Shown here piece after piece: positions 1-64,000 of a DNA stretch of 64,000 nt. A model generated the notes under the pieces. The model searched no databases, was not told the origin of the DNA, and saw only the letters and a list, made by a program, of their open reading frames with translations. A program made the translations under genes and the position numbers. Source of the DNA: Amoebophrya sp. A120 (lineage: Eukaryota; Protista; Dinoflagellata); contig CAJINV010000008.1 of assembly GCA_905178155.1 (NCBI GenBank), positions 2,671,303-2,735,302 on the forward strand, written 5' to 3'. Positions within the stretch are counted from its first letter, which is position 1, and each line of letters starts with the position of its first letter.

Positions 1-137
1 AGATATCTCAATCTGTCATATTGCATGGAGAACAAATAAAGCGGCTCCTGGCACTGGACCCTAAAGGGCACTGAAACAGCATGACAAACATCTGCCGCAA
101 TCTTCCATACCCAGATCGATATTTTTTGCAATGCGTA
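1..137. mobile_element. Right end of a TIR introner-like element (truncated by window edge)
   Basis: Minus strand reads G|TACGCATTGCAAAAAATATCGATCTGGGTATGGAAG...TTGTCATGC, resembling the TIR of the element at 49311. It follows a hydrophobic exon (LLVISMLLSVVFDIGQQIVVQQW). Confidence 0.55.
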
Positions 138-445
138 CCCACTGCTGCACCACGATTTGCTGGCCGATATCAAACACGACCGACAAGAGCATGGAGATCA
201 CCAGAAGCAGGTTCTGCCAATTCAGGTAAGACACGGGCGTTTTTACGGCTGCACGATCCTCGTTGCTGCTGGTGTTTCTGGAAGGACGAGCCCCGGAAGG
301 ACGAGCCTACTATCTTCTTATCGCTTTCCTCGTCATCTGCCGCGATGACTTTTTCCGCCACCGGTTTTTTATTTTCTGGCTTGACTTGTTGCGGCGCGAC
401 GCTGCCCCGCTGTAGCAAGGGCTGAGAAAGACGTGAGGCGCTCAT
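138..445 (-). CDS. 5' part of a probable membrane-protein gene running off the left edge
   Basis: MSASRLSQPLLQ... followed in another frame by SYLNWQNLLLVISMLLSVVFDIGQQ. The junction is unresolved. Confidence 0.3.
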
Positions 446-2568
446 GACAAAAAACGCGAGTGTACTCTTAGTTTTTACGGTGGAGGTGAATAATTTATTT
501 ATTGGGCTAGTAAAAAATAGATCTGAACCAGAAAAACGAAAAGTTAGCCACCGGGAAAGATAAATTAATTCTTCTACCGAAAAATTGAAATATACATATA
601 GCAACTTGTCAAGCAGATGACAAAAGACGGGACAAAGCAGCACTACAGCCTGGAAGTAGATTGCGATTTCTTTGCACTTGATGCAACTATGTGGTGACAG
701 GCAGGGAGAAGGAGACAATCACAAAGCTTTACGATGACACCAATCTTATCGCAGTGCTAAAAAGATAAAGATTCTTTATTTTTTACTGAGCCACGCACAA
801 AAAAAAAGGTGCATGCCGGAAGACGAACGACATCCACGGACACGATGAGGGCTAAGAGTTCACCAGACCACAGAGAATACGAGAACGAACAGGACCACCA
901 CCGCCACGACGAGGACACAAACAGATACAAAATTCATCGGGACGATTCAGAACGATCACGATCAGAACTGGGGCGTGAACGAAAAGCAAAAGATGAATTC
1001 GAAACAGTACATATACGATCTTCTTCAGACGATTGAAAGGCTCTGCCCCTGTGCACAGGTCTGCGCTCGGGAAGCAACGTTCTTCCTTGCGGTCAGACAA
1101 CACTGAACGGTATTAGACGAAGTGCGAGTGCAGTATCGGGAGTGCTCTTAAAAAAAATATCAACAGAACTCCAACGTCGACAGCCTTGATGATGTACACC
1201 TGGTGATAACCAGTTATAACGGCATTTCCGTCAAAAGGAGGTCAATCGAGTTCGTCTTCATCTTTGTTCATTGACTACAACTGTTAGTTATCCTACAAAG
1301 TCAAGAAGTCCCCTTATCTTTATTTTCAACAGGTGACTGCCTTGGCTCAACACAAAATTTCCGGGCGTCGATAATATCACAAATCTATCCTATCACAACC
1401 ATACCGCTTGACATTGAAATTATTATACCAAAACCAAACGCAGTTCCTTTTATATTTCAATATCAATCTAGCTGCATGGAAGATGAAGTGTGAAGGCTCC
1501 GAAGCAACACAAGTAGAGCGGACAAATTCGGCAGCACGAAACGAGTAAAATTTTGTCTAAGATAGGGAGAGCAAGTTCACTGGCCGGCAAGCAATAGGGA
1601 TAAGAAAAAATCGATTGCCTGCGGCTACAAAGAAAATCGAGTTCGCAAGCGTTCCGAATATCAAAATTGTCATGAAGTCTTCCCTCGTTAGGATCTTTTC
1701 TGCTTCATTGCACTCCTGTTTCCTTTAGCAAGTGGATGGTCTGCGATTACGCTTTTATTGAGGTTGACTCTGAGTCAGACGAGTAGAAAAGGTCTATATC
1801 GACGAGGACTAATTAACGATGCTCAAAAGTAATGTGCCATAAAGCTAGATTAATTTCATTTCTGTTCCAATTCCAAAAAAAAAAGTTCGCCGAGTACATA
1901 ATCTTAAATAATGTACGAGCTCAAGAAAGAAGGCAAGAGGCGGGGATAATTTAAAATTAAATCGCTTCGTCTTACAAGAAGTAGAAGAACGGCTGTTGTG
2001 ATGCATAGCAATAACGACTGGCGCTATAAAGGCACCTGTAACGATAGTTCGAGAAAAGTGGTTCTACCTCCTATGCACCCAGGTATGGATTTCACGCAAT
2101 CGCAACAAATTACCAGTTCGTTTCTTTTTGTCTCTATGTTCTTGAAAATCATTTTCATAGAGCCAACCATCAAATCATACAATTTCTTGCTGTTCGAGTT
2201 CACAATATTAACGAAGAGTTTCCTCTTTTCCATCACAACGAGACTTTTCTCTCAGGGTTCCCAATTTTTCGTATTCAGAGGCTACTCCGCCTGGTTTGTA
2301 GAGGGGCGCTGTTCTCTTCCTCGGTCTGATTGAAAGTTTGCGAGTTGAAGAATTCGGGATGTTTTTGATGAGAGAGTTACAACAATAAAAGCACTTGAAA
2401 GCAAACCGCCTAATTTTAAAGCTAGGGGAGCGCTGAGGCTAAGTCGTTCCTGTTGGGGAATTTCAGATCGTGAGTGCAATTTGTGCGCATGTTTTAAGTC
2501 TGGAAAATGGATCACCGGGCGGGCGATAAGCAGAAGAAGAGGAGGAGAGTAAGAACAAGCCGGGCGCT

Positions 2569-5500
2569 TCATTCTTCGGGCCGCGCTGTCTGCTGGCGAT
2601 GAACGCCCTCGCCACCGCCTTCCTGGTAGTTTGGCCTGCTCATGATCTGCGCCATGAGAAGGAGCGCAAGCCCGAGGCTTGGTTGCTCCTTCTCCTCGTC
2701 ACTTTCCGCGCCTTGGTCTCCTGATGGTGCGCTGTCACAGTTCCAGCGTGTTGAGGAGTCGAACAAGCCGGCGGACGCTACCCCTATTGCTTCATCGTCT
2801 AACTCAATGTTGTCCATTTCTTTGCTCCCCCGCGAGGAGGCCGCTTCCTTACTCCGAGTGGCCGTGGTCGTCGAAGGGGTGCGTGACGAAGGCGCACCAG
2901 CAGCCGCATGGAAAGCAGTGGCATCAGCATCTCCTTCATGTTCTTCACATGTACCGTTGGTTTCATCGTCTTGTACAGATCCACTGTTGACGTGAAAAAG
3001 CGGGACATCCGGCGTTGCCGCGGTTGGCAACGGCATCGGAACAGACGCGGTTCCACGTCCGTTCCAAGCCGGCCCGCCTCCTGAATTCAGCCTGCAGTCT
3101 CCTCCAAAAAACAACTGGCTCGTCTTCCCGACGGCCGACACATTCTGAAAGTCTAGGAAGGAGGAGCGCCTTTTCGTGTTCTTCTGGGCTGAAACTGGAT
3201 CTCGGTCGCCGACTAACGCTTTTGCAGCGGCGTTGGTTAGAGAGCTCGACCCTCCCGCGTCTTGGTTTTCTGCAGGGTTCGTTAGAATGCTCGCCCCGCT
3301 TGCAGCACCGTCTGCGTCCTTGGAAACGGGGAAATCCGCATCACCCTGGGAAGCAGGTTCACGAATTCTTTGTTCTTCGAGTAGTGCGACGGCTCGACCA
3401 GTTTCTGGCTGTGAATGTCGGTCCTCGTTGTGGTCGTCCAGCTCCTCGTGGTGGTCGTCCAGCCTCGGTTCCTCGGGGGACAGTGATGTTTCACCGTGGT
3501 ACTGGCCGGCTCTGCCTCCGTTCTCGCCGGCAAGTGACGCTGTTCCCTTGTTGTAGTCCAGGATCGCGTGGGGGTCGATAACTTCGTCGCCAAGAAAAAG
3601 ACCGTCCTGCGAACGCACCGAGGTTTTCACATTGCTGTGCTCATTCTCAGCTTCCGCGGCAGATCCGGAATCACGTTCTGCTTGTGGCAAACCAAATAGA
3701 GAAGTCGGCTGAATGCGGGAGCTAGCGTCGAGTTTCGCCTCGATATTTGCAATTCTCTTGCTGCTGTGCTGCTCCAGTATATCTCGCAGTTGCGGGCGCA
3801 GCCGAGCCGGGGTTCCCGAAGAAGACGACGTAGCGCTTGCTGGCTCGTCCGGGAACTGACCTACATCGTCCTGTTGCGTTCCGTGCTCGGAGTCCTCGGG
3901 TTCAACGACATGCGGTGCAACGCAACCAGGGTCCTCTGCTGTCTCGTCGTGTGCTAACGTAGTTGGGTTCACAATTCCACCGTGCGGAGGCTGATCCGCC
4001 GCTGCCGCAGCAGGCTCCTGTTGGTCCTCGTGTTCAAACGCATGATTGGCGGAAGGCTGTTCTGAAGACGGCTGTGTCTCTCCCTGCGAACTCGTGTGCG
4101 CCAAGGGCAACGACCCGGGCAGGAGTTCCACGCGAACGAGCAATTTCTCCAAGCGCGAGTTCATGTTGTCGTGGACGTAAATGCGTGGCGGGTCACCGCT
4201 GTAATACGCGTCGGTGTGCCATTGCTCTCGCATCGCTTCGCGCACTTCAGGACGAGAAAGATACCTTCGTAGACATTTTGATGAATGTGCAGAAAACTGA
4301 AAACATGGGAATCGTCCTATTTTATTCATCACATCTTTCTAATATTGCAATAGTCACATTTTCATATACTTACATCAAAATCAACAAAGCAACGTTTCAG
4401 TACTGGACTCTCGCATAAGTCTGCCCGTGCTGGTTAGCCAGACAGTGCAATGTGAGCACTTTCCCGTCGCGACTTGGCTCCATCGCTTCGCCGCAATCCG
4501 GCATGTCATGCCCTCGGAACATAACCTTCGTTCCGGTCGCTTTAAACCCGTTGGACAGCGCAATGTTCCTTATGAACGAAAAAAGCACCCCCTCGTCGTG
4601 CTACCTGTCCACAAAACCAATCGAAAAGCCTGAAGCTCTCATGCCTGCTCTGCTTTTGTGAACAGCAGATTCTCACGGAAAGACAGAGTAAGTTTTGCAC
4701 ATAATAAGACGGAGCTCCATAAAGACCTCATCTTCTGTTTTCTAGAAAGCTTTCGCATGCTTCATGAGCCGTGCTCAGGTAATAGAACTTCCTTTCAACA
4801 AGGAAGGTTGAAGAGAGGCTTCCGCTTCTGTTTTGATCTTTATTAATTTTCACATCCAAACAAAAATCCAGGAGATCAATAATCTTCGTACTTGAAATAT
4901 ATTTCTGGCCTCCCGTTTCTTATCAATGAAATCAGAGCTGGAACGAGAGGGCGCGGAAACTTTTTGCAGCATAGCGTCGTCAAAGTTGGGTCCGTTGTGA
5001 AACGGCACATCCCGACGCCATAACGTGTCGGCATGTGGATCGTGTTCCAAAACCTCTTCCCACGTGTTTGGAATGATTCTAAGCCGCGAAGAACCATCTT
5101 CAAAGCACGACTGTGGCGGGAACCCCCCGTGCACTGCAAAAACCTGTTTATTGAGATCAGATTGCCCGTGATTCAGAATCAGATAATCTTTATCTTATAG
5201 ATTTTGAGCAAACCGGAGGTGCCGTAAATGCTTCGTTCACAACATTCCTTGTCGACAAATCTTGCGAGGAAGTCTTTGTGGTGTATCTACTATACACGCC
5301 GCGCAATCCTCGGCCCACGGTCGCATTCATTGCACACACAGAAAGCATGCAAAGCCGAGGACCTGCGAGGCAACAACACTAAGCACAGCAAGCAGGTACA
5401 TCATGCGAACTAATACCTCGCCTTGAATCGTCACCCACAGTGGGAGTGACAACAAAAACTCTTCGTACGCGTCGCGAATCTCCGTGTCCCAGATGTTGGG

Positions 5501-6337
5501 CCGCAAAGTCCACCGACCGTGCTCGTGGTTCCCGCGTAACACTACAAATCTCTGCTCCGCGCCATATGCTGCAATACCAGCGGCGACACCACACAGCATA
5601 TCCCGCTCCTTGGCTGCTTGGGTAGGCTCTTTCGAGTCCACGATATCTCCCAGAAGGAGGAACCTGCTAAGCAGCGGGAACCTGTTTCTGCTTAAGGTAT
5701 CCGCGAGCACCTCTGCAGAGCCGTGGAGGTCGCCCATCACGATGAGTCTTTCCTCGGGCGAGCTCAACTCGAGGGACACTCTGGTAGAGTTGTAGTGTTC
5801 GCGGTTGATCCTCGTTGCCTCACGAAGAATGCTCAGCTCTTCATCTTTCGTGGGTTTGCGGAAGTACTCTGGAACGGGCGTCGTTAACTTCCCGAGGGAG
5901 CATCGCTCGTCGAAGTTCACGGTGTGATACAGTTCGTGATATCGCAGGTCCGTCAGCTTCCAAAACCACTTTTCGTAGAAGCTTCTACCCTGCACAAGTG
6001 AAGCGGTGCCGGCGGGAGTATTAAGTTCACTACTTCTCCGCCCGAAATCCGTAGAAGACCCGATTGGACTACTTGCTGTGATCGACAAATCGGTTAGAGT
6101 CAATGCTCCCCCTGCATCGTTTCCTACCGGGCCGAGCTTGTCTTCGTCAGGCACGTTTGCGCTCCCGCTCGGCACGATCGTGGAAATGCGCGCTGGGCTT
6201 TCAGATCTTGTAGTTGACGATGCCATGATGCCAGGTGGTCTCGGATCGTCCACAATGGTGGTCATGCTTTCACTGGTACTATCCCGCATTTCTGTGGCTC
6301 TCGGTAACAGAAGAAGGAATGGCAGGAGCCCCGTCAC
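2569..6337 (-). CDS. Divergent PPP-family (calcineurin-like) Ser/Thr phosphatase with long disordered C-terminus, multi-exon
   Basis: Motifs in order across exons: GDLHG, GDIVD, RGNHE, (GEVFA)VHGG joined by GT-AG intron 5144-5416, DTLW, RGH, DGKVLTL. Linkage to the low-complexity ORF 2569-4332 is inferred. Confidence 0.75.
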
Positions 6338-8333
6338 TCGTCATGGCAGCAAGTTGTTGCAAGTCCATTCCTGTACCGACGATATCCACCGCGCCAGCCG
6401 CGCGTTTATCCTGCATCTCAGCCCCCCGGTCAACGTGTGGACACTCCTCGTGTTCTACTGCTGGATTGACGAGAACGGGCACGGATGCGTCGGTGTGCGC
6501 AGCACCATCGGGATCGGCATCCGAAGCAACACAATTTTTCTGTGTGGTTCCCCGTATCTGGTCGTCGTTCACGCTGCGGTGCGTGTTTAGCACGGTGGAG
6601 AGAGGGCCGCCACTTCCACCGCCACTGACGCTGTCCCCATCGCCTTTTGCTGCGTCACTATTACCCGACAGCGAGGAAGCTTGACTCTTCCGCACAGCAT
6701 TTGGTAGCAAGCTGCTCGCGGGTGCTTCGCGATCACGTCTCGTCAGCGACATGAGAAATTCGTTTGTGATGGAATCGGCTTTCACAGAAACAGGTGATGC
6801 CGATAGGGCGGCAGCGACTGGCTGTGGTTTCCAACAACGATACATCTCCGATAAAAACTGTTCTCCGGAAGCCCAAAATTCCCGCCCGGTGCTGTAGATT
6901 TCTGATCTGGACGGGATCATTAATCTGAGGGGTGCAAACCAACTTGTGCAAGCAGCGAGCAGCACAACCAGAATGACGTACTTGTCGAACAGCACAACCA
7001 GAATGAACAAGAAGAAGTCGAGCCAGGAACTGGTCAAACTAGTACTCTCGAGATGATGCCGGGCATCGACGCGCGGTGAAACAATGCGACCAGAAAGGCC
7101 TACTTCCTCCGCTAGTATGGCTGCTCCTGCTTCGTCCTTGCGCTGATTTACACTGTCCTTAGCCGTGGTGGCATTCGCTGGCGTCGACACCATGGTTGTC
7201 CTCGCAGCCGCGAAGCTTGTTGTCGTGGCCAATGGTGTGATCGTGGTCTGCACTATTGCCGATTCCGAGCCTAAATTTTCCGAGGCCGCACCTAGAGCAG
7301 AGCTGTCAGTCCACGTGGAGCACCGGATGTCGATCTGTATAAAGAGAAGTAGAAGCAGCGAATATGCAGAGAAGTACAACGAAGTAAAAGTGGCGGCGCA
7401 TGACGCTGTCACACACTGTCTTGTTGCATGTACCCGACTGAGTAGTGGTCTGTACGCAAAACAATATGATCTTAGTATAGATAATTCATGACTTCGATAC
7501 GAAATGAGCATGACAGAGGAAGAGTCTGCTCTAACGCATATGCTTCTGGGAAGAGTCGAGCGGAAATGCATCATGCACTCAATTTGTAAAATACAAATAC
7601 TGATTTAAAAAAGATAAAACACCAACGTCAACTACGTGCTAGCTTATTCAATATAATTACAGTCATCTATAACAATAACAGGGTGAGCCCATACCTTTAA
7701 TCCAGCTTGGTTCCTGATCGTCGAAACGAAAAGTTCCGTCCCCGTCCCGTTCGATGTGGTACTCCCACAGAAATCACGGAAGCCTTCCTCAGAAGCAATC
7801 ATTGTTTGTCGATCAAATCTGCTGCTCCAAGGCTTCGCGCCAAAAACAAAAGCGGTGCCGATCGTCTCTGACACGTTGATGGCCGTCACCAATAGAATGT
7901 CCGTGTAGTTGAAACCGTGTGAATCCAGCCAGTTCCCAAATAGCTCTCGATTGATCGCAGTCTCGCCTTGCATAAATTGTTGCACTGAACGGTCATCGTA
8001 AGCGATCGCAAAAAAAGCAGAAAACTGCTGGTCCCCTGTGATCTGCTCTTCGGATACCGCATAGTACGGCACCGGAATCTTCGGCTCGGACGTGGAAATT
8101 AGCAACGTGGCCCGTGGCACGCCCGCAATTTCCTTATCGTTTTCTGGACCACCTGTCGCACCGGCTGTAATCGCCACGAAGAGAAAAATTACGTTACACA
8201 ACTGCAGCATCACACTCCGCATTCCCACGCAGTCCTCGCGATGTCCTTGACGTATGGTCGGCCACATTTTTTTCTCGCAATTGTCGCGAAGGCTCTCTTG
8301 CGGACACAGCGACGGCAGTGTGTCGGATCTCAC
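6279..8333 (-). CDS. Putative secreted/membrane protein (two ORFs), possibly the 5' part of the phosphatase gene
   Basis: Signal-peptide-like MLQLCNVIFLFVAITAGATG in 7644-8333; Thr-rich stalk and TM-like WLDFFLFILVVLFDKYVILVVLLAAC in 6279-7574. Confidence 0.45.
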
Positions 8334-9478
8334 TCTTCACGCCATCATTCTCGACACATGGACCTGGAAATGGAGAAGCTGAGGACACGACAAAATTGAC
8401 TCATAATTGCCGTCTGGAATGGAAAAGTAAAGTTATTTTTCGGTCAGAGGAGTTCTCTATCGATCCGATCTTTATTGCAACACCCTGTGAATGTGATTCA
8501 ATACTGCTCTTCCTCCTTGCTTGGGCAATCGCAGGCCAAGGCCAAGCAGCGCCCACAAACTAATACCCATCGTAAGTCGTCTTCGTGAGGGGCCACAGGA
8601 GAAAAAGAAAAATACATAAAAATGAAGTGCTGAAATCAGTTTCAGTATACAAAGAGCGTAATAAATTGTAACCGAAACGCGGGGGAACGAGAGCGGGGAC
8701 TCAAAGGCGAAGTCAGAAACAAAAGACAACAGAAACATCGACTGACGAATGACAAAAAACGACCTCGGAATTGTCCTTGCTACCCGAAAACCAGCGCTAG
8801 TTTTGTTTTGGACTTAGTTCTCTGTTCTCGGTTTCTCTCTAGCCGATGCACTCATACATACCGTTTCATTGCAGCTCCAAGAAAAAACGAGAACGAGTTG
8901 AAGACGAGACATATTTACTGACTCTGTCTCGGACCCTCAATTCTTGACTCTCATACGCGGTGGGGGAAGAGAATCTATTTGTATCTAAAGTAATCACTTA
9001 CGATTCGTGGTCCAAAAAACATCAAGTCCGTTGCCTCTATATCGGTGCCGAACGATGGGTCGACACGATGGAACATGAACGTGTGCAAAATGCAGTGCAG
9101 CGGCACCGTCAGACCTTTTTTGACGGACCTATCACCCTTCGTTGTTTCTGCTTTCTTGCAGCTTATCGATGTCTTTGTCTGGTAGTTTGTATATTTGTTC
9201 AAGAAGACACCGATGAGTGACAATCTCGGTCACGCAACATCTCTTAAGCGAAGGCGAAGCCAAATATTGAAAACACTTCTGCAAAACGAGAGCAGCGCAA
9301 GAATATCGGGAAGGACCACTTCGACTCGTTTCTTCGGAAATATCGATTTCAAGGCAGGTTCTACAACAAAGATTAAGATTACTTGCTGGAATATTAGGTG
9401 TCGTATATGTACAAAACAAGCACATCCAGTGCGTATGGCTGTTGTCGATTTCGATCGGTAGCTTTACCTTTATACAAT

Positions 9479-10310
9479 CTACGCCTCAGCTACATCTCTT
9501 CCTCTCGCTTGATGTCCGCGTTCGCGGAGGACGTTGATTAGTTTTCTCGCCTCAGGAGAGTGGCCGTCCGTCTCATCTTCCGGAGTCTTGGGCGGAACTT
9601 GAGTAGTGCTGCAGTAGAGAAACCCGATTGGGACGCCAAGGGATAGCCCAATTAGAAACACGGCTCCAATCAGGTACCAAAAGTACCTGAAGTGCAGTGG
9701 TGGCCCGGCGACTGTCTGCTGACCGTGCGCAACTGGAATCTGGGCCTGTCCTGCAATAGTAAAACCAAGCGGAACCGTATCTCGGACACGATAGCTGTGG
9801 TGATTTCGAGGAGTTTTCCACTCAAGTTCTTGATGGTGCTTTGAATTGTAGTTCGTCAACAGATATTCAAATAGAAAAGGATCAAGTGTAGCCAGTCGGA
9901 TGAGGCAGAGTCGGTGGCATGCACTAAGCGAACATGATCGATGAATGATCACAATCAGGTGAGCAAATGATCGGCCTAAACTGACACCATCCACCAAAAA
10001 GAAACACCTCTCAAAACCAAGACCCGCCAATCATCATGATCTACAGAATCAATCATAAAGAACATCAATATATGAATAAATAAATCAGAAGTAGGTACTG
10101 TGTCACTGATCGCCCAACAGACGTTGTCCCGATAATGGCTGGGTTGTTCCGCACAGCGTTAATGACAGACTGCTTCGTTGCACCATCATCCCCAGTACGG
10201 CGCTCGTACTCTTCCAAGATCGATTCCACTGACGCTCCGTGTTGGCTTAGGTCCTCTATCACATTCACAATGTGAGACGCTCGCGCAGTCTTTGCCGGGT
10301 CTACACCCAT
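9479..10310 (-). CDS. Hypothetical protein, probably spliced, one TM-like segment
   Basis: ORFs 10065-10310 and 9479-10030 look protein-like (YLIGAVFLIGLSLGVPIGFLY); no recognisable family. Confidence 0.3.
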
Positions 10311-11452
10311 CCCCGATTACTTGACCCACGAAAATTTCGTGCGCACGGGGATCAAACTAGCGGCCAGTACTACTACTACTACTACTCGATGCTCCTTGAC
10401 TTCGATGGACACGCTTCCGCGTACGACGGCTCTACAAGAGGGTGTATCTGGAAGCCGAAAGGTGGGTAGAGACGGTCGCACGAGACTCTTCTTCACCGAA
10501 AGTTGAAGTGCTAAGAAAAACAACTGGTTCGATTCCTAAGCAACAACATCGTTCAAGCTCTGTACTGAAATCATACCTTTTCCCGAACGGTAACTCAGTG
10601 CTCTTCATCAAAAAACTCTATTTGCTTTCACTGTACAAGAAGTGGAAATTAAAATCATCCTTCGACATTGCAGTGCTGCTGCGGTCACAATATTATCATT
10701 CTATTCCCTATTCTTTATTGAAAAAAGTGCCAAATGCTCGCACGCATGGCACTGAACTGTTGCCCCGAAATTTTTATATGCACTTGACCTGATTGCGGAC
10801 GAGGAGCAAGACCGAATTGCCCGCCATGCACAATACGCATCCGAAAAACGAAATCAAAGACTGATACAAAGACCGAGACAACCTACGAGATGACAATGTC
10901 AATGACACTAAATGACGACCCAACACAATAAGTACGACCCGAAATTCTGACTCATTCACTTCCTTCAAGTGTAGTTGCCAATATCATAATTAAAGAAAAC
11001 GGCGTCACGTAATAGATGCCAAGTCAAGTGCCAAAGCCGACGAGCCCATATCAAGAAAGAGACACAAGTAGAAAACGAAGGCGCGGATCCCGAAACGATC
11101 TCGAAGACCTCAGACACATCAGGAAGAATTCAAATTTTTCAACCGGCACGACCCACAGGCAGAGGCGGAGAAAACTTCTTTTTCTACGTAAAAACAATCA
11201 GCGAGCAACAGTGCCTGGATGCACAAAACACGGACAGAGCAGAGGAATCGCCTGTCTCGCAGCTGCATTGATTTCCCCGCAGGCAAGCGACTGTAGCTTG
11301 GAAGATCTCCTTGGGCTTGGTTCCAGTTCTCCCAATCCGGACGCACAGCACCACAGATTTTTCTCGTGATAGAGACCTTTTTGAAAGTCGAAGAAAATTT
11401 ATCTGGGAATCTAGAGGGCCCGCCCCTGTTAGAAGTAGCATAGAGCACCACT

Positions 11453-13466
11453 TTCCCAAAGCCCGCAAACTGCAACCGGGGAGATCTCCCCGGTTGCGGT
11501 TCTCCAAATCTGGTCGCATGGCCCAGAGTCCGCCCGTGATAGATAGTTTTTTGCAAGTCGCAGCAAGTTTAGATGGAAATCGAAAAGCTGCGCTTCTACA
11601 AGCGAAAACGCACGGCACGGCGAACCATTTGCCCAAAGCCCGCAAACTGCAACCGGGGAGATCTCCCCGGTTGCAGTTCTCCAAGTCCGGTCGCATGGTT
11701 CAGAGTCCGCCCGTGATAGAGGGTTTTTTGCAAGTCGCAGCAAGTTTAGATGGAAATCTAAAAGCTGCGCTTCTACAAGCGAAAACGCACGGCACGGCCA
11801 ACCATTTTCCCAAGCCCGCAAACTGCAACCGGGGAGATCTCCCCGGTTGCAGTTCTCCAAGTCCGGTCGCATGGTTCAGAGTCCGCCCGTGATAGAGGGT
11901 TTTTTGCAAGTCGCAGCAAGTTTAGATGGAAATCTAAAAGCTGCGCTTCTACAAGCGAAAACGCACGGCACGGCCAACCATTTTCCCAAAGCCCGCAAAC
12001 TGCAACCGGGGAGATCTCCCCGGTTGCAGTTCTCCAAGTCCGGTCGCATGGTTCAGAGTCCGCCCGTGATAGAGAGTTTTTTGCAAGTCGCAGCAAGTTT
12101 AGATTAAAATCTAAAAGCTGCGCTTCTACTAGCGAAAACGCACGGCACGGCCAACCATTTTCCCAAAGCCCGCAAACTGCAACCGGGGAGATCTCCCCGG
12201 TTGCAGTTCTCCAAGTCCGGTCGCATGGTTCAGAGTCCGCCCGTGATAGAGAGTTTTTTGCAAGTCGCAGCAAGTTTAGATTAAAATCTAAAAGCTGCGC
12301 TTCTACTAGCGAAAACGCACGGCACGGCCAACCATTTTCCCAAAGCCCGCAAACTGCAACCGGGGAGATCTCCCCGGTTGCAGTTCTCCAAGTCCGGTCG
12401 CATGGTTCAGAGTCCGCCCGTGATAGAGAGTTTTTTGCAAGTCGCAGCAAGTTTAGATTAAAATCTAAAAGCTGCGCTTCTACTAGCGAAAACGCACGGC
12501 ACGGCCAACCATTTTCCCAAAGCCCGCAAACTGCAACCGGGGAGATCTCCCCGGTTGCAGTTCTCCAAGTCCGGTCGCATGGTTCAGAGTCCGCCCGTGA
12601 TAGAGAGTTTTTTGCAAGTCGCAGCAAGTTTAGATTAAAATCTAAAAGCTGCGCTTCTACTAGCGAAAACGCACGGCACGGCCAACCATTTTCCCAAAGC
12701 CCGCAAACTGCAACCGGGGAGATCTCCCCGGTTGCAGTTCTCCAAGTCCGGTCGCATGGTTCAGAGTCCGCCCGTGATAGAGAGTTTTTTGCAAGTCGCA
12801 GCAAGTTTAGATTAAAATCTAAAAGCTGCGCTTCTACTAGCGAAAACGCACGGCACGGCCAACCATTTTCCCAAAGCCCGCAAACTGCAACCGGGGAGAT
12901 CTCCCCGGTTGCAGTTCTCCAAGTCCGGTCGCATGGTTCAGAGTCCGCCCGTGATAGAGAGTTTTTTGCAAGTCGCAGCAAGTTTAGATTAAAATCTAAA
13001 AGCTGCGCTTCTACTAGCGAAAACGCACGGCACGGCCAACCATTTTCCCAAAGCCCGCAAACTGCAACCGGGGAGATCTCCCCGGTTGCAGTTCTCCAAG
13101 TCCGGTCGCATGGTTCAGAGTCCGCCCGTGATAGAGAGTTTTTTGCAAGTCGCAGCAAGTTTAGATTAAAATCTAAAAGCTGCGCTTCTACTAGCGAAAA
13201 CGCACGGCACGGCCAACCATTTTCCCAAAGCCCGCAAACTGCAACCGGGGAGATCTCCCCGGTTGCAGTTCTCCAAGTCCGGTCGCATGGTTGAGAGTCC
13301 GCCCATGATAGAGAGTTTTTTGCAAGTCGCAGCATGTCTAGATTAAAATCTAAAAGCTGCGCTTCTACTAGCGAAAACGTCCGGCACGGCCAACCATTTT
13401 CCCAAAGCCCGCAAACTGCAGCCGGGGAGATCTCCCCGGTTGCAGTTCTCCAAGTCCGGTCGCATC
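11453..13466. repeat. 177-bp tandem satellite, ~11.5 units, each with a 34-bp palindrome
   Basis: Anchor GCCCGCAAAC recurs at 11461, 11638, 11814, 11991, 12168 ... 13407. The unit contains AACTGCAACCGGGGAGATCTCCCCGGTTGCAGTT. Degenerate copies at ~11290-11345 and ~13600-13645. Confidence 0.97.
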
Positions 13467-14217
13467 GCCCAGATTGCGACCGTGATGGAGAGTTTTTAAA
13501 CGTCAGAGAAAGCCTAGCTGAACATCAAGAAGATTTACTTTATCAGCTGAATCGTTTCAAGTTGAACTGTTGAAACACATGACATGGCGCACCATAGCCC
13601 AAGTCCTGCAACCGGGGAGAACAACCGCGAAGATCTCCCCGGACCTTGCCCATATCTCTTCTGCGACTGAGATCGTTTCGACAATCGTAGCAGTATTGCT
13701 TTTTGGGATCACAACCTTAATACAAATATATTTTCTTGTGACAAAGAGCTAGAAGGTTAAAGGATTGCACTATATGCGCACTTCAGGATCAGAAAATCCA
13801 CAATTAGATGAACTTCTAGCACAGTACGACCTTCTTTGAGCGAAAAGGTGCTGTGCGAAGGACTGTGCTCGGAAGGCAACGTGCTTGAAGTCAGTGTCAG
13901 GCAACGATGAACGATCATGGTGAACTGCCAGATTTTAATTTAGCAAGAACTGTCCACACGTACAATGTCGGCCCTGTTCGTTCACCTGCGCGGTGTCACG
14001 AAAGACCCTAACGTCGTCGTATCCCCACTATTTATTTCTCTCTCGTTCTATTGATTCCAAGCAAAAGACAACTCTTAACTTCGTCTTCGTCTACATGTGC
14101 GTTTGGAAAAAATCATCTGCGGAAGTAGAGGCAGTCCCGGGCTCTCGCGAGCAACTACATCAATCATCAACACGTACAAGTCGTGCAACTGCTTTTCCCG
14201 AATTTGTAAGGTAAGGC

Positions 14218-17200
14218 TCAATACGTCACCTCCAAATCTTCGAATTTCGCCAGCAGGTCCTGCGCCGAGGTGCGCAGCCGCGGCTCGAATTGCATATCCA
14301 CAGTAAATTTTCCGTACACGTACACATGCGGTCTCTGCATGACAAAAATTGGATTCGATCCTTGTCTAGCATGACAAGCTTTACGCTTCAAATTGGTGAA
14401 ATTTGTGATGCACCTTGTACATGTACGGGAAATTTGTATTGCGTATTGCAAGCACGAAGTTACCAGCTCCTCGAGCAAGGGATTCCCGAGCTCCTTCAGC
14501 CCGCTCCGGGTCGCGAACGGGCTCTTCTTCTGCACCAGCAACTTCCCCATCACCTGCTGCAAATTCGTGCACTCCTCATGCGGCGAGCGCTGCAGAAAAA
14601 TCTCGGCGATGAGACAGCCCACCGCCCAGATATCCACCTTTTCCGTCAGCTTGATGGCTGCGTCAAACAGCTCCGGTGCCATGTAGCGCGGTGAGCCGCC
14701 CTCCTGCTCCTTGCGCGTGATATGTGTTTTCTCCATGGACTGGGTCAATCCGAAGTCGCACAGCTTCGCATTGAAATCATGATCGAGCACGACATTCATC
14801 GACTTCAAATCACGGTGCACGATCGGCTTCGGAGACAGAGGAGACGTTCCTGCGCCAGAAGTTGTGGCTGTGCTTGCAGGATGTTGATCATCTCCAACTT
14901 CCGTGCCCACGCCCCCGGCTCCCGCGTGCAGAAACGCGATGCCTTGGATAATGTGCAGCACAATCTTTCTTTTCGTCTTTTTCGCTAGCGTGAACTTCTC
15001 CACGTGCAGCAGGTTGTGCAGGTTGCCCCGGGGCATATACTCCAGTACCATGCACAGCTCCTGCTTCGTCGCGCAGGCGCCCAGAATGCCGACCAGCCGC
15101 TCGTGCTGCAACTTCGCCAACATCTTCACCTCCTTCGCAAACTCCTCAATCAGCTCCCGATTTACTTGTTGGTCCAAAGTATGCAGCTGGAAGTAAGCGT
15201 GCGATCTGGGTCTGGAAATACTGACGGTGCTGAGTCATGGCGTGCACGCGTATTCACGAGAAAGAGCTGCGCGTTTACAATACAAAGGGGTGGCGCTTTC
15301 GTCGGCTATGGAACACAGACTCATTTGCATATGAAATGGATCATGCAAGACAAGCAGTTACATAGCTATAGTACGCCGAGTTCTTGGACTTTTCCATTTC
15401 CAGATCCAGACCCGCAACAAATTATTTACAACCAACATACGACGTCACCACGTACAATTTCTTGATCGCGACCAGCTTCGACCGATAGTACCCGCGGTGC
15501 ACGGAACCGAAGCCCCCGGAGCCGAGGAGCTCCCGAAACTCCAGTTCTTTCGCGTCAATCATGATGTCTTGGTTGATATTGTACTCTGTCGCCAGCGTGG
15601 TGGTCGGAGAGGAGGACTTGTTCGGAAGGTTCTTTCTCCTCTCGTCGGACTGCATTCGGCCACTCTCACCTGCCGGCATTTTCGGCCGCTGATGTTCTTG
15701 CGCATTCACCGCGGGAAGTTTTGGCGCTGGAGGCGCACCCACCGCTGCGTTGGCCGTCCAGACGCGGCGCGACGGTTTCGGCTTCTGCATAGCGGTGGAG
15801 GTCGAACTTCCGGGAAGTTGTGGTGGCGCAAAATTACTAGCGACTGCTCCCCCTACTTGATGAAGAACGCCCCCCACGACAGAACCTCCACCCGATGGAG
15901 CGACGCGCTCGGGCGGTAGAAAATTGTTCGGCGCGTTCAGCATCTTGGGCATAACCAGACCCGGCGGCCTTTGCAGCTGGTGCTGCGGAGGTAATAAATT
16001 TTGCCCACTCAATGGCGCGTGAAATCCTAGGAGCGAGGGCGCGGGCGTGGTCCCATTAGACGGGGAAATCGTCGGCCGGTACACGCCTTGCTTCGGCTGA
16101 GCACTGCTGTGCTGGCTAGTGGGAGCGTGATTCGTAGCAGCTCCATCAACAGCCTGGCCCGATGCCGAGTTTTTGTTTTTTTCCTGGTTCATGTCGTCGT
16201 TCTGCACAGCAGACGGCGCAGACGACGAAGACGAAGCCACAGCTTGTCCCACTTTTGGGAACGAGTTCATTCCCTCGATCCTCTCCGCAAAATGTTGTGG
16301 AACAACTTGCGCAGGAGGAGGTGCTCCATCGACGTCCACACTAGACGAACCGCGAGGATGTGACACGACATGACACTGCCGTATCACCTCGCTTCCGCGC
16401 GCAATGTTCTTTCCATCACCGGTTCCGTCGCAGTAGCGCACACCGATCACCTCGCCGAAGGGCATGCCGTTCGTCGGCTCCACCACCTCGCTCTGCACCC
16501 ACTCGTTATTTTTCCGTGGGTATGCAGCGGAAACGCATCGATCTGCATCCGGAAAGGTCGTGTGCTTCTCATGCTACATGCGCAGGGAACACGACCGACA
16601 GACAAACAGAGGGACTGCAAAGATACGAATTTTTACTTACGAAACGAAAACGCAGCCAAGAAAATAAAAAGGTCTACGCAGCGGCCCAAGGTGACAAAGT
16701 AGAAAATTAATAAATACAAAAATTTTTATAAAAACGTGTGCGCAAGGGCAGGCCAGAATAGCCGCGGTGTCTCTATGCTTCTCTACGACCACACACTAAA
16801 CAAAGGCCTCAAAAGCCCGGCCGTATTTATTGCCCGACCAAGACAATGTAATGAGGTTCGCACTTTCCCTGGTGGCCCAGAGGACGCGATTTTCTTTACA
16901 CTCCATACCGAATAGCACTCCACGATGTCGCCTGGCTGTAGCAGTTGTCGCCAGCTTTTTCCGTGGTCCTCTGCAGACCCCCTCCCTTCACGTGCTCCAC
17001 TTGCGGGCGCTGCAGCTGTGCTCAAGACGCTTGTCGTCCGCACGCCCGGTCGGTCCGAGTCCTGCGCGGGCTCGTCCGGCGGGCGCGACGCTGTTTCCGC
17101 GGCGACTTCTGGAACAACGACCATCGGAGCTGCTGCCCCCTCCGAAGCAGGGCCCATGATCGGTGCGCCGGCAAACGAGCCGGCTAGGTATCGGTCGGGG

Positions 17201-20200
17201 TAAACGGTTCTCTCCGTGGTCTTTGTCGTCGCAGTGACAAGGTCAGCGGCACTCTCAGCGCTCGAACCAGCACGGGCAGAAGCTCCTGCGGCAGCAAAGC
17301 CAGCTGGTAGTTTCGTGGGGGAAAGCTGCTCCACCTGCTCCGGTGTCGTGTTACGGATAGTACTAGCGCTCTCCCTCTGCTGTCTCAGATACGCGCCCGT
17401 GTCGAACCTCGTTCGCTCCTTGTCCGCAGCTGCACTCTTGTTCCCTTGCAGACCGAGACTGGCAATTTTCCCCGCAGGTAGCGGTTCCGACTGCGCTTCC
17501 CCCGCTGCCAAACTCACAAGCCGAGTTCGCTGCACGCTTGTCTGGGCGGCGGTGGGCGTCAATGAGGTTGCATCATAAAGCGTTGAGTCTACTTCACTGG
17601 TCGCGACCTCCTTCTGCCTTTCTGTTCTCGCCGCGGAATGGACGCCTGCACTCGCTCCTGCCGTAGTTTTGGAACGCACTTGCTGCAGTTTCGTTTCCAG
17701 CGTTTCCATTGCACCATCCGAAGCAGGAACGCCAAGCTTGTTGCTGCTGTACACCGAAACCGACCTATCGACAGACGACAACTGCGCCGGCGCCAGCAGA
17801 ATCGTCGTAAACTTCGTTTCCTGGTAGAAAGACCCGGAGGCGGCACCAGCGCTGCTGGTACCCACAAGCCCTCCCGATGCAGCGCTCGTCGACGTAGGTG
17901 CTCTCGACGACGTCGCAGCTTGAAAGCGATTTATTTCCGGGTCTCTCTGGTGCACCAAGGTGGTAGTTTTGATCTTGTCCAGCGATTCGAGAGAGCTCGT
18001 TGCGCTGGATACATGACCAGCAGCTCCTGGATCATCTTCTCGGGAATCCACGAGGCCTGGACCAGTTATATTGTCCCTCTCTGTTCCAGCATTTTCCGTG
18101 TCTACTTCCGGAGCTCCTTCGTTGGCGAGAACAACATCAACATCAACTCCGCTAGAAGTACCATTATTCAACATCCCGGTGCGACTGCGACCGCGCCGGT
18201 TGGCGTGCGTATCGATGGTAACGACAGGCAGCAAGTGACCACCACCGTCCCCCTCGGGGTCGTCAGCAGAGAAGCTAGTGTTGAGGTGGCGGCTTTTTGC
18301 CCCGGCGCCATAAGTAGCTGACCCCGATGATCCTCCACCAGACACCACTTCTCTCCCATTCATCGTCAGATACAGTGCGAAATCCTTACGCCACTGCGGG
18401 ATCGGCAGCAGGTCACTGTCCTCCTCGACAAACTGCCGCAAAGCTTCCTTGTCTTTCAAAAGCCTCTTCGTGAACGAGTCCAGCTCCAGGGCCTTCTTAA
18501 GGTGCCGCTCCGCGCGTTTGGAGTCCTTCTGGAGCAGCCTGGTCAAGCAAACCCACCGGTGGAGCCGCCCCTGCTGCTTCCGGTTTGCCAGCATCGCTTC
18601 CTGATCGTTTTTCTTCTGCTGCTGTTGCTGCTCGTCCTCCGCGGTGCGCAGCGTGCTATGCAACAAGGCCAATTAATACCGATATGGATCTGGGTCTACA
18701 CATTTCTTGCCACATCTACCACGTATCGCTGGCAAAAGCCCGAAGACCCCGACGCCCGTAAGCATCTATGCAACGCATGCCACGCAGGAGCGAGGTCTCC
18801 GAAAAACAAAAACCCTTTACACGAAAGCTTTAAAAAATCTATCAGGCTTCTCTCAACATGCGCACTATTGAGTTATTTCATGGCACCAGAAATCGCTTGA
18901 TATGTGTGCTCTCTCGTCTGGCCAGTCTCGGTTCAGCCCCAGAAACACTTCCAGTGACATTTTCTGGCAGAACGTACCACATCGATATATTGTATTTGCG
19001 TCTGATATGTGTCCATGAGAGAAAGGTTGATCTGCTCGAAGAGACGCAGGATATCCGGGTGCTTGCTGGCACTCTGCAGCGTCGAGTTCGGCGTGGTGAT
19101 TTGAATTGCGTGGATCTCGGTAAGCTTCCGCGAGACGTCGTTCGTCACTTTCTGCACCTCAAGCTCCAGCGCTTTCTGCATCTCCGCGCGCTGATGCTTG
19201 GGCTCTTGTAGTTGTGGTCTCATCTCGTTCTCGGAGTTCTTCCGTCCGGACTCCACCTCTTGCGCTTTGCTGCTCGAAGAAGTCGATGGCTCAAAGTTCA
19301 TCATATTTCTTGCACCCGGCCCACTCGTCGCATTCTGGACGAAAATGTTTTCGTCTTCTTTCCGACTGGTCTTGTAGTCTCTCGTATTCCCCGTGCGTCG
19401 ACTATCAGCTTCAGCCAGCGGCCCGGTTGTAGCTCCAACTTCTCCGGCCAAGGAGTCTTCTTCCCTCGTCGTCCCAGCGAACGGTTTCGGCCACAAGTCG
19501 TGCTGGGAAGCAGGGACGAGGGACGGCGGTGCCTCCGCGAGGTGGCTTGCTGGTGCTGCACTAGTATGGCCGCTGGTGGACGTCTTCAGAACTACACCCG
19601 TAGGAGGTGTCTCACGCTGGGCAGCTGCTGCACCAGGGAGACGACCTGGTTGTCGTTCAACATCTGGCTGTGCAACAAACTCCTCGTCGAGTTGCTGTGC
19701 CAAAGCCGCGTCCAGCCGCCGCAGCTCGACAATCGCTTGCGCCAGCGTGAAGCCCCCGTACGCAATCCCGATGGTCTGCTGCTGCCGCTCCAGCGCGAAC
19801 AGCGCGCGGCACAGCACGACCCAGGCCTTCTTTTCCGCGCGCCCGTGCGGGTGCCGCACCACCCGGGACACCAGGTCCACGGCCGCGACAAAGTATCGGA
19901 GCGTCAGGATCGAAATCGAGAAAGTCGAAAAATTTGTGATGCATAAAATGTAGGACACTGAACCCCTGTATTGGGGAGCAGGCAAATGAGACCGATTGTG
20001 AGCCTGTTTAGGGGCATGCAATGCGCTGCCAGAGTAGCACGACAGGAGCAGTCTTCTGTGCCCAAACAGCATGACAGTCTGGATTTGGGCGCTCCCGAAA
20101 TTTATCATGCGCCACTTGAGACCTGAGGCTCCAACTGACATCGATTTTGTGCATCGCAAGTTTTTCGATTTTGTCAATTTCGATTGTTCTGACACTCCCA

Positions 20201-20962
20201 TACAAAGTCCTCTTTCCGTAACTTCTCCGCTCCAAAGACTAACTGCAGATCGAGCGGGTGCGTATGAAACAGGCAAAAATTAGAAACCATCGGACCTCCG
20301 ACTAGTAGCTGTAGTACACTTGGCAAAGGTGGAAAGCGGTTCTTGTATCTGCCCTCGGTAAAAAAAGTTGTATATTAGTCAATCTTGTTCGGTATCGGTA
20401 GTCTCTTCAATATTACCTTATTTTTTTATGAATGTTTCACACCGGAACGAACGCCAGTTCTTGTTAAATTGGTCATTCAATATTTGCAGCTGCGAGCAAG
20501 CACACAACTGGAAAAGAACGCAGCGAGGAATGCATTTCTGTTGGCATGGACGAGGAGAATCAAAATCCAAATCTTGAGCAGGAACATCACACTGCAAATA
20601 AACATTGCAACCTTTCTTTCTGCTACTAGCTCTTGCCGATATTACAGCTTTTCTGTATCCCAAAACTCTCCCGAAGCGTTTTCCGGGTCGTGTCGGAACC
20701 CGATTTCCAGCATCGCAGTGCACTCGCGCACCCGGTTCAGTTTGTGTAACGCACGGGCGCGGAGGTACAGAAACGGAATGAAAAGCTTGTGGTTCCCCGT
20801 TGATGAAATGGCGCCGCTGGATGTGTGCAAAAGTCTCCCAGTGTCAGAGAAATCGTAGCCCGACTCCCGGTCGAGGGAAGTGAGAACCTGTGCCCAATCT
20901 GCTGGCGTTTGCGCAATCTCAGCCTGCTGCTTCAGTTCCAATAAGAGAGATGCGGCGGACAT
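14218..20962 (-). CDS. Large multi-exon TKL-type protein kinase (helical N-terminus, small SH3/Tudor-like segment, C-terminal kinase domain)
   Basis: GSGGFGSV, AIKK, HRDLKSMN, DFG, YMAPE and DIWAVG in 14218-15560. Removing TIR elements joins QPGDIVECYS to PRKNNEWVQSEV, and EKLRKEDF to VAAVDLV. The kinase domain is secure; the 5' extent is less so. Confidence 0.8.
14295..14445. mobile_element. TIR introner, TSD TTGCA, in kinase subdomain XI
   Basis: TTGCA at 14290-14294 and 14446-14450; imperfect TIR (AAATTTTCCGTACA / TGTACGGGAAATTT); removal gives SCLQ-FEPRLR. Confidence 0.85.
15201..15415. mobile_element. Eroded TIR element within a kinase intron
   Basis: TCTGGGTCTGGAAAT ... ATTTCCAGATCCAGA core shared with the 31018 family; no TSD found. 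Confidence 0.5.
16521..16907. mobile_element. Degenerate TIR introner
   Basis: TATGCAG... / ...CTCCATA ends; excising G+element+C gives in-frame YS-PRKNNEW; TSD not recognisable. Confidence 0.5.
19894..20202. mobile_element. TIR introner, TSD CAAAG
   Basis: CAAAG at 19889-19893 and 20203-20207; ~50-bp imperfect TIR related to the 58868 element. Confidence 0.88.
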
Positions 20963-21947
20963 GATTTTAAATGTTTTTCTTTCATCAATCAGATCTTTAA
21001 TATTTTTACGGACGAGCAAGTAACTCCGACGCAGGTGACGTCCACGCGCCTCAATGACGTTTCGCACTTTTCCCAGCCCAGCGAACCACTCATCGTCTCG
21101 AAAAACTACTGTACTGTACTTTTCTCGCTCTTGCTACCACATCACCCCTCTCTGTACGACTTCCTGGCTTCTTGTCCCATTTTTTTGAAACCATGTGTTT
21201 TGCGGCATCGTTCGCCCCCCTGCTTCGCGGGGAGCACAAAACTTGGATGCAGGTTCAGTGCCCGGGCCAGAAAGGAATTAGAAGAAACATAAAAGACAGG
21301 CGAACAATCCGTTCTTCCCCAAGGAAGAGCAGCCGTCGCGAGGAAACAACCCACCTTGGTGGCACAGGTAGCCACCTGCCGCAAAAGTCTATGGATGGAA
21401 GTGAGTACTCGAAACCTGTGCAAAAAATTGTCTGCGTAAATCTCAATTTCAGCACGGGACATAACTCCTCATAAATCACGGGGGCAACTATGGCAACGCT
21501 TTTCAGTAAGCAGCTCTAATTATGACCTTTAGCTTTTCGGTACCAGCTGCGGCATTTTTGCGATGTTGTGTTCTTGGAAACTTTCGTATGTAAAAAAAGT
21601 GTATGACCATCAACGCCATGCACGGTGATTTTTCGCAGTAAAGTTTTTTACTTCGGTGCACAGATATTTGTCGCGGCTGGCTGTACTTTGACTTTCTTAC
21701 ATAGTGCAAGCATCGCATTCATGCTCACATAGTAGAAGCCTATGGATCTTGTTCGGAAGCCAATAAAGATAAACCCGGGTCGTGGGAAAGGGAAGCACAA
21801 ACAAATCTTCAAACAAAATACTATACTTAAAGGTGTTAGGTGGAAAAAAGCACTGCAATTGGAAAAAAAGGGGGTAAAAAAAAGTACAAAGAAAAAAAGA
21901 GCTGCGCCTATTCAGGCGGGAAAAAAAATGCTACGCCCATTGCCGCG

Positions 21948-24900
21948 CTATGAAAACGCCTTGAGCCCCATGTTGGCAAAGGTCATCTCCATGGGTGCGT
22001 TTTCGTCTTTGTGTTGGTGACTGACATAGGCGTCGAGCAGTCGTTTCGTGTGTGCTACCTCCTCCTGGATCTGGAGCAGTGAGACCGCGACGGACTCCAT
22101 CTGTCCCTCGTCGAACAGCGTTTGGTAGACGTCGTTCATCGCCGCCACGGACACCATGCCCTCGATGTCCCGAATCACGTCCGCGTGCAGCTCCTGCTCC
22201 GATTTCGCGTTCACCGTGGACTTGAGCACGCCCCCGGCTTTCTGCGTGCGCTCGAGCTCCTTGGTCTTCCGGGCTATGAACGCCTTGCGTATCATGTGCT
22301 TCTCCACCTGGTTTAGGTAGTTCAGGTACGCCTGCCGCGGCATGGACAGCACCTTGTTTCGCAAAAACCACCCCGGCTTGTACTGCCGCTCCTTCTCGTC
22401 GTACTCCACGCGGAGCAGCCCGATCGGGAGAAGCAGCAAATTGTACAGCTTCACCGTGATCTTCTTCAGGTCCTCCTCGCTGTGAATGTCCGTCGTGTCC
22501 ATCTGCAGGTTCTCGCGGATTGACTCGAAATGTTGCACCTGAGGTGTGGAGAGAAAAAACTCATCCTGATGCTCTGTTGTAACTAAAGCCAAAAATACAA
22601 ATTCAAAATACTAAATTGCAGGTCTGTCTCAACCGAAGAAAACCAAAGAAAACGGTATAAAAAAATCACACATGCACATCAAAGGGACTGATAATCGGAG
22701 GCACTTCTAGCGTTTCATTTTCATACTAAAGATCTTGCATTATCGTCTACGTTAAAAATCGGCATCGCAAACCCTCATTCAACTTGTCCTATTCGTCCAA
22801 CTTTTTCCTGTATAGATGCCAACGAAAAATCTATGAATCATGTAAAAAAATTGAATATTACGATTTGTTCCGCGGGCGTAAGTTGGCTTTTTTTGAATCC
22901 CTCCTCGTCGTCAGCGCTGAGGGCCGAGGAGTCGAACCAGAGCAAGCCGTTCGTGATCAGTAGGTTTTTCAAGAACTTTTCCATGCCTACGGTCGCTCGT
23001 CGCCTCCTTTCCTCCGTGACGACCTCAAACATGATTTTGGTGACCCGCCCGGACACAATATTCATGAGCACGACGCCGGAGAGCAGTAGCCCCAGGATAA
23101 ACCAGACGGAGATCCACCAGTCTTGGTCCGCCAGCAGGTCAATAAAGGGCATACTGTTGTCCTGGAGCCACAAACGGAGGCAGAGCAGGATGGTTCGGAA
23201 CCACGTGTTCGCAATAGGCATGATGCTGGTCTCGAAGTTCAGGTTCTGCGAGTCCGAATAATCGCCGCTCGTCTGGTCCCGATACTTCACGTACTGCCGC
23301 AGCGTCACAGAAAGCGCCAGCATCTATGCATCGCAAATATCTTTCGATCGATCTGGGAGGTCTGCGAAAAATTGCTGCAATCGACAATTTTTGTACTCTC
23401 TTCATGATGAAATCTTGATGATGAAAAATACTACCTCAGTGGGTACTATATGTATCCATCCAGGCATGACAAATCATTGGCTAGGTCGTAGAGAAGAGCC
23501 ATGCGTTGTAAAAAAAAAAACTGCCCTGGATTGGAACATTATCGCATTTTTGCATGACAGTCCGTGTGGCGCTCAAGAACGTCCGCTTCATGTCTAAAAG
23601 GATTTTGTTTCGCTCGACACACCGCGCAATGAATACGTATTCTTTCCGTCCTTCCAGAAGATCGATATTTGCAAGGGATAGCATCACCATCGAGACAATC
23701 AAAAGATCCGGGCCGATCTCAATCAAGACCCGCTGCGTCGTCCGAAAAACTACTACTACTTCCTCGTACTTTCGCAACCTGAATTGATGTCAGATAGGAG
23801 GAATTTTTTTTTCCGTTCTCTAACCATGATGCACAACCAAAGTACTACCCGTCATCTGTTCTGTTACTTATAGCCCTATGCAAATGAGGCTTATTCTTAT
23901 TGCTTCTTCGTTCCTTTACTTCATCCCTTCAGCTATTTTCTACTATGGAAGCCCTGCCAATTTTACACCTTTTTGCTCATGGTCATGCAGAAACAAGAAA
24001 CGACAGCGAATTCTTCGCCTGTGTAGATAGACAAAGAATGGCACTAAGTAGCTGTACTAGCTGTACATCAAGTGTGTACAAGTATAATGATCTTACTTAT
24101 CTGATAGAAGTCTTATACCTGCTCATCCGCAGCAGCCGTAAGAGCTTGAACATAACTGCGGCGCCCGCGCTGGACTCCTCCCCGATCGCCCCCAGCTCGA
24201 TGAGCTGCGTGAGCAGGCAGAAGGAATCCACCCAGTTGAAAATCAACTCGTCCCACAGGTGGCGTGGTGGGAAGTAGAACCGCCAGAAGTAGCCCTTGCA
24301 CCGGGCCACGCGGAGGCCCACGTCAAAGAGGTAGACGAAGAAGAAGAACAGCTCGGCCCACCACCAGAAGTAGGCGAACCGGCTCAGGTCCGCCTCCTCC
24401 GGGTCGTGCACGTCCGACTCCACGGAAAAGATGATCAAGTTCGCGACCACGCAGAACATGATCGTCGACTCGAAGTAGGGGTGGCTGTAAATCTCGTCCG
24501 CCTTGCTCGGGTGCCACACGCCGTCGCGCCGGAGCCGCCACTCCTTCTCCACCTCCAGCTGCGCAATCACCTTCTCGCGCCACAAAGTCTGCTCCCGGGT
24601 CTCCACCTTATTCTGCATGACCACGTTCTTCACCAAATTCTCCATGTTCGGCTTCTTCCGCAGCGTCCCCTTCTCCTCCAGCTTGGCCCGGGCCTTCTGC
24701 CACACGGCAGACTTCCCCGACTTTAGCAGCGATATTCGATTCCCCGGACTCGGCCGGGCCGCGCTGCTGGAGGACGTCGCGCCGCCGGCGCCGCCCTCGT
24801 TATTCTTATTGTTATTCTCGTTCTCGGCGTTCACGCCCAGAGACTGGGCTCCTCCTTCGCGACTAGTCTGTCTCTTGCCCCCCAGCAGGTTCGCGGCGTT

Positions 24901-25161
24901 CATAAGCGGATTTTTCGCCACGGCCGGTGGCCCTCCGGTCGAAAATGGCGCAGGCGTAGTGGAAGAAGGTCCACCTCCTGATGCGCCATGATTGTTTGTG
25001 CTATTATTATTGCCTACAGGCGGCCCGTGCCGCCTCCCCTCCTCGTCCCCGGTGGACAGTGGGGACTCGGTGTCCTCAGGAAATTCCATGTTCCGCGCCG
25101 GCGCTGGTATTACCTGGGCGCCGCCGGCCTTGCCCGGCGTGCCCGCGGTCGAAAACAGCAT
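21948..25161 (-). CDS. Single-domain 6-TM voltage-gated-type cation channel (Ion_trans-like), multi-exon
   Basis: S1 HPYFESTIMFCVVANLIIFSVE; S4 FKLLRLLRMSRLR; pore LRLWLQDNS; S6 ...VVLMNIVSGRV; helical C-terminus. Confidence 0.8.
23325..23680. mobile_element. TIR introner, TSD GCATC, in channel S5
   Basis: GCATC at 23320-23324 and 23681-23685; TIR core GCAAATATC; removal restores the frame. Confidence 0.85.
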
Positions 25162-27073
25162 CGTGGCGGCGTTCGAGAGTGCCGTCGAAGGTGCCTGTGT
25201 TTTGGTTTCGTCAGGTCGTGATAACTGGTAGAAACTGGTAGATACAAATTGGTGTGCACCAAACAACTGATAACTACTACCAAGCCTCGACTTGGTGAAA
25301 TACATGATGGATAATTGCACACCGGTTCTTTTTCAAGTTTTCATTTTGCTACCCCTAGAATCAATGCGAAGATAGATACTAGCACTCTGCAAAAAAAAAA
25401 ATGACTCAAACGATGGATTCGTATAAAACCTGAGAGGAGTTCTGTAGCGTATTCCCTTGGTCCTGCTGGCTCCCTCCACCGCCATAAGGATTACCGCCGT
25501 CCTCACTGCTCCTAAATAAACCCCCGGACCCGGGTATCTCTTCTGGGCTCGTGAAAGGCGACTCAAGCCTTGGCGGGGGCGCTTTTTTAGGTAATATCGT
25601 GCGCTCTGGGTCGTTGCTATGCTGGGGCACCATGGGGTGCATCTCCGAAATATTTCCGTTACTCATCAGGAGTGTTACCACGTCGGAGGTACTCGCGACC
25701 TGCTACGACGTCGACTGAGCCCTTTTCTTGTTCGCTGTCAACCGGTCTTGCGATGTAACTGGTTCTTATTTTCCTCCGCTATCGGACCGCGTCACGAACA
25801 AGCGTTGCGACGCCGCGACTGCAAACTTTGAATTTCTGAAGTGAGTTTGAATCATGACAGAGTGAAAACAAACCTGGATAGGAGACAAATGGACTTATTA
25901 CTTCTGTAGCGTACGCGTAGGGCCGTTGTTAAAAGGTAGTTGCCTTCTTATCAGCGAAAGACCGAGCACCGAAAATCAAGCGAACAGGGCGCACTATCAT
26001 GATTGCAAAGCCCAAAGGGAGAATTAGCTCACATGTTAGAAGCACAAGGTAGAGATAATGATAAACAAGAAGTAGACATTATTGTACTTAAAAGAGTGAA
26101 AAGATGTTCGAAATGTTTGGGGTCCTGTTGAATGATAAAGTGAAGAAGTGACGTTGCGGTCACAGCGACATTAGGAAACTTCCTACTCTACGACGAAAAC
26201 GGACGAAGAGATTGCGACCAGAGGAGAACCATGCTTGTCTTGTCGTGCACGAAGATCGTACTGGTAGTACGACGACAGAACGTGATTTTCGGACGATGGA
26301 CCGACCAGGAGTAGTGCCATGTTAAATTCTTGCACGTCGAAGTTGATACTAGTACTTCAAACGAGTTATGTCCTAGCTTTGTACGAACCGACAGTTGATT
26401 GTCTTCTTCTCTAACAGACCGACCATACTCACTGCACGTCCGGCGAGGAGGATGAACGACGTCAGGCACTTTTATCAAAACCGAGTAGAAACTATTTCCT
26501 CGCCACAAGCCTTACTGACACACAGATATGTAGAGTTCTGTGCACCTATGCGATGGAAAATTTTTTATTTTACCGAGCTTTTCAGTGATTGACGTCCGTT
26601 CTCTCTTCCTTCAACTGTTCTGTGCTTGCTTCCCTGAGGGTATTGGTAGTCGCAGAAAGACTACAAAGTAGCACGGTATGTCAAATGGCTTAGTGCAGCT
26701 TGCGGTCTTCGTCTTGGATTTTGCGTTATAATTCTCTCTCTCTGAAGACCTTGTCAGCGCCCTATCCCGCGCTACTCTGGCTGACCACCCCGCTCGCTGG
26801 GTTATTTTCCGCTTTCCACGCCCGTATCCTTGCTTTGCGCTCTTCCTTCGCGATGCGGATGTTGTGTAAGTGGTGCTTCTTCCAGTTCCACTGTTGTGAG
26901 GAAAAGTTCCCCCGCCCCCGCCTTCTACGGAATGAACTTGCGAGACCACGGGATTTTTGGTTTTTCTTTTTACATTCAAGAGAACAAAGGGTAGCATCAA
27001 AGTGATCTCCCGCGTCACAAAACTTTTATGCGCATTCATTCCGTATCGCGGGGTATGGGTTTATGATTATATT

Positions 27074-28607
27074 TCAGTTTGATAATCTGTGCACCCGCTC
27101 GATTTCGATCCAGTAAGGATGGTGCCTCCGTTTCGTCCGGAACCGCGTATATAAAACGTCGCCGGTGTGTAGTTCAGCAATCGTAGATGCCGACTCTTCC
27201 ACGTAGGGAATCACGCTGCTGTTGCTCGCATTTCCCTATCCTGAGCAAAAACCGGTTGGAAGCGCCCATGTTGAACCCCTAGAGTCAAGATGGGAATAGT
27301 ACACAGGCTTGCTAAGTCACGCAGACGTATGTTGACAACCTACTTGTTACCCGTATTTCTTTGACACTGACGCGTCACAAGAGCGAGTGTCGTGTCTTTG
27401 ACACTACCCGTATTTCTTTGACGTGTCACAGCAGGAGTCGTACCTAGCTGCAAGTGCAACTGCGGCCAAATTAGAAAAGTCGACACTCCAGATGTCCTGC
27501 GTCATGTGGGAAGATCATAAAGTATATTTCCAAACAGAGCTAGCAAACGGCCCTCATGATGAATCGCACTTGACACCTGTAGCTCTGAGCAACATGCAGA
27601 TTAGCGTGACCCATGGGGCGCTCCTGGTAGGTTTTCGCGCAGGATAGTGCCGTATTCGTGTTCATTTCCAGGGCGTGTTTTACCAACCTCGGGTCGTTCC
27701 AGTACAATTCGTGCTGCGCACATATTTTGTGGAGTTTGTGCAGCAAAAAATTCGTGCCCTCGGTCGTCAGGGCCGTGGTCTGCGCGTCCACGCCATATTG
27801 CTCAACCAGCGCGGCAAGGCGGCGGATTTTTTCATTCTGCGACGGCGTGAGGGCTGGTTTCATGCCACCAGCATCCCGGTTCCGCTCTAACGCCGTGTGT
27901 ATCTTGGAAGAAGAGTAGGTGGACTCCAATTCGCCGACCAACTCCGCAACCGCGTCCACCTCGGCCTGAGAAAGCAGAGGACAGGACGGAAGAGAGGGCC
28001 CACTAGTACCCGCCACGACTGGTCGGCGGCCGCCTCCGGCACTGCTGGAAGAGGAGGAAGAGCCCGAACCAGCAAGATTAGTCGTGCTGCTACAAGAACC
28101 ACCCTCACTGCTGCTCATCACGTCTGCCATCAGCCCGAGCATCGGGTGCGTCGCCGTGCTCCCCTGCACAGACACCGCGTGGAAAAGGTTGGTCCGTGGC
28201 TGCACTTTCTTTTCCAGGTCCGTGCCCTCCAGGTGTTTTAGCATGTAGCGTTCTCGCTGCAAAAACTGGGTGGAAGGCGAACTAGAACCTCCCACTCCCG
28301 CGGTGCTCAGGCTCGATTGACTGCCGTTTTTTGCAGTTGGATTTGCAACAGTGTGCTGCTGTAGCACCTTCAAGTACCTCGCCGCGTTCCTGTAGTAAAA
28401 CTTCGCGTGCGGGAAAGAATTCTGCATTTGCAGCGACCAAAGCGACCCCACCGGATACTTCTTTTCATTGTGATCTGGGAGCTTGCGCTTGAAGAAAATT
28501 TTCCAGTCCGTACTCCACACATCGTCCCACTGCTTGTACTTGCGACAGCTCCCACCGGCGCCCGTCCGGACCGAGTACCATCCTCCTTTGTGAGTTCCCC
28601 GCGGCAT
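27074..28607 (-). CDS. Hypothetical basic/aromatic protein, two exons
   Basis: ORF 27540-28607 joins GNASNSSVIPYVEE...HPYWIEIERVHRLSN* after removing the 27237 element (GC-AG register). Confidence 0.65.
27237..27646. mobile_element. TIR introner (TATCCTG family), eroded TSD
   Basis: TATCCTGAGCAAAAACC / GGTTTTCGCGCAGGATA; flanks TTCCC vs GTGCC. Confidence 0.8.
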
Positions 28608-29146
28608 GGTGGAGCGTTCTGCGTCTTTTCAGTGCCGAAATAGACGTCGCTCCTTTTCTTGCACTAGTAATTTGTAGAATACGAGTAATTACTTCCATCG
28701 CAAGCTGTGTGCGGAATAATAAATACGCGAAGCCAAAGGAAGTCGTGACGCAGACCCATGAAGTCTTTAGTATCATCACTCTTTGCAAAAGTACTCCCGC
28801 TGTAACGAACGGCATTGATGGGTCGACGCACTGACTGTGAGAAAACATGCGCTGGAGAAGATATCGCCGAGCACTTCATGTGCGAACCAATGCGATCCAC
28901 GCAACTGCACCTTCCCGGCGCAGTGCTGTTCTTTGCCGATCGAAACTCGCGTTTTTAAACCCCTTCTGGATGGATGTTCATTTTGAAACAAAATTCATCT
29001 TGTTCATCTTTTCGTGCATGCTGGCAGGACACAATCCCTTCAATCCACAACTTTAGTCCGCAATAATGAATGGTGCGCACGACTGCATGCTAGCTCTGCT
29101 TCTCTGCTGCTATTGAAAGACTTGAATGAAAAATGAGGAATGTCTC

Positions 29147-29257
29147 TGCGTAATTATTTGTTCAAGAAAAGTGATGCTATTGTTCAAGAAAAAACTAAAT
29201 CTTTGTGCGTAATTATTGTTCAAGAAAGTTTGCTATTGTCCAAGAAAAAACTAAAAA
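29147..29257. repeat. Short imperfect tandem duplication (~59 bp x2)
   Basis: TGCGTAATTATT..GTTCAAGAAA..TGCTATTGT.CAAGAAAAAACTAAA occurs twice. Confidence 0.6.
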
Positions 29258-29512
29258 AAATCTAGCTGCAGCCGTGCGACGACATATCAATCGAGTAAAA
29301 CTAGTTTTTCGAAATAATGCTGAAATACCCAAGTACAGTTTTACATCACACGTAGTATTTTCATGTAGATTGAAAAGATATCAGCCTTGCATCTGTCCTG
29401 CGTGAAACCTCGCGAATTTTATTCAAAATGTGAGATACCTCGCCCCTACGCAGCCTAAGAGCAATTCTTACGCCCCTACGCAACCTCGTACCACCGTCGC
29501 CAAGAAGTATTC

Positions 29513-32500
29513 TTACGCGCTGTGGTTTTCCAGGATGGACAGCGCATCCTTCAGCGCGTCGATCTCCGCCTCTAGGTTTTCCATCTCTTCCTCCTTGGAA
29601 AGCTGCTTGTCCGCACACGTATACATTGCAAATATGTCTGGAACGTCTCGGGAAGCATCATACAACCGTGGTTTATCAATTTCTCATGCCATGATTACGG
29701 GTTTCAAGTTTTGTTCCTCAAAGCAGCTCCGTATTTTTAAATCATGCGAATTCTGAGTGCTTCAATAAATTTGTCAAGCCATAGACAGAAGTGCAGCGCC
29801 GCACTTTGCCTGCAGCCGCACTTCTATTTAGATTGAGAAATTTTGTCACGCGGAGCCCGCCAAAAGTAGCCGCACGACAAAATTTCTAGTCGAGCTTTGT
29901 TGTGATGAAAAAAATTGCAGTATGCGCTATAGTCACACAACCATTGCATCTTCCCAGAGGTGGATCCCACCGACTACGTAGTTGCAATGCATAACATGCC
30001 TCCGACTCGTATTTCAAGAAGATCAACTGCTCGGTCTGCCCGGAGTAATCTTGGATCGTTTCGTACAAATCCTTCCCGTTGGCCTGGAAACTCGCGATGG
30101 CCGGTTCCAAGGTTTCGCTGATTTTTCGTGCGTTTTTTAATTTTGTAGCACCCATCGAAAGCAGGGAACGCCTCCGTTGCGAAACGAATAAAGCGGAACG
30201 CAGTGTGCAGCCTGCTTTGTGACTTATCCTACTAATTTTTCCCAACTGGTCGTGCTGACAGTGGTATTACAGGGGGGTCCTCTTCTACACCGACATATAA
30301 ACACATCTGGATCGTCGCGATCAGCACTAGTACGTAGATCAGTACTACAACGAACTTTATCTTCTTGAATAACCTATACCTGACAACTCCTTCCTCTTCC
30401 GTCCTTTTGTCGTCGATCGTGTGCGAGGAGTCCGATACCATGTCGGCCTTCTCCGCTTCCAACCGCAGAATTTCTTCGTGTGCGGTGTTGAAGGTGGTCA
30501 AGTAGTCCTGCTGCAACCCCTCCATCATGCCGATAATACCAGCCATGCCGCCGGTGTTTCCGGTATACCCCGACTGCACGTCGGCCTGTGCGCTGTCGCC
30601 TGGAGGAGAGTATATTCTCTATGGCATCGTTTGTTCTCCTTTTACTGAACAAAAAGTGTAATATCATCTTCATCAGCATTAGTGTGGCTGCAACAGAAAA
30701 ATAATAAATGCAAATGAGAGCAAAAGCTGTCAGCGTCTCGCCGCTTCTGTCGATGTGGTCTCAGCGCTTATCCAAAACAACAGCGTAGCTTGCCGATCTT
30801 ACCGTAGAAATCGGTCTTCAGCATGCCGATCACCTCCGCCAGGGACTCTTTCCCGTGCTCGGCGACGTCCTTCGCGTTGGTGTGCAGGTGGATGTCATGA
30901 ATAAACTGCGAGTTTGCCTTCGTGCACGCGGACTTTGCGTCACGGATGCTCTGCTCGAGTTCCTCGATCTTTGCGTAGCTCTCCGCCATCGTGGCCTGCG
31001 CGTCCTCCAACCCGGTCTATCAAACGCAAAAGTGTCTGGGTCTGGAAGAGTCATGCTGTTTCTGCATGAAAGGAAGGTCTCGCATGGAAGCTCTAGCATC
31101 ACAGGTCTCGAGAAGCTTCCACAATGCCGAACCCGCATGACAAATCCAAATCCCCCACTTTGGTGAGAGAAAGTGCGCAGCTTGAGCTTTTGCTACCTAT
31201 GCATGAGAGATTTTTGTGTGTTCCGAAATGCGCATCACAGGTTGCATTCTTCCAGACCCAGACATTTTTACATTTGATACGGTCTCGTACTTGACAATGT
31301 CTTTTTTGTTCTTCGTCCTCGTGTCCTGCAGCTTGGTTTCCTCCGTCGTGCAGTAGGTGTTGCGCTTCAACTCGTTGGCCGCTTCCGTCTTCAGGCGCTC
31401 GATCAAGTTCGCGATCATCAAAAATCCTGAGGAAAAACGATCAACATCCGCCCCGAAGTTTTTGTGTTTTATGCAAATCATCGCCAGCGCTGCGGACGCA
31501 TCTCGGGCGAGGCGAGCGGCACAATCATGAGGCGCACTCTGGTGATGTGCGGTGCTAGTATGTATCAGAAGTCTCAATCTCTTTCTGATTCTGTCGTGCT
31601 CGGTGGATCAGCACTTTTACAAAGTGAATTTTTCATCACGCGCCTAGCACACAAACCAACATCGGCTGTATTGTGGAAATTTAGGGAGCTTATCATACGC
31701 ACATCAAATCTTCTAAAAGCTGCGCAGAGATGATTCCATCTCAACTATATGCTACCTAGGGTGCGGGTATAGCGGCTTTCCCTCAGGATATGACGCGCAC
31801 TTTCTTGAGCGGGTCCTTCCGCACGGAGCTCATCACGGAGATGAGCACGGTGCTGTGCAGTTCCTTTGCCTTGGTGGACAGGAGCGACATGATGTTCGAC
31901 CGGTCACTCGTGCTGTCCTCGTCGTTCTTCAGCTGCAACAACCTGGTGGACCGCTGCAGGAAGACCGCGGCGTTGGCCTTGCCCTTCGGCATCGCGACCC
32001 GCGGGATGTCAACCACGCGGTCCTCCGGGTCGTAGGTGCACTTCACGACCTCCGGCTCGCCCTCTTCCGTGACGGCGGGGGGCTTGGGCGTGGGGGCCGC
32101 GCCGAACTTCTCGTTGAACGCCGCCGTGGTGGTGGACACGACCTGCAACTCCTTCAGCCGGGTTTTCTCGTCCGCGTCGTACTCTTTCTTCGCTTGGGTC
32201 ATCCGCTCCGTGGCCTCCTTCAGCATCTTTGTGTCCGTTTCGATCTGCACCTTCAGCGCGTGCATTTCCTGGTCCAGCTTCAGCACGGAGGACCGGCAGG
32301 CCTCCATCTCCTCCGTGTCGTCCTCGATCTTTTTCTTCAGCTCCGCGATCTTGTTCTCCAGGGCCTGGATGGCTTTCACCAGTTCGCTTTCCTCTTCGGT
32401 CCACTCTTTCCTCGTCTGCGCAAAGTGGTCGGAGATGTCGTCCTTCAGATCGTTCAGCATCTCGATCAGCGCGTCGTGCCCGGTCTTGTGCACCTCCGGC

Positions 32501-33964
32501 TGCTCCACGTCGTCCTTCAGCAGGGAAAGCGCACGCAGCTTCTGCTTCACCTGCAAAAACGCCTGCAGAGAGTCCACGCTCTCCGTCGCGGCCTGCAGCG
32601 AGTCCTTGGCTTGCTGGATCAGATCCATCTGTAGTTTTGGAAATAGACAGAAGACATAAGGTCATGCGGGCAAGATTTATTGGATAACCTGCATTCGACA
32701 TAGATCCTAGTACCGTGTAAGGCAAGCTTCTTGTTCAACAGCACAGCCGTAAGGAGAGCCAGAAACTGCCCCAGCAACGACCTAAGAGTCATCCTGGTGC
32801 GACACGCAATAGATACGAAGGTTCAAAAAAAAACCCGCTTTTTAAATCAAAATTCCAAAACTTTAACTTTGTAAATTGTCGTGTAGTACATCTTATATAT
32901 AATTTCAATGCAACCGCAAAAAACAAGTAAGAGTAAGTACCCCTTCCTGCGCTTCAGCCATGGTCTTCATGGCGAACTCTTCCTTCACCTTCTTCTCTTC
33001 CAGCTTGTCTTACAATATCACACAGAAACACTGCACCACTGAGAAGTGAGTCTCTTTTTTGCAAAGGGAGAAACACTGAAAATGGGAGTCCCGCTGGCGT
33101 GTGCGCTGCCATCAATGGCGAGCACATATATTCTTTCTTTATTTGCTGTACATCGATATAAAGTTGCAAAATTGCAATTGGATGCCAGAGTGCGGATGAC
33201 AAAAAGTAAAACTTTCTCGGTTCCTTTTTGAACTCATGCCAAGTGCCTTAAAATCTGCACCAGCTCTGCACCTCGTCAAAAGAGAGCCGTGGTGCAGTAA
33301 GTACCCTAAGTTTATTTCCCGCGCGTACTCAGCTCCTGTTCCTTACTTGCCTTCGCAGCTTTTGTAAACTTGATGCTACCTTCTGACTTTGCGTCGGCGG
33401 TTAAGAATTCCCACCTGCTTTGGTCTTTTTGCCTGACGCCCTCTTTGGCCTCGTACTCGCCTTGTGATGTGGTGATTGCGGCAGTGGTCTTGTCGAATAG
33501 CTCCTTGTACGCGCAAGATTTTGAAATGGAAGCGACAAAGACCGGCGCTTTATCCGACTCGTGTCTACACGAGGTACCAGCCCGTGTTTTAGAGACATCG
33601 CAACTAAAAGTATATTGCAGTGGGCAGCTAAAAGATCGCGCGGTGCTAATAAGATTGGCTTCTGCTGATCAACATGTCGCGTGCATGCAAGAAAGTTCCG
33701 AAATCTTTCTAAATTTCAAAATCCCCCGTCCGACCTTGTGTCGGATGGCATCAAAATCGGAGAAAACGCCGGCTTTCCTCCGATACTCTCTTCCTGCAAC
33801 TTTGCCGCTTCCTTCCCCTCCTCGACGGCTGTTTCTTTAAATTTTTCCAGCAGCTCCCGCACCTTTTGTATTCCCACCGGGTCATCTCGGAACCGCAATT
33901 TACTTGAAGAAGCTTGCTGCACATAAAGGCCGCTGACCGCGACCAGCGAGTTTATTTTCCGCAT
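29513..33964 (-). CDS. Secreted long coiled-coil protein of dinoflagellate type (trichocyst-matrix-like precursor architecture), multi-exon
   Basis: Short leader, DDPVGIQKVRELL, AFLQ/VFLQ motifs, KDPLKKVR-LMIANLIERLK, GIIGMMEGLQQDY, C-terminal EIDALKDALSILEN. The functional assignment is inference. Confidence 0.7.
31018..31279. mobile_element. TIR introner (GTCTGGGTCTGGAA family), TSD CGGTC
   Basis: CGGTC at 31013-31017 and 31280-31284; TATCAAACGCAAAAGTGTCTGGGTCTGGAAGA / TCTTCCAGACCCAGACATTTTTACATTTGATA. Confidence 0.95.
31423..31790. mobile_element. TIR introner (TATCCTG family), eroded TSD
   Basis: AATCCTGAGGAAAAACG / GCTTTCCCTCAGGATA; separates KKVR from LMIANL. Confidence 0.75.
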
Positions 33965-34605
33965 TCTGTCTGCGGCCCTTGTAAAGTTCCAATAACTCTA
34001 TGATCCCAAGTTTTTTCAAATTAATGTACGGGGGTACGAAAAGACGAAGACCACAATGAACGTGCTGTCACGGCCCGCAAGCGGCCCTTCAATAATTTTT
34101 GACCGGCTACTTCTTTTACACATAGGGGAACGACGCGCAACACGAGTGATTATTCCATGCATTGCCAAAAGAACGCTTTTCTGCAACCGCTTTTTGACGG
34201 GATGATCTTCACCCACGACCTTGCATTATCACGACGTCAGATCCTCGAAAAACGCCGAGAAAAAGGCATTTAAAGACCAAATTATGCCGGAAGACTGGAA
34301 CATTTAGCGCATATCTTACCTCTTCGTCGCTTTCAGCGATACTAGGGAATGAAACGTCCGTCACTGTTCGGGTTTCATACTTTTCTTTTTGATTGTCGTC
34401 CAGCAAAGAAGCTCTAAATACTGATTTCTAAATTCCACCTGCTCGAGTAGTTTATTGTCGTCAAGAGAACATCATTCTTGAAAAAGTCGTTCTTGAGAGA
34501 AGCCGCCGCGTGTAGAAGTAGCATCTTCAAATCGATGCTGTCGACACACGCCGGTGCCCTGCTGATCTCCTGCGGAGATGAACAAAACTTTCCGTAAAAA
34601 CTAGA

Positions 34606-37600
34606 TTACAGCATGTCGATGTCGTCGGTATCTGACTCGGCGAGGATTTCCTCCCGTTCCCTGGATTCCCTGGTCGGGTCCGAATCCTCCGCGCTAGTTG
34701 CGTCCTTTTTCGAGGGGTACTCCATACTCCGCACGCAGTCGTTGTAGAGCTGCAGGCAGAACGCGATCCGCTTGTGCAACTGCGCCTGCGGTTCCGTCGT
34801 CCCGTAGACATCGTGCAGGTTCTTCGAGAGCAGCGCGTTTTTCTCAAAATCTATGGTCGCATTTATCACACCGTCCGCGATGGCCTGCAAGGATTTATTA
34901 TTTTGTCTAGCGAAAGTAGACCCCTGGAACTACTCAGCAGATTTAGACTTCTCGATAATCATAATTCTAATTGTTCATGCTGACAAGCATGTCATTACTT
35001 TTATTCACCAGAAACAAGATCGGCCGATGTAGCTGAAACAAGTAGCGCTGTGCCACTCCTGCTCGTATTTTGCAAACCATAAAATGCCAGTCGTCTATAC
35101 CTTCCCACATATTCCTGTTGCGTCCTCGACGCTTTCCAGCCCGAGTTTTTCAGCCACATCCGCCAGTGATATTTTGGAGTACGACACATTGATCTTTCTT
35201 AAACCCGTCTTAATCACGTTGTAGCGTAGCCGCATCACAAGCGTCAGCGTCCCGTCTTCCTTAAACAGCGCCTGGTGTCGCGTCACCACGGATTCGAATT
35301 GCGGTACGGACCCGCCCAACTATCCCAAGGGAAAAGATCCCCACCAACGATCTCATCAAGTCTGGAACTCTGCAAGAACAAATATCCGCCCAGGTTTTCT
35401 TTGCGAGTTTGCAACACGCATGACAACTTGCTTACAACGTGACGAATGCCGAAACCGGACTAAGCCTCCAATGTTGGGGAAGCTGCGGAGTACAAATGTT
35501 TCTGTAGACGCAAATTCGCATGACAACTTCGAGTCGTAGTTGGGGATGTTTTCATTTAGGATAGCCGCACAGCCTTGGTCACCTCTTCGTAGGGAAGCAA
35601 AAACTCCTTGAATTCGGGCTGCAGGAAGTGTTTTCGCGCCGGGATCTCCCCCATCAGCAGCTCCACGACCAGCGCGAACTTCCATGCGAGCAGTTTGAAA
35701 GCCACCGCTTTCTCCGAGGACTGAGGAGCCTTGCGGATTGCCTGTACAAGTAGTTTGGGTTTGGTTTTGTTTGTTTCTCGGGGTTAGGAAGAGTCGAAGG
35801 TGTCGTGGCTCATCTACCCTCGCTCGCGCAATTAATTTTCGGGCTCCTTCTGCGGCGACACAGTATGTAAGGTTTGCATATTGAACAGGACGCTCTGGAT
35901 CTCCACCTTCGTGGAGAATGAAAAACGCAGTACTGAAAAACCGCATTAAGTACCTGCATAAGCTTGCTGTGGGCATCAGAATACTGCAACTGGATACTTT
36001 TCATCCGCCCGATGTAGAAGAGATACCTGGAATTTTGACGCACCCGAAAGTTGGCCGTTTATTCTAAGCACCGTCCTGATGCCGAACAATCATATACAAA
36101 ATCCTCACTCCTGGTTCTGTCATGCCAATGAAGAAAAACCTCCTCCCACTACACAAGCGTATATTAGAGACAGTGCGCTGCAGCTCGGCTGCGTCTTGTA
36201 GCAGAAGACTAGTCTTTATTTTTCAGCAAAAAACCTGTACCTCGCGAACTCCGCGTTGGTCCTGTTTTCTGGAAAGGTTGTCTTGGACACAAACTGTGTT
36301 GCCTGGTCGAACAGATTGTACTTCACGTAGTTCCTCAGCACTAGATTCAACGTCGTCGCCTGTGTGTTAATTTCGTATAAATCATTCCGATTCGTTTTCA
36401 TCATGCCAAATTGCAAAACAGCTGTTCTGCCAAGGCCCAACGTAAATCAGATGAAGGCACAGCGATGCGGACGCGGAAAGAGCATTTCTTTATGCACCAC
36501 CACGCCTATTTTGCTTAGGTACAGAGTGGTAAATCGCATTCCGGGCGGCCAGCTGCAGGAAGTCGATGTATCAACATGTCAGCCTAAGGAACTCCCTATT
36601 CATCTATCAACATGTCAGCCAACGTGCAAGAACCTGCGTCCCAGCGTCCCGCCTGAGCACCGAAGTTCGGTATATCGCGAGCAGGTCGTTCCGTATCACT
36701 TCGCTGTCGTTGTACACCCGTGCGAAGTAGCCGTAGATCTTGCTCGCGAAAAAGTCCAACGTCCGCCGGTTGAGCCGCGAGAGTTGCGCGACTAGCTGCG
36801 CCACAAAGGTTTCCACTGAGGGCTTGTCAGACCCTTTCAGCAAAAAGTCCACGACCAGAATGGAAAAAAAGAATCCCACCTCGATCGGCTGCGGCTTACT
36901 GCTGCTTCCGCTGCTGGTTGCGCTCGAGCTGGCGGCGGTTTTATTGCTCGACATATCAACTGTAAAAATGTCTGGGTCTGGAAGAATTCATGTTTGTCAT
37001 GCTTGTCTGGCATGACTCTTAAATCTGTCATGCATGTTACCCAAGAGCTCCGTTTTTCTGTAATGCAGAAGCGCAGTTTGTCATGCAGAATAGGCAACAC
37101 CTAGGAGCTCAGAAACTTGTCATGCTGAGCCAGCATTTGTAGCGTCATCATGAGACGCCACCCAGCATCACAAGTTTCCAGACCCAGACATTTTTACTTT
37201 TGATACGACACCTGTAGTCCTGATTCCCCCGCTGCTGGGTCGAAGTTGTTACCGCTCACCCCCGCAGCCTCTTTCAAGGCCTGTTCCAGCTCCTTATCCT
37301 GAAGAAAAACGTCCCCACTCCAGAGTTGTCATGCTAAACAAAATGCGACACACTTTGCCCCCCCATTGTACCATGGCCGCAGATGGCTTGGCACGCAGGG
37401 CGGGTGGGTCAGGCGGACACCGAAGTGCCATCACCATCATCTCCCGGCCACTATATCCCAACTCTGATCTCGCCAACCAACCATACTGCGCCAACAACCA
37501 TACTGTGCCAACTTGTGCCAACTTGCCAACTCCAGAGTTGTCATGCAGATTTGCAATGACAAAGACATTTGTGATGCGCATACCCATGGTAGACATTTCC

Positions 37601-38518
37601 AATCGTGTTTTGCAATTTGTGATGCTGAGAACAGGATGAGCAGATGGATCTGTGATGCGGCTGCACTTGCTAACCTGCACTACACTACGGAGTGCAACTT
37701 GTCATGCGCGACTCCCAAAACTCATAGGTTTGTGTTGCAAAATCCCCATCTTGACTATGGGGTGGGGACGTTTTTACACAGGATACTCCTCGGCCAGCGG
37801 TTGCTTACTCGCCGCCCCTTCCTTGGCCAGCAGGGTAAGCAGCATCTCCTTCCGCTCGTCCTTGTCGGAAAGAAGCACTTCCACACACCGTCGCAACACG
37901 GGCCCGGTCTGTCAAAATGAAAAACAGTTCTCCCGCCGCGAGAGTGACACACAGCTATATGTACAGCTTGGGAAGAAGATGGTGCAAGCTTTTTTGATTT
38001 TTGAAACCTCTCCATGATCCTTCCGAGTTTTTTAAGTTAAGTACATACTTCAGCACAAATACAAATGCAAGTTGTCTATCGATTACGCTGGATGTAAGTA
38101 TCGTAGACATGGAAGCGGCACTTGCCACGGAAAGGTTGCTCTGCGTGTCGACGTTCTACTCCAGAAGAGCAAAAGCGGTTCGCAGGCTCCTGCCACATAC
38201 AAGAAATGCTTCCTCTGCTGCTCAGCAAGTTATTTACAAAACAAGAAAGCTGTCTCGTGCATTCGACACGCGGCGGGTCGCATTTCATTGACATACGGTC
38301 AGGGTTCTCTTTAGCACCGCGAGCTGGAGCTTCGACAACGCACGGAGATCCACACTGGCGACGGCCTGCTGTATGGCAAGGATGGTGGCTCCCATCTTCT
38401 TGATTACTTCCACGTTTTCGTCCGGAACCTGGTCATCTTTCGTCGCGTCCGTCATCTCCACGTCGGATAGGCCCGTCCCAGTCTTGTTGGAGGCCGCCGC
38501 CTTCTGCGCCTCGGGCAT
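34606..38518 (-). CDS. RPN3: 26S proteasome regulatory subunit RPN3 (PSMD3), multi-exon
   Basis: NRRTLDFFASKIYGY; QATTLNLVLRNY; ARYLFYIGRMKSIQLQYSDA; QAIRKAPQ; LRYNVIKTGLRKINVSYSKISLADVAEKL; KAIADGVINATID; YGTTEPQAQLHKRIAFCLQLYNDCVRSMEYP. Confidence 0.96.
35321..35563. mobile_element. TIR introner in RPN3, eroded TSD
   Basis: TATCCCAAGGGAAAAGATCCCCA / TGGGGATGTTTTCATTTAGGATA; splits AVR|GGSVPQF. Confidence 0.75.
36954..37205. mobile_element. TIR introner (GTCTGGGTCTGGAA family), TSD CGACA
   Basis: CGACA at 36949-36953 and 37206-37210; removal gives GLQVS-SNKTA. Confidence 0.93.
37295..37785. mobile_element. TIR introner (TATCCTG family), TSD CTCCT
   Basis: CTCCT at 37290-37294 and 37786-37790; TATCCTGAAGAAAAACGTCCCCAC / GTGGGGACGTTTTTACACAGGATA. 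Confidence 0.93.
37910..38295. mobile_element. Degenerate TIR introner, TSD CGGTC
   Basis: CGGTC at 37905-37909 and 38296-38300; TGTCAAAATGAAA / TTTCATTGACATA; GT-AG register gives RTLT-TGPVL. Confidence 0.8.
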
Positions 38519-41113
38519 GGCCGATCCGGGTTTTGGTTTCAGAAAAACTTGTTTCCACCTTGGCGGCAGCCACAATCAAATATATGAGAGCTTATTCTCG
38601 CTATAAAACTATTGATTCATCAAAGTTCGCTAGACAGATTCCACCTTCCTTCGTTCGCTATACTAGGGATTAACCGTGTGAGTGTACGTCTTCTGCCCAC
38701 AGTAAAGTTGAGCACCTCAGGATTTCGTTTGCGGGTATTCGTTTTCGTTTCTCAAGGAGGAACGTAGAAGTAATGTAAATCGGCACTAGTGTGTGACTAG
38801 CTTTAGAATTGCTTACTCTTGCTTTGGTCGCTGGAAGATGGAGGTGCAGATGATGGCAAAGAAAAGCTACTATCGAGCGATGAAAGTCACTGCACCTAAC
38901 TGTTGAGAATCTTCAAAATCTAGATATGAAAGAACTGTCGTTAGACTATAGGTACTTAAGTAAGGATCAGCTTCGCTTGTTCCGTGTCGACTTCATCTCT
39001 GGCACCTGATTACAATGTAATTATTCGTCCGATTATACGCGGTTTTCAATTCCAGAGGGATCTTTTTTAATATGTGCCGGTGGAGTCGCGGCATTAACGA
39101 TTGAAGTACCTTGTAATTGCTTCCACCTGTTGAATCTATATAGGACACCCGTGAAGGAGGTGGCATGGTATCGATCTTCCGTGCGAAAGAAACATAAATG
39201 CCGCAGCACAGTGAGAAAAGAGCCGGGCGCGCATTCTGCGGTAATGTTGAGGCTATTGGTGCCGCGGCATCACGACATAAGTAGGTGGCCATGAAGGCTT
39301 CGCGAACGCGCGATGTCGAACACAGTTTCTCCTGCGTCTTTTTCCGCTTTTGCGGCCGGGTCGCCGTTATTTTCTGCGAAAATTATAACAGTGAAATTTG
39401 GATTTTTGGTAGTTGCAAGTCAGGTGTTGTGACGAAACGTCAGGAACACCGGTCGAGTTTTTTCTGTCCACTTGCACGGTAACCCACATGTAGTTCGAGC
39501 ACCACCGTCCCTGCACCTGATGTAGATATAGTGGGCTCGCAGGTAGCAGAGGCTTGAGGCAGGCAGCCCTGATTATCTGATCGGATGCTCACTTAATCAT
39601 AGGATCGGTCGTGAGCATGTTGGTCCAGCATCGTGCCTTGTAGGAGTCGTTGATTTTTCTATGCTGAACTCGACGCCTCCCTCTGGCATCCTCAGATAAG
39701 CACGGCGGCGCAACCGGCGGAATCTTCAGAAAGGTGTAAGTACGTAGCTTTGGGCATCTGCTGATACACGGCGCGCCTTGTCAGGCAGATACGCGCGACG
39801 CTATCACCTAGGATTTTCAAATACCTGGTGATAGGCCGCCGAGCTGTCGAGAAGACAAAGCTGGTCGACAAGAAGTAGAAGGTCCGTTCAAAAAAAGCAC
39901 AACATGCAAAACATTCTGTCATTAGATGAGTAGAGGTGGCACGTTTTCAATATTATATATCGGGATGGCTCTGCACGTGCACCTCTGCAGCTTGGCTTTC
40001 TTACGTAGAAGAATGCGTATTGGTAAAGTACTACTGCACCTCCCAGAAGCTGCGCGACACGACAGCGCAGAACCGTCCGCTCGTAAAAATAGCCTCGTTG
40101 TGCACGATACGGAGGTTGTTTTGTACACTCAAGGACCACTGGAAAATGGTAATCTTTATCTTTCATCCAAATACACCTGCAATGTGAAGATCCTGTACTT
40201 TTTCTGATAGAAGTTGTAGTACTAGCGGGCGACAGCACAGTGTAAATATCATATACAGCAGGCAAAGAAGTGGTGCTACATGTCGTATGTGTTGATGTTC
40301 GACGAAACCATGATTCCAACTAAAGCGTGTGCGAAGTATGGTCTACGAAAGTGGGTTCTTGTAAATTTAATTGATGATATTTTATGTGCTTTCGTCCTTT
40401 ACAGCTAACAGATATCAGCTGCTAGCTGGCTGCAGAGTTAGGTATAGGCTGTTCCTGGAATGGTCGCACTAGCCAAAAACACTCCGCCCGACCAGCAATG
40501 ATAGATCACTCGGTCAGACAGAGTGCTGAGCCCAGTAAAACCTCAAGAACGGAAGAAGCTCGACGGAAAGAGAGGTGAAAAAAATGATCAGTGTTTATTT
40601 GTACAATCAGGTTGTTCTTCAAATCTTCTCGAAGAAGATTTTCCAATGTTCATCGCCTATCATCAAAACTAATCACTGCGTCTGGCCAAACATCACACTG
40701 GTCACTCTCACCCTCATGTCCGGAGCTGGCGCGGACAGGATCAAAGAGCTCCGAGTGTTACGTAACAGTTGTTGCATAATTCCAGCATAATTCGTCACTA
40801 CTGCACAGGGACACGGCTACGAAAGGCTTACGCCCTTGACCGGAATCGGAAAGAGAAAGCAGTGAAATTTTTCATCCTCGGACGCGCCATTTGTTCGAAC
40901 TTATTTATGATTTTGCTCGTCGTATTTTTTGTTCTGTAATTGCGTCGATTCCCCTGCGCTTCCGCTTCCGCCGACCCTTCGCCTTCCAAATAAAGAATGC
41001 TCGTCCCGGCAGATGATGATGAAGTGTGAATAGATACTGAAATCAGTACAGCCTGCTGCTGTATCTCGTCGCTCTACGACTCCCGCCGTCCAAGGACCAT
41101 GACCGCGGTGCCT

Positions 41114-42439
41114 TTACATACCGTAACCGTAGAGGTCGCGGCCCTTTCGCTTTAGTGCGTACACAATATCCAGCGGCTTCACCGTCTTGCGCTTCGCGTG
41201 CTCACAATACCTGCGTTCAGAAGTGAAAATTATATTTTTATTTTCGCTCTTTTTCTTGCTGTCTCGATTACTGGCTGTCCTACCTCTGCATGTCTGCTAA
41301 CGCTGACACAAGGAAAGTCTAAATTATGAGCGCAGCACGGGAGATTCATTGATAAAGGACTCCTCGCATGAGCTCACATGCATCCGCGACACATCGAGTT
41401 CCCAAAAACAACTACATCAAAATTCATCGTTCGTTGTAAATATGTACGTGGTGGCGTCGCGCAGCGTTGATTCCAGAAAGATTCGCAGCTCGGAACGAAT
41501 TTCGTCGTAAATCGGCTTTGAAATTCGCTTGACGCCGCCTCTTCGCGCCAACCGCCGGATGGCCGGCTTGGTAATTCCCGAAAGCGTGCTGTCCTTAATC
41601 TGCGAGATACGGTTCTTGCCTGGTAAGATTTTGTTTTGATGCAGGGAATAGATTTCTGATCAGCTTCCGCACAGCAGGAGAGAAAACAATCCAAATTTTC
41701 ATTCTATGCTTAAAGTATTTTTAGTCTTCTCATCTTGACATGCATAGTCAAATTCCAAGAAACGAGTCGAATCAAATTCATGTTGAAAATGCAGTCCTCT
41801 TTCGGCTCTGTTTGTGACAAGTACCCATGTTTTTCTTTTCCAGCAAATGACCACCGGATTTCTTCGCTTTGTTCATCACGGAATATTTGTCACCACCCTT
41901 CTTTTCTTCGATTCCGATTACGAACCCGCCCGCAAATTGGTTGTTTTGATTATCTGGTACAGATTTTTTTTTGCAAAAAATGGCATTTCCTCACACAGAA
42001 GAAACCGCTTCGACAAAAACGCAAAATCCGAGCGCTGTTGCCGAAGCCTTCGTCTACTACATCATACAAAAGTGAGATAAAGGAAAACAACATGACGAAG
42101 ATAATTATGCACAGCACAATAGGCATTTGATGTATCGAAGCAAGAAACCGAAAATGTAAATGGTAAACAAGTACTGCCGAATTTGTATCCCGCCCATGCT
42201 GTCTTTTGTGCTTTCTTCTTTTCCCCCACCATATCGCCGGCTTTGTCCCCCATTTTCAACTTCCACTCGCTCGCCTTGCTCAGCTTCTTGTCGTCCTCAA
42301 ATTTCTTCGCCCAATCTGGACCTTCGTCTTTCTTGTCATTGATGTACGACCCATCTTTTTTCGGTGGATAGTTCCCCGGATGAATGTCGTGCTGCTGCAC
42401 AAAGCCGGGGAAACCCAGGTTTTCTTGGTGGCCCTGCAT
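41114..42439 (-). CDS. H4: Histone H4 variant with long N-terminal extension (4 exons: 42439-42178, 41953-41825, 41619-41448, 41210-41114; 219 aa)
   Basis: [75 protein letters not shown]. Introns are GC-AG, GT-AG, GT-AG, all in frame (660 nt total). Confidence 0.88.
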
Positions 42440-43749
42440 CTTGTACGTATACGTTCGCGCGCGATGTTGACTACTGTGATAAACTCCGCTTTTGGATTGC
42501 GATGCTGAAAGTACTTAGAACAATTATTCTTTCCCCAAAGCGCTGCTTTGGTATTGTTGCTGTGTGAAACTAGGTATTAAAATTGCTGTTGTAGTGCTGT
42601 CTAGTAGAACCGTATGAATAAAGAGAGTGAAACTAAATCGAACTTTTAGAGCTACGTCGAGAAACCCTGAGGCTTCTACTGTTATGTACTTAGCTCTCCC
42701 TGGGGTCAAGTTGCAGAAGGTTCTTTAGTTTGGTTGGATGCGCGATTCAGATTGATTGCGTCAGGCAGAACAGACTCTTTTGTCGACATTTTCATTGCGA
42801 CGTCTTCGTCGTGCATGACTGCTTCGTATACGTATTCCGGACTCGCCGCGGATCTTCACGCGTATATTCCTTTGGCACTATGACTGACACTATCGCTAAT
42901 ATCGAGTAGATCCAATATTTAGCTTCAGTAGTTCTGCAACTCATTTTGATGTGATCGTGGTTTTCACACCGCTACAAGGCAAGAATCGGGTGAACTTGAG
43001 GACGCTCGTTGGATCGCATTTCAAAATTCGAGTTCCTCTTTTAATTATCGACATGTAGCGAACAATTTCATCCGGAGCAATGAACCCGTATTTTGGCGGT
43101 TTCTTGTGTCACGCGTGTGTCATCAGAAAAAATTTTCGTTTTGGAACTGCGAACTTCGAGGCTGTATATCAACAAGACTTTGCCTGGCGGACCAGGTCTA
43201 GTTCTTTCTGAGGGTTCTGTCTGCTGCAGGTTGTCGCTGTCCCCGCTTCATGCCAGTGACATGACACGTCCTTGGTAAAGACTGAGTGTGTTGACTCATT
43301 CCTGCTAGAAAGGCTATTTCCGCAGGAGAACGTCGACAAAGCGTAGACCATACATGCATCAGTGCAAGGATATTGCACATGATGACGTGAGTCTGCTATA
43401 GTGTACGAAAAGTAAAAACAGAAATGAAAAACTACAAATACGCGTGAAAGACGTGTATGCTTACGATATGTAACATGAAGTCAAATTCTATCTAAAAATA
43501 GGCCGAGGCTGTTGAGGGCTACTCAAAATCTTAGCTGTTAGTAGAAAACTGACGCCTCCCCTCTTTGTCACTTTTGCAGGCTATGCAAGACAGCTCCATG
43601 TGGATCATAGGGACGCAGTGGGAATAGCTTTTTGTCTTTGGTAGGAAGAGAAACAGGTTTTAAACAAAAACAATTTCTTCATCAATGATGTGGGGCGGCG
43701 CTTGCTCTCCCCTGCTGGAAGAGGACAGAAACGAATCTGCTCCACTCTT

Positions 43750-46700
43750 TTAAGCCTTTTCAAACTCCAGACTTTCAAGCCTGCTGGCGCCTCCGCCCTT
43801 CAGAAAAAAAGAGAGCTCCATGGACAGCTCTTCTACGGAGTACCGTCCCGAGCGCTCGGCTTCCGATAAGCAGCAAACCCACTCCGCGTAACTGACCTTG
43901 TTGTCGCCGTCTGCGTCAAACCGGTCGAGCAGCTCTTCAATCAAAAATTTCTTTGTTTGGTTGGCTACGTGCGGCTTGTATCCAGTGTAAAAACGTACGA
44001 CCCGGGACCTAGTACCCATATTCATCCTGCACAGCCGCACAACTCGCAGAAAGCTTAGTTGTGTCTCTATTGTTGCGCTTCGCAGTGAAAAGAAACATTT
44101 TGATTGCATATGGTCTTTTGAACTAGATTTGCATGCAATTCTGAAATCCTGACAATGCAGAGTCCTGCCTTTTAATGGAGGATGTTGAATCATGCTTCGC
44201 TAATCTATCACCACGAAGCTAGTCCGCGCCTATTGATCTTGTGAACATGCGAAATAAAGTCCCGCACAGCTACTTGATTTGCGCACTTCAAATGAGATCA
44301 CGTCTTGATTTTAGGGGGGCCACATGGGTGTCGATTTTTACAAAGGATAGCTTGTACATCTTCTCCAGTTCCTGCCGGTTTACGAACCCGCTGCCGTCCC
44401 GGTCCATCGTGTCGAACACTTTGTCGATCTTCGCCTTCCAGGCCTGTTGTAGTAACGAGTAACGATGGCATGATGATGGAAAGAAACAGTGAACTTTTTC
44501 GCCGTTCCTCACCCCATGCACAGAACTTCAACAAGCGGTGCGAATCTATAGCTTTTTTCTGTCTGCTAATTTCTTACAGAAAAAAATCTGTTTATTGCGT
44601 ACCTTTCGATAAATCTCTGGGCCGTTGATTTCGTCGACCTTATTTGCGATCTCCTTAGCTAGAACCTGGATACTCTGCATGCTGTCCGGGGCCAGGATCT
44701 GGTCTGCGGGAATCACGGCTCCCGTATTTTGCTTCCGCACCTCCGCCGCCAGTTGCGAGAAAAGCCCAATCAAATGCGGGCTAACTACCACGCCGGGCTT
44801 GCCTGTTGGGAGATAAAAATCACAGTGCGTTTGACAGTGAATAATATGGTCATTGTGGGGCAGTGCGACATCGGACGTCGATTTTTTCACTTTTCTACTA
44901 AGTAATCAGAATCAAAAAAGTCGAAGATAGAACTAGAGCGAAGCAACCAACATCGGTGGAAAACAGAAAAGGGCACGCAGCGAAACAAAGGACACGGAGT
45001 AGTCGAAAGTTAGTAGATACTCAATATGCACAGCGTGGACCATGCTTTTATATATACCGTTTTGGTTATGGTTTCTCGGATCCCCGATCTCCATCGCGAT
45101 TCGCTGTATCAGCTTGAGCACGTTGCTGAAGACAATCCCGGTGCGCTTCTTGAGCAAGCGGGTGCAGCAGACCTTGCAAATGAGCGCCACGATGAGCATG
45201 TCCAGGTTGTTGTTTTTCTTCGCCAGCAGCCGCATCGAGTCCGCCAGCTGTCGGAGCTTTTGCACCTGTTTCAGCGTGATCCCCACGTCGAATTCGGGCT
45301 GCAGCGCGTCCTTGCAGAGCGCGCCCGCCAGCTTCGCGACCGTGGGCTCCAGCTCCTTCGTCATGCCCGGCAGCGTGAGCCCGGGGCCGAGGAAGAACTC
45401 CGCGACGGTTTTCAAAAGCGGAAAGATGTCCTTGTCCTTCCGCACCAAATTGGCGTCCTCCTCCCACCAATTCTGGTTCTGCAGCTGCTCCATCTGCTTC
45501 ACCTGGTTCTCGATCTTCGACGCCCCCGTGAATTGCTCCCGCATCTTCTGCTTGACGTTCTCCAGCTCCTCCTCTCTGCCCAGGCCGAAAAACTTCTTCG
45601 CAATCTCCACGTTGGAAATCAAGTCCTCCGGCTGCAGGGGCTTCTCCTCCTTCCGCGGCTGCGACCCCTGCTTTTTGGTTGTCGTTGTGCTTCCTCCTGG
45701 TGTCGGCCCCAGCCCCAGTGCCTGCGCCGCGGCCTTCTTCGCGCTCTGCTCGTCGGTGGCCTGCAGGAGCGTGGGGTTCAGCTTCACCTGCTTCAGCTGC
45801 TTCACGTTCCGTTCCGTCAGCTTCCCCGTCGGGCTGCCCTTCTGTAATTTTCCCACCATCTGCGCCGCGGTCGCCAGCGTCGGCAGCAGCTTCTTGCCCT
45901 TGGCCCGCATCAGCGCCGGGCCGACGTCCGCGTCACGGCGGTTCGCCCGTTGGTGCGCCCCCGCGCCGCCGCTTCCCAGGTCGGTGATCTGGGGGCCCCG
46001 CCACGCGTTGTTCGCGATCGACAAAGGGTTGTTGGTGCCCACGGCCTCCAGCTGGCTCCGCATGGAGGCCAGCTGCGACATGCCGTGGTCCAGGAAGTGC
46101 CACTTCCGCTGCGTGATCTCGTCGGTGGACAGCTGGTGGTAGAACGTCACGCAGAGTTTCGGGGAGGTGCGCACCGACCGCATTTTCGGGAAGTCCACGC
46201 CGAACTGCGGGAGGTAGACCGCGTGGGTCTGCGGGGGGTCCTTGGCCAGGTCGCGGCCCACCTGGTGCAGCGGACACACGGCCGCCACCTGCACCGGGGG
46301 CATGGGGCCCGACATGTCGTGGCCCAGCCCGATCCGCTCCGCCTCCGCTAGCTTGGAGCTCTCCGTGCACATCTTCTGCAGCTGGTGCTTCAGGTGCTCC
46401 TGGTCCCGCATGGAGTCCAGCGTGTTGCGGGCCAGCGGGTTCTCGAAGTTCTCGGACCCGTCCAGGCAGAACCGGGTGGCCATGATGCTCCGCTTGCTGG
46501 ACGGGAAGGACCGGAGCCGCGGCGGCGGCGGGTTCGGGTCGTTGTCGTCCAGCACCTCGACGGTGGTGGGCTTCTGGTGCACCAACTCGTCCACGCTCCA
46601 GTGCAGCGGCGGCTGGCGCTGCGCGTCGATGCCGCGGTTCGGGCTCATGCCCCCCGTGTACGCGGAGCTGTCCACGTCCGGGTAGTACTCCTTCGCGGGC

Positions 46701-46792
46701 AGGGAGGGCGTCTTCGGCATCTTGCGCATGGCGTCCTCCACCTGCACGCGCGTCACGGACACGCCCGACAAACCGCACACACTGATCGCCAT
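43750..46792 (-). CDS. Large protein with C-terminal EF-hand pair, multi-exon
   Basis: GC-rich 619-aa ORF plus exons with FDTMDRDGSGFVNRQEL and FDADGDNKVSYAEW. Confidence 0.75.
43979..44349. mobile_element. TIR introner, TSD GCTTG, between the EF-hands
   Basis: GCTTG at 43974-43978 and 44350-44354; TATCCAGTGTAAAAA / TTTTTACAAAGGATA; removal gives EKMYK-PHVANQ. Confidence 0.88.
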
Positions 46793-48167
46793 CCTTTTTC
46801 AAAGGATAACTTTGCTGTGACGAGAACGAGAAGGATTTAACCGGAAAAAATTTTTTTGGGGAAGAAAGCGCAAGGAGGATATCCTTCTTTTCTTTTGAGT
46901 GGAACAGGCTTCGAATCTTTTACTTCTTGACCATACGGGCGCAAAGAATAAACAGGGGATGCCTGCAGATACATAATACCTTGATCCTGTTGATGTGTGA
47001 AATCAACGAACTGCTAGATAGTCATAAACTGCGCATGGCAACTAACCTTGGTTCTTTCCAGTATAAACACAAAAAGGCACAGGATGAACGAAAAACCGAA
47101 GTAGCTATAGACCATAGCTCGAAAATTAAAATAGAAACACGACACCGAGCGCCGAAATAAAAAACTTTGTATGCTTCACCACAGCAAGCACGAGCTGAGT
47201 CTTAGAACCAAGAACGACAAGAAACAAAAACACGAACCAAAAACCGACATTGCTCACGCAGAAAACCATTTCAACATTTGCTCGGAATTCATTGCAGAAA
47301 AGGACAATCTTCACGAAAGCTGCACGGAAAACACCACAGACGTGGCAATGACGACACTTTGTGTTTTTGAACGACTCTGAAAAAACGACGGAGCACCGAT
47401 CACGTGCGATCTTTCTATATTTCATTCGGACAAAAAAAAAAATGGTCGTGAACGTGAAGAGGAGAAGACGACGCCCATGTAAATTAATATAAAACCACGC
47501 CGGTCCAAATTGGAAAATCTTAGAGAGAAGTTTCCAAGAAACACGGGCGCGAGGAGCGAAGCAAGACAACCAAGATGAAAAAGGCAGCGAGTTATTGCCT
47601 CAATTAAAATGGTCACACATCAGTTGATATACCAAACGTTCCGGCCAATGCTACCAGATCGCGTTCTTCTTCTTTCCGTAACATAAATTTTGTTCTTCTT
47701 CTCTTCTTTGCGAGTGAGTGAATGAATAAAAGTTTGGCGTATCTTATCAGAATACTAGATTTGGATTTCGAAATGCGAAGTGCACTGAATGATGAATTCT
47801 GAACGGCGCTCGTTCTTACAGAGTGTTCTTACACTTTTCGAAAAAAGTTGGGTTTTATCGCACCTACAGGCAGGGGAGCAGAAGCGAAACTCCGGGTCGA
47901 CGATACAACGGGAGGTGGTGGTGGGACGATACTTTCTTGCTTCTTACATCAGGTTCGGGAGTACATTGGGGATGACGGGGGCGCGTATGTGAAGTGGAGT
48001 GAAAAATGTCCAAAAATCCAGTGTTGGTACAACCGGATCAGGCTCTCACCAAGCACACGAAAAACAAGATGGTTGAGTTTTTACATGAAAGCAACTTTAG
48101 CAGGTGAATTTGAACTTTTCGGATTCCAATGGTTTTTGTATGTTGTCCGCGAGGAAGGCACAACGAA

Positions 48168-51100
48168 TTATTTCTTCCCCTTGGGGCTCTTTGCTTTTTC
48201 GGCCGCCTCGGCCTCTTCGGCGATCTGGATCTTCATCTCGGTTTCGAACGACCTGTACTTGGCCTGCATGGCTTCGATTTTCAACGCCAGAATCTCCTCG
48301 TGCGACTTCGTTGCGGCCTCCTCTTCCTGCACCACCCCCTCCTGCTTCTGCAGTTCTTCGGCCAGGTCCCCGAGCACCTGTTTTCGCTTGTCGAAGTAGA
48401 CCACCGCGGCCTCCTCCCGCTGCAAAAACTGCTCCATCATCTGCGCTATGGATCACAAATTTGTGCATCGTAGTTGTACACACGAGTTGGCGTAGAAAAT
48501 TGAGCATGCTGCGCTAAGTACTTACTTTACTCTACGTCTTGGGCTTCTTATAAATATTCACTTCTGGTCTTGCAGCCGTCATCTTCCACTAACAGATTGA
48601 CCTTCGCATTACAGCTTTTTGCTAGTACAAGAAATTCTTTACATCTTTTACCCGGGCGAGACTGCATTTCGCTCATGAGCAGGCAGCTCGTTTCGCGCAA
48701 TGAAACAGACACGCAACTGCAGTACCGCGCAGGAAATAAAGGCAGACCGAAGATACTGAGCGAGACAGTCTAGTTTGCATTATCCAACGAGTACTTCTGT
48801 GCCTCGTATGACGATGCTTTTGACACTAGTCCCCCAGAGCATAACAACCTCCTTGCTGCTACTGCGGACGAGATTCTTTGGCAGCTGCATTACGTGCAGG
48901 TGCCCATCAGCGTCGCCCACAGCTAGCATATCCTTCGTCTCCGCCTGATTCAACGTTTTTGCAATTTTATTTCTCATTTCTCATCAAATTCATAGAAGTC
49001 CATTTTGTACTACTGGCGAAGCGACACGCACATACATCACTATCTCAAGTAGGACTTCTACTCGCCAAGTTGTATGTAAAGATCCTAACCAGAGCCGTAC
49101 CTCGGGGTGGAAGCACATGCTCGATATCGCGCTGGAGCTGACGCTGAAGGCGAGGCTGGCCTTGTGACTCTGGTCGCTGAAGTCCCACACCTCCACGAAC
49201 CCGTCCATTCTACCGAGGTATACGACAGAACTCCTTGTTGGGGACCAGCACCCGCAGGTGAAATACGCGGACGGAGAGAGTGGCGAAGAAAATCGTCACG
49301 ACTGAAACGGTATGGATTGCAAAAATGTCTGGGTCTGGAAACTTGTAATGCTAAAATGTGCAAGAGGAAAACACTTCCTTATGCAGAAAACCATGACAAG
49401 TTTGCAGAACGCTTTCCCATCCGAAGTCCGCATGAGAAACTGCGTTTTTGTATGACATGAGAGGCTACCATTTTTGTTGGTTACGCAATACAGATTTCAC
49501 AGGAGTGCAAGACCAGCATGACAAGTTACATCCTTCCAGACCCAGACATTTTTGCAATCCATAAACGGAAGCGAAGTGGTGGCTGCCAATACTATTCTTT
49601 CAGCACAGATATCTGGTGTGGGCTCATGTCCCGGCGCTTGTACTAGAAATGGGATTGCGCAGCAGCTTTGCTACCAAAGATTACAAACACAGTGTTGTAC
49701 TGCTGTCTTGGTCACCGTGTGCGAGTCTATGAAGTCATTCACTAATTCATCGTGCGAGGAGACTCGCGGGTTACTTCATGGCAAGGAGTTTCGCTTCCGT
49801 TCAAATGGTGCGCGGTTGCAGCTCATGTGCGTACTGATGGTGATGCGAAGACCGTTAGTGTGTCGTTCCATATGTAAAAGCTCCAGTCGCACACACCTGT
49901 AATTTTAGAGGACTCCGCTTTACGAAGTTATGAGACGAAATGCACATGAAAAAGCGCTCGGCACCCCATAATGATAAAAAATTGTTTGTTTGTCTGAGAA
50001 AGCAGCTGAGAAGCACAAGGAAGCAGCAAGTGGTCCGCAAGATACTGATACCGAGCAGCATGTTCGGAAATATGGGGCTCCTCTCCAAGCTTAGCATGGG
50101 TCGGAAGGTCTTGGACACACTGACGAGTTTCTTTACGTACTCGGGCTTACGGTCCTCCTCCCCTCGTGCCGTCCAGTCACCTATCCGGTGCAAAAAAGGG
50201 TCCTGCGAATACTAACGAAATTCTACAAGTACAAGTGGCAACTTTGGATGCTATACAACTGCGAAATAAGTGCTGGGGCTTGCTCGTGCACGACAAACGT
50301 GCATCCGAACGGCGCGAAATGTACTCACCAAGTGAAGATGTTCACCAGGCGGTATCACATGAAATACCTGTAGACTGTCCCTGTCGTGAAGAGGTGCATA
50401 AGACAGGCGACTGCACACGCTGTCGCAAGCGCAACAATACTGACCAGTATAATAATCAAGAATGCTTGTGCTTATAAAGGGTTAGGCGAGCTGCCTATTT
50501 TGCCCGGGATATCGGCGTAGATGAGTTCTCCCTCCTCGGTCGAGGCGTAGAAATTGCCGATGGACGGGTCTCCGACAGGCTGGTCGCAGTACATGACCTC
50601 ACAGCAGCCCATTTCTGTCCCTGAGTCCTGCCTTGAAAGCTGCACGCGATGAACTGAGGTTTCAATAAGGGGCCAACGTGTAGCAAGTCTATTATCAATT
50701 TCATTTTCAGTTCGTTCCAATGCAGCTTGAGAAGAGATGCAGTGCATACTTCGCTCTGATTCAATTGATCTGAAACACAAATTATATCGCCGAAATCACA
50801 TTAAAGGCCCGATTACAAAAAAAACGGAATCGATGCTTCACCTCGTACCTGGCTTCCACTGGAAATCTGTTTCGTTTTCTTCAAACGCCTGCTTTGCTGC
50901 GGCAAAGTCCCAAATGAGAAATTGGCCGTCTCCCGCTATTGTGCACAAATACCTTATAGGCCCGTCCTCCGGACCTTTGTCGCCGGTCTTGGCTGTGCGT
51001 GTGTGTGTTTTTGTTTTTGTTTTGATACGAGAAACGACAGGTGGACAAGCAAGAAGCAAGTATACTAAAGTAGACTTCGAGGAGTAGCATGATGCTTGGA

Positions 51101-54100
51101 ACTGAGACCAGACCGTTTATCAAAAAAACGCCCTCAATACCTTTTTTTCCTTCTATTGTTATCTTCGGTGGCAGCCAGCACATACTGGACACTGGCTTCT
51201 TGTGACTGTCGTCTATTATTGAAAGCGTTTTGTGTGTTATCTGTGGCACCAAGTTTTGTCCCCCACTATCGTCCTCGACTTTTGAGCTTACATTTTTCGT
51301 CGCTCTGTTTGTAGTTTTCTTGTAATTATTTTCTATCTCGTGGCACGGACAATCAAACAGAAAAAGCATTGTGTTTTCAGCACGAGAAAATTTCTTTGAT
51401 TTTCTCTAGCTCAATTTTCATTCCCCTCACAACTAAAGAGTCATTACTTACCCCAAGTCCGCGGGTGAGAACTTCCACATGATGAGTTGCCCATTCGCCA
51501 AACCACCGATCAGGTAGTGTCGGTCCCCAGGGTAGAACTGGAGGCAGTTGCATCGAAAGGAAAGCCTTCATCGCAAACTTTTACTTTATTTATTTATGAT
51601 GATAGGTCGTGGTGAAGATCTACTTGTGGTTCATCGAGACAGGGGAATACGAATAACGCAACAGGAGCTATTGCAAAGTTACTAAAAGTACTTATTTCGC
51701 CTGCGATGTAGGCTGTGACGACATAAATACTGCGCTAGTTTTTCCTGCATATGCTGACGTCGTAGGGACTGAGCAGACTCGCGTGCGGTGCTAGCGCGTC
51801 GGCAAAGCTCCACAAAAGCACGTAGCTGGTAGCGGCCTTTGTGGCGGCCAAAGTCTTGTCGGAAGACGTGTCCACACAGGAGACCGCCAGCAGCTCCGAG
51901 CTATCAAATGCAAAAGTGTCTGGGTCTGGAAGATTCTGACACTTGTCATGCACGTTTTGCATGAGCCATGTTGTCTGTGATGCATCCCCTAGCAATACAG
52001 ATTTTTTGAGGGCCTCTTGATGCGTATTCCGCATGACAAATGCCTTCTCAGCGTAGCAAAAATTGCCTTTCCCTTGGTACGCATGCAATACAAATTTTTT
52101 TGGAATCCAAATGCAGCATCACAAGTTGCATTCTTCCAGACCCAGACATTTTTACATTTGATACGAGCTGCCCGGGACCCATTTCGTTGCCTGGATGCGC
52201 TTGTCCTTCGTGAACGCCACGTCGTGGAAGTTCCGGAGCTCTTTTATGTTGGAACTTGCCTTCCCGTATCACAACAGAAACCGCTATCGAAGAATAATCT
52301 CAGCTCTGAATAGTTATTTCTTTTTCACTTCTCTTACGCGATTTCCTTTTTTTCTCCTTGCTGTGTTCTATTCATCTTTTTCGCCCCAATAACTTAGGAC
52401 CCGAAATACTTGCGCTACGGTCGCAAAAATGTGTCGAGTTGTTCATGCAAATCTCGGTGAAGTCATCTCTTTCTGCCTCAGGCGTGCGCCTGCTCTTGCT
52501 GGAGCCTTCACTACAAAATTGCTATCGAGTAATACTTTTATCGTCGACTGCGCTGCGAAATCACAAAGCATTTCCTATCTCGACTAGCCTTCTGAGAAGT
52601 TTCTTTTTTGTGATATCCCGCCTAAAGGGCCCATACCGTCGTCGTCCCCCATGCCTGCAAACTCTTCTGCGAAAAGGTCGACGGTTTCGTTTTGCTGTAG
52701 CGCCATGTCAACGCGCTCGAAGACGCGCCGCAAAAACTCGGTCAGAGACTCCACCTGCGTTACGGCTACCTGCGAAAGGGTAGGGAGTAGCTTGAATTTT
52801 TTTTTTTGCACGAACAAGCCGGACAAAATAAACACGTCTGTCCATCATGAACCATCACCAAAACAGTTGATCAACTTCTTGTTGCCAATTTTTCTTGTAG
52901 GGGTGACATCATACTGCGTCTGCCGGGCATCAAAAGAACAGACCTGCCTTACAACGTACGAGATTCTAAATTTCATCAACCATCGTGAACAACACGGTTT
53001 AAAATTGCTCGTACATCTTCTTTCTCTCCAAAGTCGTCAGCTGCGTACTGCGTGTTGGCGTTTTTTGGGCGCCCCGCGTGCGTCTGACAGTTGCCCTCCG
53101 AGACCACAGGTACTGCCTGCACGCCCTTGTCTAGCTCCCGCCGTAGCAGGTTGAAATTGGGATCCTTCTGTGGCTTGTGCTGTACCGAGCTCTCGGCGTT
53201 GTCGTTGTATTTTTTGGCCTCTCCGAAAAAACTCCTCTGTCGCGCAATCATCACTTTTAGCAGCGGACGCGTGTTCTTCACCTGACAATTTTAGGAGCAA
53301 AATGTTAGTTCGCCTCGTAAGTACCTGCATCACAGAACGTGATGTCCCTGTGGTCATGCGAACGATCGAAGTCAGAGTTTCTCCCCTACTTAATACCGTC
53401 ATCCCGTCCACCTCTTCTACGGTAGTCTGCGTCGTCTCCGAAACGTAATTCCGTGGTGAGTATGCATTGCAAAAACGCGGCACCTGCCGGCGGCAATTAC
53501 CGAGAGGGATGAGAAAGAACCAGCCAGGTGAAAGACGGATCTGCTAGTAGTCTACAGTCGGTTTTTAGTACAGAGTAGCGTTGACCCGAGTGCTGGATGG
53601 CTGTACCTTCAGCCTCCTTACTCAACTGGTGAAAAATGCAACTCCAACTACCATGACAAAAGCGTATCGTTTCGATTTTGAGTTTCTTTTTCTCCCCAGG
53701 CTCCGCCACTGGTAGGCGCGACGGCGAACTCGCACGGTTTTTCTTTGGATACCGTTATTGGCTCGTCCTTGACAAAAACCGTTTCGTCTTCCTTAAACAC
53801 AAATCAATTGCAAATAGAGCCGTGTCAGTGAGCTTGCAAAACTTGCCAGAGCTTTTCTGCGATGGATAGTGGTACTTACTGGTAAAAACAGGCTTGCGCT
53901 GCACGACAGCAGGGTACAACGACACCTGTACTGCTCAGCTGGCGTTGCGATGCAGACCTCTTCACTTTCGACGATAATTCAACACAGCAACACAAACTGG
54001 GAAAATTTTCTGCGCTTATTTCATCCGTGACCGTGACACTGACTCATCTGCAATGGGTAACACATATGCTGGACCACTCGCAGCACCGTCGCCGCCTGCG

Positions 54101-56005
54101 CCCCCTTCCACTGCGTCGCCGGCACCGCCAGCCCCGCTAAGGGAAGCCAGATACTCCGCTTGGATAGCCTCTTTTTTTTCCTGACAGAAATTTTCGAATA
54201 AACATACGCGCGTTCCTCTTCTCGTGGACAAAAAAATTCGTTGCTCCAGTATTGTGCTGGAGAAACCAGCACGTAGTACTTAGACGTGAACCCGTATCAA
54301 AGCTGGTCATAGATGATCGATGTGACAAAACCGTATGTCAGCCTTACCTCTATCACAGCGACCATGGCTTCATATGCTGGGACGGTCTGGCACCACACGA
54401 AGTTGTCCCCGAAGACCCGCTTGCTGGTATGAAATTGAAAAAGCACGTCCTCAAAATGCACGACCCTAGATTTGCAAAAAACGCAGACGCTTGATCTATT
54501 GATTATTTTGCCTCCACAGATGCTCATGTCACTGTCAGCAAAACAGTAGTGAAGAAGCACTGTCGGATTATAACCAAACAACAGCCAGGTCGCAAGTAGG
54601 GTCGTTGCCTTTCGGAATATTGCTTTCAATGTCATAGCTGTCCCTGACCAGCAGCATAAACTCGAGCGTATATCTGTAGTGTTTCCCGAAAATCATATGT
54701 AGAAGCACTGCACTGTCAATCACAAATAACTATCGACTCATTTACATTTTCTGATTGTGGACGGGGGTAAAGAAACGTAAAACCTCATTAAAAACGCCTT
54801 AATCATCAAAAAGCAGCACGAAATTATGCGTGAGTACTTCATCAGATCCTTCTCGTGCGCGTGGAAGTCGGAGTAGAATCCTACCCTCGCAATATCGTCG
54901 AGGCGCTATCGCAGTGAAAATTCTTGCCAACGCGACTACGCGGGCACATGCGAGGTGACATGATTGCATCTGGATCTGCAAAATCATATCAATTTTAACT
55001 TTCACGATGAACGTATGCAAACAAATTCTTCGTCAGACAATATCGATCCTGCGAGGTCAACATTTTTGCGGCTTGACCGACGCCTTCTTCGCACAGTAGT
55101 CGGTGTAGAGTTTTTCATGTCGATAGCTGCTCCTGCTTGTTGATGAAGACGTATAGTTTATGGAAAGGAAAAACTCCACAGCAATAAGCGCGATCACAAT
55201 TTTTGCACATACAGAAATCAATGCCTTTCCAACGGAATGAGTTTAAAGTTCGTGAAGGGGAGAGGTTGGTTTTCGTAACTGCTGCTGGTGTCACCAATGA
55301 CGGGACGAATGCAAACAATGAATAGTATAGCGTTCTGCCATATAGTCCGCAGAGAGACCTTGCTGCTTCTTCTTGGTGATATTTTTTCTCGATGGTGAAT
55401 GATTGCGATTTATTGCAGGTGGATTTTCCCTACATACGGCATGGCGTTTTTTCCGGAGAAGAAGATTTCTTTACTCTTTTCCTGCTGCACCACCACTTTG
55501 TATTTCATGTAATTTTCCGTATTCATGAAAAACGCCTTCATGCCCGGCATGTCCTCGTCCAGCGGCAGCTGACCCATCTTCTCCATTATCTCCACCTCCG
55601 TGAGGCCCACCTCCCGCGTATCACCCTGCAATACAGCCCATCTTGTTCGTCCCCTGAAGAACGTCGTGTCTTGAAAATTCGAGGCTCTGTGATCTGTAAT
55701 CATGAGCATAGACACAGATCAAAAACGATGGAAACGGTCCTGTAGAGCTGACCATCAACATTTGTTTCTAGATCTGCAAGTAGTACATACGATCCATTAC
55801 GCAAGCCTGCCACCTCGGATTTTTATCTTCTGTTTGAAAATACAAGAAATTCAGGCGCATGCAAATCATAGGACGAAAGCGAAAGGGCCGAATTTGCAGT
55901 GTGATATTGCGCTGCCTCCTCGCCGGGCTGCTCTGCCCCGGCATCGGCCCCCTCGGCCGGAGCTCCCTCCTCGGGAGCAGGTGCTGCCGCAGCTTCTTCC
56001 GACAT
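48168..56005 (-). CDS. WDR63: Axonemal inner-arm dynein intermediate chain WDR63/DNAI3 (IC140-like), many exons
   Basis: RPLLKVMIARQRSFFG; VDMALQQNETVDLFAEEF; ASTEEGELIY; SLERSPIFPNMLLGVCDWSFYIW; CWSPTRSSVVYLGRMDGFVEVWDFSDQSHKASL; LAVGDADGHLHVMQLPKNL; FLQREEAAVVY. The 5' exons are less certain. Confidence 0.85.
49311..49563. mobile_element. TIR element with perfect 30-bp TIR, TSD AACGG, apparently nested in an intron
   Basis: TATGGATTGCAAAAATGTCTGGGTCTGGAA and its exact reverse complement; AACGG at 49306-49310 and 49564-49568. Confidence 0.95.
50182..50511. mobile_element. TIR introner, eroded TSD (TCACC/TCGGC)
   Basis: TATCCGGTGCAAAAAAGG / CCTATTTTGCCCGGGATA; splits GELIY|GDWTAR. Confidence 0.78.
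51902..52163. mobile_element. TIR introner (GTCTGGGTCTGGAA family), TSD CGAGC
   Basis: CGAGC at 51897-51901 and 52164-52168; TIRs nearly identical to the 31018 copy and the same 262-bp length. Confidence 0.95.
52267..52615. mobile_element. TIR introner, TSD TCCCG
   Basis: TCCCG at 52262-52266 and 52616-52620; TATCACAACAGAAAC / GTTTCTTTTTTGTGATA; removal gives GPLGG-KASSNIKEL. Confidence 0.85.
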
Positions 56006-57756
56006 CGCTGGTAACTTGCGGAGTTACAAGTAGTACCGACGTTGCAGAAGAGCTCTACTTGTCCGCCGTTGCTTTTTCTTGCCGCCAAAGCCAATTCTTG
56101 CAGAAGTAAAGTAAGCTGTGCAAGCCGATGCCGCTTCCTGCAGGGTCTGCACTTCTGGTGACGAAACGTCCCGTGCACGGTGGCCTTGCGATCTTGTCTG
56201 GAAGTCCACGTTTGATCTTGTCACAGCGGGACACGCAGAAACCGCGACTTTGAAAATCGTGACTGTGATACGAGGGTATGGGCCGGCACCCGAGACCGTT
56301 TGTTACGCGTGTTTTGTTTTCACGTAAATCTTCCTTGTCGACTTTTAGGTACTCAGAATTACGAAGTCGTCGGCACTAGAAAACAATGGGTTCCGCTCTA
56401 TGACTCGGCTATCTTGACTTCTTCAGAACGGTTGTCCTCCTTTGTCGGTTCGCGGAACGGCACTAAAGTGCTGACCGGGTGTAGGTCCTGTTGCAGTACA
56501 GGCGTCGAAACGACTGGACTTGCCAGCCAATACGTTCTCCCCTAATCGTTCCGCAGAGTGCACGGCTTTGCAACTTACACTCGAAACTTTTATCGAGAAA
56601 ATTCGGGGGGTCGCAGCAGCTCCACCCCTGTTCCGCCGCTGATTGGAGCGTTCAGCGCCTTTGCGTCTTTCAGAGATGTTTCTTTGAGTATTCTCGGTTA
56701 CTTGAGGACGGTGATACTGAGATAGCCGTGCCGTTCCACTTCTGCAGCGGCCGACGACAGGCGGACGGAGCTGCTGTCGGGTTGTCTCTCAACCGTTCTG
56801 CACAGTCGAGACCAATTTATTGTTTGACAGAATGTATTCTTGTCGCAGCACATCGGCCGCCTAGACACTTGCCAGAGAGCGCTCTTCGAGCAGCAAGAGT
56901 ACGGATGGACACAGCGGCCGGCGCAGGCTGTGCGACGGATCCATAATGTAGTAGAGTGCTCTTCCGTGAACAACGCGCAAGAGGATACTTAAGCGCCGTA
57001 AAATTTAGCTACTTGTTTTATGAAGCTACTGAAGGTAGTACGAAAGTAGCAACCAAGACGATAGAGAAAATCGAACGCAGAACCAACTGCGATTCCGAAA
57101 CCAAACGCCAATGCTAACCGCTGTGACATTCACATTCTCGCTCCTACAAGCGAGGAACATAAACGCGGCCTTTGTCTCCCTCTCTACGTCTGTCCTGACT
57201 CTCGCACTCCCCGCAAATGTGATATTTCGCGCACTCTCGTTCGGGGGTGAAGTTAAAGCCAAAACTTACTTTTGGAGGAAATCTCTATGCAAGTAGAGGT
57301 GCCTTCCCTGATAGTTTCGGAAACCAGCGCCTGTACGAAAAGACGAACAACTGGGCTCCGTTTGTGTCAACGCTTGAGTGATCCACCAACGAGGACACTG
57401 CTGTACTGCTGCTCGGGCTGTGCTTCCAGATTGATGAGTACAGAGGAAGCTGCTTCTTGCAAACATATTCGACACTTATTGTTATTTTTCGCTGAAAAAC
57501 ACAAACAACAATGCAAATCGACACCCAAACAGATTGACAAAGACAATTAATGTAAACGCGATAGAATATTAGAAGGCACAAAATCAAATATACACGATAG
57601 GCATGTGATGTTGTTCAAAGAAAAGTTTGAAAAAAATATCTTCAAGATCAAAAAGGGGTTTCTTTGCTGGCTCAATCAAAGAAACCAGCATCCTGCTCCA
57701 CGTAGTTTCAATTGTCCCCGCTCGCGTAACTAAACTAAAACTCCGATGCACACAGG

Positions 57757-60700
57757 TTAGGCAAAGAAGCTGAAGGTTTGGCTGGACTCGGCTTCCGCCA
57801 CCGCCTGCGGCTGTTGCTCTTGCTTTTGTGCCTCTCCTTTTAGGGTCCTCCCCGCAGCTGTTACATCGTCGACGCCAGGTGTATCACTTACTTCCATTCT
57901 TGTTCCTCCGTCTTGTGTGGTGTCCCGGTTCTTTTCTTTCGCGTGGCCATTTCCTTTTCCGATGCCGGGAGAACTGCTACTTGTAAACGCGAGCAAAACG
58001 GAAGCAGCGAAAAGGAACAAGGCCAGCAGCAGCAACATCGTCAGCACCAGGCCAGTCGGGGTTCGATAAAGCAACCGGCTCAGAGTCCCCGCGGTGGTAC
58101 TTGTTCTTTCCGTGAGATGAACAAACGGGAACCATGTTGACCACACGGTAGATTCTTGTTCGCCATGGGAGACTAGGACACGGATTTGTTCACCATGGGG
58201 GTAAGCGGACCTGCTCGGTGTAGAAGTCTCGGTCTGCAGAAACGAGCTCTTCTTGGCCGCAAGTGTAGTTCCTTGTCCGCCGGCCCACTCAGACCAGTCC
58301 CACTGGTCTTGCCACACTTCGTACTGTCCGGTCGTCGTGTCCCATATGGCCAGCTCAACTGTTGCGTAGTCCTCACCTGTTACATCTACATCATAAACCA
58401 AGAAATAGTGTTTCGTACACAGAAACACTGCACACAAGAGAAAGATCAGAGCTACAGTGCAGCTTGCATGGCAAATCAATGTGGGACATCGATATATTTC
58501 GGCGCCGCTCATCGAGGTATCCCAACAAGTTTGTGTATGTGTCGCGCTGTCAGACTTGGAACCAACCCCAAGGCCATTGGAGATTTTGCATGACAAATCA
58601 TGTATGGGTCGTTGTTGGCTCACAACATAACAGCTGAGAACGTTACACTTACAGCTGAGAAGGCCATATCCCAATACAGCCACTTCTGCAAGTTGTCGTC
58701 CCATTTGTACCAGCTGTTTTCGTCGTACCAGTACGCCCAGTGCTGCAGATTCTCGTCCCAGTACCAGTTACTCCAGCTCCAATCACCTCCCGCGCCGGTT
58801 GCGGCGGCAGACGACGACGACGCAGAGCCGTCCCATTTGTAGCCCCCGCTGCCGTTCGTTTTTCCGTGATGGGACTGTCAGGATTGAAATCGTCAAAGTT
58901 GAAATGGTTTGTGGTCATGCATAAAATGCAACGCAGAAATTGTCTCTATGGCAGAGGACGCAAGTGAGGCAGATTGTGAGCCTGTTGAGGGGTAGGGATA
59001 GAGCTGCTCAAGTAGCATGACAAAAGGCGTCGTCCTTACTCAAACAGCATGACAAACTGGATTTAGATTCTACCCAAATTTGTCATCCGCCACTTGGAAA
59101 CTGGGCTGCAACTGGCCTCCATTTTCTGCATTACAAATCTTTTCAACTTTGACGATTTCAATCCTGACACATCCATATCCGTCCGCGTCCTTGTAAAAAG
59201 AGTCGGTGGCCCAGTTCCAGCCGTAGTCCGCCTTCCCCGCGTTGTAGGCCGCCTGCAGCTTGGAGTTTTGCTTCCACGCGCCCTTCCACGCCTTCTCCCA
59301 ACGCGGCTTCACCTCCTGTTCCCAAACCCGCTTGTCCAGCTTGCGGGCTATCCGGGAGAAAAAACCACGCACAGGTGAAGATGGTGCAAGAAGATCCCCC
59401 ACAATATATTTTTCTTGCAAAGCTTGAGATCATGCGCACCGAGACCAAAGAGAAATGGAATTTCGATCACTCATGCAAGTGAGTGTAAAACTTGAACTTC
59501 TGTGCGTTCACTGCATGACGTATGTAGTTGAAATGAACTCTATGCTTATATATAGTCGAGTTCATGCGCATATAGAAATCTCGCAACAGTGTGTGCAGAA
59601 GGTTTTTTCTCTTCCATACCGGCTTTCGCTTTTTCCAGGAGATCCGTCAGTTCCTTGGTTCGCTGCTTCGCCTTTTGCAGCAGCGCCTCTTCCTTCGCAC
59701 ACTCACTTGGCGAAGCGCCGTGCCGCGGTCGCGGGTGCGCACGTTCTTGTTCTGTTGTCCCCCGCGGCCCGTTCTCAACACCACGGCAATCCCAGTTTGG
59801 CTCGTTGCGTTCGCGCACCACGTCCCCCCATGCCTCTTCGCACAACTTCTGCGTTTCCCGCATCTGTTCGGTGAACGCGGATTCGCCCGCGATGTCGTAG
59901 CCACCCGTCTTGGCCCGCAGCAGTGCCCGATCCTCCGCCTTGGTTCGGACCTTCACCACGTCGTCTGACCTATCCTGAGTAAAAACGTACCCACACCAGA
60001 GTTGTAATGCAAATCTGCATGCTGGAAATGTTTCTCATGCGGAGCCCCATGAGAAGCATTTTCTAGTCGTGTTTTGCAATCTGTCATGCTCCAATCAGCA
60101 TGGTAGGCTAGATCTGTGATGCTGCTGAGCTTGCTCAAACAGCACTACACTACGAATCCAAATTTGTCATGCAAAACAGTCAAAACTTGTGGATTTGTCT
60201 AGCCGATTCCCCATCTTGACTATGGTGTGGGTACGTTTTTACTCAGGATATGACCACGGGGTCAGCTTCCGCCGCCGGTACTCTTCCAGCATGTATTGGC
60301 TCTGTTCCAGAGCCGCGATGCCCGCGTTGGCTAGCCCGCACAGTGCGTCGATGCCCACGGCTCCGTACATCCAGTTAGGATCGCCGGTGCCCACGGCGGA
60401 CGCCTGCATCGCGCCCGAGAGTGGGTTGGAAAACCGGAAGCCATGGTACGCATCCATGTCGTAGCCCGCCTTCTCCGTCGGCGAGGAGAACGCTATCGAA
60501 AGGAAAAATCCTCCCTCCCCATATCGAAGCGGAAACTTCTGTTGCTGGATTTGCGTGTTGCTGGATTTGCGTACACAAATCAGCTTTGTATTGCAAGAAG
60601 GCATTGCGACCAGATCCCCAGGCTAGGTTGGGGCGTATCGGTCTAGTTGCTCAGCATGGCAAATGGCTCGCATTTACCTTTAGGCCCAACAGCATGGCAA

Positions 60701-61581
60701 ATCGCTTCCATAATGGGCGCGAAGCTTCTGCCCTTGTCTCCTTGCAAGACAGATGTCATTTGTGACCTCAAATCAGCAACACAAATTTTCGGAAGCGTGC
60801 TTTTTTGATATGGGGAGAGGGAGTTTTTCCTTTCAATAAAAGTCCCTTGCGTGTTCCGCTTTCCCCGCGGTCGCGCGGCCGACTGACGGTTTTTAGCAGA
60901 CGCTCGTCGTGCGCTGCCCAGTTTAGACTGCATTTCCTGCTGGACGCGGAACTGCTGGTGGACTTGCTGTCCCTGTTCCTGATCCACCGCCTGCACCTGC
61001 GCCTCCGCTTCGCGCGTTTCGAGTTTCTTTTCCTTTTTCGTCGACGTCGAATGCGTGTTCTTCCGTTCTTGCACAAACGACAACGGTGAAGCAACTGCAT
61101 TACGACCGGATTTGGAGTCCTCATTCACTTCCAGAAGAACAACTGGCTCCACTTCTAGACGATCTTCCGCATGCTTCTCGTTTCGGCCTGGCTGTTCCTG
61201 TTCCGGCGAAAAAAACTCATTTTCACCTCCGTTTTCCGGCGCAGTAGATGAACATTCTTCTTGTTTGGTTGCAGTAAGATGACCATGGAGCTGCAAGGGC
61301 GCGGTTTGAGAAATTCGTGGATCTTCTTCGCCGTCAGCTGCGCTCGTCTTGATGTCCTCAAAATTACCAACGGGACTCGTCGAAGCCACAGAAAGCAGCA
61401 CGCGGGACAACAAGATTCCGTGAAAAGAATGGAGGTGCGATGGGAAAAACAGGCGGGACGCGACCAAGGCCGAGAAGCGGGACGGCCTTCGTCTCGACCA
61501 GGAGGTGGATTGCACAGCGGGCTCTTGTTGCCACTGAGTCCCCCTCTGCCGGCTCCCAGCCACGCTTCCACTTCCAGACAT
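57757..61581 (-). CDS. Probable secreted/surface protein with Trp-rich repeats and C-terminal TM, multi-exon
   Basis: Exons join in frame after TIR/direct-repeat removal; SFVQ/SFLQ motifs; WYWDENLQHWAYWYDENSWYKWDDNLQKWLYWD; TM LVLTMLLLLALFLFAASVLLAF. Confidence 0.6.
58518..58674. other. Direct-repeat-bounded non-canonical intron (TATCCCAA x2, 149-nt offset)
   Basis: TATCCCAA at 58518-58525 and 58667-58674; removal joins KWLYWD to TSMSGAE. Confidence 0.6.
58868..59177. mobile_element. TIR introner, TSD TCCGT
   Basis: Perfect 29-bp IR core TGTCAGGATTGAAATCGTCAAAGTTGAAA; TCCGT at 58863-58867 and 59178-59182; removal gives KDADG-KTNGSG. Confidence 0.92.
59971..60250. mobile_element. TIR introner (TATCCTG family), perfect 28-bp TIR, TSD TGACC
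   Basis: TATCCTGAGTAAAAACGTACCCACACCA plus exact reverse complement; precise GT-AG excision gives TPWS-DDVVK. Confidence 0.95.
60494..60838. mobile_element. TIR introner, eroded TSD (AACGC/AAAGT)
   Basis: TATCGAAAGGAAAAATCCTCCCTCCCCATATC / GATATGGGGAGAGGGAGTTTTTCCTTTCAATA. Confidence 0.85.
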
Positions 61582-63199
61582 GATGTTGACAATTTTTCTC
61601 TACAACATGAACCGCAATTTCTATGCGAGACCAAGATGCTTGATCGCTTATTTTATATTTATGCTTCAAAAAAAGCCCAGCAAAACGCCTTTTTTTACAA
61701 ATCGAAATCCACGCTACTGGTGCATTACATTCTTGGTGTAACGGCCAAAATTGACTCGCCAAAGCTTTGCCGTTCCCACAACGGGAGACCCCACGAAAAT
61801 ATGGCTAGATAGGTACGTAAACCATCGCGAGCAGATGTAATTAAAAAACCCGGTTGGATGTCATAGCTGAAGCCGGCGGCTCCTCGCACTACTGTTACGA
61901 TGATCAGAATTTTTTCCACGACTGGTTTCCTTTATATATAAATACGAATTCATCTCAAGGTTAAGACGCTGGCTTGTATCGACGATGAAGACACGACCAC
62001 GATGAATTTCTTTCCACTTCCAACGAGTGATATCTTATACTTATTCATGACATACAGAAAAAATACGCTGTAGACGAAAACGCAGCACCAAGTCGATTTC
62101 GAGAAAACTTTCTGCATGAAAAATTGGAACGAAATGAGACGAACACCATGTTGCGGGCACTGCTTCTATACTGAATTCAGATACAGCCCTTTGCTCGCAT
62201 CTTATGGCGTGCAAGTAAGTGTCTGACATATGCAGCTAATAAATCCTGAACTCAAATACAAAGTTATTCGTCACGGATAATTTACGTTTCCTTGAAGTCG
62301 CATCTTGGTCGCTTGTTGAAATATTTGTCGAATCTCGTTTGAAGCGTCTTTATACACGGTCACGATAAGTAAAAATGTACAATCAACATGCCTGAGTCTT
62401 CTTCTCGATAGTAACAAAAAATGCGAAATGGGTCTTCCATGATTTTTTAACGTCGAAGATTTCTTGTCCTACTAGTATTGCTACTTGTTGTGCGTTTCAA
62501 AATGTATCATAATGAAGTCCTGTTTTGAAGTACGGTAATAATAAATATGAAAAACGATTACGCATTCGCCCCGTGCCCTTCCCGAAAAGTAAGTCGCAAG
62601 CAGCAGGCGACGCGCGCAAACGGATGGGCGTGCGTGCCTAGCGTGTCGTCACTTTTCGATGTTGGCGTTTGTCTCACAGAAAATCAAAATCTTTTTGTAT
62701 ACTTCGAAATTGATTTGAAAAACATTCTACTTTTGTTGTTCATTATTTAAGTGAAAATGTGTGCGTGCTGTAAAAAAATAAGATAACAACAAGGGCTTGA
62801 AGTTGTAGCTTGACATAAGAGTAATTCCAAGTCCAAAATGACACAGCGGCTGAACCCGAAAGCAGAAAGAAGAGAGATACTCCTACATCTACAAATAGTA
62901 CAAATGGTTTCTCACAATAATTATCAGTAAAGTTCGTGCGAGCGAAGCAAGCCGTTCCTGTGCGACATTATCTCGTCTGAATCAAAAACTAATCGCACCT
63001 GAAGCCCGTAGAGAGAGGCAGAAAAGAAGAAGAAAATAAAGGAAGATAATTCCGAACGGGCCTCTCGGTCAATGCGGAGCGCTGATGTTCTATGAGCCAG
63101 TATTCATGCGCCGTGTCTCCACTAATTATCTGCTACACTGTGTTGATAGCCAGCCACGTCAGGTATGTATCTACGTCCACCCGCTTCCAGTTTGATCTG

Positions 63200-63241
63200 C
63201 ACACAGACACAGACACAGACACAGACACACACATACACACA
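63200..63241. repeat. (ACACAG)n/(AC)n microsatellite
   Basis: CACACAGACACAGACACAGACACAGACACACACATACACACA. Confidence 0.85.
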
Positions 63242-63252
63242 CTCCTTTCGCC

Positions 63253-64000
63253 TCACGCGCCGCGGTACCCACCGTGCGCGTACCGCCCGTCCCCTGAGGG
63301 CGCATCGAAAGGGGATCGGCTTGGAGGCATCGAAGGGTATCGGCTTGGAGGTGGGGGCGGAGCTTCCACGGAACGGGAAGGAAAGCTGTGCGCGCGCTGC
63401 ACCGGCGGCGGCGGCGGTGCTGGCAGTCCTGGCGGTCCGGCGGGAGGTGGCGTCTGCTGTCGCGAATACTGTGGTGGCGGCGGAACCAGTGCCCAGAGTC
63501 GGGAATCGGATGCTGGCGCGCTGTAAGCGCCGGGTAGCTGCTGCTGAGATGGCCGCGATGCGGGTAGTGATTGCGGCCGCTGCGGTGGCGGGGGGGGGAG
63601 GACTGGTCGCTGCTCAGAAGGGGGCCATGATGACCAAGGTAACCAACTAGAACTGCCTGCTGGAGCGCTGGTGCGGGGCGACGGAGGTCGATCTGCTCCC
63701 TGCGGTCGGGTCCCTGGCACTGTTTTCGGTGCGGCTGGATCGGCGCGGTTTGGTGCGGTGCCTGCAAGTCTAGGCCATGATGGAGTCCGTTGTGAAGGAG
63801 TGTCCTCGTTTGCAGTGGCCCGCGACCCTGACGGGTCCGACCGCAGATATGCTTGCAAATGTGCTAACATGCCTGAAGCTGGTGAGGTCGATGGAACCGA
63901 CGCAACTTTTTTAGTTGGTTCGGAAACAGCGGACTTCGGCGAAATAGGGGACTTCTGACGACGACTATTTCGAAACTGCTCTACCAGTCCGTCTGCACGA
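63253..64000 (-). CDS. 3' end of a proline-rich protein gene (partial)
   Basis: Open frame with poly-Pro tracts, ending ...YAHGGYRGA*. Confidence 0.55.
   Translation of the reverse strand, partial: RADGLVEQFRNSRRQKSPISPKSAVSEPTKKVASVPSTSPASGMLAHLQAYLRSDPSGSRATANEDTPSQRTPSWPRLAGTAPNRADPAAPKTVPGTRPQGADRPPSPRTSAPAGSSSWLPWSSWPPSEQRPVLPPPPPQRPQSLPASRPSQQQLPGAYSAPASDSRLWALVPPPPQYSRQQTPPPAGPPGLPAPPPPPVQRAHSFPSRSVEAPPPPPSRYPSMPPSRSPFDAPSGDGRYAHGGYRGA

What the first reader, a model, noticed from the sequence alone, without database searches (positions are those of the whole stretch)
14290..60843. One superfamily of ~20 TIR 'transposon-introns' shares TAT...ATA ends, 5-bp TSDs and an internal motif
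Seen: about 20 elements of 150-490 bp in 64 kb, nearly all sitting exactly where a protein breaks and resumes. Thirteen have exact 5-bp TSDs: TTGCA, CAAAG, GCATC, CGGTC (x2), CGACA, CTCCT, GCTTG, AACGG, CGAGC, TCCCG, TCCGT, TGACC. TIRs fall into at least three recurring families (GTCTGGGTCTGGAA; TATCCTG..AAAAAC; GTCAGGAT.GAAATCG) plus singletons, yet share terminal TA(T) and TSD length. Established: inverted/direct-repeat introner elements and abundant non-canonical introns are known from Amoebophrya genomes, so the class is not new. Inference: the shared end chemistry points to one transposase/integrase lineage mobilising all these families in trans; none is encoded in this window.
Basis: partly seen in the sequence, partly recalled or inferred. 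Interest (0 to 1): 0.85.

Follow-up and report, generated by a model that had tools for sequence, protein, structure and literature searches.

The report
Transposon ends double as splice signals
These are the already published transposon-like introns of the marine parasite Amoebophrya A120; transcript contigs drop each element plus one copy of its 5-base flanking repeat, and the informative junctions all fit one fixed cut position, which likely means the transposon's own ends act as the splice signals.

Summary
All 13 named 5-bp repeats exist; I count 31 elements (151-491 bp), 15 with intact repeats. The window is Amoebophrya sp. A120. The class, the TAT-started inverted repeats and 5-bp direct repeats are in Farhat 2021; a 'Ginger, 5-bp TSD, TA/TA' call for one family is in Gozashti 2025's dataset. 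So the headline is known.

What the tools add: spliced contigs remove element plus exactly 5 nt. All nine junctions where decayed repeats limit sliding allow one register, N|TAY...RTA-NNNN|: the cut falls 1 nt before and 4 nt after the element. Farhat left this border undetermined. In a second, near-identical assembly 54 of 59 copies of one family have an exact 5-bp repeat, 42 clusters share the end, 40 of 42 share an internal motif, and copies lie in both orientations with no GT/AG bias.

One mobilising enzyme lineage is plausible (about 0.6) but unproven: none was found, and splicing alone could select for these ends. One named element lies inside an intron, not at a protein break. A G-U wobble test for RNA stem selection did not replicate.

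The parts
14295..14445 (-). element, TSD TTGCA intact, in kinase gene
   Evidence: open frame after removing element+5; no RNA laid
19894..20202 (-). element, TSD CAAAG, GTCAGGAT family
   Evidence: no RNA laid
23325..23680 (-). element, TSD GCATC, downstream exons of the gene whose upstream exon hits Ion_trans
   Evidence: no RNA laid
27237..27646 (-). element, decayed TSD; cut register 3 or 4
   Evidence: contig piece starts at 27648, one side only
29620..29993 (-). element, TSD 4/5; spliced, 379 = 374+5
31018..31279 (-). element, TSD CGGTC, GTCTGGGTCTGGAA family; spliced, 267 = 262+5
31423..31790 (-). old element, decayed TSD; spliced, 373 = 368+5
33016..33327 (-). old element; non-slidable junction, register 4 only
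33525..33785 (-). old element; spliced, 266 = 261+5, register 3 or 4
35321..35563 (-). element in proteasome PSMD3/RPN3 gene, decayed TSD; spliced, 248 = 243+5, register 3 or 4
36954..37205 (-). element, TSD CGACA; spliced, 257 = 252+5; opposite orientation to 49311 and 51902
37295..37785 (-). element, TSD CTCCT, TATCCTG family with extra internal sequence; spliced, 496 = 491+5
37910..38295 (-). element, second CGGTC TSD, 3' end altered; spliced, 391 = 386+5
   Evidence: record coordinates
43979..44349 (-). element, TSD GCTTG, EF-hand gene
   Evidence: contig lacks 790 nt = 376 + two GT-AG introns of 255 and 159 (the two intron lengths counted by hand)
48447..48843 (-). old element; register 4 only
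   Evidence: single solution against P0001; contig edge at 48442
49311..49563 (.). young element, TSD AACGG, near-perfect TIR (35 of 38 bp), nested inside intron 49275-49834
50182..50511 (-). element, TSD 3/5, in WD40 (dynein-intermediate-chain-like) gene
51551..51751 (-). old element
51902..52163 (-). element, TSD CGAGC, GTCTGGGTCTGGAA family
52267..52615 (-). element, TSD TCCCG
53461..53751 (-). old element
53802..54059 (-). element, TSD ACACA, both ends altered
54428..54636 (-). element, TSD 4/5
54907..55125 (-). old element
55159..55436 (-). old element
55619..55906 (-). element, TSD 3/5; register 4
   Evidence: contig edge at 55908
   Evidence: part of the 919-nt sum
58868..59177 (-). element, TSD TCCGT, GTCAGGAT family, one end altered
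   Evidence: 919-nt sum
59349..59618 (-). element, TSD 4/5; register 4 or 5
   Evidence: contig edge at 59619
59971..60250 (-). element, TSD TGACC, TATCCTG family
   Evidence: contig edge at 59965
60494..60838 (-). element, TSD 3/5
   Evidence: no spliced contig listed

Best explanation
These are the non-coding, MITE-like introner elements of Amoebophrya A120: each has TAT...ATA inverted ends and a 5-bp flanking repeat, is missing from spliced transcript contigs together with exactly one repeat copy, and is likely cut at one fixed register set by its own ends. Shown: anatomy; removal of element+5 nt; in transcript sense the intron fits N|TAY...RTA-NNNN|, starting 1 nt before and ending 4 nt after the element, so the pre-insertion mRNA is restored. 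Inferred: (a) a DDE enzyme of the integrase-related kind, encoded elsewhere or now lost, inserted the elements with a 5-bp stagger and little target preference, binding the ends and the TGYVATGC motif (about 0.6); (b) the host U2-type spliceosome, for which no U1 snRNA was found, reads the terminal TA as intron positions +2/+3, as in the GTA of its ordinary introns, ignores +1 and the final AG, and places the 3' cut 4 nt past the far end, probably helped by end pairing (about 0.55). Because both ends look alike, either orientation is spliced, so exonic insertions would be nearly harmless, which would explain their spread.
For: Organism: exon 100% identical to A120 protein P0001. Removal: 8 of the 15 joints listed skip element+5; a ninth follows from record coordinates; the other 7 are GT-AG introns. 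Sums: 919 nt = three elements+15; WD40 gene 5189 nt = the 21 introns of P0001. Register: 9 of 9 informative junctions allow k=4, three allow nothing else, none allows k=0 or 1. The five whose ends were fixed by TIR scans intersect at 4 alone. P0001 allows k=4 in 11 of 11. All 21 non-canonical introns have T at +2 and A at +3, 19 of 21 T at -6, and any base at +1; 15 of 16 GT-AG introns also have A at +3. Second assembly: 54 of 59 exact 5-bp repeats, none 6-10; top class in an end-blind scan is 5 bp with TAT..ATA, 202 against 33; removing element+2/5/8 gives a coding-like junction in 153-154 of 243 against 43-53 otherwise; largest family 24 forward, 21 reverse; G at +1 in 51 of 151, final AG in 16 of 151. 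Motif in 40 of 42 clusters against 4.1 shuffled; 12 of 15 young against 5 of 16 old window elements.
Against: No transposase or integrase hit in 31 window ORFs or in the 101 loci ORFs tested of 320 over 170 aa; Farhat found none in A120. The laid runs are only guessed to be RNA, are contigs, and come from one sample. Four of the nine register cases rest on one contig edge plus the assumption skip = element+5; for four weak old elements I chose the ends after seeing the junction. The +2T/+3A tally places each intron at k=4, so it shows fit, not an independent measurement. Two old elements do not pair their ends in the predicted fold, and the G-U test did not replicate, so stem dependence is unsupported. 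One 560-nt intron and 37910 lack the 3' motif. No empty site was found. Only 32 of 243 elements have identical first 10 bases at both ends.
Confidence: 0.72

Rival explanations
1. The shared ends and 5-bp repeat are a filter imposed by splicing, not a sign of one enzyme: several unrelated transposons insert, and only those with TAT...ATA ends and a 1+4 = 5-bp repeat are removed cleanly and survive in genes.
For: The register needs exactly these two features. Gozashti's table assigns A120 families to several origins, including one Mutator family with 8-9-bp TSD and GG/CC ends. Cluster interiors are unrelated at my thresholds.
Against: An internal motif apparently not needed for splicing is shared by 40 of 42 clusters, often at offsets 32-33 or 41-44 from an end. 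The nested copy 49311, which need not be spliced on its own, has the same ends. The same 9-nt ends recur across up to 8 clusters.
Confidence: 0.3
2. The elements are removed by a separate structure-reading nuclease and ligase that measures from the terminal stem, as proposed for euglenid nonconventional introns, not by the spliceosome.
For: No GT/AG requirement and both orientations; fixed offsets like the Euglena N3CDG...CHGN5-6 rule; terminal 20-nt duplexes of -4.7 to -29.6 kcal/mol; U1 snRNA not found in A120.
Against: The +2T/+3A match to ordinary introns; old elements with weak stems are still removed exactly; no replicated G-U excess; 83 of 89 spliceosomal proteins reported present.
Confidence: 0.25
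3. The elements are cut out of DNA in some life stage, and the joined contigs are DNA.
For: The kind of runs X1-X4 is only a guess.
Against: The same contigs also lack ordinary GT-AG introns. Run X5 gives an unbroken contig over 43500-49333, element included. Farhat's introns were RNA-seq supported.
Confidence: 0.03

Closest known systems
Amoebophrya A120 introner elements (Farhat et al. 2021, PMC7789003)
   Same: Same organism and same elements: 8-20-nt IRs starting TAT, seven variable bases, then A-run; 3-5-nt DRs, 5 bp in the example figure legend; repeated; spliced.
   Different: Farhat calls the splice position relative to the hairpin variable or unknown (Fig. 3 legend) and rules out general transposase mobilisation. 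Here the repeat is uniformly 5 bp and the cut fits one register.
A120 introner family 38 (Gozashti et al. 2025, PMC12130899)
   Same: Dataset note 'Ginger; 5-bp TSD, TA/TA Termini'; about 810 bp with ORFs similar to Copia/Gypsy sequences.
   Different: One 5-copy family; most other A120 families are left 'Unknown', with automated TSD calls mostly 2-6 bp. The paper's text says family 38 lacks Ginger termini and TSDs. No element here carries such an ORF.
IS3EU/GingerRoot DNA transposons (Kojima and Bao 2023, PMC10045372; authors recalled)
   Same: TA..TA termini, TIRs.
   Different: TSD usually 6 bp there, 5 bp here; no transposase to compare.
Euglenid nonconventional introns (PMC12501133)
   Same: No GT-AG rule, paired end motifs at fixed offsets, slidable direct repeats, proposed MITE origin.
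   Different: Signature N3CDG...CHGN5-6|R there; N-TAY...RTA-N4 here; unrelated lineage.
Fritillaria non-canonical introns (review PMC11282704; PMC13326754)
   Same: Transposon-derived introns with TIR and TSD, removed by a modified U2 spliceosome.
   Different: Mostly AG-AC/AG-AT borders and U1 retained there; here +1 and the last two bases are free.

Membership tests
A120 introner elements (Farhat 2021) | Amoebophrya A120 genome | tested here: met
   100% identity to A120 protein
A120 introner elements (Farhat 2021) | IR starting TAT + 7 nt + A-run | tested here: met
A120 introner elements (Farhat 2021) | 3-5-nt direct repeat at the borders | tested here: met
   5 bp
A120 introner elements (Farhat 2021) | repeated in the genome and removed from RNA | tested here: met
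MITE (non-autonomous TIR transposon) | short, TIR, TSD, multi-copy, no transposase ORF | tested here: met
   three long copies inspected
MITE (non-autonomous TIR transposon) | cognate autonomous element or transposase | tested here: inconclusive
   none; whole genome not held
MITE (non-autonomous TIR transposon) | empty orthologous site with one repeat copy | tested here: inconclusive
   0 found among held loci; A25 ortholog aligns at 71% with few gaps, protein level only
IS3EU/GingerRoot | TA..TA termini | tested here: met
IS3EU/GingerRoot | 6-bp TSD | tested here: not met
   0 of 59 with 6 bp
IS3EU/GingerRoot | DDE transposase of that clade | not testable with these tools
   no enzyme sequence obtained
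Ginger2/TDD | 4-5-bp TSD | tested here: met
Ginger2/TDD | TG..CA termini (recalled, from no call) | tested here: not met
   ends are TAT..ATA
Euglenid nonconventional introns | N3CDG...CHGN5-6|R signature | tested here: not met
U2 spliceosomal introns | GT/GC-AG borders | tested here: not met
   21 of 37 introns lack GT-AG
U2 spliceosomal introns | lariat and branch point, snRNP dependence | not testable with these tools
   contigs cannot show lariats

The most novel reading that the evidence does not exclude
A120's apparently ruleless non-canonical introns follow one simple code, N|TAY...RTA-NNNN|, written in the ends of a single integrase-related transposon superfamily. The 1+4 cut matches the 5-bp insertion stagger exactly, so the host splicing machinery undoes any insertion, in either orientation and at any target, and the published variety of splice dinucleotides is largely an artefact of sliding alignments.
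Probability: 0.55. Interest if true: 0.68.

Novelty: already known. Interest (0 to 1): 0.45.

Why it matters
The elements are published, so the finding as written is mostly a rediscovery. The refinement matters because how Amoebophrya removes more than 60% non-canonical introns without a detected U1 snRNA is stated as open. A fixed register turns that into a rule that can be checked on existing RNA-seq and in minigenes, corrects gene models, and gives a clean case of splicing matched to a transposon's insertion stagger. The shared end and internal motif also give a search image for the missing enzyme.

Tried and rejected
G-U versus A-C mismatches in the terminal stems, as a sign of selection on RNA pairing: 20:9 in a first set of 26 that held one wrongly drawn element; 27:14 in the corrected 30 (first 13 nt, p=0.06), 19:7 in the 16 with decayed repeats, 8:7 in the 14 intact; 60:67 in 151 oriented second-assembly elements and 16:22 in its 32 decayed candidates. 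Not replicated; rejected as evidence. Folding two old introns: no end pairing in the predicted structure, z -0.56 and +0.76. Enzyme search: no transposase family; short recalled integrase motifs gave two DxGxEF hits: the one in L074 lies in a stop-filled frame over a host exon, the one in the window is in a frame with stops and was not followed up. The long copies L024 (1104 bp), L059 and L077 show no such motif, and L077 is a composite of shorter elements. Viral-contig scan: 4 hits without TAT ends, treated as chance. No empty sites. No target-site consensus. Raw-read run X9 laid only 120 partial reads, nearly all on one element end, and was uninformative; run X5 swamped the joint table. No RNA holder is on record as RNA. 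Whole genome not held; loci records not searchable. Earlier-findings look-ups were empty. Candidates 36093-36379, 48807-49099 and 54907-55186 were dropped.
Full report
OBSERVATION. A scan for TA...TA segments with an exact 5-bp flanking repeat and inverted ends found 14 hits at TIR >=12/20, against 0-1 in five shuffles. A relaxed scan added elements with decayed repeats. After RNA and gene-model checks I count 31 elements, 151-491 bp, 9,410 bp in all, between 14295 and 60838: 15 with intact and 16 with decayed repeats. The three TIR families are confirmed by self-BLAST. The host genes tested read on the minus strand (Pfam hits; GT-AG introns).

ORGANISM. An exon at 49128-49277 is 100% identical to P0001, an annotated Amoebophrya sp. 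A120 protein; the A25 ortholog is 71% identical with few gaps. So these are the elements of Farhat et al. 2021.

REMOVAL FROM TRANSCRIPTS. Runs X1 and X3 are contigs, guessed to be RNA, from one sample. On 27000-38600 the 15 listed joints (of 17) are 7 GT-AG introns and 8 skips equal to element+5 nt: 379, 267, 373, 317, 266, 248, 257, 496; a ninth, 391, follows from record coordinates. On 43500-61500 the joint table was swamped by run X5, but record coordinates give sums: 919 nt missing between 58340 and 59618 equals three elements plus 15; 790 nt equals the 43979 element+5 plus two GT-AG introns (lengths counted by hand); and the WD40 gene lacks 5189 nt, the sum of the 21 introns that P0001 implies. 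In that gene 9 introns are GT-AG, 11 are elements+5, and one 560-nt intron contains the AACGG element, which is therefore not at a protein break. For 14295, 19894, 23325 and 60494 I have only an open frame after removal.

THE CUT POSITION. With an intact repeat the junction slides over six positions. Where the repeat has decayed it cannot. Let k be the number of repeat bases left on the upstream exon. The nine informative cases allow k = {2-5}, {4-6}, {4}, {3,4}, {3,4}, {3,4}, {4,5}, {4}, {4}. Only k=4 fits all; a rough chance figure is below 1e-4. Caveats: four cases use one contig edge and assume skip = element+5, and four weak elements were delimited after the junction was seen. The five with ends fixed by TIR scans (27237, 29620, 35321, 55619, 59349) still meet only at 4. 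P0001 allows k=4 in 11 of 11 and only k=4 in one. Placed so, all 21 non-canonical introns have T at +2 and A at +3 with any base at +1, and 19 of 21 have T at -6; 15 of 16 GT-AG introns also have A at +3. In 30 elements the 5' T and A are invariant while the last base of the 3' end is kept in 25 (partly due to how I searched). Farhat's nine top A120 non-canonical classes all begin xT. Gozashti's largest family has 69% xT starts and 68% Ax ends; picking among slides for GT-AG likeness on my elements gives 77% and 83%, so published borders may mix registers. That is a simulation, not a check of their pipeline.

WIDER SAMPLE. A pattern scan of metagenome contigs returned 156 loci; the 80 rows shown all lie in JACKZZ01 contigs. 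I analysed the 151 stored loci (533,559 bases, partly overlapping, dereplicated by flanks). One gene there differs from the A120 protein at two residues in the mapped blocks, so this is the same or a very close species, not an independent lineage; it shares only elements with the window. Of 59 paired copies of one family 54 have an exact 5-bp repeat and none 6-10 bp. An end-blind scan of 1,235 inverted pairs, many of them pairings between different copies, gave 202 of the class 5 bp/TAT..ATA and 33 for the next class. A catalogue requiring TAY ends and a 5-bp repeat held 243 elements (7 in a shuffle) in 42 clusters, 18 multi-copy, with a shared end TAT-S-x4-G-x-AAAAA and no target consensus. 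Removing element+2, +5 or +8 left a coding-like junction in 153-154 of 243, other offsets in 43-53. A codon model right on 28 of 30 window elements (2 undecided; trained on the same window) oriented 151 of 243: families occur both ways (24/21, 13/21, 6/6), +1 is G in 51 and the last two bases are AG in 16, both near background. The motif TGYVATGC is in 40 of 42 clusters (shuffled mean 4.1), often 32-33 or 41-44 nt from an end, and in 12 of 15 young but 5 of 16 old window elements, p=0.011. This suggests a role in moving rather than splicing.

WHAT FAILED. The G-U wobble test was suggestive in old window elements (19:7) but not in the second assembly (60:67; 16:22). Two old introns do not fold end to end. 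No transposase was found in 31 window ORFs or 101 of 320 long loci ORFs; spliced genes could hide one. No empty site was found.

MECHANISM. Shown: anatomy, removal of element+5, fit to one register, both orientations, no GT/AG need. Inferred: insertion by an integrase-related DDE enzyme in trans; reading of the terminal TA as +2/+3 by a relaxed U2 spliceosome; 3' cut set 4 nt past the far end. The shared internal motif and the nested copy weigh for common descent, but only moderately.

LITERATURE SEEN. PMC7789003: abstract, outline, Results parts 2-3, section 16, passages and supplement legends and table rows; figures not seen, and Figs 3, S19-S25 may show more of the register than their legends. 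PMC12130899: passages, all 58 A120 rows of supplementary file 8, legends; file 14 not searched; consensus sequences not seen. PMC10045372, PMC12501133, PMC13326754, PMC11282704, PMC12005148: passages only. Roy 2023 and Henriet 2019: seen only as cited by others. I found no statement of a fixed register in these or in searches; the library lacks most subscription papers.

VERDICT. Real, and an already known system. Interest 0.45.

Noticed in passing
window 11447-13497: Tandem array of a 177-bp unit, 11.6 copies, 98% matched, each with a perfect 34-nt palindrome; no TAT ends.
   Followed up: no
window 1947-2424 and 21507-21910: Two TA...TA segments with exact 5-bp repeats and short gapped inverted ends, lacking TAT; no match in the second assembly's loci. 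Other element type or chance.
   Followed up: partly
window 49275-49834: 560-nt intron starting G-TAC but without the 3' motif, holding a young nested element; stepwise removal is possible.
   Followed up: partly
window 41115-41620, minus strand: A divergent histone H4-like gene with one GT-AG intron, recognised by eye; the name is recalled, not tested.
   Followed up: no
second-assembly elements, e.g. L077 5001-6031: The outer 9-10 nt come in a small set of types that recur across families and usually differ between the two ends of one element (identical in 32 of 243), hinting at end swapping.
   Followed up: partly
L024 505-1608: 1104-bp TAT...ATA element with 5-bp repeat, long TIR and GC-rich internal repeats, no Pfam hit in its longest ORF.
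   Followed up: partly
window 1-14290: No confirmed TAT...ATA element in the first 14 kb, against about one per 1.5 kb afterwards.
   Followed up: no
window 52115-52163: Raw RNA run X9 laid about 110 reads from what looks like one other locus of this family, element end joined to its flank, i.e. unspliced or exonised element RNA.
   Followed up: no
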